A stretch of 64,000 nt of DNA, taken from IMG/VR virus record IMGVR_UViG_2974597119_000001, positions 1 through 64,000 of that record. One strand, written 5' to 3'. Position 1 is the first letter of the stretch; the number at the start of each line of letters is the position of its first letter. Shown here in pieces: positions 1-64,000 of this stretch. The notes below the pieces were generated by a model. It did not search any database, had not been told where the DNA came from, and was given only the letters and a program-made list of their open reading frames with translations. Source of the stretch: a virus. Its lineage: Duplodnaviria > Caudoviricetes. Both the position numbers and the translations under genes were made by a program.

Positions 1-202
1 GCGAATTCTTCGGCGCCACGGTGGGCGGGATGATCACGCCGGAAACAAGGTCGTCGACGAACTTCTTGAGCCAAGCCGTCCGGTTGGCGAGGTTCAGGAG
101 CGGCGCGTTCGAGACTGCGCCGACGCCGCCGTCTACCGGGTCGGTGACCTCGAGCTGGTAGACGCCGGTGTCGTACTGGATGATTTCAGGTTGGAAAGCC
201 AC
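1..202 (-). CDS. Tail fibre protein, N-terminal part (runs off window start)
   Basis: GTG at 202 reads VAFQPEIIQYDTGVYQLEVTDPVDGGVGAVSNAPLLNLANRTAWLKK, the typical baseplate-attachment N-terminus of myovirus fibres; follows the baseplate genes. Confidence 0.8.
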   Translation of the reverse strand, partial: MAFQPEIIQYDTGVYQLEVTDPVDGGVGAVSNAPLLNLANRTAWLKKFVDDLVSGVIIPPTVAPKNS

Positions 203-209
203 AGGCGCC

Positions 210-662
210 TCAGAAATTGATGGTCCAGGTGCCGGCGAACGTCAGGTCCGATTCTTTGTTCAGCGGCGCCGAGCGCACCTTGCGCGCGTAGAGCATGTTG
301 CCGGCGGTCAGCAGGCCGAATTCGGAGATCGCCATGCCGTTGGCCTCGGCCGTGCCGAGCGAGAACGCGAACCGGACCTGGTTCGTCGCCGGATAGGACA
401 CGGTGTCGATCAGCTTGACGAAGGCGCCAGTGAGCGCGGTGTTGCCGCCGGTCGGCGGCGCCGGGTTGGTGCCGAAGCCGATCTGCGTCACGCTGCGGTT
501 CGTCACGTCGCCGCCCAGCAGGCGGGCATGGATCAGCTTGGAGTTGTCGACGATCAGGTTCTTCTCGTCGATCACCTCGATCAGCTTGCCGCGCCGATAG
601 ATGTGCAGCAGGAAATCACCGGTAGGCGGCCGGCCGTAAGTGTCTTGCAGGATAAGGCTCAC
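210..662 (-). CDS. Baseplate/tail-fibre attachment protein
   Basis: 150 aa, NLIV...EANGMAISEFGL...W-x-I-x-F signature; GGAGG SD; lies between baseplate wedge and fibre. Confidence 0.7.
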   Translation of the reverse strand: MSLILQDTYGRPPTGDFLLHIYRRGKLIEVIDEKNLIVDNSKLIHARLLGGDVTNRSVTQIGFGTNPAPPTGGNTALTGAFVKLIDTVSYPATNQVRFAFSLGTAEANGMAISEFGLLTAGNMLYARKVRSAPLNKESDLTFAGTWTINF

Positions 663-667
663 GCATA

Positions 668-702
668 CCTCCGTCAGATACGGAGGATTATTGCGTCACG
701 AC
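668..702 (-). promoter_or_regulatory. Late-type promoter (GTCGTGAC-GC-AATAAT) overlapping an SD-sequestering hairpin
   Basis: Motif at 687-702; hairpin CCTCCGT/ACGGAGG at 668-686 contains the GGAGG SD. Confidence 0.65.
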
Positions 703-706
703 CTTC

Positions 707-1816
707 TCACACGGGCTCTGTGATGACCTGCCCGCCCACGCGGAAGATGACGCCGTTGTAACGGCGGATCCCGTTGTACCGATAGTCGTAGGTGATCACG
801 AGCTCGGCGTCGTCCGTCGCGCCGGCGAAGGAGTCGGACAGGGCCCCGAAGGTCGACGTGATCGTGAACTGCGGATCGTCCGGCGCCGTCAGCGTGTCCT
901 CGAGCGCGGCCGCCGCCGACCAGGGGATCGCCCCGGCGTCGTTCGGCGGCGTGAACGTGTCCATCATGTCCGAGCCGCGCAGCAGCAGTGAACGCAGATG
1001 CGTCCCCGCATCGCGCAGCCGGCCGATTAGCTCGCGCACGATCTGCGCGAACTGCACGATGTCGCCGCCGTTCTCGAAATTGTAGCCGTACTCGACATCG
1101 AACAGCCCGTAGATGGGCGCCCGGCTGGCGTTGTAGTAGTAGACGCTGTTGCGGGTGATGACGCCGTTGTACAGCGGGAACACGTCGCCATAGACCGTCA
1201 CGTCGGTGACCTTGGCGTTCTGTCCCGTGAAAATCTTGATCGCCGCTTCCATGGCGACGTTGTTGCCGCGCGGGCGCAGCACCTCGGCGATGATGCGCGG
1301 GCCGTAGCTGGCGTCGTTCTCGCCCTGGATGCGCGGCACCGCGTAGTAGCCGCCGATCTCGTCCAGCCACTCGTTCTGCGCGGTCTTGGTGCTCATCTGC
1401 TTGAGCATTTCGCCGATCTGCACCTCGGCCTGCTGGAGCTCGACCGCCTGGGCCTCCATGTAGGCCCACAGCACGCTCGTGTAGCCGTAGAGGTGGTCGC
1501 CGTTCGAGCTCGCGATGTCGTTCGAGCCGTCCATCAGGACGCGCGCGGACAGCAGCGACAGCTCGGAATAGTCGCCGTATGGCAGCGAGTAGCCCGGCTG
1601 CTCGGCAAGATGGTTGTAGAGCTGGCCCAGGGTGTACTGGGTCAGGTCGACCGTCAGATTGCTGCCGGGGCCGCCGGTCACTGTCGTGGTCAGCACCGCG
1701 TCGGTGATGCGCCACGTCATGCCCCCGTCGTACTGCAGGCGCAGCGCGAGGAACTTGCCCGGATCCTTGTCAAAGACCCGGTGCAGGAGCGAGAGCAGTT
1801 TCTGAGTGAGCCGCAT
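707..1816 (-). CDS. Baseplate wedge subunit (gpI-like)
   Basis: Likely start MRLTQKLL at 1816; WLDEIGGYYAVPRIQGENDASY resembles the gpI/tail_P2_I LD..G...R..GE.D..Y motif; directly after baseplate J. Confidence 0.7.
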   Translation of the reverse strand: MRLTQKLLSLLHRVFDKDPGKFLALRLQYDGGMTWRITDAVLTTTVTGGPGSNLTVDLTQYTLGQLYNHLAEQPGYSLPYGDYSELSLLSARVLMDGSNDIASSNGDHLYGYTSVLWAYMEAQAVELQQAEVQIGEMLKQMSTKTAQNEWLDEIGGYYAVPRIQGENDASYGPRIIAEVLRPRGNNVAMEAAIKIFTGQNAKVTDVTVYGDVFPLYNGVITRNSVYYYNASRAPIYGLFDVEYGYNFENGGDIVQFAQIVRELIGRLRDAGTHLRSLLLRGSDMMDTFTPPNDAGAIPWSAAAALEDTLTAPDDPQFTITSTFGALSDSFAGATDDAELVITYDYRYNGIRRYNGVIFRVGGQVITEPV

Positions 1817-1818
1817 GG

Positions 1819-2937
1819 TCAGGTGATCGTGATGGCGCCCGGCATGAGCTTGGTTTTCTTGTCGACCGTCGTGTCGGCCGTCGGCGCGCTGGGCACGAAG
1901 TTGTAGACGCCTTCGATGTCCATGATGATCGCGATGATCTCCGACAGGATCGCCGGGGCGCCGATCTCGAGGCCCTGGATATAGGCGTAGACCGCCTCGG
2001 TCGCCTGCGTCACCAGGGTCGGTTTGTCGTACCCCGGCAGCGCGGTCAGATCGCCGATCACGTCGACCGTCTGCTCGACGGCGGCGTACACCTCGACCTT
2101 GACGCCGGCGGCCTTCCAGCCCGGCACGGCCTTGCCGCTGGAGTCGTAGTAGCCGTAGATCACCTCGCGCGCTCGGTTTACCAGGACGCTCGAGGTGCTG
2201 CCGACGCCGTTGTGGATGTAGCACTCGACCAGCGAGATCGGCATGCTGGAGTCGATATCCTTCCACGGCTCAACGATGGAGGCCGAAACCACGCGCTCGG
2301 TCACGTTGCCCGAGGCGTCGGTCAGGGACGTGGTTTTCAGGCCATACTCCAGCGCCGCGACCGTGCCACGGTTCAGCGACTGGACGAAGGCGCGGAATCG
2401 GAGCTTGCGGTCATCCTCGGTCTCAGCGTCCGTCCCGTTCGACCACGGCGAGAGGTTCGTCGCGCTGACAAAGCCAGTCGGCGCGGGCGACAGGGTGAAT
2501 TGCGTTCCCGCCGCCACATTGCCGGCGGCGCCGGCCGTGGCCGCCGTCACCAGCACGTCAGCGAACGTGTCGCCGGCCGGGATGATCACGTCCTGGTTGA
2601 CGGTATAGTCGATGTCGCCGTTCAGGTAGCTGACCGTCGTGCCGGACGAGATCAGGACATCCGAGGCATTCGAGGCAATCGTGACCCGCACCATTCCGGT
2701 CGCTGGCAGCGCCGGAAGGGCGTCGAAGTCGAACGAGAAATAGGTCGCAGCCGGGATCGCCTCTTTCAGCCCGTTGTGCATCTGCTGATAGAGCTCGTCG
2801 ATCTCCGACGCGGGTGCCTCGACGACGGTGCGCACGACGCTGCCGACGTTGAAGTCGGTGACCTTGCTTTGCGTCGACTTCATCCAGTTGATCATCGACG
2901 CGACAATCGAGGTGAAGTCCTTGATCTGAAATGCCAT
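1819..2937 (-). CDS. Baseplate J/gp47-like wedge protein
   Basis: TDFNVGSVVRT, AGAAGNV and NGTDAETEDDRKLR motifs. Confidence 0.9.
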   Translation of the reverse strand: MAFQIKDFTSIVASMINWMKSTQSKVTDFNVGSVVRTVVEAPASEIDELYQQMHNGLKEAIPAATYFSFDFDALPALPATGMVRVTIASNASDVLISSGTTVSYLNGDIDYTVNQDVIIPAGDTFADVLVTAATAGAAGNVAAGTQFTLSPAPTGFVSATNLSPWSNGTDAETEDDRKLRFRAFVQSLNRGTVAALEYGLKTTSLTDASGNVTERVVSASIVEPWKDIDSSMPISLVECYIHNGVGSTSSVLVNRAREVIYGYYDSSGKAVPGWKAAGVKVEVYAAVEQTVDVIGDLTALPGYDKPTLVTQATEAVYAYIQGLEIGAPAILSEIIAIIMDIEGVYNFVPSAPTADTTVDKKTKLMPGAITIT

Positions 2938-2946
2938 ATGTTGCCC

Positions 2947-3564
2947 TTACGGATTCGCCTCGATCTGAGCCGGCTGGCCGGATACCGGCTCGACCTTCAC
3001 GCCCACGTTCACCACGTCGCCAATCACCTCTGCCGTCGCGCTCACCACGCGGCGCACGCGCGGATCGGCCAGGACGGCGGACCGCGTGTACTGGGCGGCG
3101 AGCAGCGACGCGGTGGGCCCGTTCACGGCGCCAAGCAGCCGGCGCGTGCGGTTGCCGTAGTCCATGTGGTGGATCAGCTCGCCGGTTTCGGTCTCGACGC
3201 GGTTCCGGATCGCCTGCGTGAAGTTCTCCCGGCCGGCCGCCACCAGGAAGTCACCGCCGTCGACCGCCAGCATGCCGTTCTCGAGGCGAATGTCCCGCTG
3301 GAACACCTCCTGCGGGTCCGTCGACGTGGTGACCGCTGGGGCCGGCGCCGGTACCAGCAGCAGCTCGCCGGTCAGGATGACGCCGGGCTTCACCTGCGCC
3401 GGATCGTCGGTGATATACGGCGGAACCAGTTTGTTGAAGGCGATGAGCTCGTGCCAGCGGCCGGCATCGCCGAGCGTCCGCGCGGCAATCGCCTTGAGGG
3501 TGTCGCCGCGCCGGGTCTCCTCGAACCGGAAACCGTACATCGGCCGGGAAAATGGCGTCGTCAT
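2947..3564 (-). CDS. LysM-like + gp25/gpW-like baseplate protein
   Basis: N-terminal GDTLKAIAARTLGDAGRW (LysM-like); C-terminal QAIRNRVETETGEL..H.DYG..ADPRV (gp25-like). Confidence 0.75.
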   Translation of the reverse strand: MTTPFSRPMYGFRFEETRRGDTLKAIAARTLGDAGRWHELIAFNKLVPPYITDDPAQVKPGVILTGELLLVPAPAPAVTTSTDPQEVFQRDIRLENGMLAVDGGDFLVAAGRENFTQAIRNRVETETGELIHHMDYGNRTRRLLGAVNGPTASLLAAQYTRSAVLADPRVRRVVSATAEVIGDVVNVGVKVEPVSGQPAQIEANP

Positions 3565-4718
3565 ACTGCCACCGCCATGCCGTCTGCCACGCTGCGCACG
3601 GCGCTGTAGAGGGCCACCGGCGACATCCGCGCCAGCACCGGGTCATTCGCCGCGAGCGTCCGCAGGCTCGACTGCGCGCTTTCGGTCAGCGTCACCGGCA
3701 GCGGCCCGCTCGTCGGAACCACCGAGTAGAACGGGTTCTGGCCCGCCAGGACGCTGATCGGCCGGCCGCCGCTCGTCGACGAGCAGTTGGAGGCGCCGAA
3801 CAGCGGCGAGTAATCCTCGTAGTAGATTTGCTGGTTCAGCGCGTTGCGCAGCACGCAGAAGATGTTCGTGTAGGCCCCGGCCACCTGCATCAAGCGGGCC
3901 CTGACTTGCGACGGGATGTTCGCGATGGCCGCCGCCGTCCGGAAAATGTTGATGCCGGCCTGGGCCGTCATGCGAGCGACGCTGATCAGCGACCCAGCGA
4001 TGCCGTCGGCCGCCGAGATCGCGCCGCGCACGGCGCCATAGAGGCGCGCCGTCTGCTGCATGAACGTGCGGACCGGCGCGACAATCGTGCGGTCGACCCA
4101 CTGGTGGACATTGTTGATCGCCGACGTGATCTCGTTGATCGAGGCAGTCAGGCTGTCGAGGCCGGCGGCCTCGAGCACGTCGGCGTTCAGCAGGCCGCCC
4201 AGGGCGCCGAAAAGGCCGCCGGCGCCAACGTCGTCGCCCAGGACCGTCATGTTGATCTGGTACTGGGACAGGAGAGGCCGGGACCGGGATCGGCGCAGGG
4301 TGAACGACATCGGCGCGACCACGACGGTGAAATTGTCGAGCGCATCCGCGAACACCAGCTTGACCCGATCCGGGTCCATGCCGGCCTGCACGGCGGCCGC
4401 GCGGCGCTCGTGCCACTGCACATAGACCTGATCGTAGAGCTGCTGGAACCGCGCCGCGCCGTCGCCGCTGCCGAACGTCGGCCGCCAGCCCGTGTGGCCG
4501 CTGATCTGGATCGTCGGCACGCCGGGCCCGAAATTGTCGGCCCAGGCACCGCCGAGGGTCTGCTGGACGTTCAGGCGCGACGGGTCGTTGCGCGTCAAAT
4601 CCTCCGGCCGGATGACCAGATCGACGCTGGCAGGTGCGCCGCCCGTAGCTTGATCGTCCAGGAGGAAGCTGATCGGGCGAGCGTCGGCCTTCTGGCTCGA
4701 TGGGGCGCTCGTGAACAT
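3561..4718 (-). CDS. Tail tube initiator / baseplate-associated protein
   Basis: VQQTLGGAWADNFGPGVPTIQISGHTG and F.LRRSRSRPLL..Y.I motifs; located in the baseplate cluster. Confidence 0.55.
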   Translation of the reverse strand: MFTSAPSSQKADARPISFLLDDQATGGAPASVDLVIRPEDLTRNDPSRLNVQQTLGGAWADNFGPGVPTIQISGHTGWRPTFGSGDGAARFQQLYDQVYVQWHERRAAAVQAGMDPDRVKLVFADALDNFTVVVAPMSFTLRRSRSRPLLSQYQINMTVLGDDVGAGGLFGALGGLLNADVLEAAGLDSLTASINEITSAINNVHQWVDRTIVAPVRTFMQQTARLYGAVRGAISAADGIAGSLISVARMTAQAGINIFRTAAAIANIPSQVRARLMQVAGAYTNIFCVLRNALNQQIYYEDYSPLFGASNCSSTSGGRPISVLAGQNPFYSVVPTSGPLPVTLTESAQSSLRTLAANDPVLARMSPVALYSAVRSVADGMAVAV

Positions 4719-4740
4719 TGGCCCATTGTCGTGTCACGAC
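4719..4740 (-). promoter_or_regulatory. Late-type promoter, leaderless (GTCGTGAC-AC-GACAAT-6nt-ATG)
   Basis: Recurrent motif; ATG 4718 at predicted +1, no SD. Confidence 0.75.
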
Positions 4741-4760
4741 AACAGGCCAGACCTGTGCGG

Positions 4761-5615
4761 TTACGGCACCGAATTCGACGTGCGGCCGCCGATGCCCTTC
4801 TCGGTGTGGCCGTGGCCCTTGAGCGAGATGTCGTCGGCCTGCACATCGCCGCCGATGACCTGCACCGACCCCTTGATGGTCGAGGTCGCGCCGCCACCAC
4901 CGCCCTCGCCGTCCACATTCATGATTCCGGTGACGGACTGGTTGCCGGTCATGGTCGTTTGCGGCGTGTCGTTCGTCACGCTGGGCGCCTTGATCGTCGC
5001 GGCGCCGCCGGATTCCATGGTGTAGGTGCCGCCGACCTTGTGCAGGAAATCGCCGTCGTGCTCGAGCGTGACGTTTCCGCTCGGGTCAACGTGCAGCGTG
5101 GCGACCGGCGCGCCGGCATTCGCCAGCACGAGTTTCACATGAGGCGCGGTACCGGTGTTCTTGGTGATCTTCCAATTGCCGTCGGCATCCTTCCCGGTCA
5201 GATCCTCGTGATCCGGCGACGTGCCGATGCGCAGATAGGTGCCGCTCGGGTGATAGAGCTCGGTGTTCCCCTGCGCGTCCGTCGTCGTGTACACGTCCGA
5301 CGAATGCCGGTTGATGCGGCGCCCGAGCTCGTTGAACAGCATCTGGCAAATCTGCGGGAACCGAAAGCCGATGACGACCGGGAACTGTTCAAAGAATGCC
5401 ACGCCAGCCAGCACGTCGCGGTCGCGGGATTTCGTCAGGCTCCAGTCGCCGCCGCCGGATGGCTGGGCCATGTCGTTGTAGCCGGTGTTCGAGCTCGCGA
5501 ACGGCGTCAGCACCTGCACGCCGGCGAGCCGCGAGCCGTCGTCGGTCATCACGAGATCGACCGAATAATCCTCCGGATGGATGGCCTCGACGCGGCCCCA
5601 GCGCAAACTAGCCAT
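4761..5615 (-). CDS. Baseplate central spike (gpV/gp5-like)
   Basis: N-terminal OB-like region, beta-helix repeats, C-terminal ISLKGHGH metal-binding tip. Confidence 0.85.
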   Translation of the reverse strand: MASLRWGRVEAIHPEDYSVDLVMTDDGSRLAGVQVLTPFASSNTGYNDMAQPSGGGDWSLTKSRDRDVLAGVAFFEQFPVVIGFRFPQICQMLFNELGRRINRHSSDVYTTTDAQGNTELYHPSGTYLRIGTSPDHEDLTGKDADGNWKITKNTGTAPHVKLVLANAGAPVATLHVDPSGNVTLEHDGDFLHKVGGTYTMESGGAATIKAPSVTNDTPQTTMTGNQSVTGIMNVDGEGGGGGATSTIKGSVQVIGGDVQADDISLKGHGHTEKGIGGRTSNSVP

Positions 5616-7113
5616 TCAGCGTCCCCAGCAATTCGGACAGGTACGGGCTGTCGGATCCGCCGCCGCGCTTGGCGCGTTCGACGAAGCCCATGCCGCGCTC
5701 GACAGTCAGCGTCGAGAAAAACCCGTTGAACGGGATGTAGTCGTGGTCGACCTGCACCACGTAGTAGAGGGCATTGAACGTGCCGCGCTTGATCCGCACG
5801 TAACAGCCGGCCCTGATTTGCTCATTGCCGCGCACGCGCATGGTTCCGCTCTCGAGGACCACGTTGTCCTTGTTCTGCTCGACCATGATGCGGCGCCGGT
5901 CGGCGATCCAGCTCGCCATGCCGCTGTCGCGCTTCCGGCTGTCCGCCGCCTTCTGGCCGCTGTTGAATGTCGTCACGTCGTCGCCGCCCATCTCGGTCTG
6001 CCCGTACATGACGCGCAGGCCGTAGAGCGAGGTCTTGGTGTTCGGATAGTCCTCGAGCAGCACCGTTTTCTTGTCGGCGCCCTGGATCGCGAACAGCCTC
6101 ATGGTGATGTCGCCGACCATCTCGAAGCGCGGCGCCCGCACCCAGTAGAAGTTCGCCACGTTGGTGTCGGAGCGCGAGACGGACATGCTGAGCACGTCGA
6201 CATCCGGCAGGTCGACAATCGTCGGCTCCGGCGCATCGTCCTGGATCGGCTTTCCGTCGACGCTCTGCGCCGGGTTCGGCCGGTAGACGCAGAAAACACC
6301 GTCCTCGCGGTCCTCCAGGTAGAGCTCGTTCCAGATGCCCACGTCGGTGTACGTGCGCATCAGGTCGTAGATCGTGCCCTCCTGGTTCTGCGGGCCCGTG
6401 ATGCTGGTCGTGCCGTGCTGGGCCGAGATGTCGAGCTGGATTTCCGTCGGGTTCGGCGAATTCTCCGGCATCAGCTTCTTGAGGTACGGATTGACGACCT
6501 TCTGGATCATCTGCGTGACGAACTCGCCCCCCTTCATGGCGGTCTGGAAACCGACGCCGAAGCGCTCGAACAGCTTGAAGTTCGATAGGATGTCCTGGCC
6601 GATCACGTAGCCCGGCAGATACAGGATCTGGAGCATCTGCCAGAGCTTGCCGTAATCCTGGCCGTTGATGACGACGGAGCGCTGCGGCTTGCCGTCGGCG
6701 CCCATCGTCTCGTTCCGGTCGACCTTCGACACGAAGCCGCGCATGACAATCGGCGGCCGCGTCGGATCGTCATCGGCGCCGGCGGCGAGGTTGCCGATCA
6801 GGTCGGGCGGAGAATGGCGCACGCGGATCTCGATGAAATCCATCGGCTCGATCACGCCGTACAGCGTCTCGAACGTATCGATCCCCTTGTACGGCTTGTC
6901 GCCGACCGTGATGGAAAACCCGCCGGCGGCCTCGCGGACAGACTTCGACGTGCGCAGGCCGCTCGACTCGCTCAGGAACGGCGTCAGGTCGATCTTCTGG
7001 TCGATCCCCTGGAAGCGGGCCGAGACCGGCGTATCCTCGTCGAGCGTGGTGCGCTTGATCGTCTTGTAGAGCGTGACCCGCAGGTCCGGCTGGTAGACTT
7101 TGACGCTGGTCAT
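5608..7113 (-). CDS. Baseplate hub protein
   Basis: 501 aa between tape measure and spike; GQDYGK, GTMRVRGNEQIRAG and YYVVQVDH...TLTVERG motifs of gp27/gp44-like hubs. Confidence 0.75.
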   Translation of the reverse strand: MTSVKVYQPDLRVTLYKTIKRTTLDEDTPVSARFQGIDQKIDLTPFLSESSGLRTSKSVREAAGGFSITVGDKPYKGIDTFETLYGVIEPMDFIEIRVRHSPPDLIGNLAAGADDDPTRPPIVMRGFVSKVDRNETMGADGKPQRSVVINGQDYGKLWQMLQILYLPGYVIGQDILSNFKLFERFGVGFQTAMKGGEFVTQMIQKVVNPYLKKLMPENSPNPTEIQLDISAQHGTTSITGPQNQEGTIYDLMRTYTDVGIWNELYLEDREDGVFCVYRPNPAQSVDGKPIQDDAPEPTIVDLPDVDVLSMSVSRSDTNVANFYWVRAPRFEMVGDITMRLFAIQGADKKTVLLEDYPNTKTSLYGLRVMYGQTEMGGDDVTTFNSGQKAADSRKRDSGMASWIADRRRIMVEQNKDNVVLESGTMRVRGNEQIRAGCYVRIKRGTFNALYYVVQVDHDYIPFNGFFSTLTVERGMGFVERAKRGGGSDSPYLSELLGTLNG

Positions 7114-10037
7114 TACTTGGCGCCGAAAGCGGTCGGCGCGCCGACCTGCTTGTTGATCTGCACCGGCGCGGCCGCCGGCGTCCCGTCGGGCTTGTTCAGC
7201 GTGAACGTGCCTTCAACTGCAATGCGCTGCGTTTGATCCTGGCCGGCCGCCGGCTTGGCACCATCCGGCAGCGCCGTGCTGTACATGCCGCGCTTCGACA
7301 TGATTTTGGGGACATACTCAGAGGTCTCGCGGTTGCCCCACTTGCCCATGTCCCAGCCGCCATTGTACGCGCGCAGCGCATCCTCGACGTTGCCGAACCG
7401 CGCCAAGTTCTCGCGCATGAGCTCGCGCTGGATCAGCACGGCGTCGCGCGGATCATCCGGGTTCAGCTTGCGGCCGAAGCGCTCCTCGAGCGAGCGCAGC
7501 GTCTCCGGCATGACCTGGGCCAGCCCCATCGCGCCGGCACCGCTGCGCGCGGTCGGATTCCAACTGCTTTCCTGGTCCATCTGCGCGGCCGACGTGCCGG
7601 ACGGCAGGCCGAGCCGCCGGTCCGTCTCGGCGAGCTGGGCCATCAACCAGGAATCGCCTTTCAGGTTTCCGGCCGTGCCCGGGCCGCCGGTGATGTTGTC
7701 GGGCGTCACGCCGACCGGGACGGCCACGGTAGGTTTGGTGCCGGGCGAATTGCTCGCGTAGGCTTTGCTGGTCAGGTCGCGCAGGTCTTTCTTGAGCCGC
7801 GCATCCTCATCGCCCAGGGCCTTCTCGCGTTCGGCGGCGATATCGCGGACGCGCTGCTCGGCCGCAACCCTATCGTCCATCAGCTTCTTGAGCTCGGCGC
7901 GCGCCGCCTCTTGCTGCTCCGGAGGCATATCGGCGCCGTTTTGGCGGAACGCTTCCCACGCCGTTTGGTGACGCGCGCGCGCGTCCTGCACCTCTTTACC
8001 GGCCGCCTTGATCCTGTCCTCGTACTGGACGCCGATGGACTCCTTGCGCTCGCGCGACTCGGCCTCGAGCATCGCCTTTTGGATGCCCATCGGGCCGACC
8101 TTGCCCTTGTCGCCGGCGAGATAGAGGATGCCGGCGCGCATGTCGGTGAACAGCGGCACCAGCTTGCCGGCGAGCTCCTGCTGCAGGTTCAGCATGCCAA
8201 CCGTCGCGCGGCGGGTCTCGCTGCCGTCGGTCTTTTCCTGCTCGCGCGAGGCCGTGAGCTGGGTCAGCACGTCGCGCAGGTCGTCGTCGTTGCCGCTCGC
8301 CAGGGCGATGCGCAGGCGCTTCTCCTCCTCGGCGTTCAGCGCGTCGGCACCAGTCCGCGAGCGCAGGCTTTGTGCCTGGGCCTCGAGCACGTCGCGGCCG
8401 CCGCTGTTGATGCGCGCCAGGGACTCGATGCCGGTCGCCGATAGCTTGCTCAGGTCGAAACCGCCGCGCTGCAGGCGCTCGGCGATGCCGCCGAGGTTGT
8501 CGGGCGTCTGGAGCGCCAGCGCCATCGCCTGATTCGTGTTGATGCCGAAGAAATTCGACATCGCGTTCGCCATCAGCTCCGGCCGGCCGGCGTAGACCTT
8601 GTGGAACTGCTGCATCAGCATCTGCAGGTTGGTCGACGACGAGCCGGCGGCCGTGCCAGGGCTCGCCATGCCGAAGCGCTCGGCGTAGCGCGCGTACAGC
8701 GAGCCAGAGCCGAACGTGGCGGCGCCGGTCCCGAACGCGCCCTGCTCCTGCAGGATCTGCGTCTGGATCGGGTCCAGGCCGAGCCGGCGGCCGAGCGCCA
8801 TATAAAGGAAGTTCTGGCCGGCCTCGCCGGCGCTGCCGCCACCGGTGATGGCCGAGTTGACGCGGGACAGCAGGTTCGCCGAGCCGGCAGGGTCCAGGCC
8901 CGGCGTGCGCGAGCCGATCAGCCCCGACAGCATGCCGGCGTAGCCGGCGGAGTTGCCCGAGACCAGCCCCATGCGCGTCTGCTGCGCCGTGTAGGACGCG
9001 ATGGCCTGCAGCATCTCGTCGGCCTTTGAGAACGCGCCGGACTTGCCGATGCTCTCGCCGATCAGGAGCGCCAGCCGGCGGCTATCCCGTTCGTTGCCGG
9101 TGACCTGGAACTGGCGCATCTGCGCGAAGAACGCATTGCCCGCGCTGGGGTCCAGGCCGAAGGAGCGCCCGAAGCCGCCGCCGATCTGAACCTCGCCGGC
9201 CAGCGTCTTGTACTGGCCCGGCGCCATGCCGGAAATCTTCGCGAACTCGGTGCCGAGCTTCTGCCCTTCCTCGAACGTCACGTCGATGGACTTCGACGCC
9301 TCGCGCAGCGTTTCCTTGAGGACGCCGAAGCTGACATTCACGTCGCCCAGGGTCCGTTTGAGCGTGTCGTACTGGATGAATTCGCGCTGGGCGTCGTTGA
9401 CCTTGCCCATGACTGCGCCGATGGCCTTGCCGATGCCGAGCGCCACGATCCCGCCGACCAGCCCGGCGAGACCTGCCATCGCGCCGCCGGTCAGGCCGGC
9501 CGACAGCGCGTTGTCCGCGACGCCGCCAACCGGCCCGGCCGAACGCAGGCCCGACGAAACGATCCGCCGGCCAGCGTTGCCCCAGCCGCCGCCGGCGCCG
9601 GGGCCTGGATGCTGGGGCGCGCCGCCGCCACCACCGCCACCGGGCGTCGGCGCAGGAGCTGGCGGCGGGGCCGGCATGCCGCTGAACCCACCAGCCACGC
9701 CAGACGAGACGTACTCGAATGCGCGTCGCATTCGGCGCGCGCGCTCGGCCGGGTTGTCGTACATCCGGGCCCAGTCGATATCGAAGAACCCGGCGCCGCC
9801 CTGCCCGGTCGCCTTGAGGCGCTGGTTGAAGCCGCCGGATATCTTTTTCAGGCTCTCGAACTGCGCCTGGAGCTGGCGCATGTTGTCCAGCGTCGCCTTG
9901 TCGATGGGCTGGTATTTCAGCTTGTTCGCCTGCGCGACGGCCGCGCCCATCTTGTTCACCTGCTGGGTGAACGTCTGGATGGCGCGCTCGACATCAGCGG
10001 CATCGAACTGCGCTTCGACCGGGATCTGGATGCCCAT
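7113..10037 (-). CDS. Tape measure protein with C-terminal lytic transglycosylase (SLT) domain
   Basis: 974 aa Ala/Gly-rich helical; QESSWNPTARSGAGAMGLAQVMP...ALRAYNGG...ETSEYV. Confidence 0.9.
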   Translation of the reverse strand: MGIQIPVEAQFDAADVERAIQTFTQQVNKMGAAVAQANKLKYQPIDKATLDNMRQLQAQFESLKKISGGFNQRLKATGQGGAGFFDIDWARMYDNPAERARRMRRAFEYVSSGVAGGFSGMPAPPPAPAPTPGGGGGGGAPQHPGPGAGGGWGNAGRRIVSSGLRSAGPVGGVADNALSAGLTGGAMAGLAGLVGGIVALGIGKAIGAVMGKVNDAQREFIQYDTLKRTLGDVNVSFGVLKETLREASKSIDVTFEEGQKLGTEFAKISGMAPGQYKTLAGEVQIGGGFGRSFGLDPSAGNAFFAQMRQFQVTGNERDSRRLALLIGESIGKSGAFSKADEMLQAIASYTAQQTRMGLVSGNSAGYAGMLSGLIGSRTPGLDPAGSANLLSRVNSAITGGGSAGEAGQNFLYMALGRRLGLDPIQTQILQEQGAFGTGAATFGSGSLYARYAERFGMASPGTAAGSSSTNLQMLMQQFHKVYAGRPELMANAMSNFFGINTNQAMALALQTPDNLGGIAERLQRGGFDLSKLSATGIESLARINSGGRDVLEAQAQSLRSRTGADALNAEEEKRLRIALASGNDDDLRDVLTQLTASREQEKTDGSETRRATVGMLNLQQELAGKLVPLFTDMRAGILYLAGDKGKVGPMGIQKAMLEAESRERKESIGVQYEDRIKAAGKEVQDARARHQTAWEAFRQNGADMPPEQQEAARAELKKLMDDRVAAEQRVRDIAAEREKALGDEDARLKKDLRDLTSKAYASNSPGTKPTVAVPVGVTPDNITGGPGTAGNLKGDSWLMAQLAETDRRLGLPSGTSAAQMDQESSWNPTARSGAGAMGLAQVMPETLRSLEERFGRKLNPDDPRDAVLIQRELMRENLARFGNVEDALRAYNGGWDMGKWGNRETSEYVPKIMSKRGMYSTALPDGAKPAAGQDQTQRIAVEGTFTLNKPDGTPAAAPVQINKQVGAPTAFGAK

Positions 10038-10344
10038 TTACTTTCCGCTTTTCACGTCGATCAATGTCTCAAAATCATCCGGAAGCTGGCCGTTCTCGGC
10101 TTCCTCCGCCCACTGTCGTTCGATGGCTTCCTGGTCGAAATCATCGTCAACAACTTCATCGGCCGGCGGATTCTCGGTGTATCGATGGGCCCAGTAGTCG
10201 GTCTCCATCTCCTCGATCGTGGCGTCGAGATAGCGCGGGTCCGTCGGCGGCAGGCTGTACCGGCGACGGAACGCGAACTCGATGGTCTGCGCCCATTCCC
10301 GGCCGTTATTCCTTGCCCGCTTGCTCCTTCCCGCGTCGAAAGGA
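10038..10344 (-). CDS. Tail assembly chaperone C-terminal extension (gpGT-like), probably made by frameshift
   Basis: Overlaps the chaperone ORF in its +1 frame; FRRRYSLPPTDPRYLD motif; abuts the tape measure gene. Confidence 0.7.
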
Positions 10345-10674
10345 GCCCTCCTTTTCACGCAGGACCGCGTGAACTTTCAGGAGCGTGGCGTAGGTTTCGT
10401 CGTCGAGCGGATCGATCTCGTCGAGGTTGTTGGTCGGCTTCCCGTCGAGGTTCTTGATCCATCCACCGGGAGCCTCGACCGTCAGCACCTTGAGCGTCGC
10501 GATCCAGCCGGCCACCGTTGCCAGATAGGTCGTCGGCGTCTCGACGCCTTCCGTCAGCCGCGAGAATTCCGCTGCGATTCGCAGCTCGTCGCGCATGGTC
10601 CGCCGCGCGAAGCGGAAGGCACCGATCCCCTCGACGGGGATGGTGAAATCGTTGGCGTTTGGGGTACGGTCCAT
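10306..10674 (-). CDS. Tail assembly chaperone (gpG-like)
   Basis: ATG 10674 with AAGGAG SD; between tube and tape measure. Confidence 0.75.
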   Translation of the reverse strand: MDRTPNANDFTIPVEGIGAFRFARRTMRDELRIAAEFSRLTEGVETPTTYLATVAGWIATLKVLTVEAPGGWIKNLDGKPTNNLDEIDPLDDETYATLLKVHAVLREKEGSFRRGKEQAGKE

Positions 10675-10697
10675 AGAGGTCTCCTTTGCGATGCCCC

Positions 10698-10713
10698 ATT
10701 GTCCCGTCACGAC
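10698..10713 (-). promoter_or_regulatory. Late-type promoter (GTCGTGAC-GG-GACAAT), leadered
   Basis: Recurrent motif just downstream of the tube-gene terminator. Confidence 0.7.
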
Positions 10714-10714
10714 G

Positions 10715-10742
10715 AAAAAAAGGCCGCGCGAGGCGGCCTTTT
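10715..10742 (-). terminator. Rho-independent terminator after the tail tube gene
   Basis: AAAAGGCCGC-loop-GCGGCCTTTT stem with a T7 run on the minus strand. Confidence 0.85.
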
Positions 10743-10760
10743 CCGTGCAGCAGTAACCGA

Positions 10761-11183
10761 TCAGGCGGCGAGGCCGGTCACGTCCAGCGCGTTGAACATG
10801 CCAGACTGAACCACGATGGAGTGCTTGCTGATCTGGATGTTTCCCGAGGCATACGAGCAGCCGACGTACTTGCGCAGCAGCGTGCCGTCGTCTTTCGAGT
10901 ACGCCTCGAAATCGAACACCAGACCTTGCAGAACGGCGTCGCCGTTCTCCATGGCAATGCCGGCCTGGAGCATGGCGCCCCGGTTCAGCATCATGGCGCT
11001 CACATTCAGGCTGTGCCGCGCCATCGTCGGCACGTACTCGGTGACGTGGATGTCGCCGATACCGGAGGCCGGCTCGGGCGCGTAATCGTCGTTCATGTCG
11101 ACAGACTGGATCAGGCCGATCTGTTTGCCGTCGAACACAACGACAATCCGGTTGCCGCTGCGGGTTTGCAGGTTTTGACGCAT
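10761..11183 (-). CDS. Tail tube protein
   Basis: 140 aa directly downstream of the sheath; IGLIQSV...GIGDIHVTEYVP. Confidence 0.85.
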   Translation of the reverse strand: MRQNLQTRSGNRIVVVFDGKQIGLIQSVDMNDDYAPEPASGIGDIHVTEYVPTMARHSLNVSAMMLNRGAMLQAGIAMENGDAVLQGLVFDFEAYSKDDGTLLRKYVGCSYASGNIQISKHSIVVQSGMFNALDVTGLAA

Positions 11184-11199
11184 TTTCTTTCAGCCTCCG

Positions 11200-12918
11200 T
11201 TACGCGGCCGTCGCGGTCCCGCTGTACGGGACAGCGAAGATCGTGATGGGGATGTAGTTGATCGGCAGGACCGGCGAGCACTCGAACTCGATGCGCAGCA
11301 CGTCGCCCTCCAGCTCCGCCTTGATGTTCCGGTACGCCGGGCTCGCCTCGTCGCCGACGATCACGCCAGGGCCTTGCGGCTCGGGGCGTGCCAGCTCGCG
11401 CAGCGTCGACTCGGTGATGCTCACGGCGCGGCTCATGCTGATCGGCGACGCCTTCTCGCCGCGCAGAATGTCCACCGCGTCACGCACGTTGCGTGCCACG
11501 AAGTCGGCCGCCGCACCGACCGAGACCTCGACGCGATTGTAGTTGTCGTTCGCCAGCCACGTCGTGATCGACTTGACGACCTTGTAGCCGTTCGGCGTGT
11601 TCTCGAGGCACAGCACGCCGCCCTCGATCAGCACGTCGGTGTCGGTCGGGTTGCGCAGGTCGCGCTCCAGGCCGCGCACCTTCACGGTCTTGTTGGTCAG
11701 CGGCGTGCCCGGATTGACGCCCGAGAACGCGCCGGCCACCAGGGCGGCGGCGATGTACGGCGGGAACAGCACCAGCTTGCCGGCCGGGTTGTAGTCGTAA
11801 AAGCCCAGGTGGATGAGCGACGTGCGGTCGCTGTTCAGGGCCTTGGCAGCGGCCAGCGCCTGATCGTCGGTCGACCCGCTCGCCATGCCGACGATGCCGC
11901 GACGCTCCATGCGCGCCACGTTCGACATGAACGCGCAGTGCGTATCGTTCATGGCGTGGATCGACGGATCCGAGCTCACCGGAACCACCCACTGCGCATC
12001 GACGGTCTGCAGCGTCGCATAGGCGTCGCCCCATTCCGAGTTGGTGACGATGCCGTCGGAGCCGCCCGTCATGTAGGTGAACGGGATGTTCGCGGGCACC
12101 GTGCCGGCGTTGACGGCGCGCGTCGCGGTCACGAAACCCTCGCTCGTGCCGTTGAGCCAGTCCACGATGGCCTGCAGGTGGGCGGTCGCCACGTAGGGCG
12201 CCGTTTTCACGTCCTGCGCCGTCACCGTGTCCAGGCCGTTCAGGGCCGGCTTCTGGCCGTTGCCGTCCTCGACCGAGGCCGTGAAGCCCGTGACCGAATT
12301 GATGCGGTCCACCACCTGCTCGACCGACGGGAACGAATCCAGGTCGATGGTCGCCACGGTCGTACCGGTCGGCGCCTGCAGCGTGATCTGCGAGTTGGTC
12401 ACGTCCATCACGGCAGTCGCGGCGGCGCCGGTGTACTGCACGCGGAACGCGCTGCGCGAGATGTTGTCCGCCGTGTAGTAGGCATTGCCGAACTGCGTGG
12501 TGACCTTCTTGCCCGCCGTCGAGCCGGACTCGACCTTGACCTTGATCTGGTTGGTGTACAGGCCGTAGTCGGTCGATTTCAGGCTGATGACCGGGTTGTT
12601 GCTGGCGTCCAGCAGGCTCAGTCCAGACTGAACAGCCGGGTTGACGCGCACGGCGATGACCAGCGACGGACCGTTGGTCTGCGCGCTCGGATCGAATGCG
12701 CGCTTGACCGCTTCCAGCAGCTCGCCGTCGCGCAGCGTCGCGATGGCCTGCTGGGGACTGCCGAAGCGCAGCGCCTTGTTGGGCTCACCGCCGCTCGAGC
12801 GGCCGATCAGCACCAGGACGTTGCCGACGGACAGGTTCTGGTTCGCCATCGCGGTATCGTCCACCACCGACATGGTGGCAGGCGAGATCCACAGGCGACC
12901 GGCAAAGAAAACTCCCAT
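11200..12918 (-). CDS. Tail sheath protein
   Basis: 572 aa; sheath C-terminal motifs (PLTNK, GYKVVKSITT, SPVLPINYI). Confidence 0.92.
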   Translation of the reverse strand: MGVFFAGRLWISPATMSVVDDTAMANQNLSVGNVLVLIGRSSGGEPNKALRFGSPQQAIATLRDGELLEAVKRAFDPSAQTNGPSLVIAVRVNPAVQSGLSLLDASNNPVISLKSTDYGLYTNQIKVKVESGSTAGKKVTTQFGNAYYTADNISRSAFRVQYTGAAATAVMDVTNSQITLQAPTGTTVATIDLDSFPSVEQVVDRINSVTGFTASVEDGNGQKPALNGLDTVTAQDVKTAPYVATAHLQAIVDWLNGTSEGFVTATRAVNAGTVPANIPFTYMTGGSDGIVTNSEWGDAYATLQTVDAQWVVPVSSDPSIHAMNDTHCAFMSNVARMERRGIVGMASGSTDDQALAAAKALNSDRTSLIHLGFYDYNPAGKLVLFPPYIAAALVAGAFSGVNPGTPLTNKTVKVRGLERDLRNPTDTDVLIEGGVLCLENTPNGYKVVKSITTWLANDNYNRVEVSVGAAADFVARNVRDAVDILRGEKASPISMSRAVSITESTLRELARPEPQGPGVIVGDEASPAYRNIKAELEGDVLRIEFECSPVLPINYIPITIFAVPYSGTATAA

Positions 12919-12929
12919 GATCGCTTACC

Positions 12930-13142
12930 TCAGACCGGTTTGTTGACGAAAGCCTCGAACCGAGCCTGATAATTCGACTCGGCATCTTTGAAGCGCCCTG
13001 CTTGCTTTTCGACGAAGTTGAACGCGCCGATCAGCTCCACGCGCTTGTCACGGGTGGACAGGCGAAGGCAGAACTCATTGAGCGTCAGCGGCTCGACGGC
13101 GGGGTTGACCTGCTGGTCATCGGTTTTGTCGGCTTTAGCCAT
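12930..13142 (-). CDS. Small hypothetical tail-region protein
   Basis: 70 aa with GAGG SD, between tail completion and sheath genes. Confidence 0.65.
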   Translation of the reverse strand: MAKADKTDDQQVNPAVEPLTLNEFCLRLSTRDKRVELIGAFNFVEKQAGRFKDAESNYQARFEAFVNKPV

Positions 13143-13151
13143 TTGTTCCTC

Positions 13152-13976
13152 TCAGGGAGTGTTGACTTCAAGTTGAACATCGGTGATCGGGTCGACCTGA
13201 TCGCGCACGATCACGGGCGCGAGGCAGTTGAACGTCCCGGCTGCTTGGAACACCGGCGCCGGGTACTCACCGCTCACCGCATCCACGTCTTGCTGCGCGA
13301 TTTCGACCTTCACGAACCCGTTGGCGTCGAACACCGGTAGGTTGGCGACGATGATGCGGCGCAGCGCCTTGCGCAGCGCAATCCGCTCGTCGGGGTTTAG
13401 GCTCCAGGCGATGAATGCGATCTGCACGCCGGCCAGCCATCCCTCGTGCTCGTTCCAGTCGTCGTCATCGAAAAAATCGGGGACTATCAGCTCGCCGACG
13501 CCGCGCTCGGCGGGCGACTCGGACAGCAGGTGGACCGACACGACCGGAAAGCGCGTCTGCTCGAAGATCGGCGTCGCCACCAGCACCTTGATCGCGCCGT
13601 CTTTGGCGCGCAGCGTGCCGCGCTTCACTTCGGCCTGGAGGCCGAGCGCAAGGCGGTCCCGCAGGACCGTCAGCACGTCGGTGCTGCAGTCCTCGTAGGT
13701 CGAGTTCGGCGTCCCGGTCGCGGTCGCGCTGGGCGTCCAGGCCGCGCCATCCCAGTAGTAGGCACGGTAGTGGTACAGCGTGCCGTTCTGCAGGTGCTGG
13801 CTATCCAGCGCCGAGCGCTCGTCGCCCTCGTAAACGAGAAAGGCGTTCGGATCGTCCTGGCCGGTGAAGGTGTCGGCCGCCTTGCGCAAGATGCGCCACC
13901 GGCGCGCGCCGGCCGGCGGCTCCAGGAAAACCCGGAGCGCATTGCCAACGGCGAGAGGCACGATCATTGCAATCAT
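13152..13976 (-). CDS. Tail completion/terminator-like protein with N-terminal FN3-like domain
   Basis: Start reassigned to ATG 13976 (follows the promoter motif); LQNGTLYHYRAY FN3-like strand; precedes sheath. Confidence 0.6.
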   Translation of the reverse strand: MIAMIVPLAVGNALRVFLEPPAGARRWRILRKAADTFTGQDDPNAFLVYEGDERSALDSQHLQNGTLYHYRAYYWDGAAWTPSATATGTPNSTYEDCSTDVLTVLRDRLALGLQAEVKRGTLRAKDGAIKVLVATPIFEQTRFPVVSVHLLSESPAERGVGELIVPDFFDDDDWNEHEGWLAGVQIAFIAWSLNPDERIALRKALRRIIVANLPVFDANGFVKVEIAQQDVDAVSGEYPAPVFQAAGTFNCLAPVIVRDQVDPITDVQLEVNTP

Positions 13977-14036
13977 GGGGTCAATGATCGCGTCACGACC
14001 GCCGGCGCGGGGAAGGCGTGACACTAGAATTCAGGC
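13977..14036. promoter_or_regulatory. Back-to-back pair of late-type leaderless promoters
   Basis: Minus: GTCGTGAC(13999-13992)-GC-GATCAT-7nt-ATG13976; plus: GGCGTGAC(14015-14022)-AC-TAGAAT-6nt-ATG14037. Confidence 0.75.
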
Positions 14037-14897
14037 ATGGCCGAATACCGACTTTCCATCGATCTGTCCGGCATCACTGCCGCCGCGCGCGCCGCCGTAA
14101 ATGAGCAGGTGTTCCCCCTGCTCAATCAGGCCGTGCGCGCCGTGGCACAGCAGACGCAGATCAACTGGATGGAGGCCGTGCAGCGCGCGCGCCTCTGGAG
14201 CGGAGAGAAGCAGCCCTACGTCGAATCGATCACGATGAAGATGACGGGCCCGTTCTCCGCCGTCGTCTCGAGCGACTACAAGCACGCCGAGGAGATCGAG
14301 ACCGGCCGGCCGCCGCGCGACCTGAAAAAGATGCTCGATACGAGCCCGAAGGTTCGCCGGACCAAGGATGGGCGCCGCTTCATGGTGATCCCGTTCCGCC
14401 ACAACACGCCCGGGAACGAGGCGCACGCGCCGGCCATGCCGCAGCACGTCTATGACCTCGCCTCCCAGCTCACGCCCAGCAGGATCGTCGGCCAGGGCCA
14501 GCGCCCCGCCGGCGAGATCACGTCGGCCCATCCGCGCTGGGGCATGCGGCCGCTCAAGAAGCAGACGCCGTTCCTGTCCAACCCGGCGACGAAGGCGACC
14601 TATATGGTGCCGCGCAACGCCTATAACTGGGGACAGAGCCTGCCGGCCGGCCTGACGCCGAAGATGCGCCAAGAACACAAGACGGACATCCACGCCGGCA
14701 TGTACCGTTTCGACACCACGACGCCCGGCGGCCAGCGGCACAGCACGTACATGACGTTCCGGATCATGATGGAAGGCCAGACCGGCTGGATCGTGCCCGC
14801 CAAGCCCGGCCTCTATCTGGCGAAGAAGGTCAGCGAGGAGATGCAGCCGCTCGCCGAGCGCGCCTTCGGCGAGGCGGTCAAACGCACCCTGCGTTAG
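14037..14897 (+). CDS. Neck/tail-completion-like virion protein, inverted relative to its cluster
   Basis: 286 aa with AEEIETG...DLKKML...VIPF and YMTFR...GWIVP motifs; own promoter; stop overlaps the stop of the convergent gene. Confidence 0.6.
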   Translation: MAEYRLSIDLSGITAAARAAVNEQVFPLLNQAVRAVAQQTQINWMEAVQRARLWSGEKQPYVESITMKMTGPFSAVVSSDYKHAEEIETGRPPRDLKKMLDTSPKVRRTKDGRRFMVIPFRHNTPGNEAHAPAMPQHVYDLASQLTPSRIVGQGQRPAGEITSAHPRWGMRPLKKQTPFLSNPATKATYMVPRNAYNWGQSLPAGLTPKMRQEHKTDIHAGMYRFDTTTPGGQRHSTYMTFRIMMEGQTGWIVPAKPGLYLAKKVSEEMQPLAERAFGEAVKRTLR

Positions 14898-15541
14898 GCC
14901 GGCGCCAGATCCCGGCCGAACAGGTCGAAACTGCGCATAACCAGGCGTTTGGGCAGGCGCGCGCCCTGGTGCTCGTTGCGGTCGCTCGGATACGGGCCCC
15001 AGCAGAAATACTCGGTGAAGCGCGTGCCCGTGATACTGTACGTCGTACCAAGCGGCGGCTCGTCGTCGGCCCAGGTCAGCACGCCTCCGGCGCCGACCGT
15101 GGGAATGCCGCCCTCAACGATGGCGCCGGCCTGATCCAGCCAGAACACCCGCGTGATCTTGTCGACCTGGACGTGCAGGCGCTCGTCCTCGTCGCCGTGC
15201 ACCAGCGGCAGCGAGAAGTAGTCGGTGCTGTTCAGCATAACCACGCGGTCGAACTGTCCCATCTCGTACATGGGCGAATTCTCCGGGATCGACACGACCA
15301 TATCGCCGTCCTGCCACAGGCCGAACTGCGCCCAGCGGAGCTGAATCTGCTGGCTGGCGACGCCGGCCACGGCCGGCTTTGGCGCGACCCACAGCCAGCT
15401 CTTGCCGCCACACTGCGGGCAATCGAGCCGCGCGGCACCCGAATGCGGGTTGACGCACGGGCACCGGAACGCTTTGCGCCACAGGAATTTCTGTCCCATG
15501 TGATTGAGGTGCGCGTTGAACGCGGCCGGATCGAGTCGCAT
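14894..15541 (-). CDS. Head-tail joining/neck protein
   Basis: W.KA..CPC...DCPQCGGK.W Zn motif as in SPO1/Twort-type neck proteins. Confidence 0.65.
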   Translation of the reverse strand: MRLDPAAFNAHLNHMGQKFLWRKAFRCPCVNPHSGAARLDCPQCGGKSWLWVAPKPAVAGVASQQIQLRWAQFGLWQDGDMVVSIPENSPMYEMGQFDRVVMLNSTDYFSLPLVHGDEDERLHVQVDKITRVFWLDQAGAIVEGGIPTVGAGGVLTWADDEPPLGTTYSITGTRFTEYFCWGPYPSDRNEHQGARLPKRLVMRSFDLFGRDLAPA

Positions 15542-15542
15542 G

Positions 15543-16652
15543 TCAGCCCCCCATCACCATCGAGCGAATTCCGTGGATGGCCGTCATCAGGCCGCCGTTG
15601 CCGCCCTTCGGGCCGTTGAGGATCGTGTCGACCATCTCGTGATACTTCGCGAGATCGACGCTCATCGACTGCGACAGGCCGTCGGCGCTGATCGAGCCGG
15701 ACTGGGCCGGGAAGCCGTCCTCGATGGCCTTGAGCACAGCCGTTTTCTTGATGGCGTCGATCAGGTCAGGATAGTCGCGCGCGGCGTTCTCCAGGCCGGC
15801 GACATAGGTGATCTTCACCATGAGCGGCACGATGCTGTAGCCGGTCAGCGCGCGCATGACGAACGTGCCGGCCGTGCTGAACAGCGCCGGCGTCGACGGC
15901 ACGAATTGCAGGTGCGCGTACTTCTTGTAGGGGCGGATCCACTCGACCGGCATGTCAAAGAACGTGTCCCCCATCGTCGGGAAATCGAACTTCACGCTCT
16001 CGACGCCGATCAGCGGCTTGTTGTTCAGCTTGATCATGCCCCAGCCGTCGGGAAAGAACATATCCTGCTTGTAGTCGTAGCCGGGATCCTCGCCCCACGG
16101 CATGCCGTCCAGCGCCGCGATCTGGTCGGCCGTTGGCGTGCCCGGGAAGAACTTGGTCGGCACCAGCGGCACACGCAGCTCGTGCGCGATGTGGGCCTCG
16201 GCCGCCACGACCTTGCTCCAAATGTAATCGTCCGACATGACGGCGCCGCCCATGAAACCCTGCGCGGCCGCCATGAGCCGGTCGGCGCGGATCTCCTCGA
16301 CGATGAAATCCTTGGTGAACAGGAAGGATTTTGTTGGCGCCGTGGCCGACTCCACCGTCACCTTGAAGCGCTTGATGCTGAATCCGCTCGAGCCGGTCAG
16401 CACCAGCATGACATCGCCCAGCTCCAGGGCGGCGGTCTCGGTGTCGGTGAAGGAGACCGCCACGACGCCGGCCGGCCAGTCGGCACCGGCATCCGTCGAC
16501 GCGCAAGCCTTGGGGCCCGACAGTGCCGTCGAGCCGTCGACCGTGAATAGCTGCGCCGACACAGAGCTCGCCGCGTCGATAGCCACGGGCGCGCCGTCGA
16601 CCTGCACGGTCACCGTGAGTTGGGCCGGCTGGCCCTTGAAGATGGTCGTCAT
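15543..16652 (-). CDS. Head-tail adaptor with N-terminal Ig-like domain
   Basis: ITYVAG...SISADGLSQS motif; follows capsid genes. Confidence 0.65.
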   Translation of the reverse strand: MTTIFKGQPAQLTVTVQVDGAPVAIDAASSVSAQLFTVDGSTALSGPKACASTDAGADWPAGVVAVSFTDTETAALELGDVMLVLTGSSGFSIKRFKVTVESATAPTKSFLFTKDFIVEEIRADRLMAAAQGFMGGAVMSDDYIWSKVVAAEAHIAHELRVPLVPTKFFPGTPTADQIAALDGMPWGEDPGYDYKQDMFFPDGWGMIKLNNKPLIGVESVKFDFPTMGDTFFDMPVEWIRPYKKYAHLQFVPSTPALFSTAGTFVMRALTGYSIVPLMVKITYVAGLENAARDYPDLIDAIKKTAVLKAIEDGFPAQSGSISADGLSQSMSVDLAKYHEMVDTILNGPKGGNGGLMTAIHGIRSMVMGG

Positions 16653-16716
16653 GTCTTCTGCCTACGAAATAGGCCGCACGCGGCGGCCTATGAGTGTCGC
16701 CGGTAAGGGCGGTCGA

Positions 16717-16914
16717 TCAGGATGCGATGACGCCAGCCGCGCGCAGGCTCGCCAACAGGGCGTTGAACTCGGCCACGGTCGGGCTCGTCGTCTCCGTGCT
16801 GTCCGGCACAGCCGGGCCGGGATCCTTGACGATCAGGTCGCCGGCCTTTTCCTTCTGCATACCCAGGTTCAGGTTGTTGACCAGATCGCGGACGCGTTCG
16901 GTTCGGGTGCTCAT
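16717..16914 (-). CDS. Head fibre/decoration protein
   Basis: TVAEFNALLASLRAAGVIAS motif of phage head-fibre proteins; GGAGG SD. Confidence 0.75.
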   Translation of the reverse strand: MSTRTERVRDLVNNLNLGMQKEKAGDLIVKDPGPAVPDSTETTSPTVAEFNALLASLRAAGVIAS

Positions 16915-16925
16915 GGTGCCTCCGG

Positions 16926-17357
16926 TTAGGCGTTGTTTTCGGATTCACCGCCGGCGCCGCCATTTGCGGCTTCGTCAGCGGCCTTCTGCGCAGCTTCGTC
17001 GGCAGCGGCCTTCTGCGCGGCTTCTTCTTCCGCCGCCTTCTGCTCGGCTTCTGCGTCGGCGGCCTTCTTCGCTTCGGCCTTCTCGATCTCGGCCGTCAGG
17101 CGGTCGCGCCCCCACTTGCCATTGACCTTGATCTCGAGCGCGGCGGCCTTGGCACGCAGCTCCTCGAGCTCGGCGTCGTCGACCGGCGGCTTGGTCGGCT
17201 TCTTCTCGCCGTCCAGCTCGTAGCCGCGAATGGCGAGGAAGGTTTCGGCCAGATCGTCCGAGATGTCCTCGGAAATCACGCCGCGCTCGTGCGGCTCGAA
17301 TTTGACCCCGCTGATCAGCTCGGACGCATTGGGCAGGGTGCAGATGACTTTCGGCAT
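16926..17357 (-). CDS. Hypothetical head-region protein with HeH/Rho-N-like motif
   Basis: LEELRAKAAALEIKVNGKWGRDRL plus an Ala/Glu/Lys-rich tail; AGGAG SD. Confidence 0.6.
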   Translation of the reverse strand: MPKVICTLPNASELISGVKFEPHERGVISEDISDDLAETFLAIRGYELDGEKKPTKPPVDDAELEELRAKAAALEIKVNGKWGRDRLTAEIEKAEAKKAADAEAEQKAAEEEAAQKAAADEAAQKAADEAANGGAGGESENNA

Positions 17358-17422
17358 GTCTTTCTCCTTGACGTGGGGCGGGCCGGGCCCCGGAGGGCCC
17401 GGCCGGTTTGCTCACCGACCGA

Positions 17423-18925
17423 TTACTCGGCGGTGAACGGGCGCCACTTCGCGTTGCTGGGCAGGATGTTCTTGATGTAGCCGTGGTGCTTCGGCTTGGT
17501 CACGCGCAGGTAACCGAACAAGAACTGGAACCAGGAGATGACCGGCACACCGCCCACGCCGAACGGCAGCGGGATCTTGGTCATCGGCTGGTACTGGCGC
17601 CAGCCGATGGCATCGGCGGACGGGCCCAGGTTCAGCAGCGGGATCGACACCGTGCCGGGGATGTCGCGGTTCAGGTCGACGAAGGTCGTGGTCGCGCCAG
17701 CCTTCTTGACGATCTTCACCAGACGCAGATCGGCGGCCGCGTTGGTGCCGTTCTGGCGGCTGCGGTAGATCGCGTAGCCCGACTCGGTGCCGGAGGCCGA
17801 CTGGGCGATCGTCAGCGTCACCTTCTGGCCGGCGGCCACGGCGGTCTGCGTGGTCAGCGTCACGGCGGTCAGACCTTCGCCGTTGGCGCCGATGGCGGCC
17901 ACACCGTAGTAGAAGTTGCCGGCGCGGGCGGCCGAGAACTTCGACGCGGCGTCGGACGCGGTGGCGGCGGTCACGCTGGCCGGCTTGAACGCGACGTTGG
18001 CAGCGGCGACCGAGGCGTAGTTCACCTCGAACGGCTTGACCATCGGATGTTCTTCATCGTGGATGAAGGTGTCCATGTTGGTGCGCAGCACGCCGTGTTG
18101 CAGGCGGATGCCTTCGACGTGGCCGCCCAGCATCGGCGTGTTGTTGCCTTGCGGCACCCAGCGGTAGGCCGGGTCCAGACCCATGTTCAGGTCGTTCTGC
18201 ACCGAGTTGGGCAGGAACACGTCGGTCGAGCGGCCCCAGGAACCGTAGCGGCTGACGGCCGTGTTGATCTTGCCGAAGGCTTCCACGCTGTCCAGCTTGG
18301 CGCCGTCCAGGTCGACGATGTTGTCCTCGGGCATCTTGCCGTCGGCGATTTCCTTGTCGATGATGTTGAAAATACCATCGAACTGGGTCGGCGCGGCGTC
18401 GGCGTTGCCGTGGAACAGCAGGTACTCGGCGTCAGTCAGGAGCTGCAGCGCGCCGTTGCGTTCCTCGACGGCCGTGGCCTCGACGATATTCTTGCCGATG
18501 TTCAGGACGTAGCCGACCTGACGCAGAGACATCAGGAACTTCACCAGCCCGACTTCGCGGCTGTATTCGCCCTGCGCAGCGCGCACGACGCCCATCTGCG
18601 AGTTGGTCGAGCCGCCCAGGAAGCCGCCGACGCTCGACTGACGAACGTATTCGTCAACGATGTTGGTGGCCTTGGTCGCATTCAGGCGGTTGAACAGCAC
18701 GAAGTGCTCGTTCTCCTGAATCGTGGTCTTCATCGCCGTGTCCAGCGACTGCACGGTCAGGGCGCCACCGCCTTCCAGGGTCGCAACGTCCGTCTGGTAG
18801 TTGCTGGCCTGGAGAGCCTTCTGCAGCTCCTGGAACTGCTCCAGCGACCCGCCCGAGGTGCCACCCAGGGTCGGGATCGCGCCGCCGGGAACCATCCCGG
18901 CCATCATCTGTTGAATTCCGCTCAT
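17423..18925 (-). CDS. Major capsid protein (SPO1/Twort-like HK97 fold)
   Basis: 500 aa; LQKAL...GGALTVQSLD, LFHGN...QFDG, IVDLDG, FVDLNRDIPGT; downstream of protease and scaffold. Confidence 0.9.
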   Translation of the reverse strand: MSGIQQMMAGMVPGGAIPTLGGTSGGSLEQFQELQKALQASNYQTDVATLEGGGALTVQSLDTAMKTTIQENEHFVLFNRLNATKATNIVDEYVRQSSVGGFLGGSTNSQMGVVRAAQGEYSREVGLVKFLMSLRQVGYVLNIGKNIVEATAVEERNGALQLLTDAEYLLFHGNADAAPTQFDGIFNIIDKEIADGKMPEDNIVDLDGAKLDSVEAFGKINTAVSRYGSWGRSTDVFLPNSVQNDLNMGLDPAYRWVPQGNNTPMLGGHVEGIRLQHGVLRTNMDTFIHDEEHPMVKPFEVNYASVAAANVAFKPASVTAATASDAASKFSAARAGNFYYGVAAIGANGEGLTAVTLTTQTAVAAGQKVTLTIAQSASGTESGYAIYRSRQNGTNAAADLRLVKIVKKAGATTTFVDLNRDIPGTVSIPLLNLGPSADAIGWRQYQPMTKIPLPFGVGGVPVISWFQFLFGYLRVTKPKHHGYIKNILPSNAKWRPFTAE

Positions 18926-18955
18926 TTTGGTATGACCTCTGACGTGGGCGGGTTG

Positions 18956-19627
18956 TTAGGAAACGACTTTCTGGATCAGCTCGGCGCTGACGGGAGCACC
19001 GGTGCGCAGCGCCACGTCAATCGTGGTCAGCTCCTGGCCGGTTATCTTCTTGGCGTCGAACGCGGCATGCGACTTCGCCATGAACTCGCTGCCAGTCATG
19101 CCGCTGGGCTCGGACTTGTTCATCTGCTCGCCGGCGCCGGGCTTCTCGGTGATCGCCAGCACGGTCTTGCGGCCGCGGCCCTCGCCGCGCAGCTTGGCGA
19201 TCTCGCCCTGCATCGACTTGATCAGGTCGGCTTGACCCTTGACCAGACCGACGCACTGCTCGAGCGCCTTGAACATCTGGCTTTCGCCTTCGGCCTGCTT
19301 GGTGCCGAGCGCCTGCAATTGGCCCATCAGCGACTTGACCAGCTCGGTGCCATCGACGGCCTCGACCTGCTTACCGTCTTCCAGCGTGACGGTGCCGAGG
19401 GACTTGCCCAGGGTCTCGCCTTCGCCGTCGCCTTCACCTTCGCCGGCGCCGTCACCATCCGGCTTGCCGCCGGCGCCGTCGCCTTCACCATCCATGTCGC
19501 CGCCCTCCGCAGCGGCGGCTTGGATGTTCTTGTCATCCTCGCCATCACCCGCCGGAAGCGCTTTGCTCATGGTTTCTTGCTCCGAGGCCAAGCCGTCCAG
19601 CTCGGCCATCAGCTTGTCAAAACTCAT
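18956..19627 (-). CDS. Capsid scaffolding protein
   Basis: Acidic/coiled-coil 223 aa with repeated xxK[S/A] sites, between protease and capsid genes. Confidence 0.7.
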   Translation of the reverse strand: MSFDKLMAELDGLASEQETMSKALPAGDGEDDKNIQAAAAEGGDMDGEGDGAGGKPDGDGAGEGEGDGEGETLGKSLGTVTLEDGKQVEAVDGTELVKSLMGQLQALGTKQAEGESQMFKALEQCVGLVKGQADLIKSMQGEIAKLRGEGRGRKTVLAITEKPGAGEQMNKSEPSGMTGSEFMAKSHAAFDAKKITGQELTTIDVALRTGAPVSAELIQKVVS

Positions 19628-20517
19628 GGCTTACTCCGTTTTTTGAGACCAGTTTTCAGATCGCGCACAAAGCGCTCCACCCATTCGGCCGCGTCGCTTC
19701 GCGAGAGACCGAACGTATTCGCCGAATACTCGACGAGTTCCTTGATCCCGGGGTTGTCGCCGGCGGCGCCGTGGCGCATCGCATCGGCGAGCTTGTTCCG
19801 GAAATCGAAGTAGTTTGCCGGACCACCGGCATCGAGGGACTGCATGCCGAGCGCAGCGCCGCCCGTCTTGCCGACGGCATCGGTCGCATAGCCGGCCTCG
19901 AGCGCTTTCGACAGATCCAGGCCGCCCACGCCCCAGCACTTCGCGAGCGCACCGAACGGCACGGTCGCCACGGTCGGCACGGTCTGGTTCACCGGCGTCT
20001 TGCTGAATCCGATGTTGGTCCAGCGCACGCGCTTGACGAAAGCCTTCCGCAGCTTCGTGGTGGGGTCGATCTCGACGGCCTTCTCGAGCACCGCGCCGCC
20101 GACGGACGGATACCAGCGCGCCGGCGGGTCGACCTCGGTCACCGAGCTCCAGAATTGATTGGCGCGCTCCGCCGCCGGGCCCGTGCCGGCGAAGATTTCG
20201 CCTTTGACGAACGTGCGCCCGTCGGCGAAGCGCGCCTCGACCGGGCGACCGATCTCGAACAGCGTGTAGTCGGGGATCCCTGCCTTCGCGCCAATCTGTG
20301 TGATGTGATCGATGTCGAGATTGCCGTAGCGCAGGTAGTAGTCCGACGACGAGGAGAGTGCCTTTTGCAGCACCACCTCATTCTGTTGATCGGTCGCCTC
20401 GTTGCTCGCCTCGATGAACACGAACCGGCGACCGCCATCCATCATGGGCGTCGCCTTGAGCATCGAACCGATGCTCAAGTATTCGGGTACAGAGGCCAGC
20501 AGGTCGCGTTGATCCAT
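19624..20517 (-). CDS. Prohead protease
   Basis: EASNEATDQQNEVV, NLDIDH, YPSVGG and FSKTPVN motifs of herpes-fold phage proteases. Confidence 0.8.
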   Translation of the reverse strand: MDQRDLLASVPEYLSIGSMLKATPMMDGGRRFVFIEASNEATDQQNEVVLQKALSSSSDYYLRYGNLDIDHITQIGAKAGIPDYTLFEIGRPVEARFADGRTFVKGEIFAGTGPAAERANQFWSSVTEVDPPARWYPSVGGAVLEKAVEIDPTTKLRKAFVKRVRWTNIGFSKTPVNQTVPTVATVPFGALAKCWGVGGLDLSKALEAGYATDAVGKTGGAALGMQSLDAGGPANYFDFRNKLADAMRHGAAGDNPGIKELVEYSANTFGLSRSDAAEWVERFVRDLKTGLKKRSKP

Positions 20518-20539
20518 GCCGCAATTGTGCTGTCACGAC
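20518..20539 (-). promoter_or_regulatory. Late-type promoter, leaderless (GTCGTGAC-AG-CACAAT-6nt-ATG)
   Basis: Recurrent motif at the head of the protease-scaffold-capsid operon. Confidence 0.8.
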
Positions 20540-20562
20540 TTTTTTGGCTGGCACACCCGCAT

Positions 20563-20587
20563 AAAAAAAGGCGCCCGAAGGCGCCCA
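20563..20587 (-). terminator. Rho-independent terminator
   Basis: GGCGCC-loop-GGCGCC stem followed by T7 on the minus strand. Confidence 0.8.
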
Positions 20588-20611
20588 AGATCCCAAGGTA
20601 GGGGGATGCGG

Positions 20612-20872
20612 TTATGCGTTGCCCAGCGCCTCGCGCGCCTGGGCGATGACTTGATGCAGCCGGCCGCGCTCGTCGACCAGATCGGTGTAGCGCTGCTTCG
20701 CCGCGTCGTCGCCGGTCAGTGCCGCGACGCGCGCGTCCGAAATCTGTCCATCGACTTCGGACAGGCGCTCCTGCGCACGCGCCAGGATGCGCCGCTCCAT
20801 GTCCTCGGTCTGCTTCGCCATCGCGCCGAGCTCGCCAAGCTGGCGCCGCGTGTTTTCGATGTGGGCCTGCAT
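20612..20872 (-). CDS. Coiled-coil hypothetical protein
   Basis: Likely start MQAHIEN at 20872, coupled to the upstream stop. Confidence 0.6.
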   Translation of the reverse strand: MQAHIENTRRQLGELGAMAKQTEDMERRILARAQERLSEVDGQISDARVAALTGDDAAKQRYTDLVDERGRLHQVIAQAREALGNA

Positions 20873-21084
20873 CAGCGCGTCTCCGCCAAGCACTGCGCGC
20901 GCAGGTCTGCGGCCTTGATGGAATAGCACATGCCCGGCTCCTTGCGCGCCTTGGCGATGCAGTGCGCGCGGGCGTCCATATTGCCGATGGTGTAGCAGGC
21001 GCTCACGTCGGCGGCGTGCGCCGGCGCCACGACGTGCAGCATCGCGAGCGCGGCCAGCAGGGAAAGAATGCGTTTCGGGTTCAT
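20872..21084 (-). CDS. Small secreted Cys-rich protein
   Basis: Signal peptide ending AHA|A; two CYxIxxxDxRAxC repeats. Confidence 0.65.
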   Translation of the reverse strand: MNPKRILSLLAALAMLHVVAPAHAADVSACYTIGNMDARAHCIAKARKEPGMCYSIKAADLRAQCLAETR

Positions 21085-21097
21085 GGCTCAAATATAA

Positions 21098-24000
21098 TCA
21101 AAGCAGAGACGGTTGTGAATCCGGCGCGGCCTGACGTTGTTTCAAATAGTAAGCCACGCCGGACTCGTCGAGCCCTTCCAGCGGCGTCGTCATCAGATCG
21201 CGCAGCCCGTATTTCTTGCGCAGGCGGTCGCGCGCGCGGTGGACTTCGGGGTGATCCGGCACGCCGTCGATCAGCTCCACGTCGTTTTTCTGGCCGGTGC
21301 GGAAGATGCGGCCGTTGCGCTGCGCGTGCGTCATGGCCGTCTGCGGGGTGTCGTATTGGTACAACCATTGCCCGCGCTGGATGTTCATGCCCGTGGCGCC
21401 GGCGTCGGACGCGACCAGGATGTCGGCCTGGGCTTCGCCCTGCTCGGGGTTGAACATCTGCCGCTTGCGGTCCTTTTCCTTGGCGCTGTCGGCGCCGGTG
21501 ATGGTGACCACGCGGTGCCCTTCCCGCTCCAGCCGCTCGGTCAGCATCTTCACCGCCTCGAGCGAGTGCGCGAACACCACGCCGGGCTTACCCTTGCGCT
21601 CGGCCGCGACCTGGGAGAGCTGGTCGACGTTGGGGTTGTCCGGGTGCGTGTTGATCACGCGCTGCACGGCCGACGATTTCAGGATTCCCAGGTTCTGCTG
21701 CAGGTCGCGGGCGACGGCTTCATGCTGATCGTCCGGAACGCCCTCGAACGACGACGGCGAGATCGCGCGCATGGCGGTCACGTCCACCTTGCCCTGCATG
21801 CGCGCCAGCCGCGCCGTGCTGAAATGCTGGTCCAGCTCGCCCAGCGCCAGCTTCTGGCCGTCGGACAGGCCCAGGCGCATTTCCTTGCGGTCGGCCGCCA
21901 CGTCCGGATCGATCTTCGACGGATACACGTAGCGCGCCATCTCGCGGCGCAGCGCATCCTTCGACGCCAGCGTGTCGGCGCCGTAGCGGCGCATGAACGC
22001 GGCGCGGTCGTTGTACCGGGCCGGATCCATCTTGCGCATCAGGTCGTAGACCTCGGACGCGTCATTCTTCACCGGGTCGCCGGACGCCATCAGATAGTAA
22101 GGTGTGTGGTGCGACAGCGCGTCGACAACGTTGGCGAGCCGCGAGTTTTCCTTGCCGGCGCGGTTGAGGGTGTACTGGCTTTCGTCGACCGTGAGGTAAT
22201 CGAAATTGATACCCTCGGCATCCAGGACGCCGCGCATCCAGTCCTTGCGCTCGTCGTCGGTCATGGCGTTCAGCCGGTCGGACATTTCCGACTCGGCGAT
22301 GCCGGCGTGCTTGGCGCCCAGGTGCAGCATGTCGTCGCGGAACGACTGATGCGTCATGACGGCGAAATGCGTGTCCGGGTTCTTGTAGGCGGCGATGCGA
22401 TCCTCGCGGCCGGCGCCGGGCTCGATGTGCCAGTTGAACTTGCCGGGCTCGAGGTAGCGCAGGGCCTCGCCAGAGAACTGGCCCTGCACGATGGACGGCA
22501 CCAGGAACAGGCCGCGCTTCACCTTGCCCTGCTCGCGCAGGTGCGTGAACGAGGCGAGCTGCAGCAGCGACTTGCCGGAGCCGGTGCCGAACGCCGCGAC
22601 GACGCGCTTGTTGGCGTCGACCATCTTCACCAGCCGCTGGCGCGCCGCGTTCTTGCCGCCGCTCATGGTCGGATTCCAGAGCTTGGTCGGCTGGCCCGGT
22701 TTGAAATTCTGGCCGACGATTCCCATCATGCCGGCAATCTGCCGCTCGGCCTCGTGCCCCAGCGTGTGCCGCTCATCGCCGCCAAGCTGGATTTCCTTCG
22801 CCGCCTCGCCCGCACCACCGCCGAACATATCGTCCTGGGCGGAGAAAAAGCCCATCTGTGCCTGCTCGAACGCTTCCTGCCGGTCGCGCGCGGCGTCCAT
22901 CTTCTCGCCCACGCTACCGCTGGCGTAGCGGCCGCCCACGCGCTCGCGCAGGCTGTCGATCAGCGCGCGCTCGCGCTGCATGCGATCCTCGCGCGCGGCC
23001 GGGTCGGTCGCGTCGAGGTGATTCAAATTGTTACGGATGACGGCCTTGCCCAGCTTGATCGGCGCGCCCGGGTTGAGGCGGTTGTGGGCGTCCGCGAACG
23101 ACTTCGCGACGTTCGAGCGGATCAGATCCTGCACCGCCTCGTAGGCGTTCTCGTTGCCGCGCATCGTGTCGACGTACTTGCCCCAGGTCAGCGACGCCGC
23201 GCCGACCTTGGCCGCGAGCTCGTCGCGCTGCTGGCGCCACTCGGACCATTCGGGGTTGGTCACGGTGTCGCCGAACATATCGGTCGTCTCTTTCTCCGGC
23301 TCGGCGCCCTGAATGCGGTCCAGGTCCGCGCGCAGGCCGGCGGCCTCGGGGCTTTCCTTCGCCACGTTGCGATAGAAGAACTCGCGCAGCGCGCGCTGGT
23401 CCTGCGGCGTCAGCTCGCCGAGCTGCTTGTAGGCGGCCGTGCCCTCCGGCGTGTCCGACAGGGCGCGGTGCAGCGCGTCGACCGCCTTCTGGTCGACCGT
23501 GAATTTCTGCCGGTTCAGGGTCGAACGGCCGCCGCCGTAGCGCTGCTCGACGAACTGGTCGGCATACTGGTCGAAGCGATCCGCCAGGGCCTCGGCGCGC
23601 TGCATCTTGCCGTCCTGGCCCTTGAGCGGCGCCACCGCGTCGAGCGCGGCGCGGTATTCTTCCGACCGGTCGCGGCCCACCTTGACGAAGAACTCCGCCG
23701 ACTGGATGTCGGCCACGATATCGCCCGGCGCGTCGCCGTCGGCCGCACGGCCGCCGATGTAATCGCGCAGCGACTGCTCGAGGTCGGCGCCCGGCTGGAA
23801 TTGCTCGGCGAGGCGCGGCGCGACGCCGGGCTTCACGTCCATAACCAGGTCTGGCCGGTTCGCCACGCCCAGCGGCAACCAGCCGTCCTCGTCGTGCTCG
23901 CCCTGGATGATCGAGAGGTTGCGGCGCACCTGCTCGAGGTCGCCGCGCTGGATCGGCTTCGCCAGCCGGTCGAGGCCGGCGCCGTTCACGGTCAGGAAGG

Positions 24001-25654
24001 TGTCACCCGCCACGCTGTCGATGGTGTAGTCGCCGCGCTGCAGGCCGATGGCCCGCACCTGCCGGATGGCGTCCTCGATGCCCAGCTTGCCGAGCGAGAC
24101 CTGGAACTGGTCTTTCTTGCCCTGCTTGAGCGCCACGACCAGGGCCGCGTTCGCCTCCATCTCGCCCAGGGCCTGACCCAGCACCTTCTGCGCGCCCGTC
24201 ACGGCTTCGCGCCGGCGCGCGTTCAGCTCCTGCGCAGCCTGCAGGTCGGCGCCCGTGGCCGCCTCGCCGAGCTCGATTTCCTTCGCCGCGTCCATCAGGT
24301 CGCGCGCGGTGCCCAGGGCCTCCTCGCTAGCCTGCATATAATGGTGAAGGTGGAAGTCCTGCATGCCTTCGGCGACCCGCTCCACCTCGTCCGGCATGTC
24401 GGTGTGGATCCGGCGCGCCAGCACCTGCGCGGCACCGGCCACGCCCAGCACGTCGACGACGCTGCGGTCGACCAGGGCATCACCGCCGACGGCCAGCGCC
24501 AGCGAGTTGACGCTGTTGTAGGCGCCGATGCCGATATGCTTGCCCAGGGTTTCCTCGGGATTCGGCCCGGCCAGCTTCTCGAACTCGGACAGGAACGCCC
24601 GCGTCTGCATGGTGCGCAGGTCGTTGTTCAAGTCCTCGGCAATCTTGGCGTCGGTGTCCGGGTCGGCGCTGTACTCGAGCACGTAGGCTTTCGGCTCGGC
24701 GGCCGCGCGGTCGATTTCGGCGCTCGCCTCCCGCGCCTTCTTCTGGATGGCGCGCAGCTTCTTCTGCGCGCGCAGCAGTTCGACCGCCTGCTTGGCGTCG
24801 GCCAGGGCGGCGTCGGCGTCCGGCACGGCCGGCTCGCGGATGTTCTTGAGCTCGTCGCGGATCATGCGCGCGGTCTCGCCGCGCTGCACGGCCGCCTTGC
24901 GCTGGGCGTCCGTCATCTGCGCCTGCTTCGCGGCGCGCGCGCGGTCGGCCTCGGCCTTGAGCTCGTCGTCCGTCAGGCCGGCATCCTCGGCGCGCCCCTT
25001 GTAGTCCGTCTGGAAGCCCAGGCCGCCCGGGTTGTCAGGAATCGGGTTCAGGTCTTGGACCGACAGCACCTCCGGATCCTTGGCGTCCAGCGGAACCTCG
25101 CCGATGCCCGCCTCCATGCGCGCGGCCGAATCGGTGACAAGGCGCTGGCGCTGCAGCTCGACCGCATCGTTGGCGCGCTGCACGAGCTCGCGGTGATGCT
25201 TCTTGCGCATCTTGCCGAGCGCCGCGTCGGACAGGTGCGCGTAATCGGCCTCCGGAAACTCCAGGCCGGCCGGATCCCAGCCCATCGTTTGCGCGACGGT
25301 CTGCACGAACTCGCGCTCGTGCGCCATGCGCTGCGCGCGCACGTTCTCCTGCGCCTTCTTCTTCGACTCGAGGATGCCCGCCTCTTTGTCGCGCTTGCGC
25401 TGTTCCTTTTTCTGGTCAGCCTTGTCCTTCTTGCGCTGCTCGGCCTCGCGCTTGTATTCGGACTCCGAGCGCACGCTGCGCAGCTTGAGATAGTTCAGCT
25501 TGCCGCCGGCGCCGCCGATGACGTGCGCCGAGCCGTCCGGGTTTTCCTGGATCAGCACAGGCTGCCCCTCGGTGCCCGGCCCATTGGGATGCACGGTGAT
25601 CCAGCGCGCGCCGGCCGGGATTTTCGAGGCTTTCAGGAACAGGATCGGCTTCAT
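21098..25654 (-). CDS. Large SNF2/SF2 helicase-like protein, probable virion cargo
   Basis: Start MKPILFLKA (25654); FGTGSGKS, VDESQ, GMNIQ and QRNGR motifs. Confidence 0.85.
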   Translation of the reverse strand: MKPILFLKASKIPAGARWITVHPNGPGTEGQPVLIQENPDGSAHVIGGAGGKLNYLKLRSVRSESEYKREAEQRKKDKADQKKEQRKRDKEAGILESKKKAQENVRAQRMAHEREFVQTVAQTMGWDPAGLEFPEADYAHLSDAALGKMRKKHHRELVQRANDAVELQRQRLVTDSAARMEAGIGEVPLDAKDPEVLSVQDLNPIPDNPGGLGFQTDYKGRAEDAGLTDDELKAEADRARAAKQAQMTDAQRKAAVQRGETARMIRDELKNIREPAVPDADAALADAKQAVELLRAQKKLRAIQKKAREASAEIDRAAAEPKAYVLEYSADPDTDAKIAEDLNNDLRTMQTRAFLSEFEKLAGPNPEETLGKHIGIGAYNSVNSLALAVGGDALVDRSVVDVLGVAGAAQVLARRIHTDMPDEVERVAEGMQDFHLHHYMQASEEALGTARDLMDAAKEIELGEAATGADLQAAQELNARRREAVTGAQKVLGQALGEMEANAALVVALKQGKKDQFQVSLGKLGIEDAIRQVRAIGLQRGDYTIDSVAGDTFLTVNGAGLDRLAKPIQRGDLEQVRRNLSIIQGEHDEDGWLPLGVANRPDLVMDVKPGVAPRLAEQFQPGADLEQSLRDYIGGRAADGDAPGDIVADIQSAEFFVKVGRDRSEEYRAALDAVAPLKGQDGKMQRAEALADRFDQYADQFVEQRYGGGRSTLNRQKFTVDQKAVDALHRALSDTPEGTAAYKQLGELTPQDQRALREFFYRNVAKESPEAAGLRADLDRIQGAEPEKETTDMFGDTVTNPEWSEWRQQRDELAAKVGAASLTWGKYVDTMRGNENAYEAVQDLIRSNVAKSFADAHNRLNPGAPIKLGKAVIRNNLNHLDATDPAAREDRMQRERALIDSLRERVGGRYASGSVGEKMDAARDRQEAFEQAQMGFFSAQDDMFGGGAGEAAKEIQLGGDERHTLGHEAERQIAGMMGIVGQNFKPGQPTKLWNPTMSGGKNAARQRLVKMVDANKRVVAAFGTGSGKSLLQLASFTHLREQGKVKRGLFLVPSIVQGQFSGEALRYLEPGKFNWHIEPGAGREDRIAAYKNPDTHFAVMTHQSFRDDMLHLGAKHAGIAESEMSDRLNAMTDDERKDWMRGVLDAEGINFDYLTVDESQYTLNRAGKENSRLANVVDALSHHTPYYLMASGDPVKNDASEVYDLMRKMDPARYNDRAAFMRRYGADTLASKDALRREMARYVYPSKIDPDVAADRKEMRLGLSDGQKLALGELDQHFSTARLARMQGKVDVTAMRAISPSSFEGVPDDQHEAVARDLQQNLGILKSSAVQRVINTHPDNPNVDQLSQVAAERKGKPGVVFAHSLEAVKMLTERLEREGHRVVTITGADSAKEKDRKRQMFNPEQGEAQADILVASDAGATGMNIQRGQWLYQYDTPQTAMTHAQRNGRIFRTGQKNDVELIDGVPDHPEVHRARDRLRKKYGLRDLMTTPLEGLDESGVAYYLKQRQAAPDSQPSLL

Positions 25655-25677
25655 AATGCCGATGGTATGGTCACGAC
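25655..25677 (-). promoter_or_regulatory. Late-type promoter, leaderless (GTCGTGAC-CA-TACCAT-7nt-ATG)
   Basis: Recurrent motif. Confidence 0.7.
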
Positions 25678-25684
25678 ATGAGCA

Positions 25685-25914
25685 GGCCCCGGCGTTACCG
25701 CCGGGGCCCCGTTGTCTTTCCAACCGTCCGCGACACCTTTCGCAACGCCAGCACCCCTATGCACCGGTCTCGCTGCTACTCGGACAGGCACGCCGCAAGG
25801 AGAACGGCGCCCCGCGCAGCCGGGGTTTTTCTCTACAATCCACGCCCGGCTGGGACTGTCCGGCCTATCCTCTCATGAGGCCCCGCCGGCTGGGGGATCA
25901 GCTATCGCAAACAT
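25685..25914 (-). ncRNA. Candidate structured ncRNA (~230 nt) with its own late-type promoter at 25920-25935
   Basis: No credible ORF (13 codons only); nested helices 25781-87/25856-62, 25817-24/25845-52, 25791-95/25805-09; strong 3' hairpin 25685-25708. Confidence 0.5.
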
Positions 25915-25938
25915 GGCCCATCATTGCGTCACGACCGG

Positions 25939-26265
25939 TCAGAGGCCGCCGGCATCCGCATCGATCAAGGTGAAGGTCTCGCCCTCCGGGTCGGTCAGGT
26001 CGGCCGAGCCCATCGCGTAGGAGGCATTGATGCGATACGTCTCGATGGCCGCCGCGAGCGCTTCCTGCAGGTCGGCGTGCGCCGGCATGCGGTCGACCAC
26101 GGAATGGTCGATGTAGTCGCCGAGCAGGAACAGGTTGTCGCGCGTGTAGTACCGCTTGAGCAGTTCCTTGATCAGGAACCAGTACACGCCGAAGTTCCGG
26201 TAATTGCGCGGGTCGGTCTGTAGGAGCTGCAGCGTGCTCGCCGCAAGTTGCTTGGGATCGATCAT
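25939..26265 (-). CDS. Hypothetical protein coupled to the DarB-like gene
   Basis: 108 aa, ATGA overlap, GGAGG SD. Confidence 0.7.
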   Translation of the reverse strand: MIDPKQLAASTLQLLQTDPRNYRNFGVYWFLIKELLKRYYTRDNLFLLGDYIDHSVVDRMPAHADLQEALAAAIETYRINASYAMGSADLTDPEGETFTLIDADAGGL

Positions 26266-29200
26266 GCCGCCTCCTTGCGCAGCGCGTCAGCGAGTTTCAT
26301 GCCCTGCGTCTGGAACGGAATATGGGGCTGGTAGGACGGGCCCAGCTCTTTGACGGTTTTCTCGCCGATCTCGGGATGCTTGGCGATCATGTGTCGCACG
26401 GCGTCCGCGACGGCTTCGTTGCTCATGACGGGCAGGCGCATCAGGTCGCGCACGGTTGCCTCGGGGTCGCCATCCTTCGCCGACACCATCATCGCGGCCG
26501 CCAGATCGTGGTAGCCGTTCTTCTCGGCCAGCCTGACAAGAGTGTTGCGCACGGTCCCGGCGACGGGTTGGCCGTTGTACCAACCGTCGGCGGATAGCGC
26601 GCTCCCAATCTGACTGCCATCGCGATAGCTCCACAGCTCATTGGGAAGCACGTTGACCTGCCGGCCATAGCTTTCCGTCTTGGGCTGCACGGCCTGAAAT
26701 GACTGTCCCAGCACGCCGTCATGCTTCGCCTTGGCAAACAGCGTCGCCAGCGCCTTGCGCGGCCACGTCGGCGTGGTCGAGTACCCGAACTCGGCCATCG
26801 GCGCCGCCTCGCGCAGCGCGTCGGCGAAGGTCGGCGCCCGGCGGATGCGCTCGCCCTGGACGCGGCTGAACGCTTCCCGCGCCTCTTTCTCGAAGCCCTC
26901 GCCGAACGCCATCTTGCCGGCCGATGTCCAGCGGTTGTGCCGCTGGCCGAACTTGCCGGGGTACTTCTCGACGAACCGCGCCTCGGACCGGCCGCCGCGC
27001 CGCTTCGTCATGTACTCGGTGCCGAACGTGCGGGCCTGCTGGTCGGCGATATACGCCTGGATGGCCTTCTCGCGGTTTGCCTCGGTCGGAAGCAGGTAAT
27101 CGTGCGTGTCGTGCTGGTTATGATGGCCGTAGCTTTCCGCCACCTCCAGCGCGCCGGTTTCCCGGTTGATCATCGGCACATCGCCATAGGGCATGCGGAA
27201 CGTGTGCGCCTTGGCGCCCGCCTTCACCTGCCGCTGGATCGCATCGTGGCTCGACGCCAGGATCGACGGCGGCAGCGCCGTCACGTCTTCCCAGCTCCCC
27301 AGGTTGTTCGCCTTGTCGGCGGCCGCCGCCTCGAGCTTGGCCGCGACTTGCGCCGCCTCGGCCGCCTCGTCGAACTTGAAGGCCGCCACGCCGTGCGCCA
27401 GCTTCGACGACGGCACGGTGATCGCGCCGGCGCCCTTGATCTCGCCGTAGCGGCGCATGGACACGTCACCCGTGGTCGGGTTCACGTCGGTGACGACCCA
27501 CTTCACGGTGCTGCCGTCGGTCTCCGTCACGTCCAGGCCGGTGCCGCGCTGCATGGCGATGCCGGTATCCGGATGGATGACGACAGGCTGGTCGCTGTCC
27601 AGGGCGCCCTTGGCGCCGAAATACTTGTTGTTCGACAGGATCGTCTTGGCGCGCTCGATCTTGGCGCGCAGGCGTTGGGCGCTCACGGAATTCTTGTTCT
27701 GCAGGTCACGGAAACTGCGCTTCATGACCTGGAACCGGACGAACTCCGACGCGGCCGCACGGCGCTGCTCGCCGTCGTAGCGCTCCTGCGCCGCCGCCTT
27801 GTCGGCCTCGAACTTGGCGCGCTCGGCTTCCGGGTCGGCCGACATCATGATCAGCAGGTCGGAGCGGTCGAACCGGCCCTCGCGCGCCATGTTGTCCACG
27901 CGGTCGCCGCCGTTCCACAGCACGTCCTGCCAGTCCTTTTTCGCCATCATCGACTGATAGCGATAGCCGTCGAACGAGCCCTTGCTGATGTAGACGTGCA
28001 GCCGCACGGCCTCGTTGATATTGCCCTGGCGCAGGCCACGCCCGTTGCGCTGCTGCATCGAGGCCGGCTCCCACGGCAGGTCCATATGGTGGATGTCGGT
28101 CGTGCGTTTCTGGAGGTTCTGGCCCTCCTCCATCGTCTTGTTGCCGATTACTACATCGAGCTTCCCGGCATTGAACGCGTCAGCGATGTTCTGCCGTTTG
28201 GCAGACGATTCCGCCTCCTGCGCGTTCATGATCGCGATCCGGTCGCGCGGGATACCGGCCTTCACCAGGGCGGCGGCGATCTTCTCGTGCGTGTCCACGG
28301 CCTCGGCGAACACCACCTGCCCGCCATCCTTGGCGCCAGCGGCGATATGCTTGGCGGCCTCGGCGTATTTCGGCGAGTGCGCGCCGGCGTGCTCGGCGCC
28401 CAGCAGCTCCAGGTCCATCGCCGCCTTCGCCATCTTGTCCATGATCGAGAAGATGTGCGCGTCGCCGGTCGCATCCTTCTTCGTGGCGAGCTCGGCCATC
28501 TGCTCGCGCAGGTCCGCGTACACCGCCTGCTGCTCGGCCGTCATGTCGATCATGTGCATGCGGTCGTCGCGCGCCGGCAGCGCCAGCCCCACGTCGGCCG
28601 CCGTCTTGCGGTCGATGTAGCGGCGCATGATCTCGCGCAGCTCACCCAGGTTCTTGAACCCGACCGTGACCAGCGCATCCTGGATCGTGCCGTCGGTGCC
28701 CAGGATCTTGTCGTTGGCGAACTCGCAGAAGCGGTCGAGGAATTCTTCCGAGTTGCGGATGCCGATGCGCTCGAACGCCTCCGGCGAGATATGCGACAGC
28801 ATCGAGTAAATCTCGAGCGGCGAGTTCTTCGTCGGCGTCGCGGTCAGCATGAAAATGCCGTTGCCGCCGTTCTGCTCACGCACCCACCTCGTCTTGAGGT
28901 TCATGTCGAGCGCGCGATTCGACAGGCCCTGGCCGCCCAGGAACTTCGGCGACTCGCCGAACCGGGCGCGCGCCGCGTACAGGTTTTTGAACGCGTGGCC
29001 CTCGTCAACCAGGAGCATGTCGACGCCCAGGTCGTTGAAGTAGATCGCGTCGGTGCGCTTACGGAAATCGCGGTCGGCGATGGCCTGCTCGTAAGCCTCG
29101 CGCACCTTCTTGCGGCGCTTGTCGCCGGCGTTGCCCAGCTTGTCGCCGCGCTGGACCCAAAAATCCTCGCCGACGTACTGTTCCTTGGTGATCGGGTCCA

Positions 29201-32200
29201 GGTCGATGTCGTTGAACGACGGCTGCGAGATGAACACGAAATCGTAGTCGTTCTGCGTCAGCTCGTGCAGCTTGCGGTTCCGCTCGGCCGCCGTGTCCGG
29301 CTTCGATTTCAGGTTGCCCGCCTTGTCGCGGGTGTAGGTCTCGCCGATCACCAGCACGCGCGAGCCCGGGAACCACTTCTCGGCCTCGGCCATCCAGTTC
29401 GCCAGGACCGACTTCGGCACGACAAACGTCGGCTTCTTGGCCTGTCCGTTCATCTTCGCCATGCGCGCCAGCATCAGGCCGCGCACGGTCTTGCCCAGGC
29501 CCACGTCGGCCGCGATGATGCCCTTGCCGGCCGCCAGCGCCCAGCGCAGGCCGCCGTACTGGTAGTCTTTCAGGCCCTCGTCGTTCAGGCCCGGTATGTC
29601 GATGGGCGCGTTCGAGAACTCGCGCTGCACGAAGCCCCGGAATTTCCGGTTGTACAGATCCTCGACCTGATCGCGGTAGCGCGACGACAGCAGCCAGAGC
29701 TTGAAATCCTCGTTCCAGCGCTCGATGGTCGGCAGGTCGTCTTTGCGCACGCCGGTGCGGTTCAGGTACTTGTCCAGCAGCGCGGCGTCGCCGTACTGGT
29801 TGCCGCCCTGGATGGTGTAGATGCCGTCGGCAAACGTGATCGACACGTCCGGCTGCTTGCGCACCCAGTCGTTGTCGGAGCCGTTCTTTCGGTCGTTGAA
29901 GTAGGCCGCCAGCACGTCCGTCGGCACGAAGGCCGAGTTGACCATCACCTCGACATCCTCGAGGGACTTCGGATCGATCACTTCCTCCAGGCGCCGGGCC
30001 TGGGCGGCATACTTCTCGGCCAGCCCGTCGCGCAGGTCGCCGCGCGCGATCTCGGCGCGCACAAGGTCCAGCTTCGGCCAGAGCTCGCCGGTCAGGTACT
30101 GGTCCATCGTGGTCCACTGGCCGCCGCCGGCGTAGGCGTAGGCCGGCGAGGCGAACAGCGCGTCCTCGACCTCCTCCACATCCTTGCCGATCCGGTCGGC
30201 CAGCTCCGCCGCTGAGAATGTGCCGCTGGTGCGCTCGAGCGCCAGGGACTGCGCGGCGGTGTCCAGCGTTCCCTCGACGCGGCGCGCGGCTCGGCCGGTC
30301 ACGGCGTCGGACAGGGAGCCGTCGGCGCTCACGGCGCCGATCAGGCGGTACAGCGTCTTGTCCTGCGACGCGGCAAGCTGGAGGTTGGCGTTCTTGCCCG
30401 GGTTGCCGTGCTGGGCCACCCAGGCGCGCACACGCTCCTCGAGCGCGGGCCGGTCGACGGCCTGCCCGGTGAACAGCCGGTCGATGTCGGCCGCGATGTC
30501 CTGCGCGTCGCGCACGGCGGGATCCGCCAGGAATTCGTCGACGCGGTGCCAGCGCGGCGGCCGGCCCTGCAGGATGTAGGTCACGCCGTCGACGACCTTG
30601 GTGTCTCCGACCTTGGCGTTGCCATAGGCCCGCATCACAGCGCCGCCGAGCGCCTTCTTCTTCGCGGCCTCGTCATCGCCAAGCGCATCGAGCACGGCGT
30701 GCACGTCCGGCGTGGCCGTCGTCACCTCGTCCGGCGTCCACTTCGCGATCTCATCCGGCACGCCCTGCATGGAGCCGGACACGGTGATGTCCTGGCCCAT
30801 GCCGGCCTTGGCGCGCCAGCCGGCTTCCATCGTGCCGAAGATGCTCGAGGCGCCGCGCCCGGCGAAGTAGCCGCCGGACAGGTATTCGTCGTCCCATACG
30901 CCGAGCTGCTTGAGCGTGTCCCGGTTGACCGTCATCAGCGCGCCGGCCACATCGTCCGCCCTCTTGCGGAAGAACACGATGTCGGTCGTCACTCCGGTAT
31001 GCGAGTGCTCGAATGCGGTATTCGGCATGCGCACGGCGCCCAGGAACTCGCCCTTTCGCAGCAGGCGTTCGCGCAAGCTCCGATTCGACTTCGCGTCCAT
31101 CACGCTGGTCGGCACGATCATGGCGACGATGCCACCCGGCTTTGTCTTGTCGAGCGCGGTGTCCAGGAAGTAGCCCTCGGCCGACTTGAGGCCGGGCTTG
31201 TCGTCCTTGATCAACGGGCCGCGCAGGCCGAACGGCGCATTGCCGATCACCACGTCGAATTGCCGGTCGCCGTCCTGCGTCGCGAAGCGCTCCAGGCTCG
31301 CATTGACGATCTCGTGTCGGTCGCCGTGCAGCACCTCCGCCACCTTGGCGCTGGTCGGGTCGAGCTCGACGCCGGTCACCTTCACGCCGGCCGGCGCGGT
31401 GTGCAGGAACACGCCAGTCGCGCAGGACGGCTCGAGCACGGTGCCGCTCGTGAAGCCCAGGTTCGCGAGCGCCGTCCACATGGCCGAGGCCACGGCCGGG
31501 TCAGTGTAGAACTCGTTCCAACTGTCGCCGCAGCCGCCGTTGCCGCTGTACTGGCGCATCAGCGCGCGGTCGGCGTCGCTGTACTCGTCCTTGTCGGCGG
31601 TCACCAGATCGACGACCTGCGCGTTGATCTCGCGGCGCTGGCCCTTGGTGATGCCAGCCGGCACGCCGAAGGAGCCGCGCTCGGCTGGCGCTATGTCCAC
31701 AGCTACCGGCGTTGTGTCCAGAGCTGCCGGCGCTATGTCCGGAGCTTTCGCCGGCGTCGCGGCCGCAAGGTGCTTTTCCCGGATGAACCACCCGCCGTCC
31801 TTCCTGAACGTGTACGGGTCGATGTCCTTCGCCTCGGCCTGCGTCAGGTCGCGACGAATGATGCCGCGCAGCGTCTTGCCCTTGCCGTTCTTGGTGACGT
31901 GCTCGACGATCTCGGGCGCCGGGTCGGCGGTCATGCCCAGCGCTTCGCGCGGCAGGTAGTCCTGCATCTGCACGGGAACAACGCCGTTCGCCTGCTGGCG
32001 CCCGCGCGTGGTGCTCGACAGGTGCGCCATCACCTTGCCATCGTCGCGCGCGGCGCCAGTGTTCAGGACGTGCCAAGTATCGCCATCGTGCTCGACGACA
32101 GGCAGGTCGAGCGCCGGCGGGGCCACGAACTCGCTGGCGGGCTTCGGTTCGGCGGCCGGCTGCGCGAACAGATCCAGCGTCTCGCCCTTGGCCGGCTCGG

Positions 32201-32555
32201 CAGGCTTGAGGCCGTCGAACATGGCCGCCATCTCGGCCGGCGTCTTGCCGTCGAGCTTCCCCATGCCGGCGAAAATCTGCTGCTGCTGGCCCTCGGTCAT
32301 GCCGGCCAGCATCTGCGCGAGCCCGTTCAGGCCGCCGTGGCGCGCGATGAAGGCGTCCAGCTTCGACCGCTTCGCGCGCGGCGCCGGCGCAGGCGGCGGT
32401 TCCGCAAACAGCGATCCCTGCGCATGCGGTTTGAGCGCGACCTTCTGGATCCGGATGTGCGGCTTGACGACCGTGCCGTCCTTGCGGACGTGGGCGCCCA
32501 CATGGACCGGCGTGTCAAAGAGCGCGAGCTGCGCTTTCGTGAGGAGAATGATCAT
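26262..32555 (-). CDS. DarB-like DNA methyltransferase + SNF2 helicase polyvalent protein
   Basis: 2097 aa; EFYT, VLEPSCATGVF and IGNAPF (amino-MTase); DVGLGKT, VDEGH, LTATP and QRNGR (SNF2). Confidence 0.88.
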   Translation of the reverse strand: MIILLTKAQLALFDTPVHVGAHVRKDGTVVKPHIRIQKVALKPHAQGSLFAEPPPAPAPRAKRSKLDAFIARHGGLNGLAQMLAGMTEGQQQQIFAGMGKLDGKTPAEMAAMFDGLKPAEPAKGETLDLFAQPAAEPKPASEFVAPPALDLPVVEHDGDTWHVLNTGAARDDGKVMAHLSSTTRGRQQANGVVPVQMQDYLPREALGMTADPAPEIVEHVTKNGKGKTLRGIIRRDLTQAEAKDIDPYTFRKDGGWFIREKHLAAATPAKAPDIAPAALDTTPVAVDIAPAERGSFGVPAGITKGQRREINAQVVDLVTADKDEYSDADRALMRQYSGNGGCGDSWNEFYTDPAVASAMWTALANLGFTSGTVLEPSCATGVFLHTAPAGVKVTGVELDPTSAKVAEVLHGDRHEIVNASLERFATQDGDRQFDVVIGNAPFGLRGPLIKDDKPGLKSAEGYFLDTALDKTKPGGIVAMIVPTSVMDAKSNRSLRERLLRKGEFLGAVRMPNTAFEHSHTGVTTDIVFFRKRADDVAGALMTVNRDTLKQLGVWDDEYLSGGYFAGRGASSIFGTMEAGWRAKAGMGQDITVSGSMQGVPDEIAKWTPDEVTTATPDVHAVLDALGDDEAAKKKALGGAVMRAYGNAKVGDTKVVDGVTYILQGRPPRWHRVDEFLADPAVRDAQDIAADIDRLFTGQAVDRPALEERVRAWVAQHGNPGKNANLQLAASQDKTLYRLIGAVSADGSLSDAVTGRAARRVEGTLDTAAQSLALERTSGTFSAAELADRIGKDVEEVEDALFASPAYAYAGGGQWTTMDQYLTGELWPKLDLVRAEIARGDLRDGLAEKYAAQARRLEEVIDPKSLEDVEVMVNSAFVPTDVLAAYFNDRKNGSDNDWVRKQPDVSITFADGIYTIQGGNQYGDAALLDKYLNRTGVRKDDLPTIERWNEDFKLWLLSSRYRDQVEDLYNRKFRGFVQREFSNAPIDIPGLNDEGLKDYQYGGLRWALAAGKGIIAADVGLGKTVRGLMLARMAKMNGQAKKPTFVVPKSVLANWMAEAEKWFPGSRVLVIGETYTRDKAGNLKSKPDTAAERNRKLHELTQNDYDFVFISQPSFNDIDLDPITKEQYVGEDFWVQRGDKLGNAGDKRRKKVREAYEQAIADRDFRKRTDAIYFNDLGVDMLLVDEGHAFKNLYAARARFGESPKFLGGQGLSNRALDMNLKTRWVREQNGGNGIFMLTATPTKNSPLEIYSMLSHISPEAFERIGIRNSEEFLDRFCEFANDKILGTDGTIQDALVTVGFKNLGELREIMRRYIDRKTAADVGLALPARDDRMHMIDMTAEQQAVYADLREQMAELATKKDATGDAHIFSIMDKMAKAAMDLELLGAEHAGAHSPKYAEAAKHIAAGAKDGGQVVFAEAVDTHEKIAAALVKAGIPRDRIAIMNAQEAESSAKRQNIADAFNAGKLDVVIGNKTMEEGQNLQKRTTDIHHMDLPWEPASMQQRNGRGLRQGNINEAVRLHVYISKGSFDGYRYQSMMAKKDWQDVLWNGGDRVDNMAREGRFDRSDLLIMMSADPEAERAKFEADKAAAQERYDGEQRRAAASEFVRFQVMKRSFRDLQNKNSVSAQRLRAKIERAKTILSNNKYFGAKGALDSDQPVVIHPDTGIAMQRGTGLDVTETDGSTVKWVVTDVNPTTGDVSMRRYGEIKGAGAITVPSSKLAHGVAAFKFDEAAEAAQVAAKLEAAAADKANNLGSWEDVTALPPSILASSHDAIQRQVKAGAKAHTFRMPYGDVPMINRETGALEVAESYGHHNQHDTHDYLLPTEANREKAIQAYIADQQARTFGTEYMTKRRGGRSEARFVEKYPGKFGQRHNRWTSAGKMAFGEGFEKEAREAFSRVQGERIRRAPTFADALREAAPMAEFGYSTTPTWPRKALATLFAKAKHDGVLGQSFQAVQPKTESYGRQVNVLPNELWSYRDGSQIGSALSADGWYNGQPVAGTVRNTLVRLAEKNGYHDLAAAMMVSAKDGDPEATVRDLMRLPVMSNEAVADAVRHMIAKHPEIGEKTVKELGPSYQPHIPFQTQGMKLADALRKEAA

Positions 32556-32585
32556 CGAGGGACGGCCTTTTCGGAACGTCCCCCG

Positions 32586-32601
32586 ATTGTGCTGTCACGA
32601 T
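32586..32601 (-). promoter_or_regulatory. Late-type promoter (ATCGTGAC-AG-CACAAT) for the DarB-like gene
   Basis: Recurrent motif about 30 nt upstream of ATG 32555. Confidence 0.7.
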
Positions 32602-33110
32602 CAGTTTGCCGGGCGCGCCGCCAAGAACAGCACCAGGGCCTTGATCATGGCCGGCTTGTCGCGCGTGGCCCGCACCTTCGTTACAAACTCGTCGACCGGC
32701 ATCGCCGTGATCGGGCCGAGAAAGCGCGGATCGTCGTAGTGCTCGAGGTACGCGGCGCGCGCGGCGGCCTCGCTGGGGAAGCCCAGCATGCACTTGTCCT
32801 CGTCGTACTTGGCCCATTCGCCATACTTGCGCTGATGCACCACGTAGACCGTCGGCGCCGTCTCGAGCTCCGGGCCCAGGTACACGTCCACCTCGTCGCC
32901 GTCGACCGCCTCCGACCGGCAGACGTAGCCGTAGTCGTACTTCATCTTCGTGCGCCAGCCCTTGCCCTCGCGCACGGACCCGGCCGGGTTCTCGATGGCG
33001 ATCTCCAGGCCGTTCCACTTCACGCGCGGCTTCTTGTAGTTGCCGGCCTCGGCCTGCGCCGGCGTGGGCGGCGTCCACGCATCGGCCTTGAGCAGCACAA
33101 CGGCGCCCAC
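32601..33110 (-). CDS. Phage inorganic pyrophosphatase-like protein
   Basis: GTG 33110; IENPAGSVR, YGY, DGDEVDV and DEDKCMLGF motifs of the polyvalent-protein PPase domain. Confidence 0.8.
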   Translation of the reverse strand: MGAVVLLKADAWTPPTPAQAEAGNYKKPRVKWNGLEIAIENPAGSVREGKGWRTKMKYDYGYVCRSEAVDGDEVDVYLGPELETAPTVYVVHQRKYGEWAKYDEDKCMLGFPSEAAARAAYLEHYDDPRFLGPITAMPVDEFVTKVRATRDKPAMIKALVLFLAARPAN

Positions 33111-33112
33111 TG

Positions 33113-33292
33113 CTATTCCCTGGCCTTCTGGACCATCTTCTGGCCGACGTTCGCCGTGAGATAGGCGCCGACGGACGCGATGACGACGGCGGAATACACG
33201 CCGTCCGAGATGTGGCCGAACCACACGAGGCCCGTGGCGCTGGCGAGGGTCGCGGCGGCCAACAGGAATTTGCGGCTTGCGTAACGGATCAT
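33113..33292 (-). CDS. Small two-TM membrane protein (holin-like)
   Basis: MIRYASRKFLL start, two hydrophobic segments, basic C-terminus. Confidence 0.55.
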   Translation of the reverse strand: MIRYASRKFLLAAATLASATGLVWFGHISDGVYSAVVIASVGAYLTANVGQKMVQKARE

Positions 33293-34449
33293 TTCGTCTC
33301 CAGGGTCTGGCGGAGCCAGTTTCCAAAATCGGTGTCGTCGCCGGGCTCGTCCTGGATCACAGGAAGCCAGCGGCCACGGCAATGCGGGTGCTGCACGCCG
33401 GCGGCGATCCACCAGCGCTCATCCGGCTCGCGCTCGACCAGCGTGTTGCCTACGCGCTTGCGCGGCGCCGCTGAGCGGCCGATGTTCGTTTTGCCCGGCC
33501 AGATTTGCGTGTCGCCGTCCTTTTTCGGCGCATCGGCCGCCACGACCTCGACCACCTTGCCGTCGATCTTTCGGCAAAAGGCGCAGGCGTTGCGGTACTG
33601 CTCGACGCGCTTTAGCTTCGTCCCCGGTTTCTGGCTGGAGACATAGCCCTGATTGGCGTTCTCGCCGGCCTCGGTCACAGCGATGCGGCGCCAGTCGCGG
33701 TTCAGCGTCGCGAACTCGTCGAGCAGCGTCGTCTGCAGGCTGTGAGACGGGCGCGGCGCCTCGCCGTGGCCGGCCAGCATCTGCTCCTCGGTGTGCTGCC
33801 GGATCACGTTGCGCATGCGGTGCCGCGCGTCGTCGGCCAGCTTCTGCACGTTCTCCGCAGCGCGCGCCGCGCCGAAGCGCATGACGTTGACCTGCAGCGG
33901 CGTGAGCGGCAGGAACTGCGCCGCTTCGTCCACGGTCGACGGCAGCGCCGCGAGCACCGTGTCGGCCTGCTTGGCGTTCAGGGCCTCCATGCTGGCCTGC
34001 ACGCGGCCCATGAGCGTCGCGCGCGTCGCGAGCCATTCGGCCTCGGTGCGCAGGTCGTCCGCCGGCAGGTAGCGCTGCACGAGGTAGTCGACCATCAGCA
34101 TGTTGTCGTCGAGCGTCCATTCGGCCGGCGGCAGGGCCTCGAGATAGAGCTTCACCAGCTCGCGCTCGCCCTCAGTCCAGCGCTGCATGGCGCCATCGGG
34201 ACGCGCCGGCACCGTGCCCGGCCGGTGCTTCTCGCCAGCCAACCACTTCTCGAGCTCGGCCCGGAAGCCATCCAGGCGCATGAGCCCGCGCTGCGTGAAC
34301 AATTCGATCAGGCGTCGGACGAACGGCGACTCGTGCGGGTTCCAGATGGAATCGTCGCCGTCGTGAGTGTGCAGGGCCTTGTAAATCTGGTTGAGCGCGC
34401 GGTCAGTCTGCGGCTCGTTCAGGGCGCCCAGGTCGAATAGGAGTGCCAT
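33289..34449 (-). CDS. MuF/gp7-like head morphogenesis protein
   Basis: RIAVTE, ACAFC and HPHCRG motifs. Confidence 0.8.
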   Translation of the reverse strand: MALLFDLGALNEPQTDRALNQIYKALHTHDGDDSIWNPHESPFVRRLIELFTQRGLMRLDGFRAELEKWLAGEKHRPGTVPARPDGAMQRWTEGERELVKLYLEALPPAEWTLDDNMLMVDYLVQRYLPADDLRTEAEWLATRATLMGRVQASMEALNAKQADTVLAALPSTVDEAAQFLPLTPLQVNVMRFGAARAAENVQKLADDARHRMRNVIRQHTEEQMLAGHGEAPRPSHSLQTTLLDEFATLNRDWRRIAVTEAGENANQGYVSSQKPGTKLKRVEQYRNACAFCRKIDGKVVEVVAADAPKKDGDTQIWPGKTNIGRSAAPRKRVGNTLVEREPDERWWIAAGVQHPHCRGRWLPVIQDEPGDDTDFGNWLRQTLETK

Positions 34450-34471
34450 GCTGCGAGCATAGCGTCACGAT
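34450..34471 (-). promoter_or_regulatory. Late-type promoter, leaderless (ATCGTGAC-GC-TATGCT-6nt-ATG)
   Basis: Recurrent motif. Confidence 0.7.
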
Positions 34472-35163
34472 CACGCGGCCCAATCCAACGCGGGACCGGC
34501 CAGCGCCACGGGCTTCAAGGTCGCCGCATCCAGGATGGTGAAATCATGCCCTTGGAACACTGCGCCGGTGTCGATGTGGTAGACGTTGCCGAGGATCACC
34601 GGCCGTTGCAGCGGCGTATGCCCGACCACGACCGCACGCACGCCGGCCACGGGGATGTGGCGTTCCTGCTGGATCCGCTCGCGGCTCCACATTGCGAGCA
34701 TCCCGAACACGTCATCTTTCAGGTACTCGGGGAAATCCGCCCAGTCGTCCGGGCAATTCGCATGCACGATCCCGACAAGGCCGTCGGCCGTCTCGAGCTC
34801 GATTGCGATGGGAAGCTCGTCGAAAGCGGCCGCGAATGCTTTTTGGCGCATCGTCGGCAGGTCCATGAACCATTGGCCGCCGTTCGCCGCGTAGGTGCGC
34901 GGGTCGTACATGCCCTTCGCCGCGTCGACTGCCATCTGCTCATGGTTGCCGCGCACCGCGTGGAACCAGGGCTGCGCCAGCCACTCCAGCGCGAGCTCGG
35001 ATTCGGGCCCGCGATCCACCAGATCGCCGACGCTGAACAGCCGGTCGCGCGAAGGGTCGAACCCCATTTGATCGAGGCGCGCTTGCAGGCGCGAGAAACA
35101 CCCGTGGATGTCGCCAACGATGAAATCGCGGCCGGCGCTATTGCCGCCGAATTGTTTGATCAT
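34471..35163 (-). CDS. Metallophosphoesterase (lambda NinI/PphA-like Ser/Thr phosphatase family)
   Basis: GDIHG, GDLVDRG, RGNHE, GHT and IDTG motifs. Confidence 0.9.
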   Translation of the reverse strand: MIKQFGGNSAGRDFIVGDIHGCFSRLQARLDQMGFDPSRDRLFSVGDLVDRGPESELALEWLAQPWFHAVRGNHEQMAVDAAKGMYDPRTYAANGGQWFMDLPTMRQKAFAAAFDELPIAIELETADGLVGIVHANCPDDWADFPEYLKDDVFGMLAMWSRERIQQERHIPVAGVRAVVVGHTPLQRPVILGNVYHIDTGAVFQGHDFTILDAATLKPVALAGPALDWAA

Positions 35164-35165
35164 GG

Positions 35166-35744
35166 TTAGAGCTGGCTGATGCCAGTCAGGTAGGTCGTCT
35201 CGAACAACCGCCGGAGCAAGGCATTCCGGGGCCCCATTGCATGCACGACGCTGCGCGCATGATCGAAATACTCGCGCTTGCGTTCCTGACTCCAGGGCGG
35301 CGGCGCCGCGATGATGTCGCGCAGGTTCGCCGTCTTGTCCGCCGTCTTGATCCAGGCCGCGCGGTCGCTGTAGTGCGGCGCCTTGTCGATCTGCGCCTGC
35401 TTCTGCTGCGGCTTCGGCAGCGTCTCGTCGTTGGTCAGCTCGGCCACCAAGTCGGCCACGGTCAGGCCGAACCGCGCCGCGAGCTCGGCGTGCTTGACGC
35501 CGGTGTCCTCGATGGTGTCGTGCAGGACCGCCGCGATCAGCGTGTCGCGGTCGGTGATGCCCGCCTCGTCACGCAGGATGCTCACGACGGCGCGCGGGTG
35601 CGCTATATAAGGTGTCTTGCCGTCCTTGCGGTATTGGCCGGCGTGCTTGTGCTCGGCGAACCGGTCGGCGCGGTAGTAGGGAGAAACGACAGTCCCGTCC
35701 TGGCGGGTGTATCCGGCGACCTGCGCCTTGAGGAATACGATCAC
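35166..35744 (-). CDS. HD-domain small alarmone hydrolase (SpoT/Mesh1/Aph1-like)
   Basis: HAGQYRK..TPYIAHP, AAVLHDTIEDT and IKTADKTANL motifs. Confidence 0.88.
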   Translation of the reverse strand: MIVFLKAQVAGYTRQDGTVVSPYYRADRFAEHKHAGQYRKDGKTPYIAHPRAVVSILRDEAGITDRDTLIAAVLHDTIEDTGVKHAELAARFGLTVADLVAELTNDETLPKPQQKQAQIDKAPHYSDRAAWIKTADKTANLRDIIAAPPPWSQERKREYFDHARSVVHAMGPRNALLRRLFETTYLTGISQL

Positions 35745-35953
35745 TCCGCCGCCTGCGCAGGTTGCTCCTTCTGACCGGCGCCCATCAGGGCCCGGGCTTC
35801 TTCCTCGCTGATCACGCTGCCCCAGTCGATGGGCTTGTCCTTGCTGCCCTTGTAGGGAACGAACTTGCCCTGTCCCTCGCTCCAGACCTCCTGGGGGACG
35901 CCCCGGGCCGGGCCCCGGAACAAAGCACCTTCGTTTTCGATGTAGACCATCAC
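35741..35953 (-). CDS. Small protein between synthetase and hydrolase (putative immunity protein)
   Basis: 70 aa, 4-nt overlaps with both neighbours; C-terminal ISEEEA motif. Confidence 0.6.
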   Translation of the reverse strand: MMVYIENEGALFRGPARGVPQEVWSEGQGKFVPYKGSKDKPIDWGSVISEEEARALMGAGQKEQPAQAAE

Positions 35954-37431
35954 GTTCTCCGAATCAGCATGATCATTTTAGAGAAAGGCGCGGCCTTCTG
36001 CAAAGGTACATGGTCCTGCTGTTGCTTTCCGTCAACGCCGGACTGCCCTGCGCCGGACGCCTTGCTCCAGGCCGTGTCGTAGATTTCCTTCTGCGCCTTG
36101 AGCGCTTCGTAGAACTTCCGGTGATCCTCGTCCGACCATTTGTCGCCCGGCTCGGCCTCGCCGTACTTGGCCTGGAGGCTGCGGCTCACGTTGTAGTGCT
36201 CGTGCCCCTCCTCCTTGGCGAGCGTCATCGCTTTGACGTGAATCTGGAGCTCGGCCAGCATTCCGTTGGGCAGCTTCACGATGGTCATGAGGTCGCGGTA
36301 GCCCTCGTCGGTCGGCTTGGCGAACCGATCCTTGGGTTTCTGCGCCAGCTCGATCCCGGCGTCGCGCAGGTGCCCCAGCGCCTGTTTCACGCTGCCCATC
36401 GACGGCACGCTGATCGTGGCGCGCACGATGTCGCGCAACTGCGACCAGTCGCCGTCATAGTCGGCCTCGACCTTTTCCTTGGCGCGCTTCTCGCCCTTGA
36501 GCGGCGCGATGAACAGGAACCCGGTGTCGCTTTCCCATTCCTCCGGCGTGATGTCGTCCGGTTTCTTGCCGGACTGCAGGCCCATGACCTGGGCGACCTT
36601 GCCGAGCTGTTCGCGGAACTGGCCCAGCCCCTCGGTGCCCTTCTCGACCAGCTCCTCCCACGATTTGACCGGCTGGTTCACCTTCGCCGGCAGCTTGGCG
36701 AGCTCGTCGGCAGTGAACAGCGCGCCGCTGTCGTTGGCCGGCGCCGGCGCGGCCGCGCCCTGGTCGGCTATCTCGGACCAGCGGACCTGATGCACGCGGC
36801 CGGACGCGTCTTTGACGTGCGCGCCATCTGCGCCCGGTTCACCGACGATCTCGCCCTCGCCCTCGAAATCGCCCGCCTTGAACCGCACCTTGTCGCCCGG
36901 CTTGGCGCGCGGCGCGCCGGCGGCGGCCGGATCCTCATGCGCCGCAGGCTTGCGCTGGGCCGGCTGGCCCTTGTCGGTGCGGACCCATTTCGTCTGCTTG
37001 CGGCCGGTCCGGTCGACGATCTGCTTGCGCGTCAGCCCGGCGCGGTTCGCCGGCGGCATGTCGTGGTTGTCGGCTTTGAAGAACAGCAGCACGCGCCCGT
37101 CGGCGCCGAGAGATTTGGTGACCAATTTGTCCTCGTCTGCGTCGGGCGGGATGGACAGGTAGCGGCGCTGGCCGGCCGCATCCTCGACGATCATGCCGTC
37201 CTCGCCCTCATCGAGGATCGTGTAGCGCTGCGCGGCGCGCTTCTTGTGCCCGAGCACCTTGCCCCAGGGGACGCGGTGATCTTCGCCATCGCAGTCAACC
37301 GTGCAGCCGTGCTTGCCGTGCGCGCGCACGCAGCCGGCGCGCGGGCCGTCGCCGTGCTGGAAATAGACGTGATCGCCGATCTCGACGCCGGGCACGCGCT
37401 CCGGCTCTTGCTGGGGCTTCGCTTTCTTCAT
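35950..37431 (-). CDS. RelA/SpoT-family nucleotidyltransferase (small alarmone synthetase) with N-terminal extension
   Basis: LKGEKRAKEKV, LRDIVRATI, DRF...GYRD, AELQIH and H..Y motifs. Confidence 0.82.
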   Translation of the reverse strand: MKKAKPQQEPERVPGVEIGDHVYFQHGDGPRAGCVRAHGKHGCTVDCDGEDHRVPWGKVLGHKKRAAQRYTILDEGEDGMIVEDAAGQRRYLSIPPDADEDKLVTKSLGADGRVLLFFKADNHDMPPANRAGLTRKQIVDRTGRKQTKWVRTDKGQPAQRKPAAHEDPAAAGAPRAKPGDKVRFKAGDFEGEGEIVGEPGADGAHVKDASGRVHQVRWSEIADQGAAAPAPANDSGALFTADELAKLPAKVNQPVKSWEELVEKGTEGLGQFREQLGKVAQVMGLQSGKKPDDITPEEWESDTGFLFIAPLKGEKRAKEKVEADYDGDWSQLRDIVRATISVPSMGSVKQALGHLRDAGIELAQKPKDRFAKPTDEGYRDLMTIVKLPNGMLAELQIHVKAMTLAKEEGHEHYNVSRSLQAKYGEAEPGDKWSDEDHRKFYEALKAQKEIYDTAWSKASGAGQSGVDGKQQQDHVPLQKAAPFSKMIMLIRRT

Positions 37432-39176
37432 GGCTCGATGCGGAAAACCGGCAGGCCGAACGCTTTCTGCAGCTCCTCGCCGCCGGCGGCGCCATCGTCC
37501 TGGCCGTCATCGTCGGCCGGCGGCTTGCCGAAGTTGGCGCCGGTGTCGTTCTCGCCACCCGGGCTCCCGAAATCCTCGCCGTCGTCGTCGTCATCGTCGC
37601 CGGGCGCGCCGGGCTGGCCCTGCCCCGGCTGGCCGAAATCCTGCTCCTGCGCCTGGTTCTCGGCCTGCCACACGCCGATCAGCGACGGGTTGATGGGCGC
37701 GGTGCCGATCTTCCCGCCCACGGGATCGAGGCCGTCGATGGCGCGCATCTCGTCCCAGGTCATCGCCAGCTTCTGGCGCTCGAACGCGCGCTGCTCGTCC
37801 TCCTCGTCCAGGCCGGTCCAGCGGAACACGTACTTGTCGGAGAACTCGGCGACGATGAAGTCTGAGAACAGGTTCTCGAAATAGGACAGCAGCGGACGCA
37901 GGCCCTTGTCCTTTGAATTCGCCAGCTTCTCCTCGGTGTCGTCGCCCGACAGGCTCGACGTGCCGGCTGTGAAGGACTCGAAATTGATCTCGTCCGGGGC
38001 GATGCCGTAGATCGCGCAGATGATGCTCGTGAGGAACGTCATCCACTTGGCGAACATGATCTCGTTCACCTCGACGCCGAAGTTCTCGAACGAGGCTTTC
38101 GATTCCTGGTCCTTGGAGATCATGACCGGCAGGGTCCAGGCATTGTTGATGCCCTTGACCATCGCGTTCCAGTAGCGCCGGAACGCCGCCAGATCCTTGT
38201 CGTCGTAGTTCCCCGTGAGGTGCAGCAGGCCCTTCGGGATCTGGTTCGAGTCGAAAAACTTGGTGTTGTAGGTGAAGGCGTTCAGGAACCCGGTGACCGT
38301 GCGCACCAGCAATTCCGTCTCGGCGAAGCCGTAGCCACCTACCGTGACATCGGTGCGCGGATTGCGCGGCACGTAGATCAGGTCGTCGTAGGTGTAGACG
38401 GAGCGGATGTTCCCCTCGACGACCTGGAGCGAGAAAATCTCGTCATCGCCGCGATAGCCATCCTCGGAACACAGGCGGATCGTGCCGCCGTCGACCGCGT
38501 ACAGCCCGTCCAGGCCCAGGGTCTTGTCGCGCTTCCATTCGGTTTCGATGGGCGCCGAATCCATCGTCAGGCTGTCGCGCACCAGCTTCGCCATGAAGCC
38601 TGAGAAGTTGTCGCGCTTGAGCCGCATGCGCTGGCGAGGCTTGGCCTCCCAGCCGCAGTTGAGGAAGAAATCCTGCAGCAGGAGGATGGACTGATTTTCC
38701 TCCTCGCCCGCCTTCGCCTTGTCATCCTTGAGCGCGATGCGGAAGCCCGGGCCCTTGCCGGCGCCCTGGACGCGGCAGAAGCGGTCGATCTGGCGCAGGC
38801 GCGTGAAAATCACCGCGCTCAGGATCGGCGTCTGGTCGACCATCGCGCGCATGTTCTGGAAGCTGAACGCGGTCGGCCGCTCGTACCAGTCGCCGACCAG
38901 GGCGAACTGCCGGTCATCCAGCCAGACCGACTGCATGCCCGGCTCCTTCTCACGCACGGCGCGGCTGGGGAACGGGATGATGTTCGGCTTGGCGAGCGCC
39001 TTCGCGAATTCCTGCTGCTCGTACTGATCGCGCATGAACTCGACCATCGGCAGCATGCGCTCGACGTTGACCGACGCCGGGTCGAGCGCCGCCTTTTGGA
39101 GCTCGGTTTGCGCATCGCGCCGCTCGTCGGCGGGCGCAGCGTCGTTGTAGGCGATTTTTGCGGCAGTGTCGGTCAT
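37428..39176 (-). CDS. Portal protein
   Basis: 582 aa; YAVDGGTIR, FFDSNQIPKGLL, CAIYGIAPDEI, SKDKGLRPLL and DEMRAIDGLDP motifs. Confidence 0.9.
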   Translation of the reverse strand: MTDTAAKIAYNDAAPADERRDAQTELQKAALDPASVNVERMLPMVEFMRDQYEQQEFAKALAKPNIIPFPSRAVREKEPGMQSVWLDDRQFALVGDWYERPTAFSFQNMRAMVDQTPILSAVIFTRLRQIDRFCRVQGAGKGPGFRIALKDDKAKAGEEENQSILLLQDFFLNCGWEAKPRQRMRLKRDNFSGFMAKLVRDSLTMDSAPIETEWKRDKTLGLDGLYAVDGGTIRLCSEDGYRGDDEIFSLQVVEGNIRSVYTYDDLIYVPRNPRTDVTVGGYGFAETELLVRTVTGFLNAFTYNTKFFDSNQIPKGLLHLTGNYDDKDLAAFRRYWNAMVKGINNAWTLPVMISKDQESKASFENFGVEVNEIMFAKWMTFLTSIICAIYGIAPDEINFESFTAGTSSLSGDDTEEKLANSKDKGLRPLLSYFENLFSDFIVAEFSDKYVFRWTGLDEEDEQRAFERQKLAMTWDEMRAIDGLDPVGGKIGTAPINPSLIGVWQAENQAQEQDFGQPGQGQPGAPGDDDDDDGEDFGSPGGENDTGANFGKPPADDDGQDDGAAGGEELQKAFGLPVFRIEP

Positions 39177-39198
39177 GCCGCCATTGTCGTGTCACGAC
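39177..39198 (-). promoter_or_regulatory. Late-type promoter, leaderless (GTCGTGAC-AC-GACAAT-6nt-ATG)
   Basis: Recurrent motif directly before the portal ATG. Confidence 0.8.
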
Positions 39199-39277
39199 AA
39201 CAGCCGCCACGCCCGCCGCACAGGGTGAATCAAATTTGATTTATCATTCGCACATCAATGGAAATTCTGGAGCAACC

Positions 39278-39454
39278 GTGAACACGCCCGCCGCGCCGCA
39301 ATCTATGGCGCCGATCATCCTGGCGCACCCCGCGCCGCTACTGCTTGCCATCGCCAGCCGTTGCCGCAAGGGCCTGACAACCGTCGACGACGCCGAAGCG
39401 CTCGAGGAGCTGGCGAGGCAGGCGGAGAAACAGATTCAAGATCAGGCTGCATGA
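39278..39454 (+). CDS. Small hypothetical protein
   Basis: GTG start with GGAG SD; first gene of the divergent plus-strand block. Confidence 0.45.
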   Translation: MNTPAAPQSMAPIILAHPAPLLLAIASRCRKGLTTVDDAEALEELARQAEKQIQDQAA

Positions 39455-39535
39455 CAAGGCAGAGCAAGGTTTAATGCGGGTATCCGCCCGCCGCCATTGC
39501 CGCCCGGGCGCGTATAGGGCGCAGAAAGGAAAGGT

Positions 39536-39757
39536 GTGAGCACCACGAAACCCACGATGCCGCCGCTCCCCGAGTGGGATGACGTGCGCGACAAGGTAGA
39601 CGCAGAAGGCATGGAAGCTCTGACCGCCATCGAGCGCCTTGTCTACGAAAACGAGCCGTATGTCGGCGCCGCTGAATGGCGCGACTTCACGCAGGCCGCC
39701 CTGCAGGAAGCGTTCGACCTGGGCGTGATCGCGGGCCGCAAGGAAGCGCCGCTATGA
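39536..39757 (+). CDS. Hypothetical protein
   Basis: 73 aa, AGG-rich SD, ATGA overlap with next gene. Confidence 0.65.
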   Translation: MSTTKPTMPPLPEWDDVRDKVDAEGMEALTAIERLVYENEPYVGAAEWRDFTQAALQEAFDLGVIAGRKEAPL

Positions 39758-40044
39758 GAACGCCAATCCTTTTCATCGGCGGACCGGCCGATGGCCGGCG
39801 GAAGGTCGTGGAACACATGCCGGAATTATGGCGCGTCGAGACCATGCCAGGACTTAGCGAGCACCTTTACCGACCGACGCGCAAATCTGATCAGCCAGTG
39901 AGGTTCGAGGCCGTGCGCCATACCTACCGCCTCGAGCACCTGTACGGCGGCAACGGCCAAACGTTCCCCGTCTACGTCCATACCGACAACACGCAGGACA
40001 CGATTGCCATGCTACTGGCCGGCTACCGGGAGGCGCGCGCATGA
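39754..40044 (+). CDS. Hypothetical protein (FIGGPADG motif family)
   Basis: Start MRTPILFIGGPADG; coupled on both sides. Confidence 0.65.
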   Translation: MRTPILFIGGPADGRRKVVEHMPELWRVETMPGLSEHLYRPTRKSDQPVRFEAVRHTYRLEHLYGGNGQTFPVYVHTDNTQDTIAMLLAGYREARA

Positions 40045-40463
40045 CCCCCGCCGAACAACGCGCCTGGGCCCGCCTGACCGCCGACATGGCCGGCGGCGCC
40101 CACCAGTACGACTACTGGGAGGACGTGCCGGCGGACGTGCGCCAGCGCTACCTCGCGGCGACCGCCGAGCCGGTCTACGTCTCCCGCCTAACCGGCGCCG
40201 AGCTCGAGCGCTGGGCCGCGCGCGCCGCCGGCCTGGAATCGCTCGATGGCGTCGACGTGCTCGAGCGTATCGTCGAGCACTACCGGATCAAGGTCTCGCC
40301 GCTGCGCGAGATCCGCCGCGACTTCGTGCCGGCGGGCTGGGCTGCTGCAGTGGCGCACGATCCCGTCATGCCCCTGATGTTCGGCGCCACCGCACGAGAG
40401 GCCACGCTGCGCGCGCTGGTCGGCTCGAAGTTTGGCTACACCGTTACCGAGGAGCAGGATTGA
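40041..40463 (+). CDS. NinX-like hypothetical protein
   Basis: VSRLTGAELERWAARAAG...ATLRALVGSKFG resembles the NinX/DUF2591 pattern. Confidence 0.55.
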   Translation: MTPAEQRAWARLTADMAGGAHQYDYWEDVPADVRQRYLAATAEPVYVSRLTGAELERWAARAAGLESLDGVDVLERIVEHYRIKVSPLREIRRDFVPAGWAAAVAHDPVMPLMFGATAREATLRALVGSKFGYTVTEEQD

Positions 40464-40873
40464 AGCGCGTCACCCCCAACAAGCTCGGACGCACCGCGCA
40501 GTCCGCCATCATGAGCCCGCTGACCGCTGGCCTTGTCGCGCTGCGCCTGGGCCGCGCCGACGCCGAGCACTACCACGACCTCGCCGGCGGCATGTCCATC
40601 GCCTACCGCGCCGCCGAGCTCGTGCCGCGCCACCGGCACCTGCTGGCCGAGCTGCAGCCGGCGCTGGACGCGCTGAACGCGATCTTCGCTCGGCACCAGC
40701 AGCGCACGGTCGAGGATGCACCGTGGAGCGGCACGGTCGAGGAAGTCGATCAGGTCGAGAACGGCATGCGTATTTATGAGGGTCTGATCAGGACGACGCC
40801 GGGCCCCGTGATGCTGCGCGCCATCGCGCGCGTGAGGCTCGATGCGGCCGAGGCCGCGAACGTACCAGACTGA
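40460..40873 (+). CDS. Hypothetical protein
   Basis: TTG start overlapping the upstream stop; GGAG SD. Confidence 0.55.
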   Translation: MKRVTPNKLGRTAQSAIMSPLTAGLVALRLGRADAEHYHDLAGGMSIAYRAAELVPRHRHLLAELQPALDALNAIFARHQQRTVEDAPWSGTVEEVDQVENGMRIYEGLIRTTPGPVMLRAIARVRLDAAEAANVPD

Positions 40874-40999
40874 TTGTCTGTTGCTCGAGCGCGACAACCC
40901 GCTGCGCAATCAGCGGGCTTTATCATTTTTGAGCGATAATGGACCCACATAGGGCGCAACGCTCTCAACCCACCGCGCTACGGCGCACAAGGAAAGGCT

Positions 41000-42193
41000 G
41001 TGAACCATGTCATCCACGAAGAAGGATCTCGCCCCGTAAAAATCTGGACCGATGAGGTCGAGGACAGCGCGCTCACCCAGCTCAAGAATCTGGCGCGCCT
41101 GCCGTTCATCCACGGCAACGGCGTCGCGGCCATGCCCGACGTTCACGCTGGCATCGGCGCCACGGTCGGCAGCGTCATCGCGACGGACAAAGCGATCATC
41201 CCGGCCGCCGTCGGCGTCGACATCGGTTGCGGCATGAACGCCGTGCGCCTGTCGCTCAAAGCGTCCGACCTGCCGGAAAGCCTGACCGCCATTCGCCACC
41301 AGATCGAGCGCGACGTGCCGCTGGGCGCCGGCGGCGCACACAAGCCCGACCGTATGCCGACCATGCCCGAGCATCTGTGGAACGGCCTGGGCCTGCTGAC
41401 CGCGAAGCACGAGGCCCTGGAAAAGAACAGCGCCGGCCGCCAGCTCGGCACGCTCGGCTCCGGCAATCACTTCATCGAGCTCTGCCTGGACGAGAACCAG
41501 GACGTGTGGATCATGCTGCACTCCGGCTCGCGCGGCATCGGCAACCTGATCGGCCGCTACTTCATCGAGAAGGCCAAGCGCCGGATGGAGCAGTATTTCA
41601 TCAGCCTGCCCGACGGCGATCTCGCCTACCTGCCCGAGGACACCGACGACTTCAACGATTACGTCGAGGCGGTGAACTGGGCCCAGGACTACGCGCTCGA
41701 GAACCGGCGCGTCATGATGGAGGCCGTCATCGCCGCGCTGCGCCGGCATGTGTCGTCGCACCTTTTCGACTTCACGATCACCCAGGAAGCGATCAACTGC
41801 CACCACAACTACGTCGAGAAGGAGAACCATTTCGGCCGGAACCTGTGGGTCACGCGCAAGGGCGCCATCCGCGCGCGCGCCGGAGACTTGGGCATCATTC
41901 CTGGCTCGATGGGCCAGCGCAGCTACATCGTGCGCGGCAAGGGCAATGTCGAATCCTACTGCTCATGCTCGCACGGTGCCGGCCGGAAGATGAGCCGCGC
42001 CGCCGCGCGCCGGATGTTCACGGTCGACGACCTGAAAGCACAGACCGCCGGCGTCGAGTGCCGCAAGGACGACGCCGTGCTGGACGAGATCCCGGCCAGC
42101 TACAAGGACATCGACGCCGTGATGGAAAACCAGCGCGATCTCGTCGAGGTCGTGCATGTCCTGAAACAAGTTCTGTGCGTCAAGGGCGCGTAA
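41000..42193 (+). CDS. rtcB: RtcB RNA 2',3'-cyclic phosphate ligase
   Basis: MPDVHAG, VGVDIGCG, GNHFIE, HSGSRG, HHNY, RKGA, PGSMG and SHGAGR motifs. Confidence 0.95.
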   Translation: MNHVIHEEGSRPVKIWTDEVEDSALTQLKNLARLPFIHGNGVAAMPDVHAGIGATVGSVIATDKAIIPAAVGVDIGCGMNAVRLSLKASDLPESLTAIRHQIERDVPLGAGGAHKPDRMPTMPEHLWNGLGLLTAKHEALEKNSAGRQLGTLGSGNHFIELCLDENQDVWIMLHSGSRGIGNLIGRYFIEKAKRRMEQYFISLPDGDLAYLPEDTDDFNDYVEAVNWAQDYALENRRVMMEAVIAALRRHVSSHLFDFTITQEAINCHHNYVEKENHFGRNLWVTRKGAIRARAGDLGIIPGSMGQRSYIVRGKGNVESYCSCSHGAGRKMSRAAARRMFTVDDLKAQTAGVECRKDDAVLDEIPASYKDIDAVMENQRDLVEVVHVLKQVLCVKGA

Positions 42194-42201
42194 GGGAAGA
42201 C

Positions 42202-42654
42202 ATGAAAACCGCCCTCGAACAACAGCAAGAGATTGCTCGCGACCGCGACGAGCGGGCCTGCCGGCACGCCTACGACAACCGCTACCATAAGATCCGCGCC
42301 GCAGTCGGCTACGACGAATTCCGCGCCATCTGGTTCAAGGCGCTCGAGAGTCACGAGGTCTACGAGGCCGAGCTGCAGCGCCTCGCCGAGCTGGGCCGGA
42401 ACCTGCCGCCGATGGATGATGAATCCGAGTTCGTGTTCATGAAGGTGCGCAAGGGCCTCGTGAAGCCGTCCATTCATTCCCTGGAGCACATCGTGAGTTT
42501 GATAGCTAACGGAACACCGTTCGTGGTTACGTCTGGCGTTGAGGGCGCCCGCCTACGGAAAATCGTCAGGCTGGTCGACGAAAAATTCGCCTCCGGCAAC
42601 GACATCCCGGTCGAGCGCATCACGCTCACGCGCGACGAAGTGGGGCTCGACTGA
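42202..42654 (+). CDS. Hypothetical protein
   Basis: ATG 42202 with SD; phage-like codon usage. Confidence 0.6.
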   Translation: MKTALEQQQEIARDRDERACRHAYDNRYHKIRAAVGYDEFRAIWFKALESHEVYEAELQRLAELGRNLPPMDDESEFVFMKVRKGLVKPSIHSLEHIVSLIANGTPFVVTSGVEGARLRKIVRLVDEKFASGNDIPVERITLTRDEVGLD

Positions 42655-42655
42655 C

Positions 42656-42892
42656 ATGGGCACCTGGGTCGGGATCCGCTGCGAGAAGCTGGGCCCGGGC
42701 TGCTTGTCGGCCGAGAACATTGGCCCGTCCGGCATGTTCGCCGACGGCTCCTACAACGTGGCCGCCGGCGTCCGGAAACTCTACGCCGACGCACATAAGC
42801 AGGGATGGCGCCGCGAGAGCGAAGTGCCGAGCGCCGGGCCGCGCGGCGGCTGGCTGTGCCCTGTGTGTTTGAAGAACAAGGAACAATCGTGA
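42656..42892 (+). CDS. Small Zn-finger-like protein
   Basis: IRCE..GC and WLCPVC. Confidence 0.55.
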   Translation: MGTWVGIRCEKLGPGCLSAENIGPSGMFADGSYNVAAGVRKLYADAHKQGWRRESEVPSAGPRGGWLCPVCLKNKEQS

Positions 42893-44367
42893 ATGACAAG
42901 AATTCTCAATTCGTGCTGTCGGATGACGAAATCGAACGGATTGGCACGCACCACGATGTGCAAGGGCCGCACTCCTTCGCCCGCGCCATCGAATCCGCCC
43001 TGCTGTCCAAGCTGCGCGCCCCTGTAGCCGATGAGCGGTGCAAGCGGTGCGGCGGCCCCGGCTGGTACACCAGCCACACCACCGGATACCCGGAGTCGAT
43101 TCCGTGCAGCGCCTGCAACCCTCAAGGCGTTTCGGCGGAGCGGCTGGAAAAGGACCCATTCTTGGCTGCGCAGCTTTGGCGCAAACCTGTGGACTTCGCG
43201 GACGCCTACGAGGGCGCCCGGGAGGATCTGGCCATCTGGAAACGGCGCGCCCTGGAAGCCGAGCGCGACTTACGCGCAGAGCGGGAAACGTCGTCGCACC
43301 TGGTTGCCGAGTTGAATGCCGAGAACGGCCCGATGCGCATGGGCGGCCCTGCCGCCCTGGCAAGCGCCCCTGTAGCCGATGAGCGGGCGGCGCTGCAAAG
43401 GATCGTGGAGACCGCAGAAGACGGTGCAAACTCCGGCGACCGTCACGCCCGCTGCGTTGAAATAGCGCGTGCCACTCTGGCAAGTGCCCCTGTAGCCGGG
43501 GAGGCGCAGCCGGCCGCCTACCTGACGCTGGACGAGGAAGGTTCGCCCAGTATGCTGTTCTTCGATGTGGTCGAGGCGCGCACCTATTGCGAACTCGGGG
43601 ACGAGCCGGAGCCGCTGTTTCGTCGCTCGGCTCTCGTAGCGGGTGATGCCAATCCCCAGGCCCCTGCGGGATGGCGTTGGACGCTGCACCCGGCAGGGCT
43701 GCATCCTGATGTGTACGCGGCAGCCGCGGCCCGGGACAGCGTCGAGGACGTGCGCAATGCGGCGCTGGAGGAAGCGGCGGGACACATCGAAAGCAAGAAG
43801 CCCGTCGGGACAATCGCCCTAGTCGTTCAGGCGTTCGCCGACGAAGTGCGCACCCTCAAGTACACCCCCGCGCCCACGGCGGCAGAGGGCAGCCAGGCCA
43901 GCGAGGCGGTGCGCGATGCTATCGAGACGTGCGCCAAGATTTGCGACGGCCGCAGTGCAAGCCTGATGCAGTCGCAGATGCTGACGGCCAGCAACGAAGC
44001 GCACAAGTGCGGTATGGCAATTCGATCTCGTGCCAAGGAATTGCTTTCGCTGTCCCTGTCCGCGCAACCGGGAGCTATTCGAAATCCTCTAATAGCTGAA
44101 CCATCCGGAGAGTTGGGGCGCGCCGCCACTGAGGATGTGGTGCTGCCGCCGGTTCCGAGCGCTTACAACGACACCGGCAGCTATATCGGGTACGCCAAGT
44201 CCGACCTGCAGGCTTACGCCCGCGCCGCCGTCCTGGCCGACCGCCAGCGGCGCTCCGGGGACGCCCCGCGCGAAGACGACATGCTGACCATCGCTTACCT
44301 CGCGGGAGCGCAAGCGGAGAAAGAACGCGCCGCCCTGGCCGCGCGAAAGGAGGGGGACGATGCGTAA
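42889..44367 (+). CDS. Mosaic hypothetical protein with repeated APVA(D/G)E linkers
   Basis: GTG 42889; CxxC pair; NAALEEAA motif; internal DNA repeats. Confidence 0.65.
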   Translation: MNDKNSQFVLSDDEIERIGTHHDVQGPHSFARAIESALLSKLRAPVADERCKRCGGPGWYTSHTTGYPESIPCSACNPQGVSAERLEKDPFLAAQLWRKPVDFADAYEGAREDLAIWKRRALEAERDLRAERETSSHLVAELNAENGPMRMGGPAALASAPVADERAALQRIVETAEDGANSGDRHARCVEIARATLASAPVAGEAQPAAYLTLDEEGSPSMLFFDVVEARTYCELGDEPEPLFRRSALVAGDANPQAPAGWRWTLHPAGLHPDVYAAAAARDSVEDVRNAALEEAAGHIESKKPVGTIALVVQAFADEVRTLKYTPAPTAAEGSQASEAVRDAIETCAKICDGRSASLMQSQMLTASNEAHKCGMAIRSRAKELLSLSLSAQPGAIRNPLIAEPSGELGRAATEDVVLPPVPSAYNDTGSYIGYAKSDLQAYARAAVLADRQRRSGDAPREDDMLTIAYLAGAQAEKERAALAARKEGDDA

Positions 44368-44710
44368 AGCATTCCTCTACATCGCCACGACCGCGCTGTT
44401 CGTGGTGTGGGAAGCCTGCAAGCGCGTGCACGGCTGGTGGCGTCGGCGGGGATGATCATGATCGCCTACCTGCTCGACAACCCGCCGCTGGTCATCGCCA
44501 TCGTCACGGGCCTGATCCTGGCCGTGGTGTGCGCCGTTGCAAACTGGCCTCGACGGAAACAGATCAGAAATCAGTTGTCCGCGCGCAACAGAGCCAGCAA
44601 TGACGCGGGTTCCGAGCGGTATACTGAAATCGTAGGGCGCTCATAGGGCGCAACAACGTGGATTCACATTCGTCGGCAGAGACTGTACTGTCGGCGCCGA
44701 GGGGAAAATC

Positions 44711-45076
44711 ATGAAGCGCATTCTCGTATCCATCCTGGCCGCCGCCATAATGGCGCCCGTCGCCGCGCACGCTGGCGACTTCATCGCCAAGCGGCTGCAG
44801 GACGACGGCTCGATCATCGGCCTGACATCGGTGCCGTGCGACGGCGAGCCCGGCCACAAGGCGCTGATCGCCAAGGGCAACTGGATGGGCGCCGGCTGCT
44901 ACCTCGTGATGCCCGACGGCTCCGTCAACGTGCGCTGGATCTGGAAGAAGGATCCGCTCGACGCGTACCAGCGCATCGAGCCCGCGCAGCTCCAGCCGGT
45001 CGGCGATTTCAAGGGCTGGCCCGCCGTCGACTGGTCCAAGCAAGCGCCGTTGTCGCCAAAAGGCAACAGAGGCTGA
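44711..45076 (+). CDS. Secreted hypothetical protein
   Basis: Signal peptide MKRILVSILAAAIMAPVAAHA; TATACT -10 at 44620-44625. Confidence 0.65.
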   Translation: MKRILVSILAAAIMAPVAAHAGDFIAKRLQDDGSIIGLTSVPCDGEPGHKALIAKGNWMGAGCYLVMPDGSVNVRWIWKKDPLDAYQRIEPAQLQPVGDFKGWPAVDWSKQAPLSPKGNRG

Positions 45077-45117
45077 TGCGCGCGACGCGCGAATCGAAAT
45101 TGATGTAGAATTCGTTC

Positions 45118-45193
45118 CGTGGTGTAGCGCAGTTGGGAGCGCGCCGGGCTCATAACCCGGAGGTCGCAGGTTCGAGTCCTGTCACCGCAACCA
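45118..45193 (+). tRNA. tRNA-fMet (CAT), initiator type
   Basis: C1:A72 mismatch, CCGGG-CTCATAA-CCCGG anticodon arm with 3 GC pairs, TTCGAGT T-loop, encoded CCA; TAGAAT -10 at 45106-45111. Confidence 0.92.
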
Positions 45194-45268
45194 GATTCAT
45201 CGCTCTTTCAAAACTTGTCGCGAGCACGTCGACGCCATCGAAGATGGCCGAGGCGGAAGCTCATGAAT

Positions 45269-45344
45269 TGCCAAGTATCTCAGTTGGTAGAGAGGCGCAC
45301 TGTTAATGCGCATGTCGCTGGTTCGATCCCAGCCTTGGCAGCCA
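45269..45344 (+). tRNA. tRNA-Asn (GTT)
   Basis: TGCCAAG/CTTGGCA acceptor stem, GCGCA-CTGTTAA-TGCGC arm, G73, CCA. Confidence 0.93.
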
Positions 45345-45500
45345 GAATGTCTACCACCGACGCTCAGCTTGCTGAGCAGCTAGATGCCAGCCTAGGGTGG
45401 GAATGGCTGGACCCAAACCGGACGGGTATTGCGGGCGTGTGGTAACGCTCAAGAGACGGGGACTACGCCCGACTGGCCGCCGTAAGCGGCCATCGATTTC

Positions 45501-45578
45501 CGGTCCCTAGCTCAGTCCGATTAGAGCGTTCGCTTTGGGAGCGAAGGGTCGCAGGTTTGAATCCTGCGGGACCGACCA
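45501..45578 (+). tRNA. tRNA-Pro (TGG), atypical D and T loops
   Basis: CGGTCCC/GGGACCG acceptor stem, TTCGC-TTTGGGA-GCGAA arm, CCA; T-loop TTTGAAT and D-loop lacks GG. Confidence 0.85.
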
Positions 45579-45579
45579 G

Positions 45580-46000
45580 AATTGCAGCAGTGCCGAGCCC
45601 GCTCGATGACGACTGAGTGCCCAACTGGCGGGAAACAAGTTCGTCCGATTGGCCCCCGTTAACAGGCCCGTGAGCTCCCTGGCAACAGGGACCACACGTA
45701 AGCAGGTTGGTCGGATAGCGGCGCAAGCCGTGATGCTTCCGAGGTGATGACCAGCCAGCCTGCTACCGTGTGGTGCTCAGCCCCAGTTGAACCTCTGAAA
45801 CATGAGACCGGCCCCGGAAGGTGTAGCTTCGGCACGACCGCCCAAGGACTGGCAGATAGCAGACACTGAGCACCGCTCGCATACACCTGTGAGAGAAGTC
45901 CCCGCCGACGCCAGAAGCTGGCCGAGGGGCAGGCGCAGATCGGAGTCGTAAGCCGCCAAATCGAGTAGCACGTAACCTGGGCCGCGTAAGTGCCCAGGAT
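45580..46000 (+). ncRNA. Candidate large structured ncRNA block A
   Basis: No credible ORF; long-range helices 45691-45710/45755-45774 and 45772-45780/45866-45874; several tetraloop hairpins. Confidence 0.5.
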
Positions 46001-46074
46001 CCTCAAGACGTGGTGCTGAACATCCTTGGTCGGGTTTCCGGGGTGGTTCCCGGACAGCACCACGCCTTGAGGAT

Positions 46075-46383
46075 GGTAGTGTGCGGGCCTCGGCCCGCGA
46101 GACGTGAAGTGAATGGCGTTCGGACGCGGGTTCAATTCCCGCCGGCTCCACCACTGGCAGCATTGGCGTCGAGCTCAGCATCCCCGGGGTCCGGATCACG
46201 GGTGAGTTCCAGTGCTGCCAGTCATGGGGCCGACCGGTTTCGACGGGCGCGCTGCAGCGGATCGGACTACTCGGCAAGCGGAGCCGTAAACCAAGCAAAA
46301 TCGTAGACGCCAACGACGACTACATCCGCGCCGCTGCTTAAGCGGTGACGGCCTCCCCCGGCAGGTGGCAACAGAAGCCGGGG
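46075..46383 (+). ncRNA. ssrA: Circularly permuted (two-piece) tmRNA; tag (A)ANDDYIRAAA
   Basis: Acceptor piece with T-arm GCGGG-TTCAATT-CCCGC and CGGCTCCACCA ends at 46153; coding piece starts GGGGCCGACCGGTTTCGAC at 46226; G3:U70 pair; tag ORF 46309-46341. Confidence 0.9.
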
Positions 46384-47300
46384 ACCATCATCGAAGCGGC
46401 ATTCGAGCCGGGGATAAGCCCGGCCCGCTTCGATGATGGTGTCCCGCAAGGGATGGGATTGACCCACACGCAAACGTCCTTCGAGGCGGTACCCGCTGGC
46501 GACGGTTAAAGCAGCCAGCTCATCACGTCCGCCCTGGCGACGAAAAGGCCAGGACCATTGGTCCGGGGTCGCCCCCCAGCATGCCGGCGGGTCGCCGAGG
46601 AAGAACGACCGTCGATCCGGAAAACGAGGCACGGGTTCTCGGATGGCTCGCCGGCATGTGGACCGCCATGATGATGGCGCTCCTGGCGCAGTAGTGCGGA
46701 GGGACTTGTCTATCCCCGAGCCGCGTCAGGGCGCCGCCATGATGGCGAATGCCCTGACTGACGGGCACGTCCTAAGTGGCGTGGGGATAGGCATCCACGC
46801 TGCCGGTTAGATTCCGGCCGCCGTCAACGAGGAAAGCCCCGGTACGCAAGCCGGCAAGCGGAGGCAGAGCCCGCTCCGCCTCAAGCGCAGGGTCAGCGCG
46901 CCGCGCGGCTGGAAGGCCGCAAGAGTCTTCCGGACCGATCCGTCGGTCTCGGCCGCAGGCCCGGGACCCCGGGAACGAAAGCGGATGCTGAGATACCGCC
47001 CGCAAGGCGGATCATTTCAGTGCAGCGAGTAGGAGGTCGGGAGAACCGTTCCGGCGGCAGTCATGCGCGCAGGAGCAAACGTCAGACCCAGCCAATCCAT
47101 ACGGTCGGTGGAAGTCCGAGCCGGAGACGTAACCGGCACCCTGACGCGCAGCAGGCAGGCTGCGCGGTCCTATCCCAAGGATCACCGGTAGGAAGGAAAC
47201 GCCGGGCCGATGAGGGTCGCGAGCCTGAGCACAGGGGCCGACTGACGATAAATTGGGAAGCCATCGCGAGAGTGCGAGGCCCGCTTGCCGGGCCGCCTAT
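46384..47300 (+). ncRNA. Candidate giant ornate ncRNA block B (~900 nt)
   Basis: No credible ORF on either strand; dense hairpins, several with GCAA/GAGA-type loops; long-range helix ~46580-46600/46638-46660. Confidence 0.55.
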
Positions 47301-47485
47301 CGATCCAAGTTGACGGTTTCGTTACTTGACTCTCACTTCAAAAAATCGAGTCCGATCAACGGGTTAAGTCCCTGTTTGAAACCTACTTGCGCGCTTCTGG
47401 CGCACATAATCCACATGCCCATTTGCTAAATCGTGCGCGGCCACAGATTGGTCACAGAGCAACAAACCAACAGTCCACACCCATC

Positions 47486-48382
47486 ATGCGCGCACATGGC
47501 AACAATCGGATTACTGAACCTATCGTGAAGTATCGCCCAGGCACCGTGCACACAGAGCACAACGTGCACGGGCTGAGCATTCACCACGTCTCGGACGTGA
47601 CTGGGGTCGAAAACATCCTCGTCCCCGAGCACTCGATATTCCTGGTCAACACACCCGTGATCTCACTGGATACGTGGCAAGGGGAGCGCCTGCCCCCGCG
47701 CCACTGGGCTACCGGCGACGTAGCGTTTCTACCGGCCGGATCAGAAATCACATCCACCCCGGATAGACCCTACGGCAGTGCCATGATCCGCGTGAACGAC
47801 GAGGCGTTCAAAAGGGCCACGAGCTGCGACCTGCAGTACGACAGCGCCGAGCTTCGGTATGTCGGAATGTCGAACCCCATCGTCTCCCGCATCGCGACCA
47901 CAGTGGCAATTTCTCTCGTGCAGCATCCGCCATGCGCCTTGCTTGTCGATAGCCTCGCGACGACCCTGAGCATCGCAGTGCTCAACGAGATCACCGGCAG
48001 GCCCAGGAAGGAGATGAGCGGAGCCCTCTGCCCCAAGAGGAAGCAGCGCGTGATCGAGTACATCGAGGCGAATATTGGGGATCCAATCACCCTGTCCGAA
48101 CTCGCGAGCGTGGCGGCGCTCAGCCCTCACCATTTCAGCCGGTCGTTCCGTCGGACGTTCGGTGTTTCGCCAGTGCGATACGTCTGGACGCGGCGCATCG
48201 ACATGGCAAAGCGGTTGATGCGCTACTCGGCGCTGCCGCTCGCGGCGGTCGCCTTGACGTGTGGCTTCTCCAGCCAAAGCCACTTCTCGACGGCGTTCCG
48301 GGTGGCGACCGGAGTGACGCCGGCCGCCTACATGCGCACGATCACCGATATCGCGCGACCGAGGGATTCTCGAGCGACCTGA
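47486..48382 (+). CDS. AraC-family transcriptional regulator
   Basis: VIEYIEANI...LSPHHFSRSF...CGFSSQSHFSTAFR...GVTPAAY. Confidence 0.9.
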   Translation: MRAHGNNRITEPIVKYRPGTVHTEHNVHGLSIHHVSDVTGVENILVPEHSIFLVNTPVISLDTWQGERLPPRHWATGDVAFLPAGSEITSTPDRPYGSAMIRVNDEAFKRATSCDLQYDSAELRYVGMSNPIVSRIATTVAISLVQHPPCALLVDSLATTLSIAVLNEITGRPRKEMSGALCPKRKQRVIEYIEANIGDPITLSELASVAALSPHHFSRSFRRTFGVSPVRYVWTRRIDMAKRLMRYSALPLAAVALTCGFSSQSHFSTAFRVATGVTPAAYMRTITDIARPRDSRAT

Positions 48383-48414
48383 TGCGCAATCAGACGATCT
48401 GACCGGAAGAAGCA

Positions 48415-48450
48415 AGCCCCGCAGTCGTTTCCAACGTGCGGGGCTTTTTT
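48415..48450 (+). terminator. Rho-independent terminator after the AraC gene
   Basis: AAGCCCCGCA...TGCGGGGCTTTTTT. Confidence 0.8.
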
Positions 48451-48562
48451 AGGGCGCCGATAGGGCGCAGCAGCATCACTCAGAAAGAATCCAGCTTAGG
48501 CTTTCATGGCGGTCTCCGGTGACGGTTGATCAGGCGTTCACACGATGAACCGCCATTGTACA

Positions 48563-49318
48563 TCACGACCGCCAGTCAGAGATCCCCAGCTCGTCGCGCA
48601 TCACCTCGTCGACCTCATCGCCCAGGTCAGGGCGGCGAGCGGCGATGTATTGTGCCAACGCACGACTCGAGCCGCCGGCCGACTCCAGGACGCGCATCAC
48701 GTCCGTGCGCCGTAGCTGCTCGACGGAATCCGCCGCGATCTTGATCAGGTGCTCCATGTCCTCGCCGCCAGCCGGCGCCGCCGAGGCACCGATACCCAGC
48801 CGCTCGTTCAGCACGCCCGGCCGGTGATTGTCCGACACGACGCCGGCCGTGCCGAAGGAATCGAACGTCGAGCGCGGGTCCGCCTTCTCGGCCTCCTCGC
48901 GCGCGCGGTCGACGTGCGCCAGGGCCTCGTCGTGCGTGTCGAACGGGCCAGCCAGCCGCGCGACGCCACGCCCCTCTCGCGCCATCGTCACGTAATACTT
49001 CCGGCGCGGGTCGTCGTCGTCCGGGCCCTGCTTGGTGCTGCGCACAGCTTCGCGCGCCTCCGCCTCGTCGGCCATGCGGTCGTAGCCCTTGGCGTCCTCG
49101 TGGTGGCCGCGCTCGCGGTACTTCCGCGCCATGTCGCGAAAGCGCTCGGAATCGGATTGCTTCGGCGCTGGCGTGGCCGCCGGCGCCGGGAACAGCGCGA
49201 GCTGGCCGGTCGCTGCCGACGCCACCGCGCCGCCCTTGCGCTCGTGCGGCTTCACGTAGCGTCCGGCGCGCATGTAGCCGGCAACATGCGATTTCAGGAA
49301 CAGGATGACGGTGCTCAT
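48563..49318 (-). CDS. Hypothetical protein, probable virion cargo
   Basis: MSTVILFLKSHVAGYMRAGRYVKPH N-terminus; leaderless late-type promoter at 49319-49340. Confidence 0.7.
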   Translation of the reverse strand: MSTVILFLKSHVAGYMRAGRYVKPHERKGGAVASAATGQLALFPAPAATPAPKQSDSERFRDMARKYRERGHHEDAKGYDRMADEAEAREAVRSTKQGPDDDDPRRKYYVTMAREGRGVARLAGPFDTHDEALAHVDRAREEAEKADPRSTFDSFGTAGVVSDNHRPGVLNERLGIGASAAPAGGEDMEHLIKIAADSVEQLRRTDVMRVLESAGGSSRALAQYIAARRPDLGDEVDEVMRDELGISDWRS

Positions 49319-49468
49319 GCCGCGATTGTCGTTTCACGACCACACTCGCGGCGTCGCGAATCATTTTTGATCTACAATTTCACTTCACGCTTTTTCACTA
49401 CAGGGACGCGCCTCGAATACGAGACGTGACAAGAAACTCAAGTGCCGTGAACCAACGCGGCCTCCTCT

Positions 49469-50485
49469 ATGAACGATCTGAAACTTGACGGGGCAACCGT
49501 CCTGCTCGGCGACTGCATCCAGCGCCTGAAAGAACTTCCAGACTGCAGCGTCCAGATGTGCGTCACCAGCCCGCCCTACTTCGGGCTGCGCGACTATGGC
49601 GTCGACGGACAGATCGGACTCGAGGAAACGCCGGATGCGTACATCGCCAAGATGGTCGATGTGTTCCGCGAGGTGCGTCGCGTCCTCGCAGACGATGGCA
49701 CGCTGTGGCTGAACATTGGGGATAGCTACGCCAGCACTGGCGGCCAGGGCAAGCAGAGCGGACCGCAATTCGCTAATCGCGCGGTTGGCAAAGAGCACGT
49801 CACCAAAGCAGCGCGATACGTCGGCGGCGATGCAAAGCCCAAAGACCTGATCGGCATTCCATGGATGCTCGCCTTCGCCCTGCGCGCTGATGGCTGGTAT
49901 CTGCGGCAGGACATCATCTGGCACAAGCCCAACCCGATGCCCGAGAGCGTGCGCGACCGTTGCACCAAGGCGCACGAGTACGTGTTCCTGCTGTCGAAGT
50001 CGGAGCGCTACTTCTACGACGCCGAGGCGGTGAAGGAGCCTGCGGTAAGCGAAAGCCCAGCAGGAAATCGGACTCATAGAGGGGCAACCGCTGATGCCGC
50101 CGGCGAACTCGGGCATCGGACAAAGGCCGGCCTTACCGCGTTGCGTGGTGTCGAGTGGGTCACCCGCAACCGCCGCAGTGTCTGGACCGTGCCAACCCGC
50201 CCGTACAAAGGCGCGCACTTCGCCGTGTTCCCGCCTGCCCTGGTCGAGCCGTGCATCCTGGCCGGCAGCAGGCCCGGCGACGCGGTTCTCGACCCGTTCA
50301 ACGGCAGCGGCACGACCGGGCAGGTCGCCATCGAGCATGGGCGCGAATACGTCGGAATCGAACTGAATCCGGAGTACGTCGATCTCACGCGCCAGCGGTT
50401 GGACCGCGCGATCGCGGAGCGCGATGCGGCAATAGCTGCGGCATCTCCATCGCCGCAGGCTGAACTTTTCGGGAGCGTGGCATGA
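49469..50485 (+). CDS. Orphan DNA amino-methyltransferase (beta class, N4-mC/N6-mA)
   Basis: VTSPPY precedes VLDPFNGSGTT; HFAVFP. Confidence 0.92.
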   Translation: MNDLKLDGATVLLGDCIQRLKELPDCSVQMCVTSPPYFGLRDYGVDGQIGLEETPDAYIAKMVDVFREVRRVLADDGTLWLNIGDSYASTGGQGKQSGPQFANRAVGKEHVTKAARYVGGDAKPKDLIGIPWMLAFALRADGWYLRQDIIWHKPNPMPESVRDRCTKAHEYVFLLSKSERYFYDAEAVKEPAVSESPAGNRTHRGATADAAGELGHRTKAGLTALRGVEWVTRNRRSVWTVPTRPYKGAHFAVFPPALVEPCILAGSRPGDAVLDPFNGSGTTGQVAIEHGREYVGIELNPEYVDLTRQRLDRAIAERDAAIAAASPSPQAELFGSVA

Positions 50486-50721
50486 AGGTCATCCCTCGCT
50501 ACCGCAAGCGCGTCTACCCGCTGGCCGGCGTGACGGTCTACTACCTCGACCGCATCGTGCCGATGCCGCACGGCATGGGGCCGCTGCTGCTGTCGCATTC
50601 GGTCGCCATCAGCAACACCGAGATCGAGCAGGCCGAGAAAGGCCGCTCCCTCGCTGCCTACCGGCTTCTGCGCGCGCGCCGCGAGATCCGGTCCATCGAC
50701 ATCACCAGGAGAAAGGATTGA
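50482..50721 (+). CDS. Hypothetical protein
   Basis: 79 aa, overlap-coupled to both neighbours. Confidence 0.55.
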   Translation: MKVIPRYRKRVYPLAGVTVYYLDRIVPMPHGMGPLLLSHSVAISNTEIEQAEKGRSLAAYRLLRARREIRSIDITRRKD

Positions 50722-51647
50722 AAATCGACCTCGAAGCCATGAAGGCGGCCGCGCTCGCGGCCCAGCACGGCGCCGACCCGGAGCACCCGTGGGAGCTGGC
50801 CGGCCATACCGCCTACCAGCTCGAGCATGCCGGATGGCGCCGTGGCGTGGAGCAATTCCAGAACCGCATCTACGCGAGCGTGCAGCGCGGGCCCAACACG
50901 ACGGAGGCCCAGGCCAATGCCGTCGCGGCGCACATCGTCGCCGCGCAGCCCGCCGTCGTCCTGGCGCTGATCGAGCGGCTGGAGCGCGCCGAGAACGTCA
51001 TCAACAACCCGCGCCTCACCGGCCTGACCGTTCACGACAACCTCGTGAGCATGGGCCTGGAGGGCGCCGCGTGTCAGGCATTCGCCGAGGCGTTCGCGGA
51101 ACAATTCCGCCGCGCCGGGTCGGTCAACTACCTGGAGATGTCGTTCGACCACAGCGACGCGGAGATTGGCCCGCTGGTTGTGACCGTGCAGCGCAGCCAG
51201 GGCAAGACGCCGGGCGCGCTTCGCGCCGAGGCGGAAACCCGCGCCGAGCGTGCCGAGGCCGAGGCGGTCGACCTGCGCGCCGCCATCCGCAAGCAGGCCG
51301 CCGCCGCCACGATGGGCATGGACGAGGCGAAGCGCGGCGCATCAATCATGCTCAAGCGCGCCGAGGAGCTGCACGGCCAGTCCAACCCCGACGCGCTGGC
51401 ATCCGAGCGCGCCGCGAACGCCATGCTGACCGAGGAGAACGAGCGGCTGCGCGCCGAGCTCGAGGCGGCCGAGGAGCGCAATCGCATCTACAGGCGCATG
51501 ACCGGCTACTGCGTGGGCGGAGAGAAATTGACCCGCGAGGAATATCCGGGGCTGTTCTCGGCGGCGGACGAGGCCGCGAAGAACTACACCGGCGGCGATT
51601 TCAAGCTGCCGGACCTGAAAGGCCAATTCATCAAGGGGCAGTCATGA
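50718..51647 (+). CDS. Ead/Ea22-like protein with C-terminal tail-collar-like segment
   Basis: AAHIVAAQPAVVLALIERLE; coiled coil; ends YPGLF...FKLPDLKGQFIKG. Confidence 0.6.
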   Translation: MKIDLEAMKAAALAAQHGADPEHPWELAGHTAYQLEHAGWRRGVEQFQNRIYASVQRGPNTTEAQANAVAAHIVAAQPAVVLALIERLERAENVINNPRLTGLTVHDNLVSMGLEGAACQAFAEAFAEQFRRAGSVNYLEMSFDHSDAEIGPLVVTVQRSQGKTPGALRAEAETRAERAEAEAVDLRAAIRKQAAAATMGMDEAKRGASIMLKRAEELHGQSNPDALASERAANAMLTEENERLRAELEAAEERNRIYRRMTGYCVGGEKLTREEYPGLFSAADEAAKNYTGGDFKLPDLKGQFIKGQS

Positions 51648-52090
51648 ACCGTCGCGGCTTCCTAAAATCCCTCGCCGGCGCGGCCGCTGTCGGCGCCCTG
51701 CCGGGGTTGTCGTTTTCCTCGGCCCGGGCGCTCACCCGGTCGGTCGACCCTCTGCTGAGCGGTCTCCCGGAGACCGACGGTCAATGGCCGGTTGGCGTCG
51801 TGATGCCCTGGGCGACCAGGAAGCATCCCGGGATGGTCTACCTGATCAAATGCGGCCGCGCCAAATGGGAACTGGCTTATGGGCAGGATCTGCATAGCAG
51901 CGCGTACCCTGAGCTGTTCGAGGCAATCGGGCACAGCTATGGCGGATCGGGCAAGTGGTTTCGTGTGCCTGATTTGCGAGGTCAATTCATACTGCCGGCG
52001 GGCCGCCACGCGCTGACCACCAGACACCGAGTCTGTTTTCCAACGCATAAATTCCCTTACGAATCATGCGTTGTGCGCTCAAGCGCATAA
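51644..52090 (+). CDS. Tail-collar domain protein with twin-arginine-like N-terminus
   Basis: MNRRGFLKSLAGAAA; PVGVVMPWA...YPELFEAIG..YGG...FRVPDLRGQF. Confidence 0.65.
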   Translation: MNRRGFLKSLAGAAAVGALPGLSFSSARALTRSVDPLLSGLPETDGQWPVGVVMPWATRKHPGMVYLIKCGRAKWELAYGQDLHSSAYPELFEAIGHSYGGSGKWFRVPDLRGQFILPAGRHALTTRHRVCFPTHKFPYESCVVRSSA

Positions 52091-52241
52091 TCTAGGGCGC
52101 ACATAGGGCGCGGCGGCTGACAATCCATCCCAGGTTCCCACACCCTGAACTGTCCGCGCTGGCCCCACACCGGCGCGCAGGCCGCCGCGCCCACGTCGAC
52201 CATTTGCCATAACGCCCGGGTCAAGCAAGCGACTTGTTGAC

Positions 52242-52586
52242 TCAGCGCACGGGCTCCCACACCGGAACGCCGGCGGCGCGCGCAGCGTCCGCCATGTCGG
52301 CCGTGCCGCGCCCACCAGGGAACGCAACCACGCCGTCGGGCTTGAGCTCGAGCATCTTCCGATTGCGCAGCGGCCCGGCCCGCCGGCCATGCGTTGCCCA
52401 GTCGGCCGGGTGCGGGTCGCGCGGCACGCCCCGGGCACGCGCCCAGTCGTCGGCCAGGGAATCGGCGCCGCGCGCCGCGCCGTGGATCAGCAGCGTCACC
52501 GGCCGCTTCGCATGCACGCGGTCGAGCGCGGCGAAGACCGCCTCGCGGTCCGCGTAGTCGCGGCCGCCGCAGACCAGCAGCTTCAT
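52242..52586 (-). CDS. SLOG/YspA-like (DUF2493) protein
   Basis: MKLLVCGGRDY, IHGAARGAD, AGPLRN..ML and AFPGGRGT motifs. Confidence 0.85.
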   Translation of the reverse strand: MKLLVCGGRDYADREAVFAALDRVHAKRPVTLLIHGAARGADSLADDWARARGVPRDPHPADWATHGRRAGPLRNRKMLELKPDGVVAFPGGRGTADMADAARAAGVPVWEPVR

Positions 52587-54679
52587 GCGGCCTCGTCGTA
52601 GAAGTCGCAGCCGGGCGCCGTCGGCTTGGTGCGGAAATGCCGCTCGCTGCACATGCCGCTATGCTCGTCGAACGCCGAGCAGCGGCCGCACACGTTGCCG
52701 GACAGCGCCGGCAGGTCGGCCAGCGGCACCTTCACGATCTCGGCGATCTTCTCCACCACGTTGACAGTCTGCTCCATCTTCGGCGCCTCCGGCAGGATGA
52801 ACGATGTCGTGCCGTGGGCGCGGGCCCAGGCCACGTCGCACAGCATGTTGGCGTAGCTGTAGTGCGGGTCGATGCCGACCTTGAGCACCTTCATGCGCAG
52901 CTTACGCGCCTCCATGTCCTTTTTCGGGCGTCCGTTCGCGGTCTCCGACCCGTCATCGACGACGAGCGCGGTTTTCGTGAAGTGAACGAACACCCAGTCG
53001 CGCAGGAGCGGAATGCGCTTGCGCTCGCCGTCCTCGAGCACGTCCTGCACGAGATCGTCGGCCGCCGGGAACAGGCAATGGCCGTCACGCACGCGGTACA
53101 GCGCGGTCTGCATGCACTTGTACTGGTTGAGCGTCACCGAGTAGCGCGAGCGATCCTCCTCGGACGTGCGCCGGTCGGACTTCGACAGGTCGTCGCCCCA
53201 CACCATCTGGTCGTCGCGCAGGTCGGCATAACCGGCCAGGAACACGCGGCCCGGGTGCCGGTTCGCGAAGCGCCGCGCGTCGTTGACGTTGGGCAACTGC
53301 TCGACCACGCACACATCGATCTTGAACTGCCGCATGAGCTCGCTGCAGCGCTCGAACGGGTCGTTGTCGAACACAGCCTCGACATGCGCGTAAGCCTGCC
53401 GTCCATCCGGCAAGCGCTTCTTGATGACGGCCGCATTGAAGCCGCCCATCTGGTCGATACCCATGAAGTAGCTGCTCACGCCGTCGTGCTTGGCCTCCCA
53501 TTTGAGGCCGTACTTGATTCCGGCCTCCATCGCCGCGATGCAGTGCGCCATCGTCACCGGCAACTGGTCGGCGTCAATGTACGGCCGCGCCAGGGTGCGA
53601 TTGTAGAAGCTCTTTTTCTGGTTGCCGGTCTTGGCCCGCCGGAAGCCCTCGATCATCTTGCGCGGCGTCATCTTCGGGCTGATCGTGCGCGGCAGCAGGA
53701 ACGACCGGATGCGCGGGTTGGCGCCCGGGTTGGTCACGATGTAGCGGCCGATCTGCGGATCCTGAATCCAGCCGCCGCAGCTCGGGCACGTCCAGACGTA
53801 CTCGTTGACCGGCGCGCCCTCGATCTGGCCCGTGTTGTAGCCGATGGACTTCGCCGGGAAGATGCCGGCCGGGTCGGACAGGTCCGACATGGCTTTGCAG
53901 TGCGGGCATTCGGTGTGCCAAACCTCCTGCGTCCCTTCCAAGTACCAAAAATGGATGTCCAGGTCCGGCATGTTGGCCGTGGACAGCATGAGCGTGAAGG
54001 CGATCTCGGAATCGCCCATACGCGCGCGCACCTTGTCGATCTGGTCGAGGGCCATTTCCTGCACCTCGTCCAGGGTCACAATGTCCATCGGCACCGATTC
54101 GGTCGTCACCTTGCCGGTCGTCCAGAGGAACAGCAGCAGCGACTCGCCGACCTTCCGGGTCAGCACGTTGCCCTCGCCGACCTTCTGCGCGTTGCCGTCG
54201 GCATCCCGGCCGTTGACCAGCAGCTTGTAGAGGTCCGGCGCGCTCCGGACCATGCGCATGAACCGGTGCTCGGACTTGTGGATCGCGGTCGTCATCGACG
54301 GCATGAACATGCCGATGCTGACCGGATCCCACTTGCACGCCATGTAGAGGTTCGCCAGGACTTCCCACACAGTCAGGCCGAGCTGCGTCGCCTTCATGGC
54401 GATCAGCATCGCGTCCTTGGCCTCCTCGCGGGTGCTGGGGATGGCCTCGTAGATCGGCCGCAGCGCCGGACGGTTGTCCAGGCGGAACGGCTTGCCGTCG
54501 ACCTTCAGCCCCTTCTCGCCCAGGTATTCGCACCACTCGACGAACGTTTTGTCCCCGATTTCGCTGGTGTCGACGCGGAAGCCGGTCATGTGCTCGATGC
54601 GGCCGATCAGCTCTCCCAGCGTGTCGAATGGATCCTCTGCCTGCTGCGGCTGTCGGCGGCCGCGCTTCGGGAACGCCAT
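52583..54679 (-). CDS. Terminase large subunit (GpA family)
   Basis: KATQLGLT Walker A, TLDEV Walker B, STAN, CPHC/CPSC, MGIDQ nuclease, DPHY. Confidence 0.9.
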   Translation of the reverse strand: MAFPKRGRRQPQQAEDPFDTLGELIGRIEHMTGFRVDTSEIGDKTFVEWCEYLGEKGLKVDGKPFRLDNRPALRPIYEAIPSTREEAKDAMLIAMKATQLGLTVWEVLANLYMACKWDPVSIGMFMPSMTTAIHKSEHRFMRMVRSAPDLYKLLVNGRDADGNAQKVGEGNVLTRKVGESLLLFLWTTGKVTTESVPMDIVTLDEVQEMALDQIDKVRARMGDSEIAFTLMLSTANMPDLDIHFWYLEGTQEVWHTECPHCKAMSDLSDPAGIFPAKSIGYNTGQIEGAPVNEYVWTCPSCGGWIQDPQIGRYIVTNPGANPRIRSFLLPRTISPKMTPRKMIEGFRRAKTGNQKKSFYNRTLARPYIDADQLPVTMAHCIAAMEAGIKYGLKWEAKHDGVSSYFMGIDQMGGFNAAVIKKRLPDGRQAYAHVEAVFDNDPFERCSELMRQFKIDVCVVEQLPNVNDARRFANRHPGRVFLAGYADLRDDQMVWGDDLSKSDRRTSEEDRSRYSVTLNQYKCMQTALYRVRDGHCLFPAADDLVQDVLEDGERKRIPLLRDWVFVHFTKTALVVDDGSETANGRPKKDMEARKLRMKVLKVGIDPHYSYANMLCDVAWARAHGTTSFILPEAPKMEQTVNVVEKIAEIVKVPLADLPALSGNVCGRCSAFDEHSGMCSERHFRTKPTAPGCDFYDEAA

Positions 54680-55332
54680 CAGGGCCTCGCCGCCATCGTC
54701 AGGCCGCGCTTATTGTTCAGCGCGCGCAGCTTCGCCAGCACGGCCTGCTGTACCTCGGGGTCAGCCTCGCCCACCGCGTCCATGATCAATTCGTACAGCT
54801 CGCGGATGCGCTCGACGTTGTAGATGACCTCGACCGACTGCAGGTAGGTCTGCAGGATGCCCAGCCGGCGCGAGATGTTCCGGTCGAACATGGCCGGGTT
54901 GATCACCTTGACCGTGCCGTCCGGGTTCTCGCGCAGGTTCGAGCCCCGTGCCAGTTCGGCATCTTTTACGATACGATCGAAAAAGGCGAAGAAGTTGAAC
55001 GCCTTCATGACATCGCGCGGAGATGCGGCGACGACAGCCGGCGACGGCGCCGTGGGCAGGTGCGCCTTTATCCGCTCCTGGATGTGCTCGGCCGGCTCAA
55101 CCCGCTCGCGGATGCGCTTTTGAACCTCGCGCAGCTCGCCAGGGCTACCGGACATCGCCGCTTGCCCCTCCATCCGCTCGCGGGTTTCCCTGATCAGGCG
55201 CCATAAAGTCGACCGCGACACCTCCGGCCATTTCGCTTCCAGCCCTTCCCAGTTACGCGGGCCTTCGATCAAAAGGTGTTCGCGGATCTGATCAATCAAT
55301 GCGCTTTTTTGATCATCCGTAAGCCGTGCCAT
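54679..55332 (-). CDS. Terminase small subunit (putative)
   Basis: HTH-like VSRSTLWRLI; immediately upstream of TerL; late-type promoter at 55363-55378. Confidence 0.65.
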   Translation of the reverse strand: MARLTDDQKSALIDQIREHLLIEGPRNWEGLEAKWPEVSRSTLWRLIRETRERMEGQAAMSGSPGELREVQKRIRERVEPAEHIQERIKAHLPTAPSPAVVAASPRDVMKAFNFFAFFDRIVKDAELARGSNLRENPDGTVKVINPAMFDRNISRRLGILQTYLQSVEVIYNVERIRELYELIMDAVGEADPEVQQAVLAKLRALNNKRGLTMAARP

Positions 55333-55430
55333 AGAACCAGTTCCATTGTCTCAATAGTCCTGATTCTAGTGTCACGAGTCTCAAAGTCCTGAGACTGGGC
55401 CGCGCCCAGACGGGCGGGCCCATGCAGAGG

Positions 55431-55781
55431 TTACAGCTCGAGGCGCGCGAGGATGCCGCGCAAGGCCGAGGTGATATCGCGCACTTTCTTTTCCTGAACC
55501 TGCAGGCGCTGTCCCAGCGGCGACGTGCAGGCTGGCTCGCCACCGCTTTCGTTGCTGTATTCGGTGTCGGTGCGCGAAAGCACAGCCTCGAGACGGCCGA
55601 ACAGAACGCCGACGACATTGTGCAGGTCATTCAGGGCCTGATCGGTACAGTCGAGGCGCTGCGGGATTTCGTTGGCCATCTCATTCTCGTAGCAGGCTTC
55701 CATCGCCGTGGCGGGCGCCGCGATGCGCGCGGCCGCAGCGGCGAATTGGGAGGTCTTGCTGTTGAACATTCCGTTGCTCAT
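55431..55781 (-). CDS. Hypothetical protein
   Basis: 116 aa, AAGGA SD. Confidence 0.6.
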   Translation of the reverse strand: MSNGMFNSKTSQFAAAAARIAAPATAMEACYENEMANEIPQRLDCTDQALNDLHNVVGVLFGRLEAVLSRTDTEYSNESGGEPACTSPLGQRLQVQEKKVRDITSALRGILARLEL

Positions 55782-56105
55782 TTTTGATTCCTTTGGCGCC
55801 CCATGTGCGCCCTAAGATCAGCGCCCTGAACGGATCGCCTTTGTTGGCGCGGTTTCCCGCGCGAAATCGTCTGACTGCGGATCAGTTTTTCGGCAGCTTC
55901 ACTTTGTCGGCTTCCTGGTAGCGGCCCATGCCGTGCAGCTCCGCCATCGCATGCGTCAGCTCGCGCGTGGCCTTCGCGCGGATCCAGCAGCGCACCTGCC
56001 AGATCAATTCGCCGGACAGAGCGCCCAGGCCAACCCACACCAAATGATCAAACCATTCCATGATTGCTCCTAAATGATGCCGGCGGCCGGCCGGCGCGGT
56101 ACAGA

Positions 56106-56288
56106 TCAGGTCTTGCCGGCCGCATAGCCAGCGGCATAGGCCATGCGGATCAGGGCGGCCACGCCCCGCAGCTCGGCGATGCGGGCCAGATCCTTCGGGC
56201 TTGGAACGAACAGCGCAGGGTTGTAGTCGGCGGCCCGCTCGAGCGCCTTGGCTATCGCAATCGGATGCGGTGCGGCGGCGGCGCTCAC
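56106..56288 (-). CDS. Small hypothetical protein
   Basis: 60 aa, AYAAGY motif. Confidence 0.45.
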   Translation of the reverse strand: MSAAAAPHPIAIAKALERAADYNPALFVPSPKDLARIAELRGVAALIRMAYAAGYAAGKT

Positions 56289-56360
56289 GTCAGCCCCCGG
56301 CTTCCTGTGCCCAGCAGAACGCGGTCGTAAGCGACGATGGCGCGGGCGCGCGGCGTCGTG

Positions 56361-56645
56361 TCATCCCACATCGCGGTCGACCCTTTGGTGACGGTTGAAG
56401 CGCTCGGCGAACTTGCGCTCGTCGGCCTGTTGCTTCGCGCGCTTGCGCTCGTCGGCCAGGACCAGGAAGGCCCACAGCGGCGCCAGCAGAGCCAGCACGG
56501 GACCGAGCAACAGCAGGAGCGCCACACCCAGCGCCCGCAGTGCGTCGCCCAGCTCGTCCAGGATCTCCCGGCCGTAGACCGGCAGGCGGCGCCAGCTCAG
56601 CAGCAGGGCGACGAACGACTCGCGCAGGGCTTCTCGGTAGGTCAT
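56361..56645 (-). CDS. Membrane hypothetical protein
   Basis: Start MTYREAL; one long hydrophobic segment. Confidence 0.5.
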   Translation of the reverse strand: MTYREALRESFVALLLSWRRLPVYGREILDELGDALRALGVALLLLLGPVLALLAPLWAFLVLADERKRAKQQADERKFAERFNRHQRVDRDVG

Positions 56646-56869
56646 TCGCGCCCCTCGAACCAGCGGCGCCACTTGCGCGATGTCTCGGGGTGCGCCTTGT
56701 GCCACTCGCGCAGGGCCTGCATGACGATGGTCAGGCCGACGATGGACTTGACGGCCCGGAACAGCAGGCTGGCGGCGACGAGCACGGCGACCGCGAGTGC
56801 CAGGACGACCGACAGCAGCATCCACGCGTAGCCCACCCAGGGCGCGGCGGATTGAGCAAATTCGATCAT
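56642..56869 (-). CDS. Membrane hypothetical protein
   Basis: Start MIEFAQS; TM segment. Confidence 0.5.
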   Translation of the reverse strand: MIEFAQSAAPWVGYAWMLLSVVLALAVAVLVAASLLFRAVKSIVGLTIVMQALREWHKAHPETSRKWRRWFEGRE

Positions 56870-57207
56870 CGCCCGCCCCCGCATTGGACGCCGCCCAGGC
56901 CGGTCGGGCAGTTGGCGCGCGGGCACGAGTACATCATGACGCCACCCAGCTTGAGGCCGCAGGCCGAGCATTGGTTCTCGGCGTAGGCCGGGCCCGGCGC
57001 GGCGGGCTGCGCGGGGATGGTCGGGAATTCGGGGCGCGGCACCGGCGTCGTCGGCAGGCGGGTCCAGCGATGCAGCCGCCGGAGCTCGTCCAGCGCGTCG
57101 CGCAGCAAGCCCTCGAGCTGGTAGACGCGCCGCTCGAGCGAAGCGATGCGGTCGTTGGTATGGTCCACGGCATTTCCAGGTTGGCCGGGATCCGCCCGGC
57201 TCGGCAT
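56866..57207 (-). CDS. Hypothetical Zn-ribbon protein
   Basis: ATG 57207 follows CTCGTGAC-G-TAGAAT; CSACG..YSCPRANCP. Confidence 0.55.
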   Translation of the reverse strand: MPSRADPGQPGNAVDHTNDRIASLERRVYQLEGLLRDALDELRRLHRWTRLPTTPVPRPEFPTIPAQPAAPGPAYAENQCSACGLKLGGVMMYSCPRANCPTGLGGVQCGGGR

Positions 57208-57220
57208 GATCAATTCTACG

Positions 57221-57481
57221 TCACGAGAGCGCGAAGCGGCGCGGTTGTCGCACCAAAGCAACGGCGGGCATGCTCAGGCCGCGCCACGACTCCACGTCAG
57301 CCTCGTCGCCGATGTTGCCGAAGCGGGCCACGTCGCCGCCGGGCTCGTGCCGCCACAGGGCGCCATCGAACCAGAAGCGCTGCGGCAGGTCGCCGTCGAA
57401 GTACCGGCACTCGTACCAGCCCACGTAGGCCGGATCGATGTTGGCGGGGAACCAGTCGGTCACGGGCGGCAGGTCCGTCAT
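57221..57481 (-). CDS. Hypothetical protein (paralog of 60380-60634)
   Basis: TDWFP...P..VGWYE...WRGL. Confidence 0.65.
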   Translation of the reverse strand: MTDLPPVTDWFPANIDPAYVGWYECRYFDGDLPQRFWFDGALWRHEPGGDVARFGNIGDEADVESWRGLSMPAVALVRQPRRFALS

Positions 57482-57999
57482 GCGTCGCCCTGCTGGGCGG
57501 CCGCGATGAAGTCGCGGATCTCGTCGTTCCAGACGCCGTAGCGGCGGACCACAGACGTGAACTCCTCCACGTCATGACCGCGCAGGCCGTAGACCGGGTT
57601 GCCGTCCAGGTCGAAGCGCAGCTCGCCGTGGCGGTCGCGCTTTTGCTGGCAATGCGTCAGCTCGTGGAAAACCAGGATCTCGCGGTTGCGCGCGCCGCAC
57701 TCCTGCCAGTAGCCCTCGTCCAGCACGACCAGGAAGCGCGGCATGCGGCCCAGCATGCGCTGGATCATCCACTCGAAAACGTCTTTCAGGCCGCCTTGCA
57801 CCTTGGGCTCGTAGACCGTGCCCAGGATCATCCGGCCGCCCATGATCTTTTCCTTGCGCCGAAAGAGAAACGCTAAGTCGATCTCATTCTCGACAAGGTG
57901 CTCGTGCTCCGGCATGCGCAGCACGGCATCCACAATGGGCTCGAGCCCGTCGTCGGGCTCGGGTAGGCGGAACAGGTCGAATTCGTCGGGCTCATCCAT
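57478..57999 (-). CDS. Putative phage metallopeptidase
   Basis: LVFHELTH (HExxH) and HDVEEF..VVRRYG; leaderless late-type promoter at 58000-58021. Confidence 0.8.
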   Translation of the reverse strand: MDEPDEFDLFRLPEPDDGLEPIVDAVLRMPEHEHLVENEIDLAFLFRRKEKIMGGRMILGTVYEPKVQGGLKDVFEWMIQRMLGRMPRFLVVLDEGYWQECGARNREILVFHELTHCQQKRDRHGELRFDLDGNPVYGLRGHDVEEFTSVVRRYGVWNDEIRDFIAAAQQGDA

Positions 58000-58043
58000 G
58001 CGCCCATTGTGGCGTCACGAGTCGGACCCGCGCACCCAGGGCG

Positions 58044-59258
58044 TTACAGGCCGAGCCATGCCCGGATCTGGTTCGCCAGCCATGTGCCTAGGGTGGCGTG
58101 GCCGGCGGTATCCGGGAGAACCCCGTCGGATTTGGTGTAGGCAAGCCCCGTCGGGTCCAGAAAGAGGCACCCATAGGCATCACCCAATTCCTGCTCGACC
58201 AACGCTTTCAGGGTGTCACGGAACTCGATGTGCTTTGCGCTTGGCGCCGCCGGCGCGGTTGGATCCCACGGGCCCACGATGACCATTTGCGGCTCACCCT
58301 TACCGCCTCGCGCCCGGAAAAGAAGGTCTTTGGCCGCAGCATAGAATTCAGCTGCCGTGGACCCCGCCAAGTCCTCCAGGCCGAACGCGACAACCATGAT
58401 GTGCGTGTGGCCGGTACCCGGCCAATCAAAATGCGAGCGGTCGACACCCCGATATCGCGTGCCCCCGGCATCGGCGATGTATCCCGTCCCCGCCGATCCC
58501 GACGTGAGAACGTCGTCCATGCCGAGCAGGTCTCCCGCGACAAGAGCAAGGTTGTCGCCGGCGATTGCCGCGCCGTCGCCAGACACAAACCCATCCCCGA
58601 AAGCCAGCATGCGCCAGCGGGGACGCTCCTCCCACTGCATGTCTTCCGGCGCCGCAAGCAAGATCCCGGAGAATGCCTGATCCCCAGTCCCCTCCACGAA
58701 GATGTTTCGAGCCGCGCGCGTGGGGAACTCGATCCGGAACGACTCGACCCCTGGCCCGGCCGTCGACATCACTCCGTCCAGGCTCACGTATTGGCCGTCG
58801 ACGATGAAGCGGTATGGCCGGCTCGATTTGGATACCTGGAACGCGACCACCTGGGCATCCAGGCGCGCGCCAGCGCGCCATACCACGGCATCACGCCCGC
58901 CCCCGACATTTCCGCCCGTCTCGCCCACCGTGACGCACGGGAACTGCCGGAGCCCGCCAGCGTCCTTGTCGGCCCCGCCGAAATAGTGAATCCAATCGCT
59001 GCGGTTCGCGTAGGTATGGTCCTGCACTGGCAGCTCGGCGCTCACGTCCGCGCCCACCGTAATGATCGGCGGATCGGCCATGACCGGGCTGCCGTGAGGG
59101 CTTGGCAAGCTCGCAGCAGCGGCGATGCGGGCCTTCAACGCCGGCCTATCCCGTAGCCAGTCCGGGATAGGCGGCCGCTTGGCGCCAGCCAGAGCAGACG
59201 GCAAACCCGGCTCCATCGTCGGAGCCAGCAAGGCATCCAGGAGCACGGGCTTGAGCAT
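58044..59258 (-). CDS. SGNH/GDSL-fold protein with degenerate catalytic residues
   Basis: LAFGDGF, GSAGTGY, FGLED and DGVLP blocks. Confidence 0.7.
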   Translation of the reverse strand: MLKPVLLDALLAPTMEPGLPSALAGAKRPPIPDWLRDRPALKARIAAAASLPSPHGSPVMADPPIITVGADVSAELPVQDHTYANRSDWIHYFGGADKDAGGLRQFPCVTVGETGGNVGGGRDAVVWRAGARLDAQVVAFQVSKSSRPYRFIVDGQYVSLDGVMSTAGPGVESFRIEFPTRAARNIFVEGTGDQAFSGILLAAPEDMQWEERPRWRMLAFGDGFVSGDGAAIAGDNLALVAGDLLGMDDVLTSGSAGTGYIADAGGTRYRGVDRSHFDWPGTGHTHIMVVAFGLEDLAGSTAAEFYAAAKDLLFRARGGKGEPQMVIVGPWDPTAPAAPSAKHIEFRDTLKALVEQELGDAYGCLFLDPTGLAYTKSDGVLPDTAGHATLGTWLANQIRAWLGL

Positions 59259-59527
59259 CAGGATTTGTCGATCAGACAGTTGCCAGTAGTCGTAGCCACG
59301 TTGAACGTGCCCGGCACGCCGGGGATGACCGTGGCCGGCCGGTACTGGTTGATTTCACCGATGGGCGTGTAGGTGCCGTCGGCGTTCTTGAAGTTGATCG
59401 TAGCCCGCCAGGGCGGACCGTCGACGCCCGACCGGCGGCCTACCACCATGACGGGAACGCCGCTATCGACGTTGAAATCGGGGGACGTTTGGGCGCCCTC
59501 ACCAGGGGATATGAGTGCTTGTGCCAT
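59258..59527 (-). CDS. Small beta-rich late protein
   Basis: 89 aa; leaderless late-type promoter at 59528-59549; coupled to the SGNH gene. Confidence 0.65.
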   Translation of the reverse strand: MAQALISPGEGAQTSPDFNVDSGVPVMVVGRRSGVDGPPWRATINFKNADGTYTPIGEINQYRPATVIPGVPGTFNVATTTGNCLIDKS

Positions 59528-59581
59528 GCCGAGATTGTGCAGTCACGACGCACGTTCCGAAGCGAAAGCTGCATCGACACA

Positions 59582-59881
59582 TCACGCCTTGCCGCTGCGC
59601 TTGGCTTTCTTTTCCTGCTCCTCCCGAACCGCGTCCAGGTGCATCAACGCCTTGTGAAGGTCATCGACCCGCGCCGCCGGCAGCTCGCCGCCATTGGCGA
59701 TGGTCCGCGCGAACACCTCGAGCGGGCGCAGCGCCAGGAGCTCATCGTTCAGCGCCGGCGCGCGGCCGCTCCAGAATTCCTCGGCGCGCAGGTCAGCCAG
59801 CAGCTCGACGCGCTCGGCATCGGTCAGCAACTGCGCCGTCTCGACCAGGGCCCGAAGGTTTTTCACGTTGTGGACTTGCAT
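59582..59881 (-). CDS. Hypothetical protein
   Basis: Likely start MQVHNVK with GAGGAG SD. Confidence 0.55.
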   Translation of the reverse strand: MQVHNVKNLRALVETAQLLTDAERVELLADLRAEEFWSGRAPALNDELLALRPLEVFARTIANGGELPAARVDDLHKALMHLDAVREEQEKKAKRSGKA

Positions 59882-59882
59882 C

Positions 59883-60131
59883 TCATCTCCTCGCGGCCTG
59901 CAGCCGCTCAATTTCGGGTCGCCGCTCGGCGTCCCATATCGCCCGGACTTCCGCCTCGAGCACCTTGCGGGCGGCCGTGCCGCGCCGCCGTTCAATCCTG
60001 TCCAGGTACAGCCGCCGCTCGGCCATCGTCGGCATCCAGGCGATGGACCGCGCCTCGCATTCGTGCCGCCATTCCTCCGACCAGCTCGAGACCTGCCGGC
60101 CGTCGCGCAGCGTGACGACCGGCCGCGTCAA
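59883..60131 (-). CDS. Hypothetical protein
   Basis: SEEWRHECEAR...RRG motif typical of small phage proteins. Confidence 0.65.
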   Translation of the reverse strand: MTRPVVTLRDGRQVSSWSEEWRHECEARSIAWMPTMAERRLYLDRIERRRGTAARKVLEAEVRAIWDAERRPEIERLQAARR

Positions 60132-60376
60132 TCACGGCTGGCGTCCTCGGGGCGCTTGCCGATCAGCCGGCCGGGCATGTCGCGCAGATACCGGGGCGCC
60201 GCGTCCAGCGGTATCCACTCGTAGCACGGGCCGCTGTTGGTGCGGATGTAGGCGCCACGGTGCGGGCCGCTCTTGACCGTCTCGAGCACGCGGACGTGCT
60301 CAACTCCACGGATGAACTTGCGGTCGCCGACCTGGGGCCTGGGCCGGGCCGGCGCTGTCGAAATGTGGATGCGCAT
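60128..60376 (-). CDS. Hypothetical protein
   Basis: 82 aa, GGAGG SD. Confidence 0.55.
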   Translation of the reverse strand: MRIHISTAPARPRPQVGDRKFIRGVEHVRVLETVKSGPHRGAYIRTNSGPCYEWIPLDAAPRYLRDMPGRLIGKRPEDASRD

Positions 60377-60379
60377 GGC

Positions 60380-60634
60380 TCAGCCCTCCGCCGGCGCCAC
60401 CAGCCCGCGCCACTGGTGCGTTTCGTGCGTGCCCATGATCGACGGCTCAGCCCAGGAATGAACGGCAGGGTCCGCCGTCATCCAGCGCTTGCCGTCCCAA
60501 AAGCGGAACGTGCCGATCAGGCGGCCCTTTGCATTCCAATGCATCAGCCTCGAATTGCGCACCTCGTAGCGGCCCACATGGACTGGGTTCACGTCGCGCG
60601 GGAACCAGCCCGTTACCTTAGGTTTGTTGATCAT
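60380..60634 (-). CDS. Hypothetical protein (paralog of 57221-57481)
   Basis: TGWFP...P..VGRYE...WRGL. Confidence 0.65.
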   Translation of the reverse strand: MINKPKVTGWFPRDVNPVHVGRYEVRNSRLMHWNAKGRLIGTFRFWDGKRWMTADPAVHSWAEPSIMGTHETHQWRGLVAPAEG

Positions 60635-60746
60635 TTTCGGTTCTTGTGCGCCCTATGCGCGCCCTAAACATTGCCGGTTGCCCGGAGACCCGCATAAACG
60701 CTTGCTGTGCGGGGCTAGATAGCCTGACTAACTATCTGGTTTGGAT

Positions 60747-61034
60747 TCACTTGCTCATATTCTGTACTTGCTCGGCCACGATCTCGCTGGGCCATTCCGG
60801 CGACTTGTCAGCGTTCACCATGCAGCGCACGCCGGCATCGATACCGGTCCGCAGCTTGAGCCCGCAGGTGCAGATCACGCGGCTATCGTGGCCCTCGCGC
60901 TCGGCTCCGCAGTTGCTGCAGCGGAACACCTTGCGCCGGTCGAACGTCTCGCGCATCAGCACGCGGCCGAAGCAGGCCCGGCAGACGTGCGGCGTCAGCT
61001 TCCAATCCCAATTGTCTTGATCTTTTTTGCTCAT
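60747..61034 (-). CDS. Cys-rich Zn-finger protein
   Basis: CRAC, CSNC and CTC motifs. Confidence 0.7.
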   Translation of the reverse strand: MSKKDQDNWDWKLTPHVCRACFGRVLMRETFDRRKVFRCSNCGAEREGHDSRVICTCGLKLRTGIDAGVRCMVNADKSPEWPSEIVAEQVQNMSK

Positions 61035-61555
61035 TACCAAAGCCTCAACTGCGACGGCGCGCCCCGGATCTCGCCACGGAACGAGAAGCGCGCATGCCGG
61101 TCGGCATCGCGCAGCGTTGCCACGATCAGCTCATCGGTCGCGGCCGACAAATCGAGCTCGAGCCGCTTTGGCTCGCCGCCCTCGAGGTAGTAGATGCGTC
61201 GCCGCGACAGCGGGCGCACCTTCACCGGCTTCGCGCCCTTCGCGTTCTTGCCGATGCGCACCTCGCGCTCGCGGTTGTAGCAGCTCACGCACACATGGCC
61301 CCGGATCAGGCGCGCGGCGATGCGATGGCAGCGGCCGCAGATCGTCGTGCCCTTGAGCGGCGACATGGACGCGGCAGTCTCGCCAGCATGCACGGCGCCC
61401 AGCGGGCAGACGCGGCATTTGAATTGCTGCTCGCTGCCCTCGTGGTTCGCCTTACGCCACATGCCGGCGCACGACGTGACGCTGAGCGTGGCGCTGTAGC
61501 GGTCGCATCGGAAGTACTGACCCGGTGCGCCCTCGATTTTGAAGTACTCGACCAT
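61034..61555 (-). CDS. Cys-rich Zn-finger protein
   Basis: CRVC, CGRC and CVSC motifs; basic. Confidence 0.7.
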   Translation of the reverse strand: MVEYFKIEGAPGQYFRCDRYSATLSVTSCAGMWRKANHEGSEQQFKCRVCPLGAVHAGETAASMSPLKGTTICGRCHRIAARLIRGHVCVSCYNREREVRIGKNAKGAKPVKVRPLSRRRIYYLEGGEPKRLELDLSAATDELIVATLRDADRHARFSFRGEIRGAPSQLRLW

Positions 61556-61729
61556 TCCGGCCCCAATTGATCAAACGCTGACCAATTTTATCACGGTGGC
61601 CGTCGCTTATTTCAAACAGCACGAGAAGAATAGCGCGGATACAACAGTTGGTTGCGTGCGCTTTGGTGATCGCGAGCGATGCAGCGTGATAGCTCGGGAT
61701 GCTTTTCGAGGGTTATCCCTGCTTTGCAG

Positions 61730-62005
61730 GGCAGGATACCGTGGCCCGCTGATTGATACCGCTCGGTTCCCGGTTCGGTATCCAACTTTTCCCTTTCAAA
61801 TCATGCCCCTAGAAGAAGAAGATACCAAGATACCAAGAAATAATAATAAAGGGATCATGTGAGGTGGGTGCCTTTGTGCATGTATGTCGCGCGATGCGCA
61901 TGCATGTACATGACGTGTTTGTATGTATCCCTCCGGGTATCCGGTATCCGGTATCCTCTTTAAAATCATGCACTTGCGAGCGGGTCGCTGATACCGTGGT
62001 ATCCG
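61730..62005. repeat. GATACC/GGTATC repeat cluster around an AT-rich patch (origin-like)
   Basis: 10 hexamer copies at 61735, 61755, 61777, 61821, 61829, 61936, 61943, 61950, 61990 and 61998; AAATAATAATAAA near 61838. Confidence 0.6.
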
Positions 62006-62144
62006 AACAGCTCAATTCCGATACGAATTCACGCGCTACCGCTATCGGTTGATCGAATCCGATTAACACAATCAATTGGGCTAATCCTTCGCATCCGCGC
62101 ACCATAGAGGCGTGGCCGATGACCGGCCGGTAATTGGAACCGAC

Positions 62145-62930
62145 ATGATCACCCAAACCTACTACGTTTCGACGGGTCGCAAGAACGCGATGTACACGCT
62201 GCGGTGCCGCCGCGATGTTGTCGGTCAGGCTCCAGTGCTGCGCGACTACATGCCCGACTTCTACCTGTGCAACCTCGCCGCGACCGAAGATAAGGCCGTC
62301 GAAAAGGCGCGCGAATACATGGAAGCGATGCGCATCCGGATCGGTGAGAGCGACGGGTTCAAGATCGAATTCGATGAATACCCCGACCACGAGGCATTCA
62401 AGCGGCGCGGCAAGCTGTCGGTGCGCGACACGCGCTCGATGCAGTTGATCGAGGCAGGCGTGTTCCCGTTCGGTAAGCACCGTGGCGAGCTGATCGCCGA
62501 GGCCCCGGATTCCTACGTGCTGTTCTTCGCCGACAAGACCCGCGACGCCGACGAGCCGGTCATGGCCGCGCTCGCCGCCGCGTGCATGGGCGTTGCGCTC
62601 GAAAAGGGCCTGATCGCCAAGCGCGACGCCCGCCGCGCCGAACAAGCTGCCCAGGACGCGAAGTCCAACTTCGTCGGCGCCGTCGGCGAGCGCCGCGACT
62701 TCGAGGGCGAGTTGTTCGTCTGCTTCGAGAAGAAGATCCGGTACGGCTCGGAAGAGTTCACCGACTACTGGGTCAACAAGGTTCGCATCGGTGACGACAT
62801 CGTGACCTATCTCGGCGGCAAGCCGCTGGGCGAGCGCGGCGCCATCATCAAATTCCGCGCAACCATCAAGAAGCACAACGAATACCAAGGCGTGAAGACG
62901 ACTATCGTCAACCGCCCCTCCGCCGCCTGA
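62145..62930 (+). CDS. Hypothetical protein with FPFGKHRG (DUF3820-like) motif and C-terminal OB-like region
   Basis: FPFGKHRGELI..PDSY; FVGAVGERR...KKHNEYQGVKTT. Confidence 0.7.
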   Translation: MITQTYYVSTGRKNAMYTLRCRRDVVGQAPVLRDYMPDFYLCNLAATEDKAVEKAREYMEAMRIRIGESDGFKIEFDEYPDHEAFKRRGKLSVRDTRSMQLIEAGVFPFGKHRGELIAEAPDSYVLFFADKTRDADEPVMAALAAACMGVALEKGLIAKRDARRAEQAAQDAKSNFVGAVGERRDFEGELFVCFEKKIRYGSEEFTDYWVNKVRIGDDIVTYLGGKPLGERGAIIKFRATIKKHNEYQGVKTTIVNRPSAA

Positions 62931-62971
62931 TCAACCCGCCCGGTTCGCGCCGGGCCCTCTATCCATCAAAT

Positions 62972-63376
62972 ATGATCACTACCATCCTTCGCGCACCCAC
63001 CGGCGCCGGCATCCACTACTGCGCCCTGCAGCTCGCTGAGCGAGCCCGCATCGCCAACGAATACGTCGCCCCGGTCGCCGTCATCGTCCCTCCGATCAAA
63101 GAGCTGATCGAGCAATGGAAGCGCATCGCCGGCGGTCTGGATATCCTCGTCAACGTCTACCGGCCGAACGAATGGAAGCGGCTTCGCGCCGGCCAGGGAA
63201 ATGGCATCGTTCTGGTCAATGAACTGCGGTGGCATCACCTCAACCCGATCTTGCAAGCGCTGCAGGACGACACGCACGAGCACTGGTTGCTCAACCCGCC
63301 GCTCGAGATCGAGATCGAGATAGGCGTGAACCTGCAGCCGCGCCCGCCGCGCCGGATAGATGGGAAGGGCGTATGA
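62972..63376 (+). CDS. Hypothetical protein (degenerate P-loop-like start)
   Basis: ILRAPTGAG; 134 aa. Confidence 0.5.
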   Translation: MITTILRAPTGAGIHYCALQLAERARIANEYVAPVAVIVPPIKELIEQWKRIAGGLDILVNVYRPNEWKRLRAGQGNGIVLVNELRWHHLNPILQALQDDTHEHWLLNPPLEIEIEIGVNLQPRPPRRIDGKGV

Positions 63377-63681
63377 CGCCCCGCCAGCGCCGCGACTGGA
63401 TCCTCGCCCACATGCGCGAGCGGCCGCGTGAGAGCTTCGACGTGCTCAACAGCGATTTCGTCTATGCCTACGCCGAAGCCACGGACGCGCCGGTCGCGCT
63501 GCAGATGTTCGGTGCGCCGAAATGCCAGCAGCTCGGCCGAGACCTGGGCGAGCTCCACAAGCGCGGCCACCTCAAGCGCAACGCCACCGGGTTGCCCGCC
63601 GGCGACTCGAGCATGGGATTCCCGAAGTGGGTCTACTGCTACCGGCTTCGAGCGATTGAATCTGACTATCTGCCCGATTGA
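63373..63681 (+). CDS. Hypothetical protein, possibly winged helix
   Basis: Start MTPRQRRDWIL, ATGA overlap. Confidence 0.55.
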   Translation: MTPRQRRDWILAHMRERPRESFDVLNSDFVYAYAEATDAPVALQMFGAPKCQQLGRDLGELHKRGHLKRNATGLPAGDSSMGFPKWVYCYRLRAIESDYLPD

Positions 63682-63776
63682 AAAATTCAATCGAGATGTT
63701 GCGCGCCTACAACCCGCAAAGGTTCGCGCAAGCGCATCATAGAACCGTGCTGATTGAATTTGATTAGGAGCGAATC

Positions 63777-64000
63777 ATGAAGATCGTAAGCGAAGTGATC
63801 CAGCCCGACGCCAGCGCCTGGAGCGCGCTGGTTGAGGTGCGCGGCGTGTTGTTCCGCGCCTCCTACGTCGCCAACCGGCTGAGCTGCGGTCTCGCTCCCT
63901 ACAAGCACGCGCCGCGCCGCCCCCGCTGGTATCTCGAATCGGTGCAGCGCTGGGCCGAGAAGCAAGTCGCCGCCCTGCCGGCCGAATGGATGCAGATGCA
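63777..64000 (+). CDS. Hypothetical protein, truncated by window end
   Basis: AGGAG SD + ATG 63777; open to the end. Confidence 0.55.
   Translation, partial: MKIVSEVIQPDASAWSALVEVRGVLFRASYVANRLSCGLAPYKHAPRRPRWYLESVQRWAEKQVAALPAEWMQM

Follow-up and report, generated by a model that had tools for sequence, protein, structure and literature searches.

A putative late promoter with predicted leaderless first cistrons in a family of contractile-tailed phages of Proteobacteria

The window, i.e., the whole stretch of DNA that was analysed, comprises 64,000 nt of a phage of 94 kb. It carries a recurrent 16-base signal, GTCGTGAC followed by 2 bases and a minimal -10 box, which precedes particle, packaging and cargo genes. 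The composite TCGTGAC-N2-NANNNT has 13 exact matches in the window, each of them on the minus strand, where 0.23 are expected; no more than 2 matches were obtained in any of 100 shuffles. TCGTGAC by itself is hardly enriched (19 copies against 11.5 expected, 17 of them on the minus strand). The T of TCGTGAC in the exact copies is found at 701, 4739, 10712, 13998, 20538, 25676, 25934, 32600, 34470, 39197, 55377, 58020 and 59548. Together with three one-change variants, GCGTGAC at 14016 (plus strand), TCGTGAA at 49339 (minus strand) and a copy with a 1-nt spacer at 57226 (minus strand), 16 copies were counted. The first-pass annotation had reported about this number, and all 16 of its coordinates were correct. 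TCGTGAC at 12128, 42350 and 53733 (minus strand) lies inside genes and has no -10 box, and these sites were discarded as chance matches. All motif copies are directed into a late gene or operon; the one at 25934 precedes only a 13-codon ORF. The copies, as predicted late promoters, and the genes behind them are:

687-702, minus strand: copy G-TCGTGAC-gc-AATAAT with a leader before GTG 662 of a 150-aa gene (210-662); a hairpin CCTCCG/CGGAGG directly after the -10 box has the SD of GTG 662 as its 3' arm
4725-4740, minus strand: ATG 4718 follows GACAAT by 6 nt; 385-aa virion/baseplate protein (3561-4718)
10698-10713, minus strand: just past a T-run; leader, SD AGGAG and ATG 10674 of a 122-aa gene downstream of the tail tube
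13984-13999, minus strand: ATG 13976 follows GATCAT by 7 nt; 274-aa head-to-tail adaptor homologue
14015-14030, plus strand: divergent variant GCGTGAC-ac-TAGAAT, back to back with the 13984-13999 copy; ATG 14037 6 nt after the hexamer; 286-aa gene
20524-20539, minus strand: ATG 20517 follows CACAAT by 6 nt; operon that starts with the head maturation protease and continues with scaffold-like and major capsid genes, the latter two with SD sites
25662-25677, minus strand: ATG 25654 follows TACCAT by 7 nt; 1518-aa SNF2/helicase-like protein
25920-25935, minus strand: followed solely by the 13-codon ORF, with its ATG 5 nt after AATGAT
32586-32601, minus strand: 30-nt leader with hairpin GGGACG/CGTCCC; ATG 32555 of a 2097-aa DarB-like methyltransferase-helicase
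34456-34471, minus strand: ATG 34449 follows TATGCT by 6 nt; conserved 386-aa protein
39183-39198, minus strand: ATG 39176 follows GACAAT by 6 nt; portal gene, which opens the leftward late block
49325-49340, minus strand: variant TCGTGAA-ac-GACAAT; ATG 49318 6 nt after the hexamer; 251-aa protein (phrog_20105)
55363-55378, minus strand: TAGAAT and a 30-nt leader; ATG 55332 of a 217-aa gene, then the large terminase (52583-54679)
57212-57227, minus strand: variant with a 1-nt spacer, TCGTGAC-g-TAGAAT; ATG 57207 5 nt after the hexamer; 113-aa gene
58006-58021, minus strand: ATG 57999 follows CACAAT by 6 nt; 173-aa gene
59534-59549, minus strand: ATG 59527 follows CACAAT by 6 nt; 89-aa gene, then a 404-aa gene

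In 11 of the 16 copies the hexamer is followed by an ATG at a distance of 4-7 nt, in eight of the 11 at exactly 6 nt (genes starting at 4718, 13976, 14037, 20517, 25654, 34449, 39176, 49318, 57207, 57999 and 59527). With a background ATG frequency of 0.066, the chance of this is 3e-10. No SD sequence precedes these ATGs, as had been claimed for the same 11 genes, and no SD-preceded alternative start was found within the first ~40 codons. In the eight genes with the 6-nt spacing the TGA within TCGTGAC is in frame 18 nt upstream of the ATG, which makes an earlier start impossible. The predicted leaderless starts use ATG in 11 of 11 cases, compared with 21 ATG, 8 GTG and 3 TTG in SD-led genes (n=32). 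In relatives the ATG also stands at the predicted +1 in the orthologous portal, protease, adaptor and baseplate genes, whose products can be aligned from Met1 onwards; the start codons are confirmed by conserved N-termini. The adaptor homologue gene (ATG 13976) is predicted to be leaderless in all seven phages compared, and the portal N-terminus MTD... is kept. The copies at 701, 10712, 32600 and 55377 are followed by leaders of 23-30 nt, with clear SD sequences at 701 and 10712.

Predicted leaderless genes are found at the first position of operons only and mostly encode low-copy proteins, while capsid, scaffold, sheath and tube genes carry GAGG/GGAG/GGAGG SD sites. The earlier idea that late translation could be independent of SD-dependent initiation is not supported by this arrangement. 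The phage's own initiator tRNA had been linked to the leaderless starts as well:

45118-45193, plus strand: tRNA-Met(CAT) of the initiator type, called by ARAGORN and Rfam

It has the C1:A72 mismatch and three G:C pairs, GGG/CCC, in the anticodon stem, with the ends 5' CGTGGTG ... CACCGCA 3' and CAT flanked by CCGGG/CCCGG. However, Touem01 and Dolphis, with 9 and 5 leaderless starts, respectively, encode no tRNA; the initiator tRNA is not common to the relatives having leaderless starts, and the link is weak.

In the motif scan that had been proposed for related genomes, six named relatives, with Aeromonas, Pseudomonas, E. coli, Yersinia and Morganella as hosts, keep the motif in 8-15 copies per genome, nearly all on one strand, versus 0-1 in controls. 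In 13 more complete IMG/VR genomes 145 matches were found versus 1 in the control, and in 56 prophage loci of alpha-, beta- and gammaproteobacteria 75 versus 4. The 95-kb E. coli phage ECML-606-1 has 9 copies; Mecenats66 has only about 3-4, though P0001-P0003 (see below) are kept, which speaks against the explanation favoured below. In the E. coli K-12 chromosome (4.6 Mb) the motif is not enriched (11 versus 10 in the control). The family carrying the motif is one of contractile-tailed, mostly temperate phages of Proteobacteria, and the motif is very probably a phage-specific late promoter common to this family of ~85-97-kb genomes. The comparison supports its specificity for the phage clade, and the host apparently does not use it.

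The consensus can be written as G-TCGTGAY-G-n-CAnAAT, with the anatomy G(-22)TCGTGAY(-15)G(-14)-n-C(-12)AnAAT(-7). In a matrix of 64 sites from six phages, G occurs at -22 in 91% and at -14 in 69% of sites, neither position having been imposed by the motif search. A(-11) and T(-7) are fixed, T at -12 is mostly replaced by C, position -15 is C (62%) or T (38%), and C at -1 and A at +1 reach 55% each. The invariant TCGTGA lies farther upstream than a TGn extension. No -35 box was found in these sites and positions -52 to -23 hold no information. The comparative evidence backs the earlier description of a promoter-like motif with an upstream element in place of a -35 box; the element lies at -22 to -14. 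The spacing between motif and hexamer is fixed, and start codons lie 4 to 45 nt past the hexamer. Leadered copies (leaders of 23-45 nt) carry the same motif, which indicates that it acts independently of the start-codon distance.

From these patterns we infer promoter activity, the exact transcription start, a phage factor on which the promoter depends and the identity of that factor, and by consensus logic the hexamer would be the -10 box. The explanation as a whole, which we consider likely, is that the motif serves as the late promoter of the clade, read by host sigma70 RNA polymerase together with an early phage factor, and that it yields leaderless first cistrons. The hexamer retains the A(-11) and T(-7) needed by sigma70-type holoenzymes, but with C for T at -12 and no -35 box the host polymerase alone should use the promoter poorly. 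An early phage-encoded factor would recognise the -22 to -14 element or retarget the polymerase and thereby switch on the late genes. Transcription would initiate 7 nt past the hexamer; at 11 of the 16 copies this position is the A of a conserved C-ATG, and the geometry there predicts the ATG as the first bases of the message. The proposal that most late operons begin leaderless would thus apply to 11 of the 16 units. The first cistrons (portal, protease, adaptor, baseplate protein and cargo enzymes) would be translated from a 5'-terminal AUG without SD, and the internal ones, the high-copy capsid, sheath and tube genes among them, from ordinary SD sites or by coupling. In gammaproteobacteria the translation of leaderless mRNAs is generally poor, which counts against the proposal.

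The search for a sigma-like reader covered sigma70 region 2 and region 4 domains; no such domain was found in the genome and hence no sigma-like reader was recognised. A single-subunit RNA polymerase domain was not found in the genome either, in a search whose control was uninformative. An early pair of predicted zinc proteins is a candidate for the reader of the late element:

61034-61555, minus strand: candidate reader P0001, 173 aa, with 8 invariant Cys and two predicted zinc sites
60747-61040, minus strand: candidate partner P0002, 97 aa, with weak, below-threshold Pfam zinc-ribbon matches

P0001 opens an early leftward operon that has a host-type -10 box in front of it, and P0002 directly follows P0001 in all clade genomes; the pair is preceded by TATACT/TATGAT-type -10 boxes and not by the late motif. 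P0001 has no known family or fold, and its model shows no known DNA-binding fold. Among 50,697 phage records the pair is confined to the eight of the clade, all of which have it; it also occurs in 13 of 13 complete genomes chosen by the motif alone. However, the capsid gene co-occurs with the motif equally often, so co-occurrence does not set the pair apart from other core genes of the clade. In addition, the P0002 homologue in fHe-Yen8-01 is annotated as particle-associated, which counts against a reader role. In distant prophage loci the motif lies directly 5' of a P0001-like gene; this fits autoregulation and, equally, plain membership of the regulon.

It is unlikely, in our estimate, that host RNA polymerase alone reads the element, as a long extended -10 promoter contacted by sigma region 3 and the beta' zipper, with no phage DNA reader involved. 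Timing would then be set by an anti-sigma-region-4 protein like that of Thermus phage P23-45, by the copy number of the template or by the loss of a repressor. Sigma region 3 and beta' contact the spacer at about -22 to -14, which is the part occupied by the element, and Y and G at -15/-14 partly resemble the TG of an extended -10 box. Phages infecting widely different hosts have the same motif, the sigma70 of these hosts being highly conserved, and no recognisable DNA-binding regulator is conserved throughout the clade. However, the invariant TCGTGA differs from the known TRTGn extension, C mostly stands in place of T at -12, and the element is not enriched in E. coli. A strong, clade-specific signal missing from host genomes is the expected product of a phage-encoded reader.

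Rather improbable is a real promoter whose messages are not functionally leaderless, either starting a few bases off the A or being translated from read-through RNA, independently of SD or by coupling. The spacer between hexamer and ATG does vary from 4 to 7 nt, several units follow late units on the same strand, so that read-through RNA must exist, and in phages of enterobacteria the leaderless layout is mostly replaced by leaders with SD. On the other hand, the portal gene comes first after a divergent region, with no late unit upstream of it, C(-1)/A(+1) is conserved, ATG is used at 11 of 11 leaderless starts, and mapped 5' ends in the Thermus phage Lalka27a show the same geometry. Terminator hairpins overlap several copies and would stop read-through while sparing transcripts started at the promoter. 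That the motif is no promoter but an RNA processing site, a translation enhancer or a site for a repressor, packaging or modification protein is very improbable: it lies immediately 5' of start codons and by inspection its GTGAY could pair with AUCAC near the 16S rRNA 3' end, but the invariant TC and the hexamer's A2/T6 pattern fit -10 logic and not rRNA complementarity, the start codon lies anywhere from 4 to 45 nt past the hexamer while the motif-hexamer spacing is fixed, and the element always has the orientation of the gene downstream, often follows a terminator and heads operons, including the divergent pair at 13984-14030.

Among known systems, the late promoters of P1 (LPmat, LPpro, LPlyz, LPpac and others, activated by Lpa) had been named as a parallel, which holds for the logic but not for the geometry. 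Both sets have no -35 box and combine a sigma70-type -10 hexamer with a short conserved spacer element around -22. Both occur in many copies heading operons in a ~94-kb temperate myophage, in P1 those for morphogenesis, packaging and lysis, and in both the activator gene, in our phage a candidate, lies behind a host-type promoter just upstream of late genes. A GTGAC core is common to the two elements (AAGTGACTT in P1, GTCGTGAC in the phage). However, the P1 record, read for LPmat, LPpro and LPlyz, gives the 9-bp '-22 region' AAGTGACTT, 4 nt and the -10 box, and instead of this element 4 nt before the hexamer the phage has GTCGTGAY at 2 nt; GTGAC stands 6 nt from the hexamer in P1 and GTGAY 2 nt in the phage, a 4-bp shift nearer to -10. 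An Lpa homologue was not found by tblastn against six clade genomes (best E-value 1.6), and the P0001 profile reached a probability of 0.1 against Lpa in hhalign. Promoters of the P1 type also depend on host SspA. Three P1 late transcripts have leaders of about 20-85 nt, and within the first 30 kb of P1 only a DarB-like gene and a single-stranded-DNA-binding protein are shared, not the portal. In T4, phage proteins likewise redirect the host core at middle (MotA/AsiA) and late (gp55/gp33/gp45) promoters, and the likeness lies in a -10-like element without -35 box; in T4, however, the MotA box lies at -30, late promoters have TATAAATA at -10 without an upstream element, and the messages have leaders.

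The nearest precedent is found in Thermus phages. Lalka27a has 16 late promoters without -35 box, and for half of them sRNA-seq placed the start 6 bp after the -10 box. The majority of its transcripts are leaderless, with the start codon at the 5' end, and the authors ascribe the class-specific sequence to a phage factor that works on the RNA polymerase of the host (bioRxiv 10.64898/2026.04.20.719267). Identity between the two phages is 34% for the major capsid protein, 34% for the protease and 25% for the sheath. The protease orthologue has the leaderless layout in both, with TAGGGT-N7-GTG in Lalka27a. The signals differ: Lalka27a uses a TAGGGT -10 box and a conserved C at -25, neither of which was found in the phage motif, with its GTCGTGAY at -22 to -15 and CAnAAT. 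No P0001/P0002 homologue was found in the Thermus phage records. Thermus phage phiYS40 likewise has leaderless transcripts. In Deinococcus-Thermus, to which the host of Lalka27a belongs, leaderless mRNAs are the norm, whereas they are the exception in Proteobacteria, and within the searchable literature the layout is, as had been suggested, unusual for a proteobacterial phage. Lambda cI expressed from PRM likewise has a 5'-terminal AUG without SD and a strictly AUG start. However, the classical proteobacterial leaderless mRNAs are single regulatory genes, whereas the phage has 11 late units with this predicted layout, which is conserved across the clade.

The heptamer TCGTGAC alone is hardly enriched in the window (19 copies against 11.5 expected, 17 of the 19 on the minus strand). 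When it is combined with a two-nucleotide spacer and a -10-like hexamer (TCGTGAC-N2-NANNNT), 13 exact copies are found where 0.23 are expected, and all 13 lie on the minus strand. This confirms the genome-wide motif described in the first-pass annotation, whose remaining three copies are single-change variants at 14016 (plus strand), 49339 and 57226. The viral record has 94,005 bp (65.5% G+C; 100% complete according to CheckV), of which the window is the first 64 kb; beyond it the genome carries at least three more copies, one of them in front of a holin-like gene at about 90.4 kb. The identities of the late genes in the window were taken from PHROG matches.

Features of the phage (proteins by PHROG match, tmRNA by Rfam)
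3561-4718, minus strand, baseplate/virion protein
17423-18925, minus strand, major capsid protein
19624-20517, minus strand, head protease
37428-39176, minus strand, portal protein
52583-54679, minus strand, large terminase
minus strand, DarB-like methyltransferase-helicase, 2097 aa
minus strand, SNF2-like protein, 1518 aa
46100-46341, permuted (two-piece) tmRNA, RF04321, 104.5 bits

The tmRNA adjoins genes for tRNA-Met (initiator type), tRNA-Asn and tRNA-Pro. The closest named relatives of the phage are myophages of about 90-95 kb, namely Aeromonas phage ST4, the Pseudomonas phages Dolphis, Jeremy and Touem01 and Escherichia phage ECML-606-1, together with Enterobacter phage phiT5282EW, Yersinia phage fHe-Yen8-01 and the more distant Morganella phage Mecenats66. 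Thermus phages of the Lalka/phiMa group are related at 34% capsid identity.

The motif is conserved beyond this phage. In five named relatives TCGTGAY-N2-NANNNT occurs 8-15 times per genome against 0-1 control matches, nearly always on the late-gene strand, and ST4 has about ten copies. Thirteen additional complete IMG/VR genomes, picked through the motif alone, carry 8-23 copies each (145 in total against 1 in the control), and 56 prophage loci in alpha-, beta- and gammaproteobacterial genomes gave 75 matches against 4. A matrix built from 64 sites reads G(-22) TCGTGA Y(-15) G(-14) n C A n a A T(-7), where G(-22) (91%) and G(-14) (69%) were not imposed by the search. It shows a preference for C(-1)A(+1) and holds no information at the position of a -35 box.

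At 11 genes of the window an ATG lies 4-7 nt past the hexamer, in eight of them exactly 6 nt, and the chance of this placement is 3e-10. In the eight 6-nt cases the TGA of the motif itself is in frame and therefore no upstream start exists; SD-preceded downstream starts were looked for at the 11 genes and none is available. All 11 predicted leaderless genes begin with ATG; GTG or TTG is used in a third of the SD-led genes. The same geometry is kept at orthologues of the portal protein (four phages), the protease (four) and a 385-aa baseplate protein (three), and for a 274-280-aa adaptor it is found in seven of seven phages, Mecenats66 included. The orthologous proteins align from Met1 (portal MTD..., adaptor MI(T/S/A)...), so that the start codons are fixed independently of any gene caller. 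In ST4 (68444-70171) the conserved +1 ATG of the portal gene is at 70150, but the annotation places the start at 70060, 30 codons too late, and SD-based gene callers seem to mis-set the starts of leaderless genes in public records.

The number of predicted leaderless starts differs between the phages, with 11 copies in this phage, nine in Touem01, five in Dolphis and three in ST4, and one each in the E. coli and the Yersinia phage, where the same promoters are followed by SD leaders of 20-35 nt. Leaderless mRNAs are poorly used in enterobacteria, and the drop in the latter two phages fits this. At the protease promoters of ECML-606-1 (34490) and fHe-Yen8-01 (3727) the +1 ATG is kept and opens an ORF of two codons (ATG TTT TGA), which is followed by an SD-like AAGGG and the real protease start; this ORF may be a relic of a leaderless start or a small coupling ORF.

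It had also been proposed that late translation could become independent of SD-dependent initiation. This is not supported, as capsid, scaffold, sheath, tube and several other genes have GAGG, GGAG or GGAGG sites. The leaderless cistrons are the first genes of their operons and encode mostly low-copy proteins (portal, protease, adaptor, baseplate), and we therefore suggest that leaderless initiation may keep their output low. The suggested link to the phage's own initiator tRNA is not supported either: the tRNA-Met is of the initiator type, but relatives with many leaderless starts carry no tRNA genes.

Two copies of the promoter on opposite strands (13984-14030) face away from each other across 17 bp, with both starts predicted to be leaderless (13976 and 14037), and Touem01 has the same divergent pair (42672/42691). 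Another full copy is aimed into a gap of about 250 nt (25685-25935) whose sole ORF has 13 codons; the gene after the gap has a promoter of its own. At further copies a hairpin overlaps the promoter, in many cases with a T-run behind it, and the hairpin's 5' arm starts within the -10 box or immediately after it. Such copies occur at 662-702 and 32555-32601 of the window and at about 90340-90389 of the whole genome, outside the window, as well as in Dolphis (28082), ECML-606-1 (7558), fHe-Yen8-01 (30138 and 60225), Touem01 (78256) and ST4 (3896). The hairpin before the holin-like gene has the arms AGACTGCGG and CCGCAGTCT, followed by T6. Read-through RNA from upstream would fold into the terminator or, at 701, would mask the SD sequence GGAGG. 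RNA begun at the late promoter would lack the 5' arm. The arrangement looks like a terminator/promoter overlap that insulates the late units.

The two bases on which -10 recognition of the sigma70 type depends are retained in the hexamer, which usually has a C at -12; a -35 box is absent, and an invariant element lies at -22 to -14. The most economical reading of this architecture is that the host holoenzyme would recognize the late promoter with the help of a phage factor made earlier. Recognition by the host alone is made less likely by the E. coli K-12 genome (4.6 Mb), in which the 16-nt pattern occurs 11 times against 10 for the reversed control; the host therefore does not use the motif as a promoter class. 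For a sigma factor or polymerase of the phage itself, no Sigma70_r2 or Sigma70_r4_2 domain was found in the genome, and no RNA_pol domain either, a search in which the control likewise gave no match. A scan of the early regions with a sigma70 consensus, which may not fit this host, gave no match. The reading of the motif as an SD-like element in the RNA was dismissed in view of its spacing and its sequence.

Candidates for the phage factor are P0001 (61034-61555, minus strand) and P0002 (60747-61040, minus strand), two adjacent small Cys-rich proteins among the genes conserved in all members of the clade. P0001 (173 aa) has eight invariant cysteines, with a basic helix conserved behind the second Cys pair; P0002 has 97 aa, and its zinc-ribbon matches are weak and below the Pfam cut-off. 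Among 50,697 phage records both are present in the eight of the clade, without exception, and in none besides. They also recur in each of the 13 complete genomes that the motif had picked out, and about 30 of the 56 prophage loci carry them side by side. They open an early leftward operon with -10 boxes of the TATACT/TATGAT type, not the late motif, in front. The late region follows immediately downstream of them, and in some prophages the next gene is that for portal or terminase. This evidence is compatible with a role as reader but does not separate the two proteins from other core genes. The motif-picked genomes could not provide such a separation, as all 13 are from the same structural clade and capsid, P0001 and P0002 co-occur in them equally. 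Mecenats66 has few motif copies though P0001-P0003 are kept. The AF2 model of P0001 (pLDDT 80.6) gave no Foldseek match at E <= 0.001 (best 0.84) and a best VIA-align Z of 2.9; a PDB sequence profile search returned only chance matches to cytochrome c and the ESM Atlas only unnamed viral clusters. We regard the pair as a possible, though rather doubtful, reader of the late motif.

Between the P0001 operon and the divergent rightward genes (61700-62010) there are a great many GGTATC/GGATACC repeats, possible operators or iterons. ST4 and Touem01 share the block ATCACC..AAA..ACAC..GC.AAC that lies upstream of P0001. In distant prophage loci the motif stands directly before the P0001-like gene (L078, 9953-9995; L088, 9787-9888; L071, 9945; L089, 9935), sometimes as a divergent pair, and in L078 with an ATG at +6; the neighbouring genes in L078, L088 and L093 give no clear element type. 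The P0002 homologue of fHe-Yen8-01 (52853-53131) carries the annotation 'particle associated protein'. Should the virion indeed contain it, injection may replace or accompany its early synthesis.

Leaderless translation is generally regarded as marginal in the hosts of this clade. A more far-reaching proposal, which we consider unlikely as a whole, is that P0001/P0002, as a hitherto unrecognised pair of small zinc proteins with no known fold, represent a novel type of phage transcription factor that redirects proteobacterial RNA polymerase via GTCGTGAY to promoters without a -35 box, and that the messages with 5'-terminal AUG reflect deliberate, clade-wide leaderless translation. If so, this could serve a low, fixed output of low-copy virion proteins or late translation when SD-dependent initiation is compromised. 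The motif gives a promoter class that is sharply defined and very strongly conserved, in a large clade of temperate myophages and prophages that has hardly been studied. The clade ranges over Pseudomonas, Aeromonas, E. coli, Yersinia and Burkholderiales and extends, as prophages, into alphaproteobacteria. From the motif the late regulon of each member can be predicted and start codons in public records corrected. The cultured E. coli and P. putida systems allow widespread leaderless translation of essential late genes to be tested; two questions within reach are how well leaderless initiation works in Proteobacteria and whether a phage alters it. The reader, once identified, would probably represent a new family of factors that direct the polymerase.

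No description of the motif and no paper on promoters of the clade was found in the searchable literature; the Mecenats66 paper does not treat promoters, and the best-ranked full-text matches to TCGTGAC have unrelated titles and apparently incidental sequences. We class the late motif with its leaderless starts as a known theme, phage late promoters with a spacer element and no -35 box, in a new combination. The closest described logic is that of P1. In its record a late promoter consists of a 9-bp '-22 region' (AAGTGACTT) and a -10 hexamer separated by 4 nt; the activator gene lpa has a sigma70 promoter in front and is located shortly before the packaging genes. Both elements share GTGAC, which here lies 4 bp nearer to the hexamer, and no Lpa homologue was found by tblastn or profile comparison. 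The late promoters described here therefore fall outside the P1 class.

A second parallel is Thermus phage Lalka27a, for which a 2026 preprint describes sixteen late promoters marked by a distinctive -10 box, TAGGGT, and by a C that is conserved at -25. For half of these, starts were mapped 6 bp past the -10 box; most transcripts are leaderless, and a phage factor altering the specificity of the host polymerase was inferred (bioRxiv 10.64898/2026.04.20.719267). In the Lalka27a sequence we found TAGGGT-N6/7-ATG/GTG before structural genes, the protease orthologue included. The Lalka phages lack P0001/P0002, and their signal differs from GTCGTGAY. Many late promoters with 5'-terminal start codons thus seem to be common to the wider structural lineage, which suggests that this layout is an old trait; GTCGTGAY itself is confined to the proteobacterial clade.

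Follow-up and report, generated by a model that had tools for sequence, protein, structure and literature searches.

The window, the whole stretch of 64,000 nucleotides that was analysed, belongs to a 94-kb phage genome in which one very short hydrophobic leader, ending in K-[AS], is common to six unrelated proteins encoded among the head genes. The genes and features are as follows.

17423..18925, minus strand: major capsid protein (MCP), 500 aa (phrog_752, 2.7e-109)
18956..19627, minus strand: scaffold-like acidic protein, 223 aa, with seven [LM]-x-K-[AS] sites
19624..20517, minus strand: prohead maturation protease, 297 aa (phrog_1028, 2.5e-66)
21098..25654, minus strand: SNF2-family helicase protein, 1518 aa (Helicase_C, ResIII, SNF2-rel_dom), with a long N-terminal region without assignment
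25628-25654, minus strand: leader of the SNF2 protein, N-terminal
25939..26265, minus strand: Ulx-like protein, 108 aa (phrog_1629, 7.3e-26), directly after the DarB-like gene
26262..32555, minus strand: DarB-like N6-methyltransferase and SNF2 helicase, 2097 aa (N6_Mtase, SNF2-rel_dom, Helicase_C)
32457-32504, minus strand: hairpin of the DarB-like protein
32532-32555, minus strand: leader of the DarB-like protein, N-terminal
32601..33110, minus strand: polyvalent-type inorganic pyrophosphatase (InPase), 169 aa (PF18823, 3.2e-45)
32601-32648, minus strand: C-tail of the InPase, M-I-K-A plus a hydrophobic run
33084-33110, minus strand: leader of the InPase, N-terminal, GTG start
33289..34449, minus strand: 386-aa head-module protein, without leader
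34471..35163, minus strand: calcineurin-like metallophosphoesterase, 230 aa (Metallophos, 2.2e-15), without leader
35166..35744, minus strand: HD_4 (SpoT-like) hydrolase, 192 aa (HD_4, 3.3e-21)
35676-35723, minus strand: hairpin of the HD hydrolase
35724-35744, minus strand: leader of the HD hydrolase, N-terminal, GTG start
35741..35950, minus strand: 69-aa protein between synthetase and hydrolase, without leader and without a Pfam or PHROG match
35950..37431, minus strand: post-portal effector protein, 493 aa (RelA_SpoT, 4.4e-7)
35950..36003, minus strand: C-terminal tail of the 493-aa protein (L-Q-K-A, short spacer, hydrophobic run, basic end residues)
37072-37092, minus strand: internal leader of the 493-aa protein, residues 114-120
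37428..39176, minus strand: portal protein, 582 aa (Pfam Phage_portal, 8e-17)
48563..49318, minus strand: 251-aa protein without assigned function, encoded apart from the cluster
49244-49288, minus strand: hairpin of the 251-aa protein
49289-49318, minus strand: leader of the 251-aa protein, N-terminal

The leader consists of Met, zero to three residues, four to five hydrophobic residues, and K-[AS]. It is N-terminal in five proteins and lies in the sixth, the RelA_SpoT protein, at a conserved domain joint that is kept in three relatives (G001, G003, and G004) and is preceded by a second site, V-T-K-S. All six positions named in a first-pass annotation of this DNA were confirmed in place. The pattern [ILVFM]x3+ [ILVFMT] K [AS] has exactly 6 copies in the 119 predicted proteins (27,744 aa), five of them within residues 1-10 of their proteins; the probability of at least 5 of 6 copies being N-terminal is 4e-6, and 2000 within-protein shuffles placed the pattern in the first 14 residues of 0.05 proteins on average and of 2 at most. 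The reverse motif, K-[AM] followed by a hydrophobic run, occurs twice in the whole proteome, both times in the final 15 residues (InPase and RelA_SpoT proteins), which bears out the C-terminal tails that had been proposed for these two proteins. The leader is absent from the neighboring metallophosphoesterase, 386-aa protein, Ulx-like protein, and small ORFs. Neither leader nor hairpin has a match in Pfam or PHROGs; partial matches of DUF5666 and Transposase_24 to hairpin repeats were judged spurious. Two of the leader-bearing genes start with GTG, and some of the gene starts have a late DNA motif directly ahead of them, as would be expected if the pattern arose by chance, from miscalled genes, or as a side effect of a DNA signal at gene starts. 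The results refute that explanation and leave it virtually no likelihood: the shuffle statistics are decisive, ATG starts stand at the same position in relatives, and a profile of leader plus hairpin matches 1230 protein clusters. Moreover, leader codons vary between copies (CTG/CTC, AAA/AAG, GCC/GCG/TCG), on which ground a DNA-level motif was rejected, and the peptide is retained in low-GC relatives; the signal therefore acts at the protein level.

The proteins that carry the leader are diverse in fold and size. The 493-aa protein is composed, in order, of a conserved N-domain, the internal leader, a hairpin, a small beta domain, the RelA_SpoT synthetase domain, and a putatively cleavable hydrophobic C-tail. 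The same architecture is found in G001, G003, and G004, with Zeta_toxin in place of RelA_SpoT in G003, and the homologues of all three end in the same tail layout irrespective of the effector domain. For the InPase, an AF2 model has a core with pLDDT of 83-97 and values below 50 for residues 1-9, 155-159, and 164-169, so that leader and tail are modeled as unstructured appendages on a confident core; a core-strand role for the leader was rejected for this enzyme on the same grounds. The SNF2 protein has homologues with the same leader in G001, G003, G004, and L035. The 386-aa protein, a homologue of Dolphis gp6, ST4_091, and Yen8_002 (49-58% identity), had been read as a MuF protein, which did not hold up, as Pfam gives just Phage_min_cap2 at E 0.014, below the cut-off; it is possible that it is a minor capsid protein.

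The K-[AS] end of the leader recurs in the head proteins. As [LMF]-x-K-[AS], it is observed 7 times against 0.53 expected in the scaffold, 5 against 0.5 in the protease, 3 against 0.63 in the portal, and 3 against 0.74 in the post-portal protein, which amounts to an enrichment of about tenfold for the scaffold and the protease and of about fivefold for the portal, and these four proteins rank as the top four of 119 for over-representation. In the MCP, L-Q-K-A (residues 34-37) marks the border between a variable propeptide and the conserved body, a position at which the motif is found in four phages and SPO1. The scaffold sites are conserved in ST4, Dolphis, and Yen8, K21-A22 and K204-A205 of the protease are invariant across 120 homologues, and the portal has three [L/F]-x-K-A sites (K28, K59, and K571), with a short hydrophobic C-tail after the third. 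The C-part of the protease imitates the N-arm of the MCP, and its AF2 model (pLDDT 76) has T4 gp21 as its best fold match in the PDB (5JBL chains A-C, E 5.8e-6 to 3e-5, probability 1.0), which assigns it, at the level of the model, to the gp21/assemblin fold. T4 gp21 cuts at [LI]-x-E, which has the same P3/P1 layout as [LMF]-x-K. From its enrichment and conservation, the K-[AS] end of the leader looks like a candidate cutting site for the prohead protease. Some occurrences of the motif are nevertheless no cut site, since, in the model, a core strand of the protease starts at its invariant M-L-K-A. Structural candidate sites have one to three hydrophobic residues in P6-P2 against four to five in the leaders; the hydrophobic run is therefore dispensable for the candidate cut site. 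In a literature search, we found no experimental N-terminus for this protease family or for SPO1-type capsid proteins; Cps of Listeria phage A511 is said to lose 23 residues.

The leader follows the head genes through a lineage of myophages that includes Dolphis, ST4, fHe-Yen8-01, Mecenats66, and many uncultured relatives. When two 35-aa leaders were searched by tblastn against 50,697 phage records, matches (weak, E 0.01-4) came only from the eight phages that share the portal of this phage, where the leader is attached to different cargo, namely NUDIX, ART, and small proteins, and from one weak stray outside, Blautia phage Montmirail (E = 1). Each of the four complete IMG/VR relatives has 3-6 leaders, compared with 0-1 in reversed-sequence controls. 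Across relatives the number is 1-6, on carriers that include SNF2, DarB-like, InPase, HD, NUDIX, ART, and RelA_SpoT proteins as well as proteins without assignment. Among 162 viral loci chosen from IMG/VR by cargo domain (InPase or ART-PolyVal), the module was present in exactly the 4 that have homologues of the portal and/or 386-aa protein of this phage; 158 loci had neither, and none had the tag only or the head only. These comparisons support a modular leader, as first proposed: its carriers have unrelated folds, and its distribution tracks one head-assembly module and not the enzymes. The proposed check by a tag profile, run with leader plus hairpin, returned the 1230 clusters mentioned above, some with the hairpin alone. 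In the GenBank record of fHe-Yen8-01, both leader-bearing proteins are labeled as particle-associated, a label that covers 52 of its 136 genes (38%) and so lends packaging weak support. A literature search returned no virion proteomics paper for fHe-Yen8-01, Dolphis, Mecenats66, or PHB04.

The leader might instead act in the producing cell, by marking proteins for degradation or aggregation, by anchoring them in the membrane, or as an inhibitory pro-piece that mutes toxic enzymes until they are processed. Several cargoes are potentially toxic (the alarmone synthetase here, Zeta toxin in G003, ART in relatives), and the model shows an exposed, unstructured strand. We consider such a role quite improbable, since a stretch of just 4-6 residues would not suffice to span a membrane or serve as a signal peptide, readings we rejected, and one 8-residue piece would hardly inhibit unrelated folds; nor would this role account for the strict co-occurrence with one head module or for the match to a motif enriched in scaffold, protease, and portal.

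Two further elements accompany the leader. A second motif, H/Q-V-x-G/A-Y/H-x-R-..-G-..-V-x-P-H/Y, is present in exactly three proteins, the HD hydrolase, the DarB-like protein, and the 251-aa protein, as the first-pass annotation had it; the further idea that it forms part of a removable tag was not upheld, as it is a far more widespread hairpin repeat. Lying C-terminal to the candidate cut site, this basic hairpin would remain on the mature protein, and we can only guess that it binds DNA or the core. The SNF2, DarB-like, 386-aa, portal, and protease starts are preceded, at a distance of 15-39 nt, by the late motif TCGTGAC. The claim that all tagged genes follow this motif is thus true of the SNF2 and DarB-like genes and not of the others: the HD, InPase, and RelA_SpoT genes are operon-internal without a copy of their own, and the 251-aa gene has a one-base variant.

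The leader is also found inside much larger proteins, which bears on what it is for. In relatives, leader and basic hairpin join the domains of giant polyvalent proteins (InPase, ART, PBECR3, Acb1, and NUDIX), with the module at every domain joint of P0122, P0127, P0129, P0138, P0150, and the G002 polyprotein; for P0127, the Acb1 fusion, no relative was found in viral_contigs. The N-terminal approximately 40 residues of the 251-aa protein (leader plus hairpin) are matched behind the ART-PolyVal domain of P0129, at a joint, and the C-tail of the InPase aligns with the junction tags of fused InPases. The description of this locus as a polyvalent toolkit split into separate genes is therefore a fair one, as relatives fuse the same domains with the module at each joint. 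By family and position the genes here are of the polyvalent kind, with InPase PF18823, RelA_SpoT, SNF2, and N6_Mtase located between portal and protease. The 2-15 effector domains per polypeptide that serve as a further criterion are found in P0122, P0129, P0150, and the G002 ORF and not here, where, of the six tagged proteins, just the DarB-like and 493-aa proteins are multi-domain and the other four show one recognized domain or none.

The occurrence of the module at internal joints of polyproteins, where one address suffices, fits a role in processing as well as in loading. It could thus be a mere protease-cleavable joint of polyvalent proteins, with N-terminal copies as remnants of gene fission that are clipped or ignored and with loading left to Ulx, the hairpin, the post-portal protein, or bulk capture. 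The presence of the module at every joint in the six fusions speaks for this, as do the Met that each G002 joint keeps ahead of the hydrophobic strand and the Ulx-like gene; by analogy with P1, DarB-like loading could rely on Ulx instead of the leader. We nevertheless regard a joint without a loading function as unlikely. Relics would decay, yet the N-terminal copies are conserved from Yersinia hosts to Bordetella-like GC content and on the SNF2 homologues of five genomes. In G001 and G003, the stand-alone InPases carry a complete tag at the very C-terminus, where nothing follows that could be released, and the InPase here ends in a decayed one; the strand must therefore have a use of its own. 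The structural candidate sites, moreover, manage without the hydrophobic run, and trimming 7-10 N-terminal residues would be purposeless unless the removed piece acts first.

On balance, we think it somewhat probable that the leader is a T4-like signal for capsid targeting and processing of cargo, whose sequence form would be new and confined to the head module of this lineage. We envision that the enzymes would be made late, along with the head proteins, and that the exposed hydrophobic strand would recruit them into the assembling procapsid, with the scaffold core, the protease, or the portal with its post-portal protein as candidate receptors. The gp21-fold prohead protease would then cleave [LMF]-x-K/[AS] after the Lys, stripping the strand, and the trimmed enzymes would remain in the head and exit with the DNA to act at once on host defence and metabolism. 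The proposed delivered set would comprise the DarB-like methylase-helicase with Ulx, the SNF2 helicase, the pyrophosphatase, and the alarmone synthetase and hydrolase. In the giant polyvalent proteins of relatives, the module would both get the chain into the capsid and cut it up into individual enzymes; here the chain would have been split into separate genes, each of which kept its own copy. The genomic context, with genes between portal and protease, the late motif upstream, and the DarB-like/Ulx-like pair, is consistent with cargo. Part of the first-pass interpretation is thus supported, namely the modular leader, its protease-site-like K-[AS] end, the split toolkit, and the DarB-like/Ulx-like pair, and the MuF assignment and the second motif as a removable tag do not. 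More tentatively, and with some doubt, we speculate that strand, K-[AS], and basic hairpin form a portable cassette of gp21-fold/SPO1-type head modules that loads, cuts, and carries: the strand would dock to the procapsid core, the protease would cut and dice, and the hairpin would tether the enzyme to DNA or core for ejection.

Injected phage proteins act ahead of any phage gene expression and are a first line against restriction, CBASS, and similar defences. To our knowledge, how they are chosen for packaging is not known outside T4, P1, and jumbo phages. If the targeting reading is true, a recognizable leader tied to a head module would allow the injected arsenal to be read straight from a genome, in this case the DarB-like methylase-helicase, SNF2 helicase, pyrophosphatase, alarmone synthetase and hydrolase, and 251-aa protein. 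It would also account for the cutting of giant polyvalent proteins into functional enzymes even though these proteins have no peptidase domain themselves, provide a very short tag to load foreign proteins into phages of Pseudomonas, Aeromonas, Yersinia, and Bordetella-type hosts, and supply a cleavage rule open to testing, [LMF]-x-K/[AS], for a protease family extending to SPO1-like phages. Should the cassette exist as we speculate, adding a peptide of 10-30 residues would be enough to package any protein in these capsids, and a catalogue of injected phage effectors would already be at hand in the 1230 clusters.

Among known systems, the post-portal protein resembles the MuF-type polymorphic toxins of temperate phages, reportedly described by Jamet in 2017, in that its gene directly follows the portal gene, a conserved N-part precedes a swappable, toxin-like C-terminal domain (RelA_SpoT here, Zeta_toxin in G003), and a small ORF and a hydrolase come next. 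Its N-part has no MuF (Phage_Mu_F / SPP1 gp7) match in Pfam, and it differs in its internal leader and putatively cleavable C-tail, neither of which is known to us from MuF toxins. The polyvalent domain set is predicted to be virion-packaged, and processing by zincin-like or C-terminal assemblin-like peptidase domains is proposed, in Iyer et al. 2017 (PMC5512222); term searches of that paper turned up neither a junction module nor a leader. The phages studied here resemble that set in their domains (InPase PF18823, RelA_SpoT, SNF2, and N6 methylase here; ART-PolyVal, PBECR3, and LPD3 in relatives), in the position among portal and terminase genes, and in predicted virion delivery, and differ in that most domains here are single genes.

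In P1, DarB carries an N-terminal packaging signal of 30 residues and its loading needs Ulx, according to PMC9024508 and Piya 2017 as cited in PMC11437467. The DarB-like protein is about 29% identical to P1 DarB over residues 289-1640 (56% of the query covered). In support of the first-pass reading, an Ulx-like gene adjoins the DarB-like gene, in the order of methyltransferase-helicase and Ulx that is that of P1 and of Thermus Lalka phages. The P1 DarB signal is likewise N-terminal. Comparison of the P1 DarB N-terminus with the leader revealed no likeness, and P1 Dar proteins have no common signal (PMC9024508), whereas here one leader is borne by six proteins. The P1 MCP also differs in being cut after Glu.

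The closest parallel to the proposed signal is the capsid-targeting sequence (CTS) of T4 internal proteins, whose removal by gp21 was reportedly described by Mullaney and Black. This CTS is carried by IPI-III and Alt and is removed by the prohead protease gp21 (PMC3012670). In both phages, a leader of about 10 residues is common to otherwise unrelated proteins, which in T4 counter defences, and ends in the motif (here a candidate motif) of the prohead protease with a hydrophobic P3 and a charged P1, the protease has the same fold, and the scaffold is studded with the motif found at the end of the leader. The systems differ in that P1 is Lys here and Glu in T4, that the leader here is a plain hydrophobic strand, which C-termini and the domain joints of giant proteins carry as well, and that the putative cargo here includes very large enzymes (1518 and 2097 aa). 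The two sequences look unrelated, and we take the T4 CTS to be an analogue of this leader, not a homologue.

The short leaders of the SNF2, DarB-like, inorganic pyrophosphatase (InPase), HD and 251-aa proteins, an N-terminal hydrophobic run followed by K-[AS], all lie where the first-pass annotation placed them, as does the sixth copy inside the 493-aa RelA_SpoT protein (the post-portal protein). A strict pattern, in which a run of at least three hydrophobic residues is followed by a position that is hydrophobic or Thr and then by K-[AS], finds six copies in 27,744 residues, five of them at the extreme N-terminus, and shuffled sequences gave a mean of 0.05 leader-type N-termini (maximum 2 in 2000 trials). 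Codons differ among the copies, indicating that the conserved object is the peptide, and homologues from other genomes have their ATG start codon at the equivalent point, which supports the two GTG starts in this phage.

The most informative result of the analysis is that the leader goes with the head module rather than with the enzymes. Two 35-residue leaders searched against 50,697 phage records gave only weak matches (E 0.01–4), confined to eight portal-sharing phages and a weak stray, Blautia phage Montmirail (E = 1). The carriers in the portal-sharing phages differ, comprising NUDIX hydrolases, ADP-ribosyltransferase polyvalent proteins (1178–2146 aa) and small proteins without assigned function. 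Four complete IMG/VR relatives (G001–G004) hold 3–6 leaders apiece, against 0–1 in reversed-sequence controls. In 162 viral loci gathered by cargo domain (80 around InPase, 82 around ART-PolyVal or protein P0150), the module of leader plus basic second motif (hairpin) was present in four, the same four that encode homologues of the phage's portal and/or 386-aa head protein; neither occurred without the other in any of the 162.

The window covers the first 64 kb of a 94,005-bp genome (65% GC) whose portal, terminase, capsid protein and protease assign the phage to a group of ~86- to 96-kb myophages that have been little studied. The portal is 54–70% identical to those of Pseudomonas phages Dolphis, Jeremy and Touem01, Aeromonas phage ST4, Yersinia phage fHe-Yen8-01, Enterobacter phage phiT5282EW, Escherichia phage ECML-606-1 and Morganella phage Mecenats66; Thermus Lalka phages and SPO1-like phages are more distant relatives. 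A 437-aa predicted protein outside the window (genome 86771–88084, plus strand) has an N-terminus resembling a tyrosine integrase by eye, which would suggest a temperate phage. The leader-bearing enzyme genes sit within the late head operon, which runs on the minus strand as follows:

Portal
35950–37431, post-portal protein (RelA_SpoT, 493 aa)
69-aa ORF, HD_4 hydrolase and metallophosphoesterase
Conserved 386-aa head protein, then a 59-aa ORF
InPase (PF18823)
DarB-like methylase-helicase, then Ulx-like protein
SNF2 protein, then two small ORFs
19624–20517, prohead protease
Scaffold-like protein
17423–18925, major capsid protein (MCP)

In Dolphis and ST4, the relatives inspected, the 386-aa protein and protease come almost directly after the portal, and thus ~16 kb of enzyme genes lie inside the head module here. 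TCGTGAC (19 copies in the window, 11.5 expected) precedes the starts of the SNF2, DarB-like, 386-aa, portal and protease genes by 15–39 nt; at the minus-strand sites of the protease (20532–20538), SNF2 (25670–25676), 386-aa (34464–34470) and portal (39191–39197) genes the gap to the start codon is ~15 nt, which leaves hardly any room for a ribosome-binding site.

From sequence and models, K-[AS] looks like a candidate prohead protease site. Counts of [LMF]-x-K-[AS] among 119 proteins are highest in the scaffold (7 versus 0.53 expected), protease (5 versus 0.5), portal (3 versus 0.63) and post-portal protein (3 versus 0.74). The MCP motif of four phages sits at the change from a variable N-terminal stretch of 35–45 residues to a highly conserved body, a placement repeated in the SPO1 capsid protein, and the SPO1 scaffold has eleven [LIV]-x-K-S sites. 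All six leaders match, as do M-I-K-A in the InPase C-tail and L-Q-K-A ahead of the post-portal C-tail. K-A pairs at protease positions 21–22 and 204–205 are invariant in 120 homologues; some occurrences may nevertheless be structural, since the protease's own N-terminal M-L-K-A opens a core strand in its model (pLDDT 76). The closest likeness of that model is T4 gp21, which cuts after [LI]-x-E, a site of the same geometry and opposite charge. Protease residues ~200–230 mimic MCP residues ~34–65, sharing G-G-.-A-L-.-.-Q-S-L-D, likewise in ST4, Dolphis, fHe-Yen8-01 and SPO1; this mimicry of the MCP arm may be the route of the protease into the procapsid.

The hairpin, most commonly H-V-x-G-Y-T-R-K-D-G-T-x-V-x-x-H, follows the candidate cut site and would be kept on the mature protein. 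It is an older, general element, because it also occurs without a leader as tandem repeats in presumed cellular proteins, a protein with a Ser/Thr kinase domain among them. The leaderless proteins P0134, P0141, P0147 and P0149 carry 3–6 tandem copies of V-x-V-x-G-Y-T-R-x-D-G-T-Y-V-x-x-Y/H-x-R-S-x-P, in one case before a Ser/Thr kinase domain, and no Pfam family covers these repeats. The first-pass reading is partly supported: a head-module-specific, modular leader ending in a probable protease site is its well-founded part, and the hairpin would not belong to a removable tag.

A leader-plus-hairpin profile searched against 1.84 billion representatives matched 1230 clusters (E ≤ 1e-3), and in many of them a protein has 2–9 copies. 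In phage proteins the module lies at the N-terminus and every domain joint:

P0122, PBECR3, InPase and LPD3
P0127, Acb1
P0129, ART-PolyVal then module, ~40 residues of which match the N-terminus of the 251-aa protein
P0138 and P0150, further phage proteins with this layout
G002 28875–30395 (locus L046 ~8975–10495), 506-codon ORF with a small beta domain, InPase and two further pieces, modules between

The G002 ORF, which retains Met, hydrophobic run and K-A at its third and fourth joints, represents a polyprotein or else genes that fused recently. The post-portal gene keeps one frame in four genomes: an N-domain and a putative cut site come first, then leader, hairpin and a small beta domain, and after these a variable effector and a predicted cleavable hydrophobic C-tail. 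This phage and G004 carry RelA_SpoT in the effector position, and G003 (L053:16168–17799) carries Zeta_toxin (3.5e-22) there with N-part and C-tail unchanged, a polymorphic-toxin-like frame; the 69-aa ORF, HD_4 hydrolase and metallophosphoesterase that follow the gene in this phage could have immunity or antidote functions. With modules at the joints of polyvalent proteins, the G002 ORF and the post-portal frame, the proposal that a polyvalent toolkit is here divided among single genes is sound. Processing of polyvalent proteins by built-in peptidase domains has been proposed (Iyer et al. 2017, PMC5512222); a term search of that paper's text found no mention of the leader/hairpin module.

The main rival explanation is that the module, lying at domain joints with its candidate cut site, is purely a cutting joint. 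The hydrophobic run is, though, an element separate from that site: positions P6–P2 hold 4–5 hydrophobic residues in leaders versus 1–3 at candidate sites of structural proteins. Stand-alone InPases of G001 and G003 finish in a full tag (putative cut site, hydrophobic run, R-K-[SA], four further residues), fused InPases run on from the equivalent point into the next domain, and the InPase of this phage ends in a decayed copy; in the model of this InPase, leader and tail are disordered appendages on a confident core. A full tag with nothing behind it cannot release a downstream domain, which favors an independent function, for instance as an address. We infer loading, cutting and injection of the tagged enzymes.

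Pointers to packaging are indirect. Besides the position of the genes in the head operon and the TCGTGAC copies ahead of several starts, both leader-bearing proteins of fHe-Yen8-01 are labelled particle-associated, a label given to 52 of its 136 genes. The DarB-like and Ulx-like pair has the arrangement seen in P1, where Ulx is required for DarB loading, and in the Lalka phages. The P1 DarB N-terminus has no likeness to the leader; that of the Lalka DarB-like protein shares an L-A-K-A ... A-L-F stretch. In Thermus phage Lalka8 (L142 371–6634, minus strand), where a Ulx-like gene follows, the DarB-like protein has a longer N-terminus with L-L-A-K-A then Q-P-A-L-F, matching the leader region, and so the leader may reach phages whose portal is just 36% identical. 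The T4 internal proteins, with their capsid-targeting sequence cut by gp21, form a system that the leader system would resemble in its working; we take the latter as an analogue and not a homologue.

Follow-up and report, generated by a model that had tools for sequence, protein, structure and literature searches.

A long-form Proteo-phage-1 RNA inserted behind a promoter of a 94-kb phage: a candidate accessory RNA

In lambdoid phages, the late leader is a slot for varied cargo: lambda encodes its 6S RNA there, between PR′ and tR′, and in Stx phages the stretch from tR′ to the lysis genes houses tRNA and stx genes. Antiterminator RNAs of the put type act in cis on the zinc-binding domain of the RNA polymerase β′ subunit, suppressing downstream terminators, and cryo-EM of HK022 put revealed a V-shaped RNA with a minor-groove triplex that acts with no protein factor (PMC9378689). 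Rfam holds a further family, RF03044 (Proteo-phage-1), under the type 'Gene; sRNA'. The motif reportedly goes back to a comparative survey that Weinberg et al. published in 2017. The main text of that survey (PMC5737381) makes no mention of it.

Here, we compare with these systems an RNA locus in a window of 64,000 nt, i.e. the whole stretch of DNA analysed, which covers positions 1-64,000 of a complete virus record of 94,005 bp. A preliminary description of this DNA had placed a structured non-coding RNA of ~230 nt behind a late promoter between two SNF2 genes. Indeed, a conserved non-coding fold of ~200-230 nt is found there, preceded by a genuine copy of the phage promoter. All window features given below are on the minus strand.

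Promoter and core of the RNA

The RNA lies in a gap of 284 nt between the stop codon of a 108-aa gene and the ATG of a 1518-aa helicase gene. The 108-aa gene (25939-26265) encodes an Ulx-like anti-restriction protein with a match to phrog_1629, and its TGA (25941-25939) forms the 5′ edge of the gap. Further upstream, a 2097-aa protein (26262-32555, minus) is a fusion of an N6-methylase and an SNF2 domain. The Ulx-like gene and the N6-methylase/SNF2 gene are arranged similarly to the ulx-darB pair of P1, and together they fit a Dar-like block, one that relatives without the RNA keep.

As claimed in the preliminary description, a full copy of the phage's promoter motif points into the gap. It spans 25935-25920 and consists of GTCGTGAC (25935-25928), GCA and the −10-like pentamer ATGAT (25924-25920), followed by GGGCC and an ATG at 25914. 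The composite motif TCGTGACNNNANNAT occurs 12 times in the window against 0.15 expected, and exact GTCGTGAC nine times against 3.5 expected, with every copy (12/12 and 9/9) on the minus strand. Genes with a copy in front include those for the portal, the head maturation protease and a structural protein of the virion, both giant genes, and also non-structural genes. Given these copy numbers, the strand and the gene contexts, the 25935 site truly belongs to the main class of promoters of this phage; the label 'late' would follow from the structural genes behind motif copies. In most copies an ATG lies 5-7 nt past the −10-like pentamer, so that the genes behind the motif would be read from leaderless mRNAs. 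Sites of the form GTCGTGAC-N3-ACAAT number 12-17 on the minus strand (e.g. at 59549, 39198, 32601, 20539, 13999, 10713, 4740 and 702), and with an ATG at 5-7 nt they imply leaderless mRNAs for the portal, protease, helicase and other genes.

By analogy with these leaderless genes, transcription of the RNA probably starts at or near A25914. This gives a predicted 5′ leader (25896-25914), which carries the ATG of a 13-codon ORF (25914-25873; MFAIADPPAGGAS and a stop codon). The downstream SNF2 gene was rightly said to have a promoter of its own: a second copy, with GTCGTGAC at 25677-25670 and ACCAT ahead of the ATG at 25654, marks the 3′ edge of the inserted cassette and is kept among relatives.

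The preliminary description had not recognised the RNA family and had proposed cmscan against Rfam as a check. This search returned RF03044 at 25895-25815(−) with 60.6 bits (E = 1.7e-10; gathering score, 42 bits), so that the 5′ 81 nt constitute a full-length match to model positions 1-82. It is the one RF03044 copy in the virus genome. The window copy shows the family's layout of hairpin P1 with its inner stem, one unpaired nucleotide and hairpin P2, as well as the AGCCGG loop of P2, the A-run and the CCGGC tail, with 25850-25845 pairing with 25824-25819. An RNase P-like RNA, brought to mind by GAUAAGCCGG, AAACACCGGC, GGGUGCCAG, a P4-like GCCGG/CCGGC pseudoknot and the tRNA neighbours of the family, was also considered; it was rejected, as RNase P families gave no Rfam match at E ≤ 10 and local alignment to E. 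coli rnpB was no better than that of shuffled sequences.

The conserved long form and its fold

When IMG/VR was scanned for the pattern formed by the conserved loop and tail, 119 loci were returned, mostly clear family members, and all seven loci that were checked (7/7) passed the Rfam threshold. Among 96 unique copies, 39 align with the window 3′ of the core as far as a terminal hairpin whose loop is GAAAGA. The conserved RNA is ~2.5 times longer than the Rfam model, i.e. ~205 nt as compared to 82 nt.

For the fold, 33 non-redundant sequences were aligned over ~210 nt (alignment A2), in which RNAalifold found compensatory changes at 20 of 40 predicted pairs. A structure written by hand and counted on the same alignment comprises ten helices, two pseudoknots included, with 52 pairs. 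Across these 52 pairs and 33 sequences, 96.4% of the cells pair, versus 32-45% when partners are slid by 1-3 columns, and the observed values were reached in none of 500 shuffles. Covariation among homologues, on which the preliminary description had staked its proposal, is thus strong: compensatory changes on both sides are seen at 31 of the 52 pairs.

In the 5′ domain, P1 (25889-25885/25864-25860) and P2 (25858-25854/25840-25836) covary in the 33 sequences, and P1b (25880-25877/25872-25869), the inner stem of P1, belongs to the RF03044 core. A ministem of 4 bp, S0 (25895-25892/25884-25881), turns P1 into a pseudoknot, and a second pseudoknot, PK2 (25850-25845/25824-25819), joins the P2 loop to the tail. 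Five PK2 pairs are invariant in A2 and the sixth switches from U-A to G-C; one locus (L085) has the variant AGCAGG with CUUGC. The flank 5′ of the core is not conserved among homologues.

The conserved 3′ domain (25711-25817) lies outside the Rfam model and is delineated by A2, a dedicated 3′-domain alignment (A5), RNAalifold and the pair counts. Its helices P3, P4, P6, P7 and P8 are all found 3′ of the core in the window: P3 at 25817-25815/25732-25730, P4 at 25814-25805/25795-25785 with the pyrimidine-rich apical loop UUCUCCUUG (25804-25796), P6 at 25776-25771/25747-25742, P7 at 25767-25761/25754-25748 and P8, with the loop GAAAGA, at 25724-25721/25714-25711. Covariation in P8 is visible by eye in A5 (GUGGG/CCCAC, GCGG/CCGC and GCGUG/CACGC; GUUG/CAAC in the window). 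The family helix P5 (GAGAC with GGUCU) does not form in the window, where three of its four columns are unpaired. A covariance model of the 3′ domain (R1), whose training set included the window, scores the window copy at 64.6 bits; searched with R1, the window and the loci of the relatives yielded no copy beyond this one. A second subfamily (L097, L113, L137, L162 and similar loci) has a clamp stem, UGCAUCGGAGAG...CUCUCCGAUGCA, in place of P5-P8, which encloses variable inserts, some with tRNA-like T-arms.

The multibranch fold put forward earlier survives in part. All helices it named exist and occur in the single-sequence minimum-free-energy (MFE) structure; at −120 kcal/mol for the 235-nt transcript, this structure beats shuffled sequences only modestly (z = −2.2). 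For the family fold, the nested part amounts to −102 kcal/mol with the two GC-rich pseudoknots left out of the sum, and since both are still to be counted, the two folds are comparable in energy. Comparative support falls on the family fold only. Two of the proposed pairings belong to it, CAGCCGGG/CCCGGCUG being PK2 and CGCCG/CGGCG the top of P4. The 5′/3′ closing helix (25910-25903 with 25735-25728), which draws on the non-conserved 5′ flank, and the CGGACAG/CUGUCCG helix (25862-25856 with 25787-25781) are confined to the window; they lack conservation and compete with P1, P2 and the P4 base.

The gap had been said to hold a 13-codon ORF and no other. This ORF is present; mechanical ORFs in the gap also include one of 46 aa on the same strand and others of 66-157 aa in antisense. 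None of these is kept open among homologues: no reading frame runs through all 33 sequences, so that the 13-codon and 46-aa ORFs are not conserved. It could be argued that the 13-residue peptide, translated from a leaderless AUG, is the functional product and the RNA structure incidental, and the ATG does sit at the spacing typical of leaderless genes behind this promoter. Homologues, however, have no conserved ORF or start codon there and the ORF crosses helices that covary as RNA, and we regard this reading as highly improbable.

An inserted cassette and the settings of the family

The 10-bp GC hairpin that the preliminary description had seen at the end of the RNA is present at 25708-25685, with a GUAA loop, and is likely the 3′ end or a stabiliser. 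It is followed by UGCUCAUG, and a terminator scan flags it on the opposite strand only; given that the RNA strand has no U-tract here, the hairpin is not a canonical intrinsic terminator and transcription may continue into the helicase gene. In homologues the equivalent place, i.e. after ~200 nt, is taken by an intrinsic terminator or a tRNA gene. At three checked loci the tRNA begins ~200-240 nt past the core start, which marks the 3′ boundary of the RNA. Matching RNA-seq contigs come from one oligo-dT run of organism X1, the only RNA run to hold any; DNA runs hold fragments of relatives only. The two short X1 contigs (24500-24598 and 25418-25589) lie outside the RNA region and are 100% identical to parts of the helicase gene, so that this phage or a near-identical one was present in that sample.

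A hairpin without a U-tract, in an RNA that is co-oriented with the helicase gene and lies ~30 nt upstream of its promoter, is what one might expect of a cis-acting leader or insulator, i.e. a long structured 5′ UTR, with transcription from 25914 continuing past the hairpin, that stabilises or processes the mRNA of the 1518-aa helicase or tunes its translation, or a hairpin that insulates this mRNA from upstream read-through; lambdoid phages likewise embed the RNA in the late leader ahead of a holin gene. Yet the helicase ATG has no Shine-Dalgarno sequence and is apparently built for leaderless initiation from its own promoter. The same RNA precedes unrelated genes and tRNAs elsewhere and is therefore not matched to the helicase gene, and relatives do without it. 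We consider a leader or insulator role rather unlikely.

The history of the site was approached through 83 related phage loci, gathered via the helicase N-terminus and the 108-aa protein; close DNA relatives of the window stretch were not found among GenBank phages. Five of the loci (L003, L004, L007, L008 and L012) lack the RNA, and there the 108-aa gene's stop runs directly into the helicase promoter. At the equivalent site, two others (L006, L010) carry ~190 nt of unrelated, GC-rich inserted sequence that includes CCCCACGG repeats and a terminator, and a further two (L082, L083) an AT-rich stretch of ~430 nt that has iteron-like GGTAACC/GTAACCAG repeats and may be an origin or a partition site. 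The interval from the Ulx-like to the helicase gene is thus a variable hot spot. RF03044 is found in one of the 83 related records, where it lies elsewhere, ~160 nt upstream of a tRNA-Tyr gene. Promoter, ~205-nt RNA and GC hairpin form a self-contained inserted RNA cassette, 25914-25685(−). With the site empty or otherwise filled in relatives and RF03044 this rare among them, the RNA is accessory cargo in the lineage, outside its core programme. These comparisons between genomes show a sporadic and mobile distribution, and the RNA is dispensable in sister phages.

This bears directly on the earlier suggestion that the RNA serves the two giant SNF2/DarB-like proteins as a functional partner, a decoy or an antitoxin. 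What speaks for it is only where the RNA lies, with the Ulx-like/DarB-like genes on one side and the helicase gene on the other. The closest relatives keep these genes without the RNA: 82 of the 83 related records retain the neighbourhood or the helicase and lack it, the other carrier has it in a tRNA cluster, and the site is a hot spot with unrelated inserts. Moreover, the family occurs elsewhere beside other genes, with none of its ~90 members in other phages adjoining SNF2 genes. We consider the suggestion very unlikely.

Homologues are found in the Pseudomonas phages phiAH14a, Solano and PS-1, and also in genomes of Stutzerimonas, Paraburkholderia, Pandoraea, Caballeronia, Methylocystis and other Proteobacteria. 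In phiAH14a, NinG is followed by a phrog_3412 protein, which takes the Q position, and then by the RNA and a holin gene. The gap ahead of the holin gene starts with a TTGACA promoter candidate and a short leader that includes an intrinsic terminator; a small ORF comes next, then the RNA and finally a second terminator. The small ORF (~55 codons with a GGAGG ribosome-binding site; 3830-3994 in L206, phiAH14a), between the first late-leader terminator and the RNA, is also present in L128 and L136; the phiAH14a record instead annotates, across the RNA, an ORF on the opposite strand. In a Stutzerimonas prophage, a TTGACG-18-TAAATT promoter is followed by terminators and then the RNA, and at other loci terminators flank the RNA on both sides. 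A terminator ~20 nt upstream of the core leaves no room for a promoter in the lambdoid homologues, where the RNA would be made by read-through within the late leader, a setting that fits a cis role equally well.

Across 84 non-redundant loci, 150 sampled downstream ORFs included 28 from holin families and six Rz-like spanins, and holin or spanin genes lie downstream of the RNA in about a third of the loci. The commonest upstream families are phrog_3373 and phrog_3412, neither with a Pfam domain. Members of these two families occupy the Q position upstream of the RNA and lysis genes (L206 3010-3696, L207 2646-3203, 17 IMG/VR loci, A4), and could be a new kind of late regulator in Pseudomonas-type lambdoid phages. 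Both are absent from the window phage, which rules them out as an obligate protein partner of the RNA. In PS-1, the RNA belongs to the early-left operon, with the repressor side on one flank and the bet/exo genes on the other. At ~7 of 60 loci the RNA has tRNA genes next to it, and in one genome (G044) it lies within a tRNA cluster. P22 has no RF03044 match at the gathering score, and its late leader none at E ≤ 10.

The positions at the head of transcription units raise a cis-acting alternative by analogy with put, in which the nascent, pseudoknotted 5′ domain would bind RNA polymerase and confer resistance to terminators or Rho in the genes or RNA arrays that follow. The core lies near the predicted transcript start in the window, its two adjacent hairpins are joined by one nucleotide, as predicted for put, and terminators follow homologues that head late operons, the PS-1 early-left operon and untranslated tRNA arrays. 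On the other hand, no homology to HK022 put was seen, as the HK022 genome matched neither RF03044 at the gathering score nor R1; the RNA is, at ~205 nt, three times the size of put; the gene downstream in the window is served by a promoter of its own; and close relatives get by without this RNA. In addition, lambdoid homologues sit downstream of a PR′-like promoter and at least one terminator, so that another antitermination device would already be needed. That long-form Proteo-phage-1 is a put-like, cis-acting RNA is thus a doubtful proposition, and equally doubtful is its extension to a widespread, protein-independent RNA that rides on RNA polymerase as a larger functional analogue of put. 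Were it true, many proteobacterial phages would place this RNA at the head of late operons and of untranslated tRNA or RNA arrays as a defence against terminators and Rho, and the window copy, right behind a defined promoter, would make a clean test system.

A candidate accessory RNA and its relation to known RNAs

Based on the conserved non-coding fold, the invariant pseudoknot, the bounded unit, its mobility between transcription units and its dispensability in sister phages, we infer a discrete, stable RNA that is made with the late genes and acts in trans as accessory cargo, a reading to which we assign a probability of roughly one half. Transcription would start ~19 nt ahead of the core and proceed along with that of the structural genes. 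The 5′ domain folds into two hairpins joined by one nucleotide and is locked by two pseudoknots, the first made by the 4-bp ministem over P1 and the second by the invariant AGCCGG loop and the CCGGC tail after the A-run, while in the 3′ domain (P3-P8) the long hairpin P4 displays its pyrimidine-rich loop. The RNA would be released as a discrete stable species, bounded here by the GC hairpin and in homologues by a terminator or the 5′ end of a tRNA, and would act in trans on a host or phage factor rather than in the service of the neighbouring helicase genes. Its likely recognition surface is the invariant AGCCGG/CCGGC pseudoknot with the A-run. The missing P5 and an MFE prediction that favours window-specific pairings count against the trans-acting reading.

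The apical loop of P4 might in addition serve as a pairing seed for Shine-Dalgarno-like sequences, as the window loop, UUCUCCUU, is complementary to the Shine-Dalgarno sequence. This loop is pyrimidine-rich in 33 of 33 sequences; CCUC or CUCC is found in 23 and absent from the other 10, and such a motif, which is not invariant, weakens the idea. A global anti-Shine-Dalgarno role was considered separately and rejected: AAGGAGAA-like words occur 47 times in the window versus 21 expected, as ribosome-binding sites predict, and the loop motif is variable.

Proteo-phage-1 is an orphan RNA, catalogued and widespread in phages of Proteobacteria. In its ~205-nt form it comprises ten helices and a double pseudoknot, and such complexity usually accompanies a specific molecular partner. 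The natural insertion, with sister sites empty or otherwise filled, makes isogenic comparisons conceivable, and the promoter 19 nt ahead of the core predicts the 5′ end of an RNA that should be easy to express.

Among described RNAs, GOLLD and ROOL are likewise structured orphan RNAs of phages and prophages that sometimes adjoin tRNA genes (PMC5737381); the present RNA is much smaller (~205 nt), unrelated in sequence and without an Rfam match to either. HK022 putL and putR share with it a place near the transcript start and two adjacent stems with tertiary strand interactions (PMC9378689), and Proteo-phage-1 members, too, lie ahead of terminators in early-left or late operons. They differ from put in having no sequence or model similarity to it, in being ~3 times longer and often downstream of a terminator, and in being dispensable in close relatives.

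A parallel in position is the cargo of the lambdoid late leader. In Pseudomonas-type lambdoid phages the RNA fills the gap from the Q-position gene to the holin gene, behind a TTGACG-18-TAAATT promoter and a short terminated leader and sometimes with tRNAs. Unlike lambda 6S RNA, it is not the PR′-tR′ transcript but comes after that terminator and has a complex conserved fold. The equivalent gap of P22 gave no match, and the window copy is set instead in the anti-restriction/helicase block of a 94-kb phage.

The closest described relative is RF03044 itself, with which the window RNA shares the two hairpins, the invariant AGCCGG loop, the A-run with the CCGGC tail and the setting in phages of Proteobacteria. 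The window copy departs from the family in its missing helix P5 and its use of a lineage-specific phage promoter. The Rfam model ends after 82 nt, whereas the window copy and at least 32 homologues continue for ~125 nt more (P3-P8) and add the ministem pseudoknot at the 5′ end.
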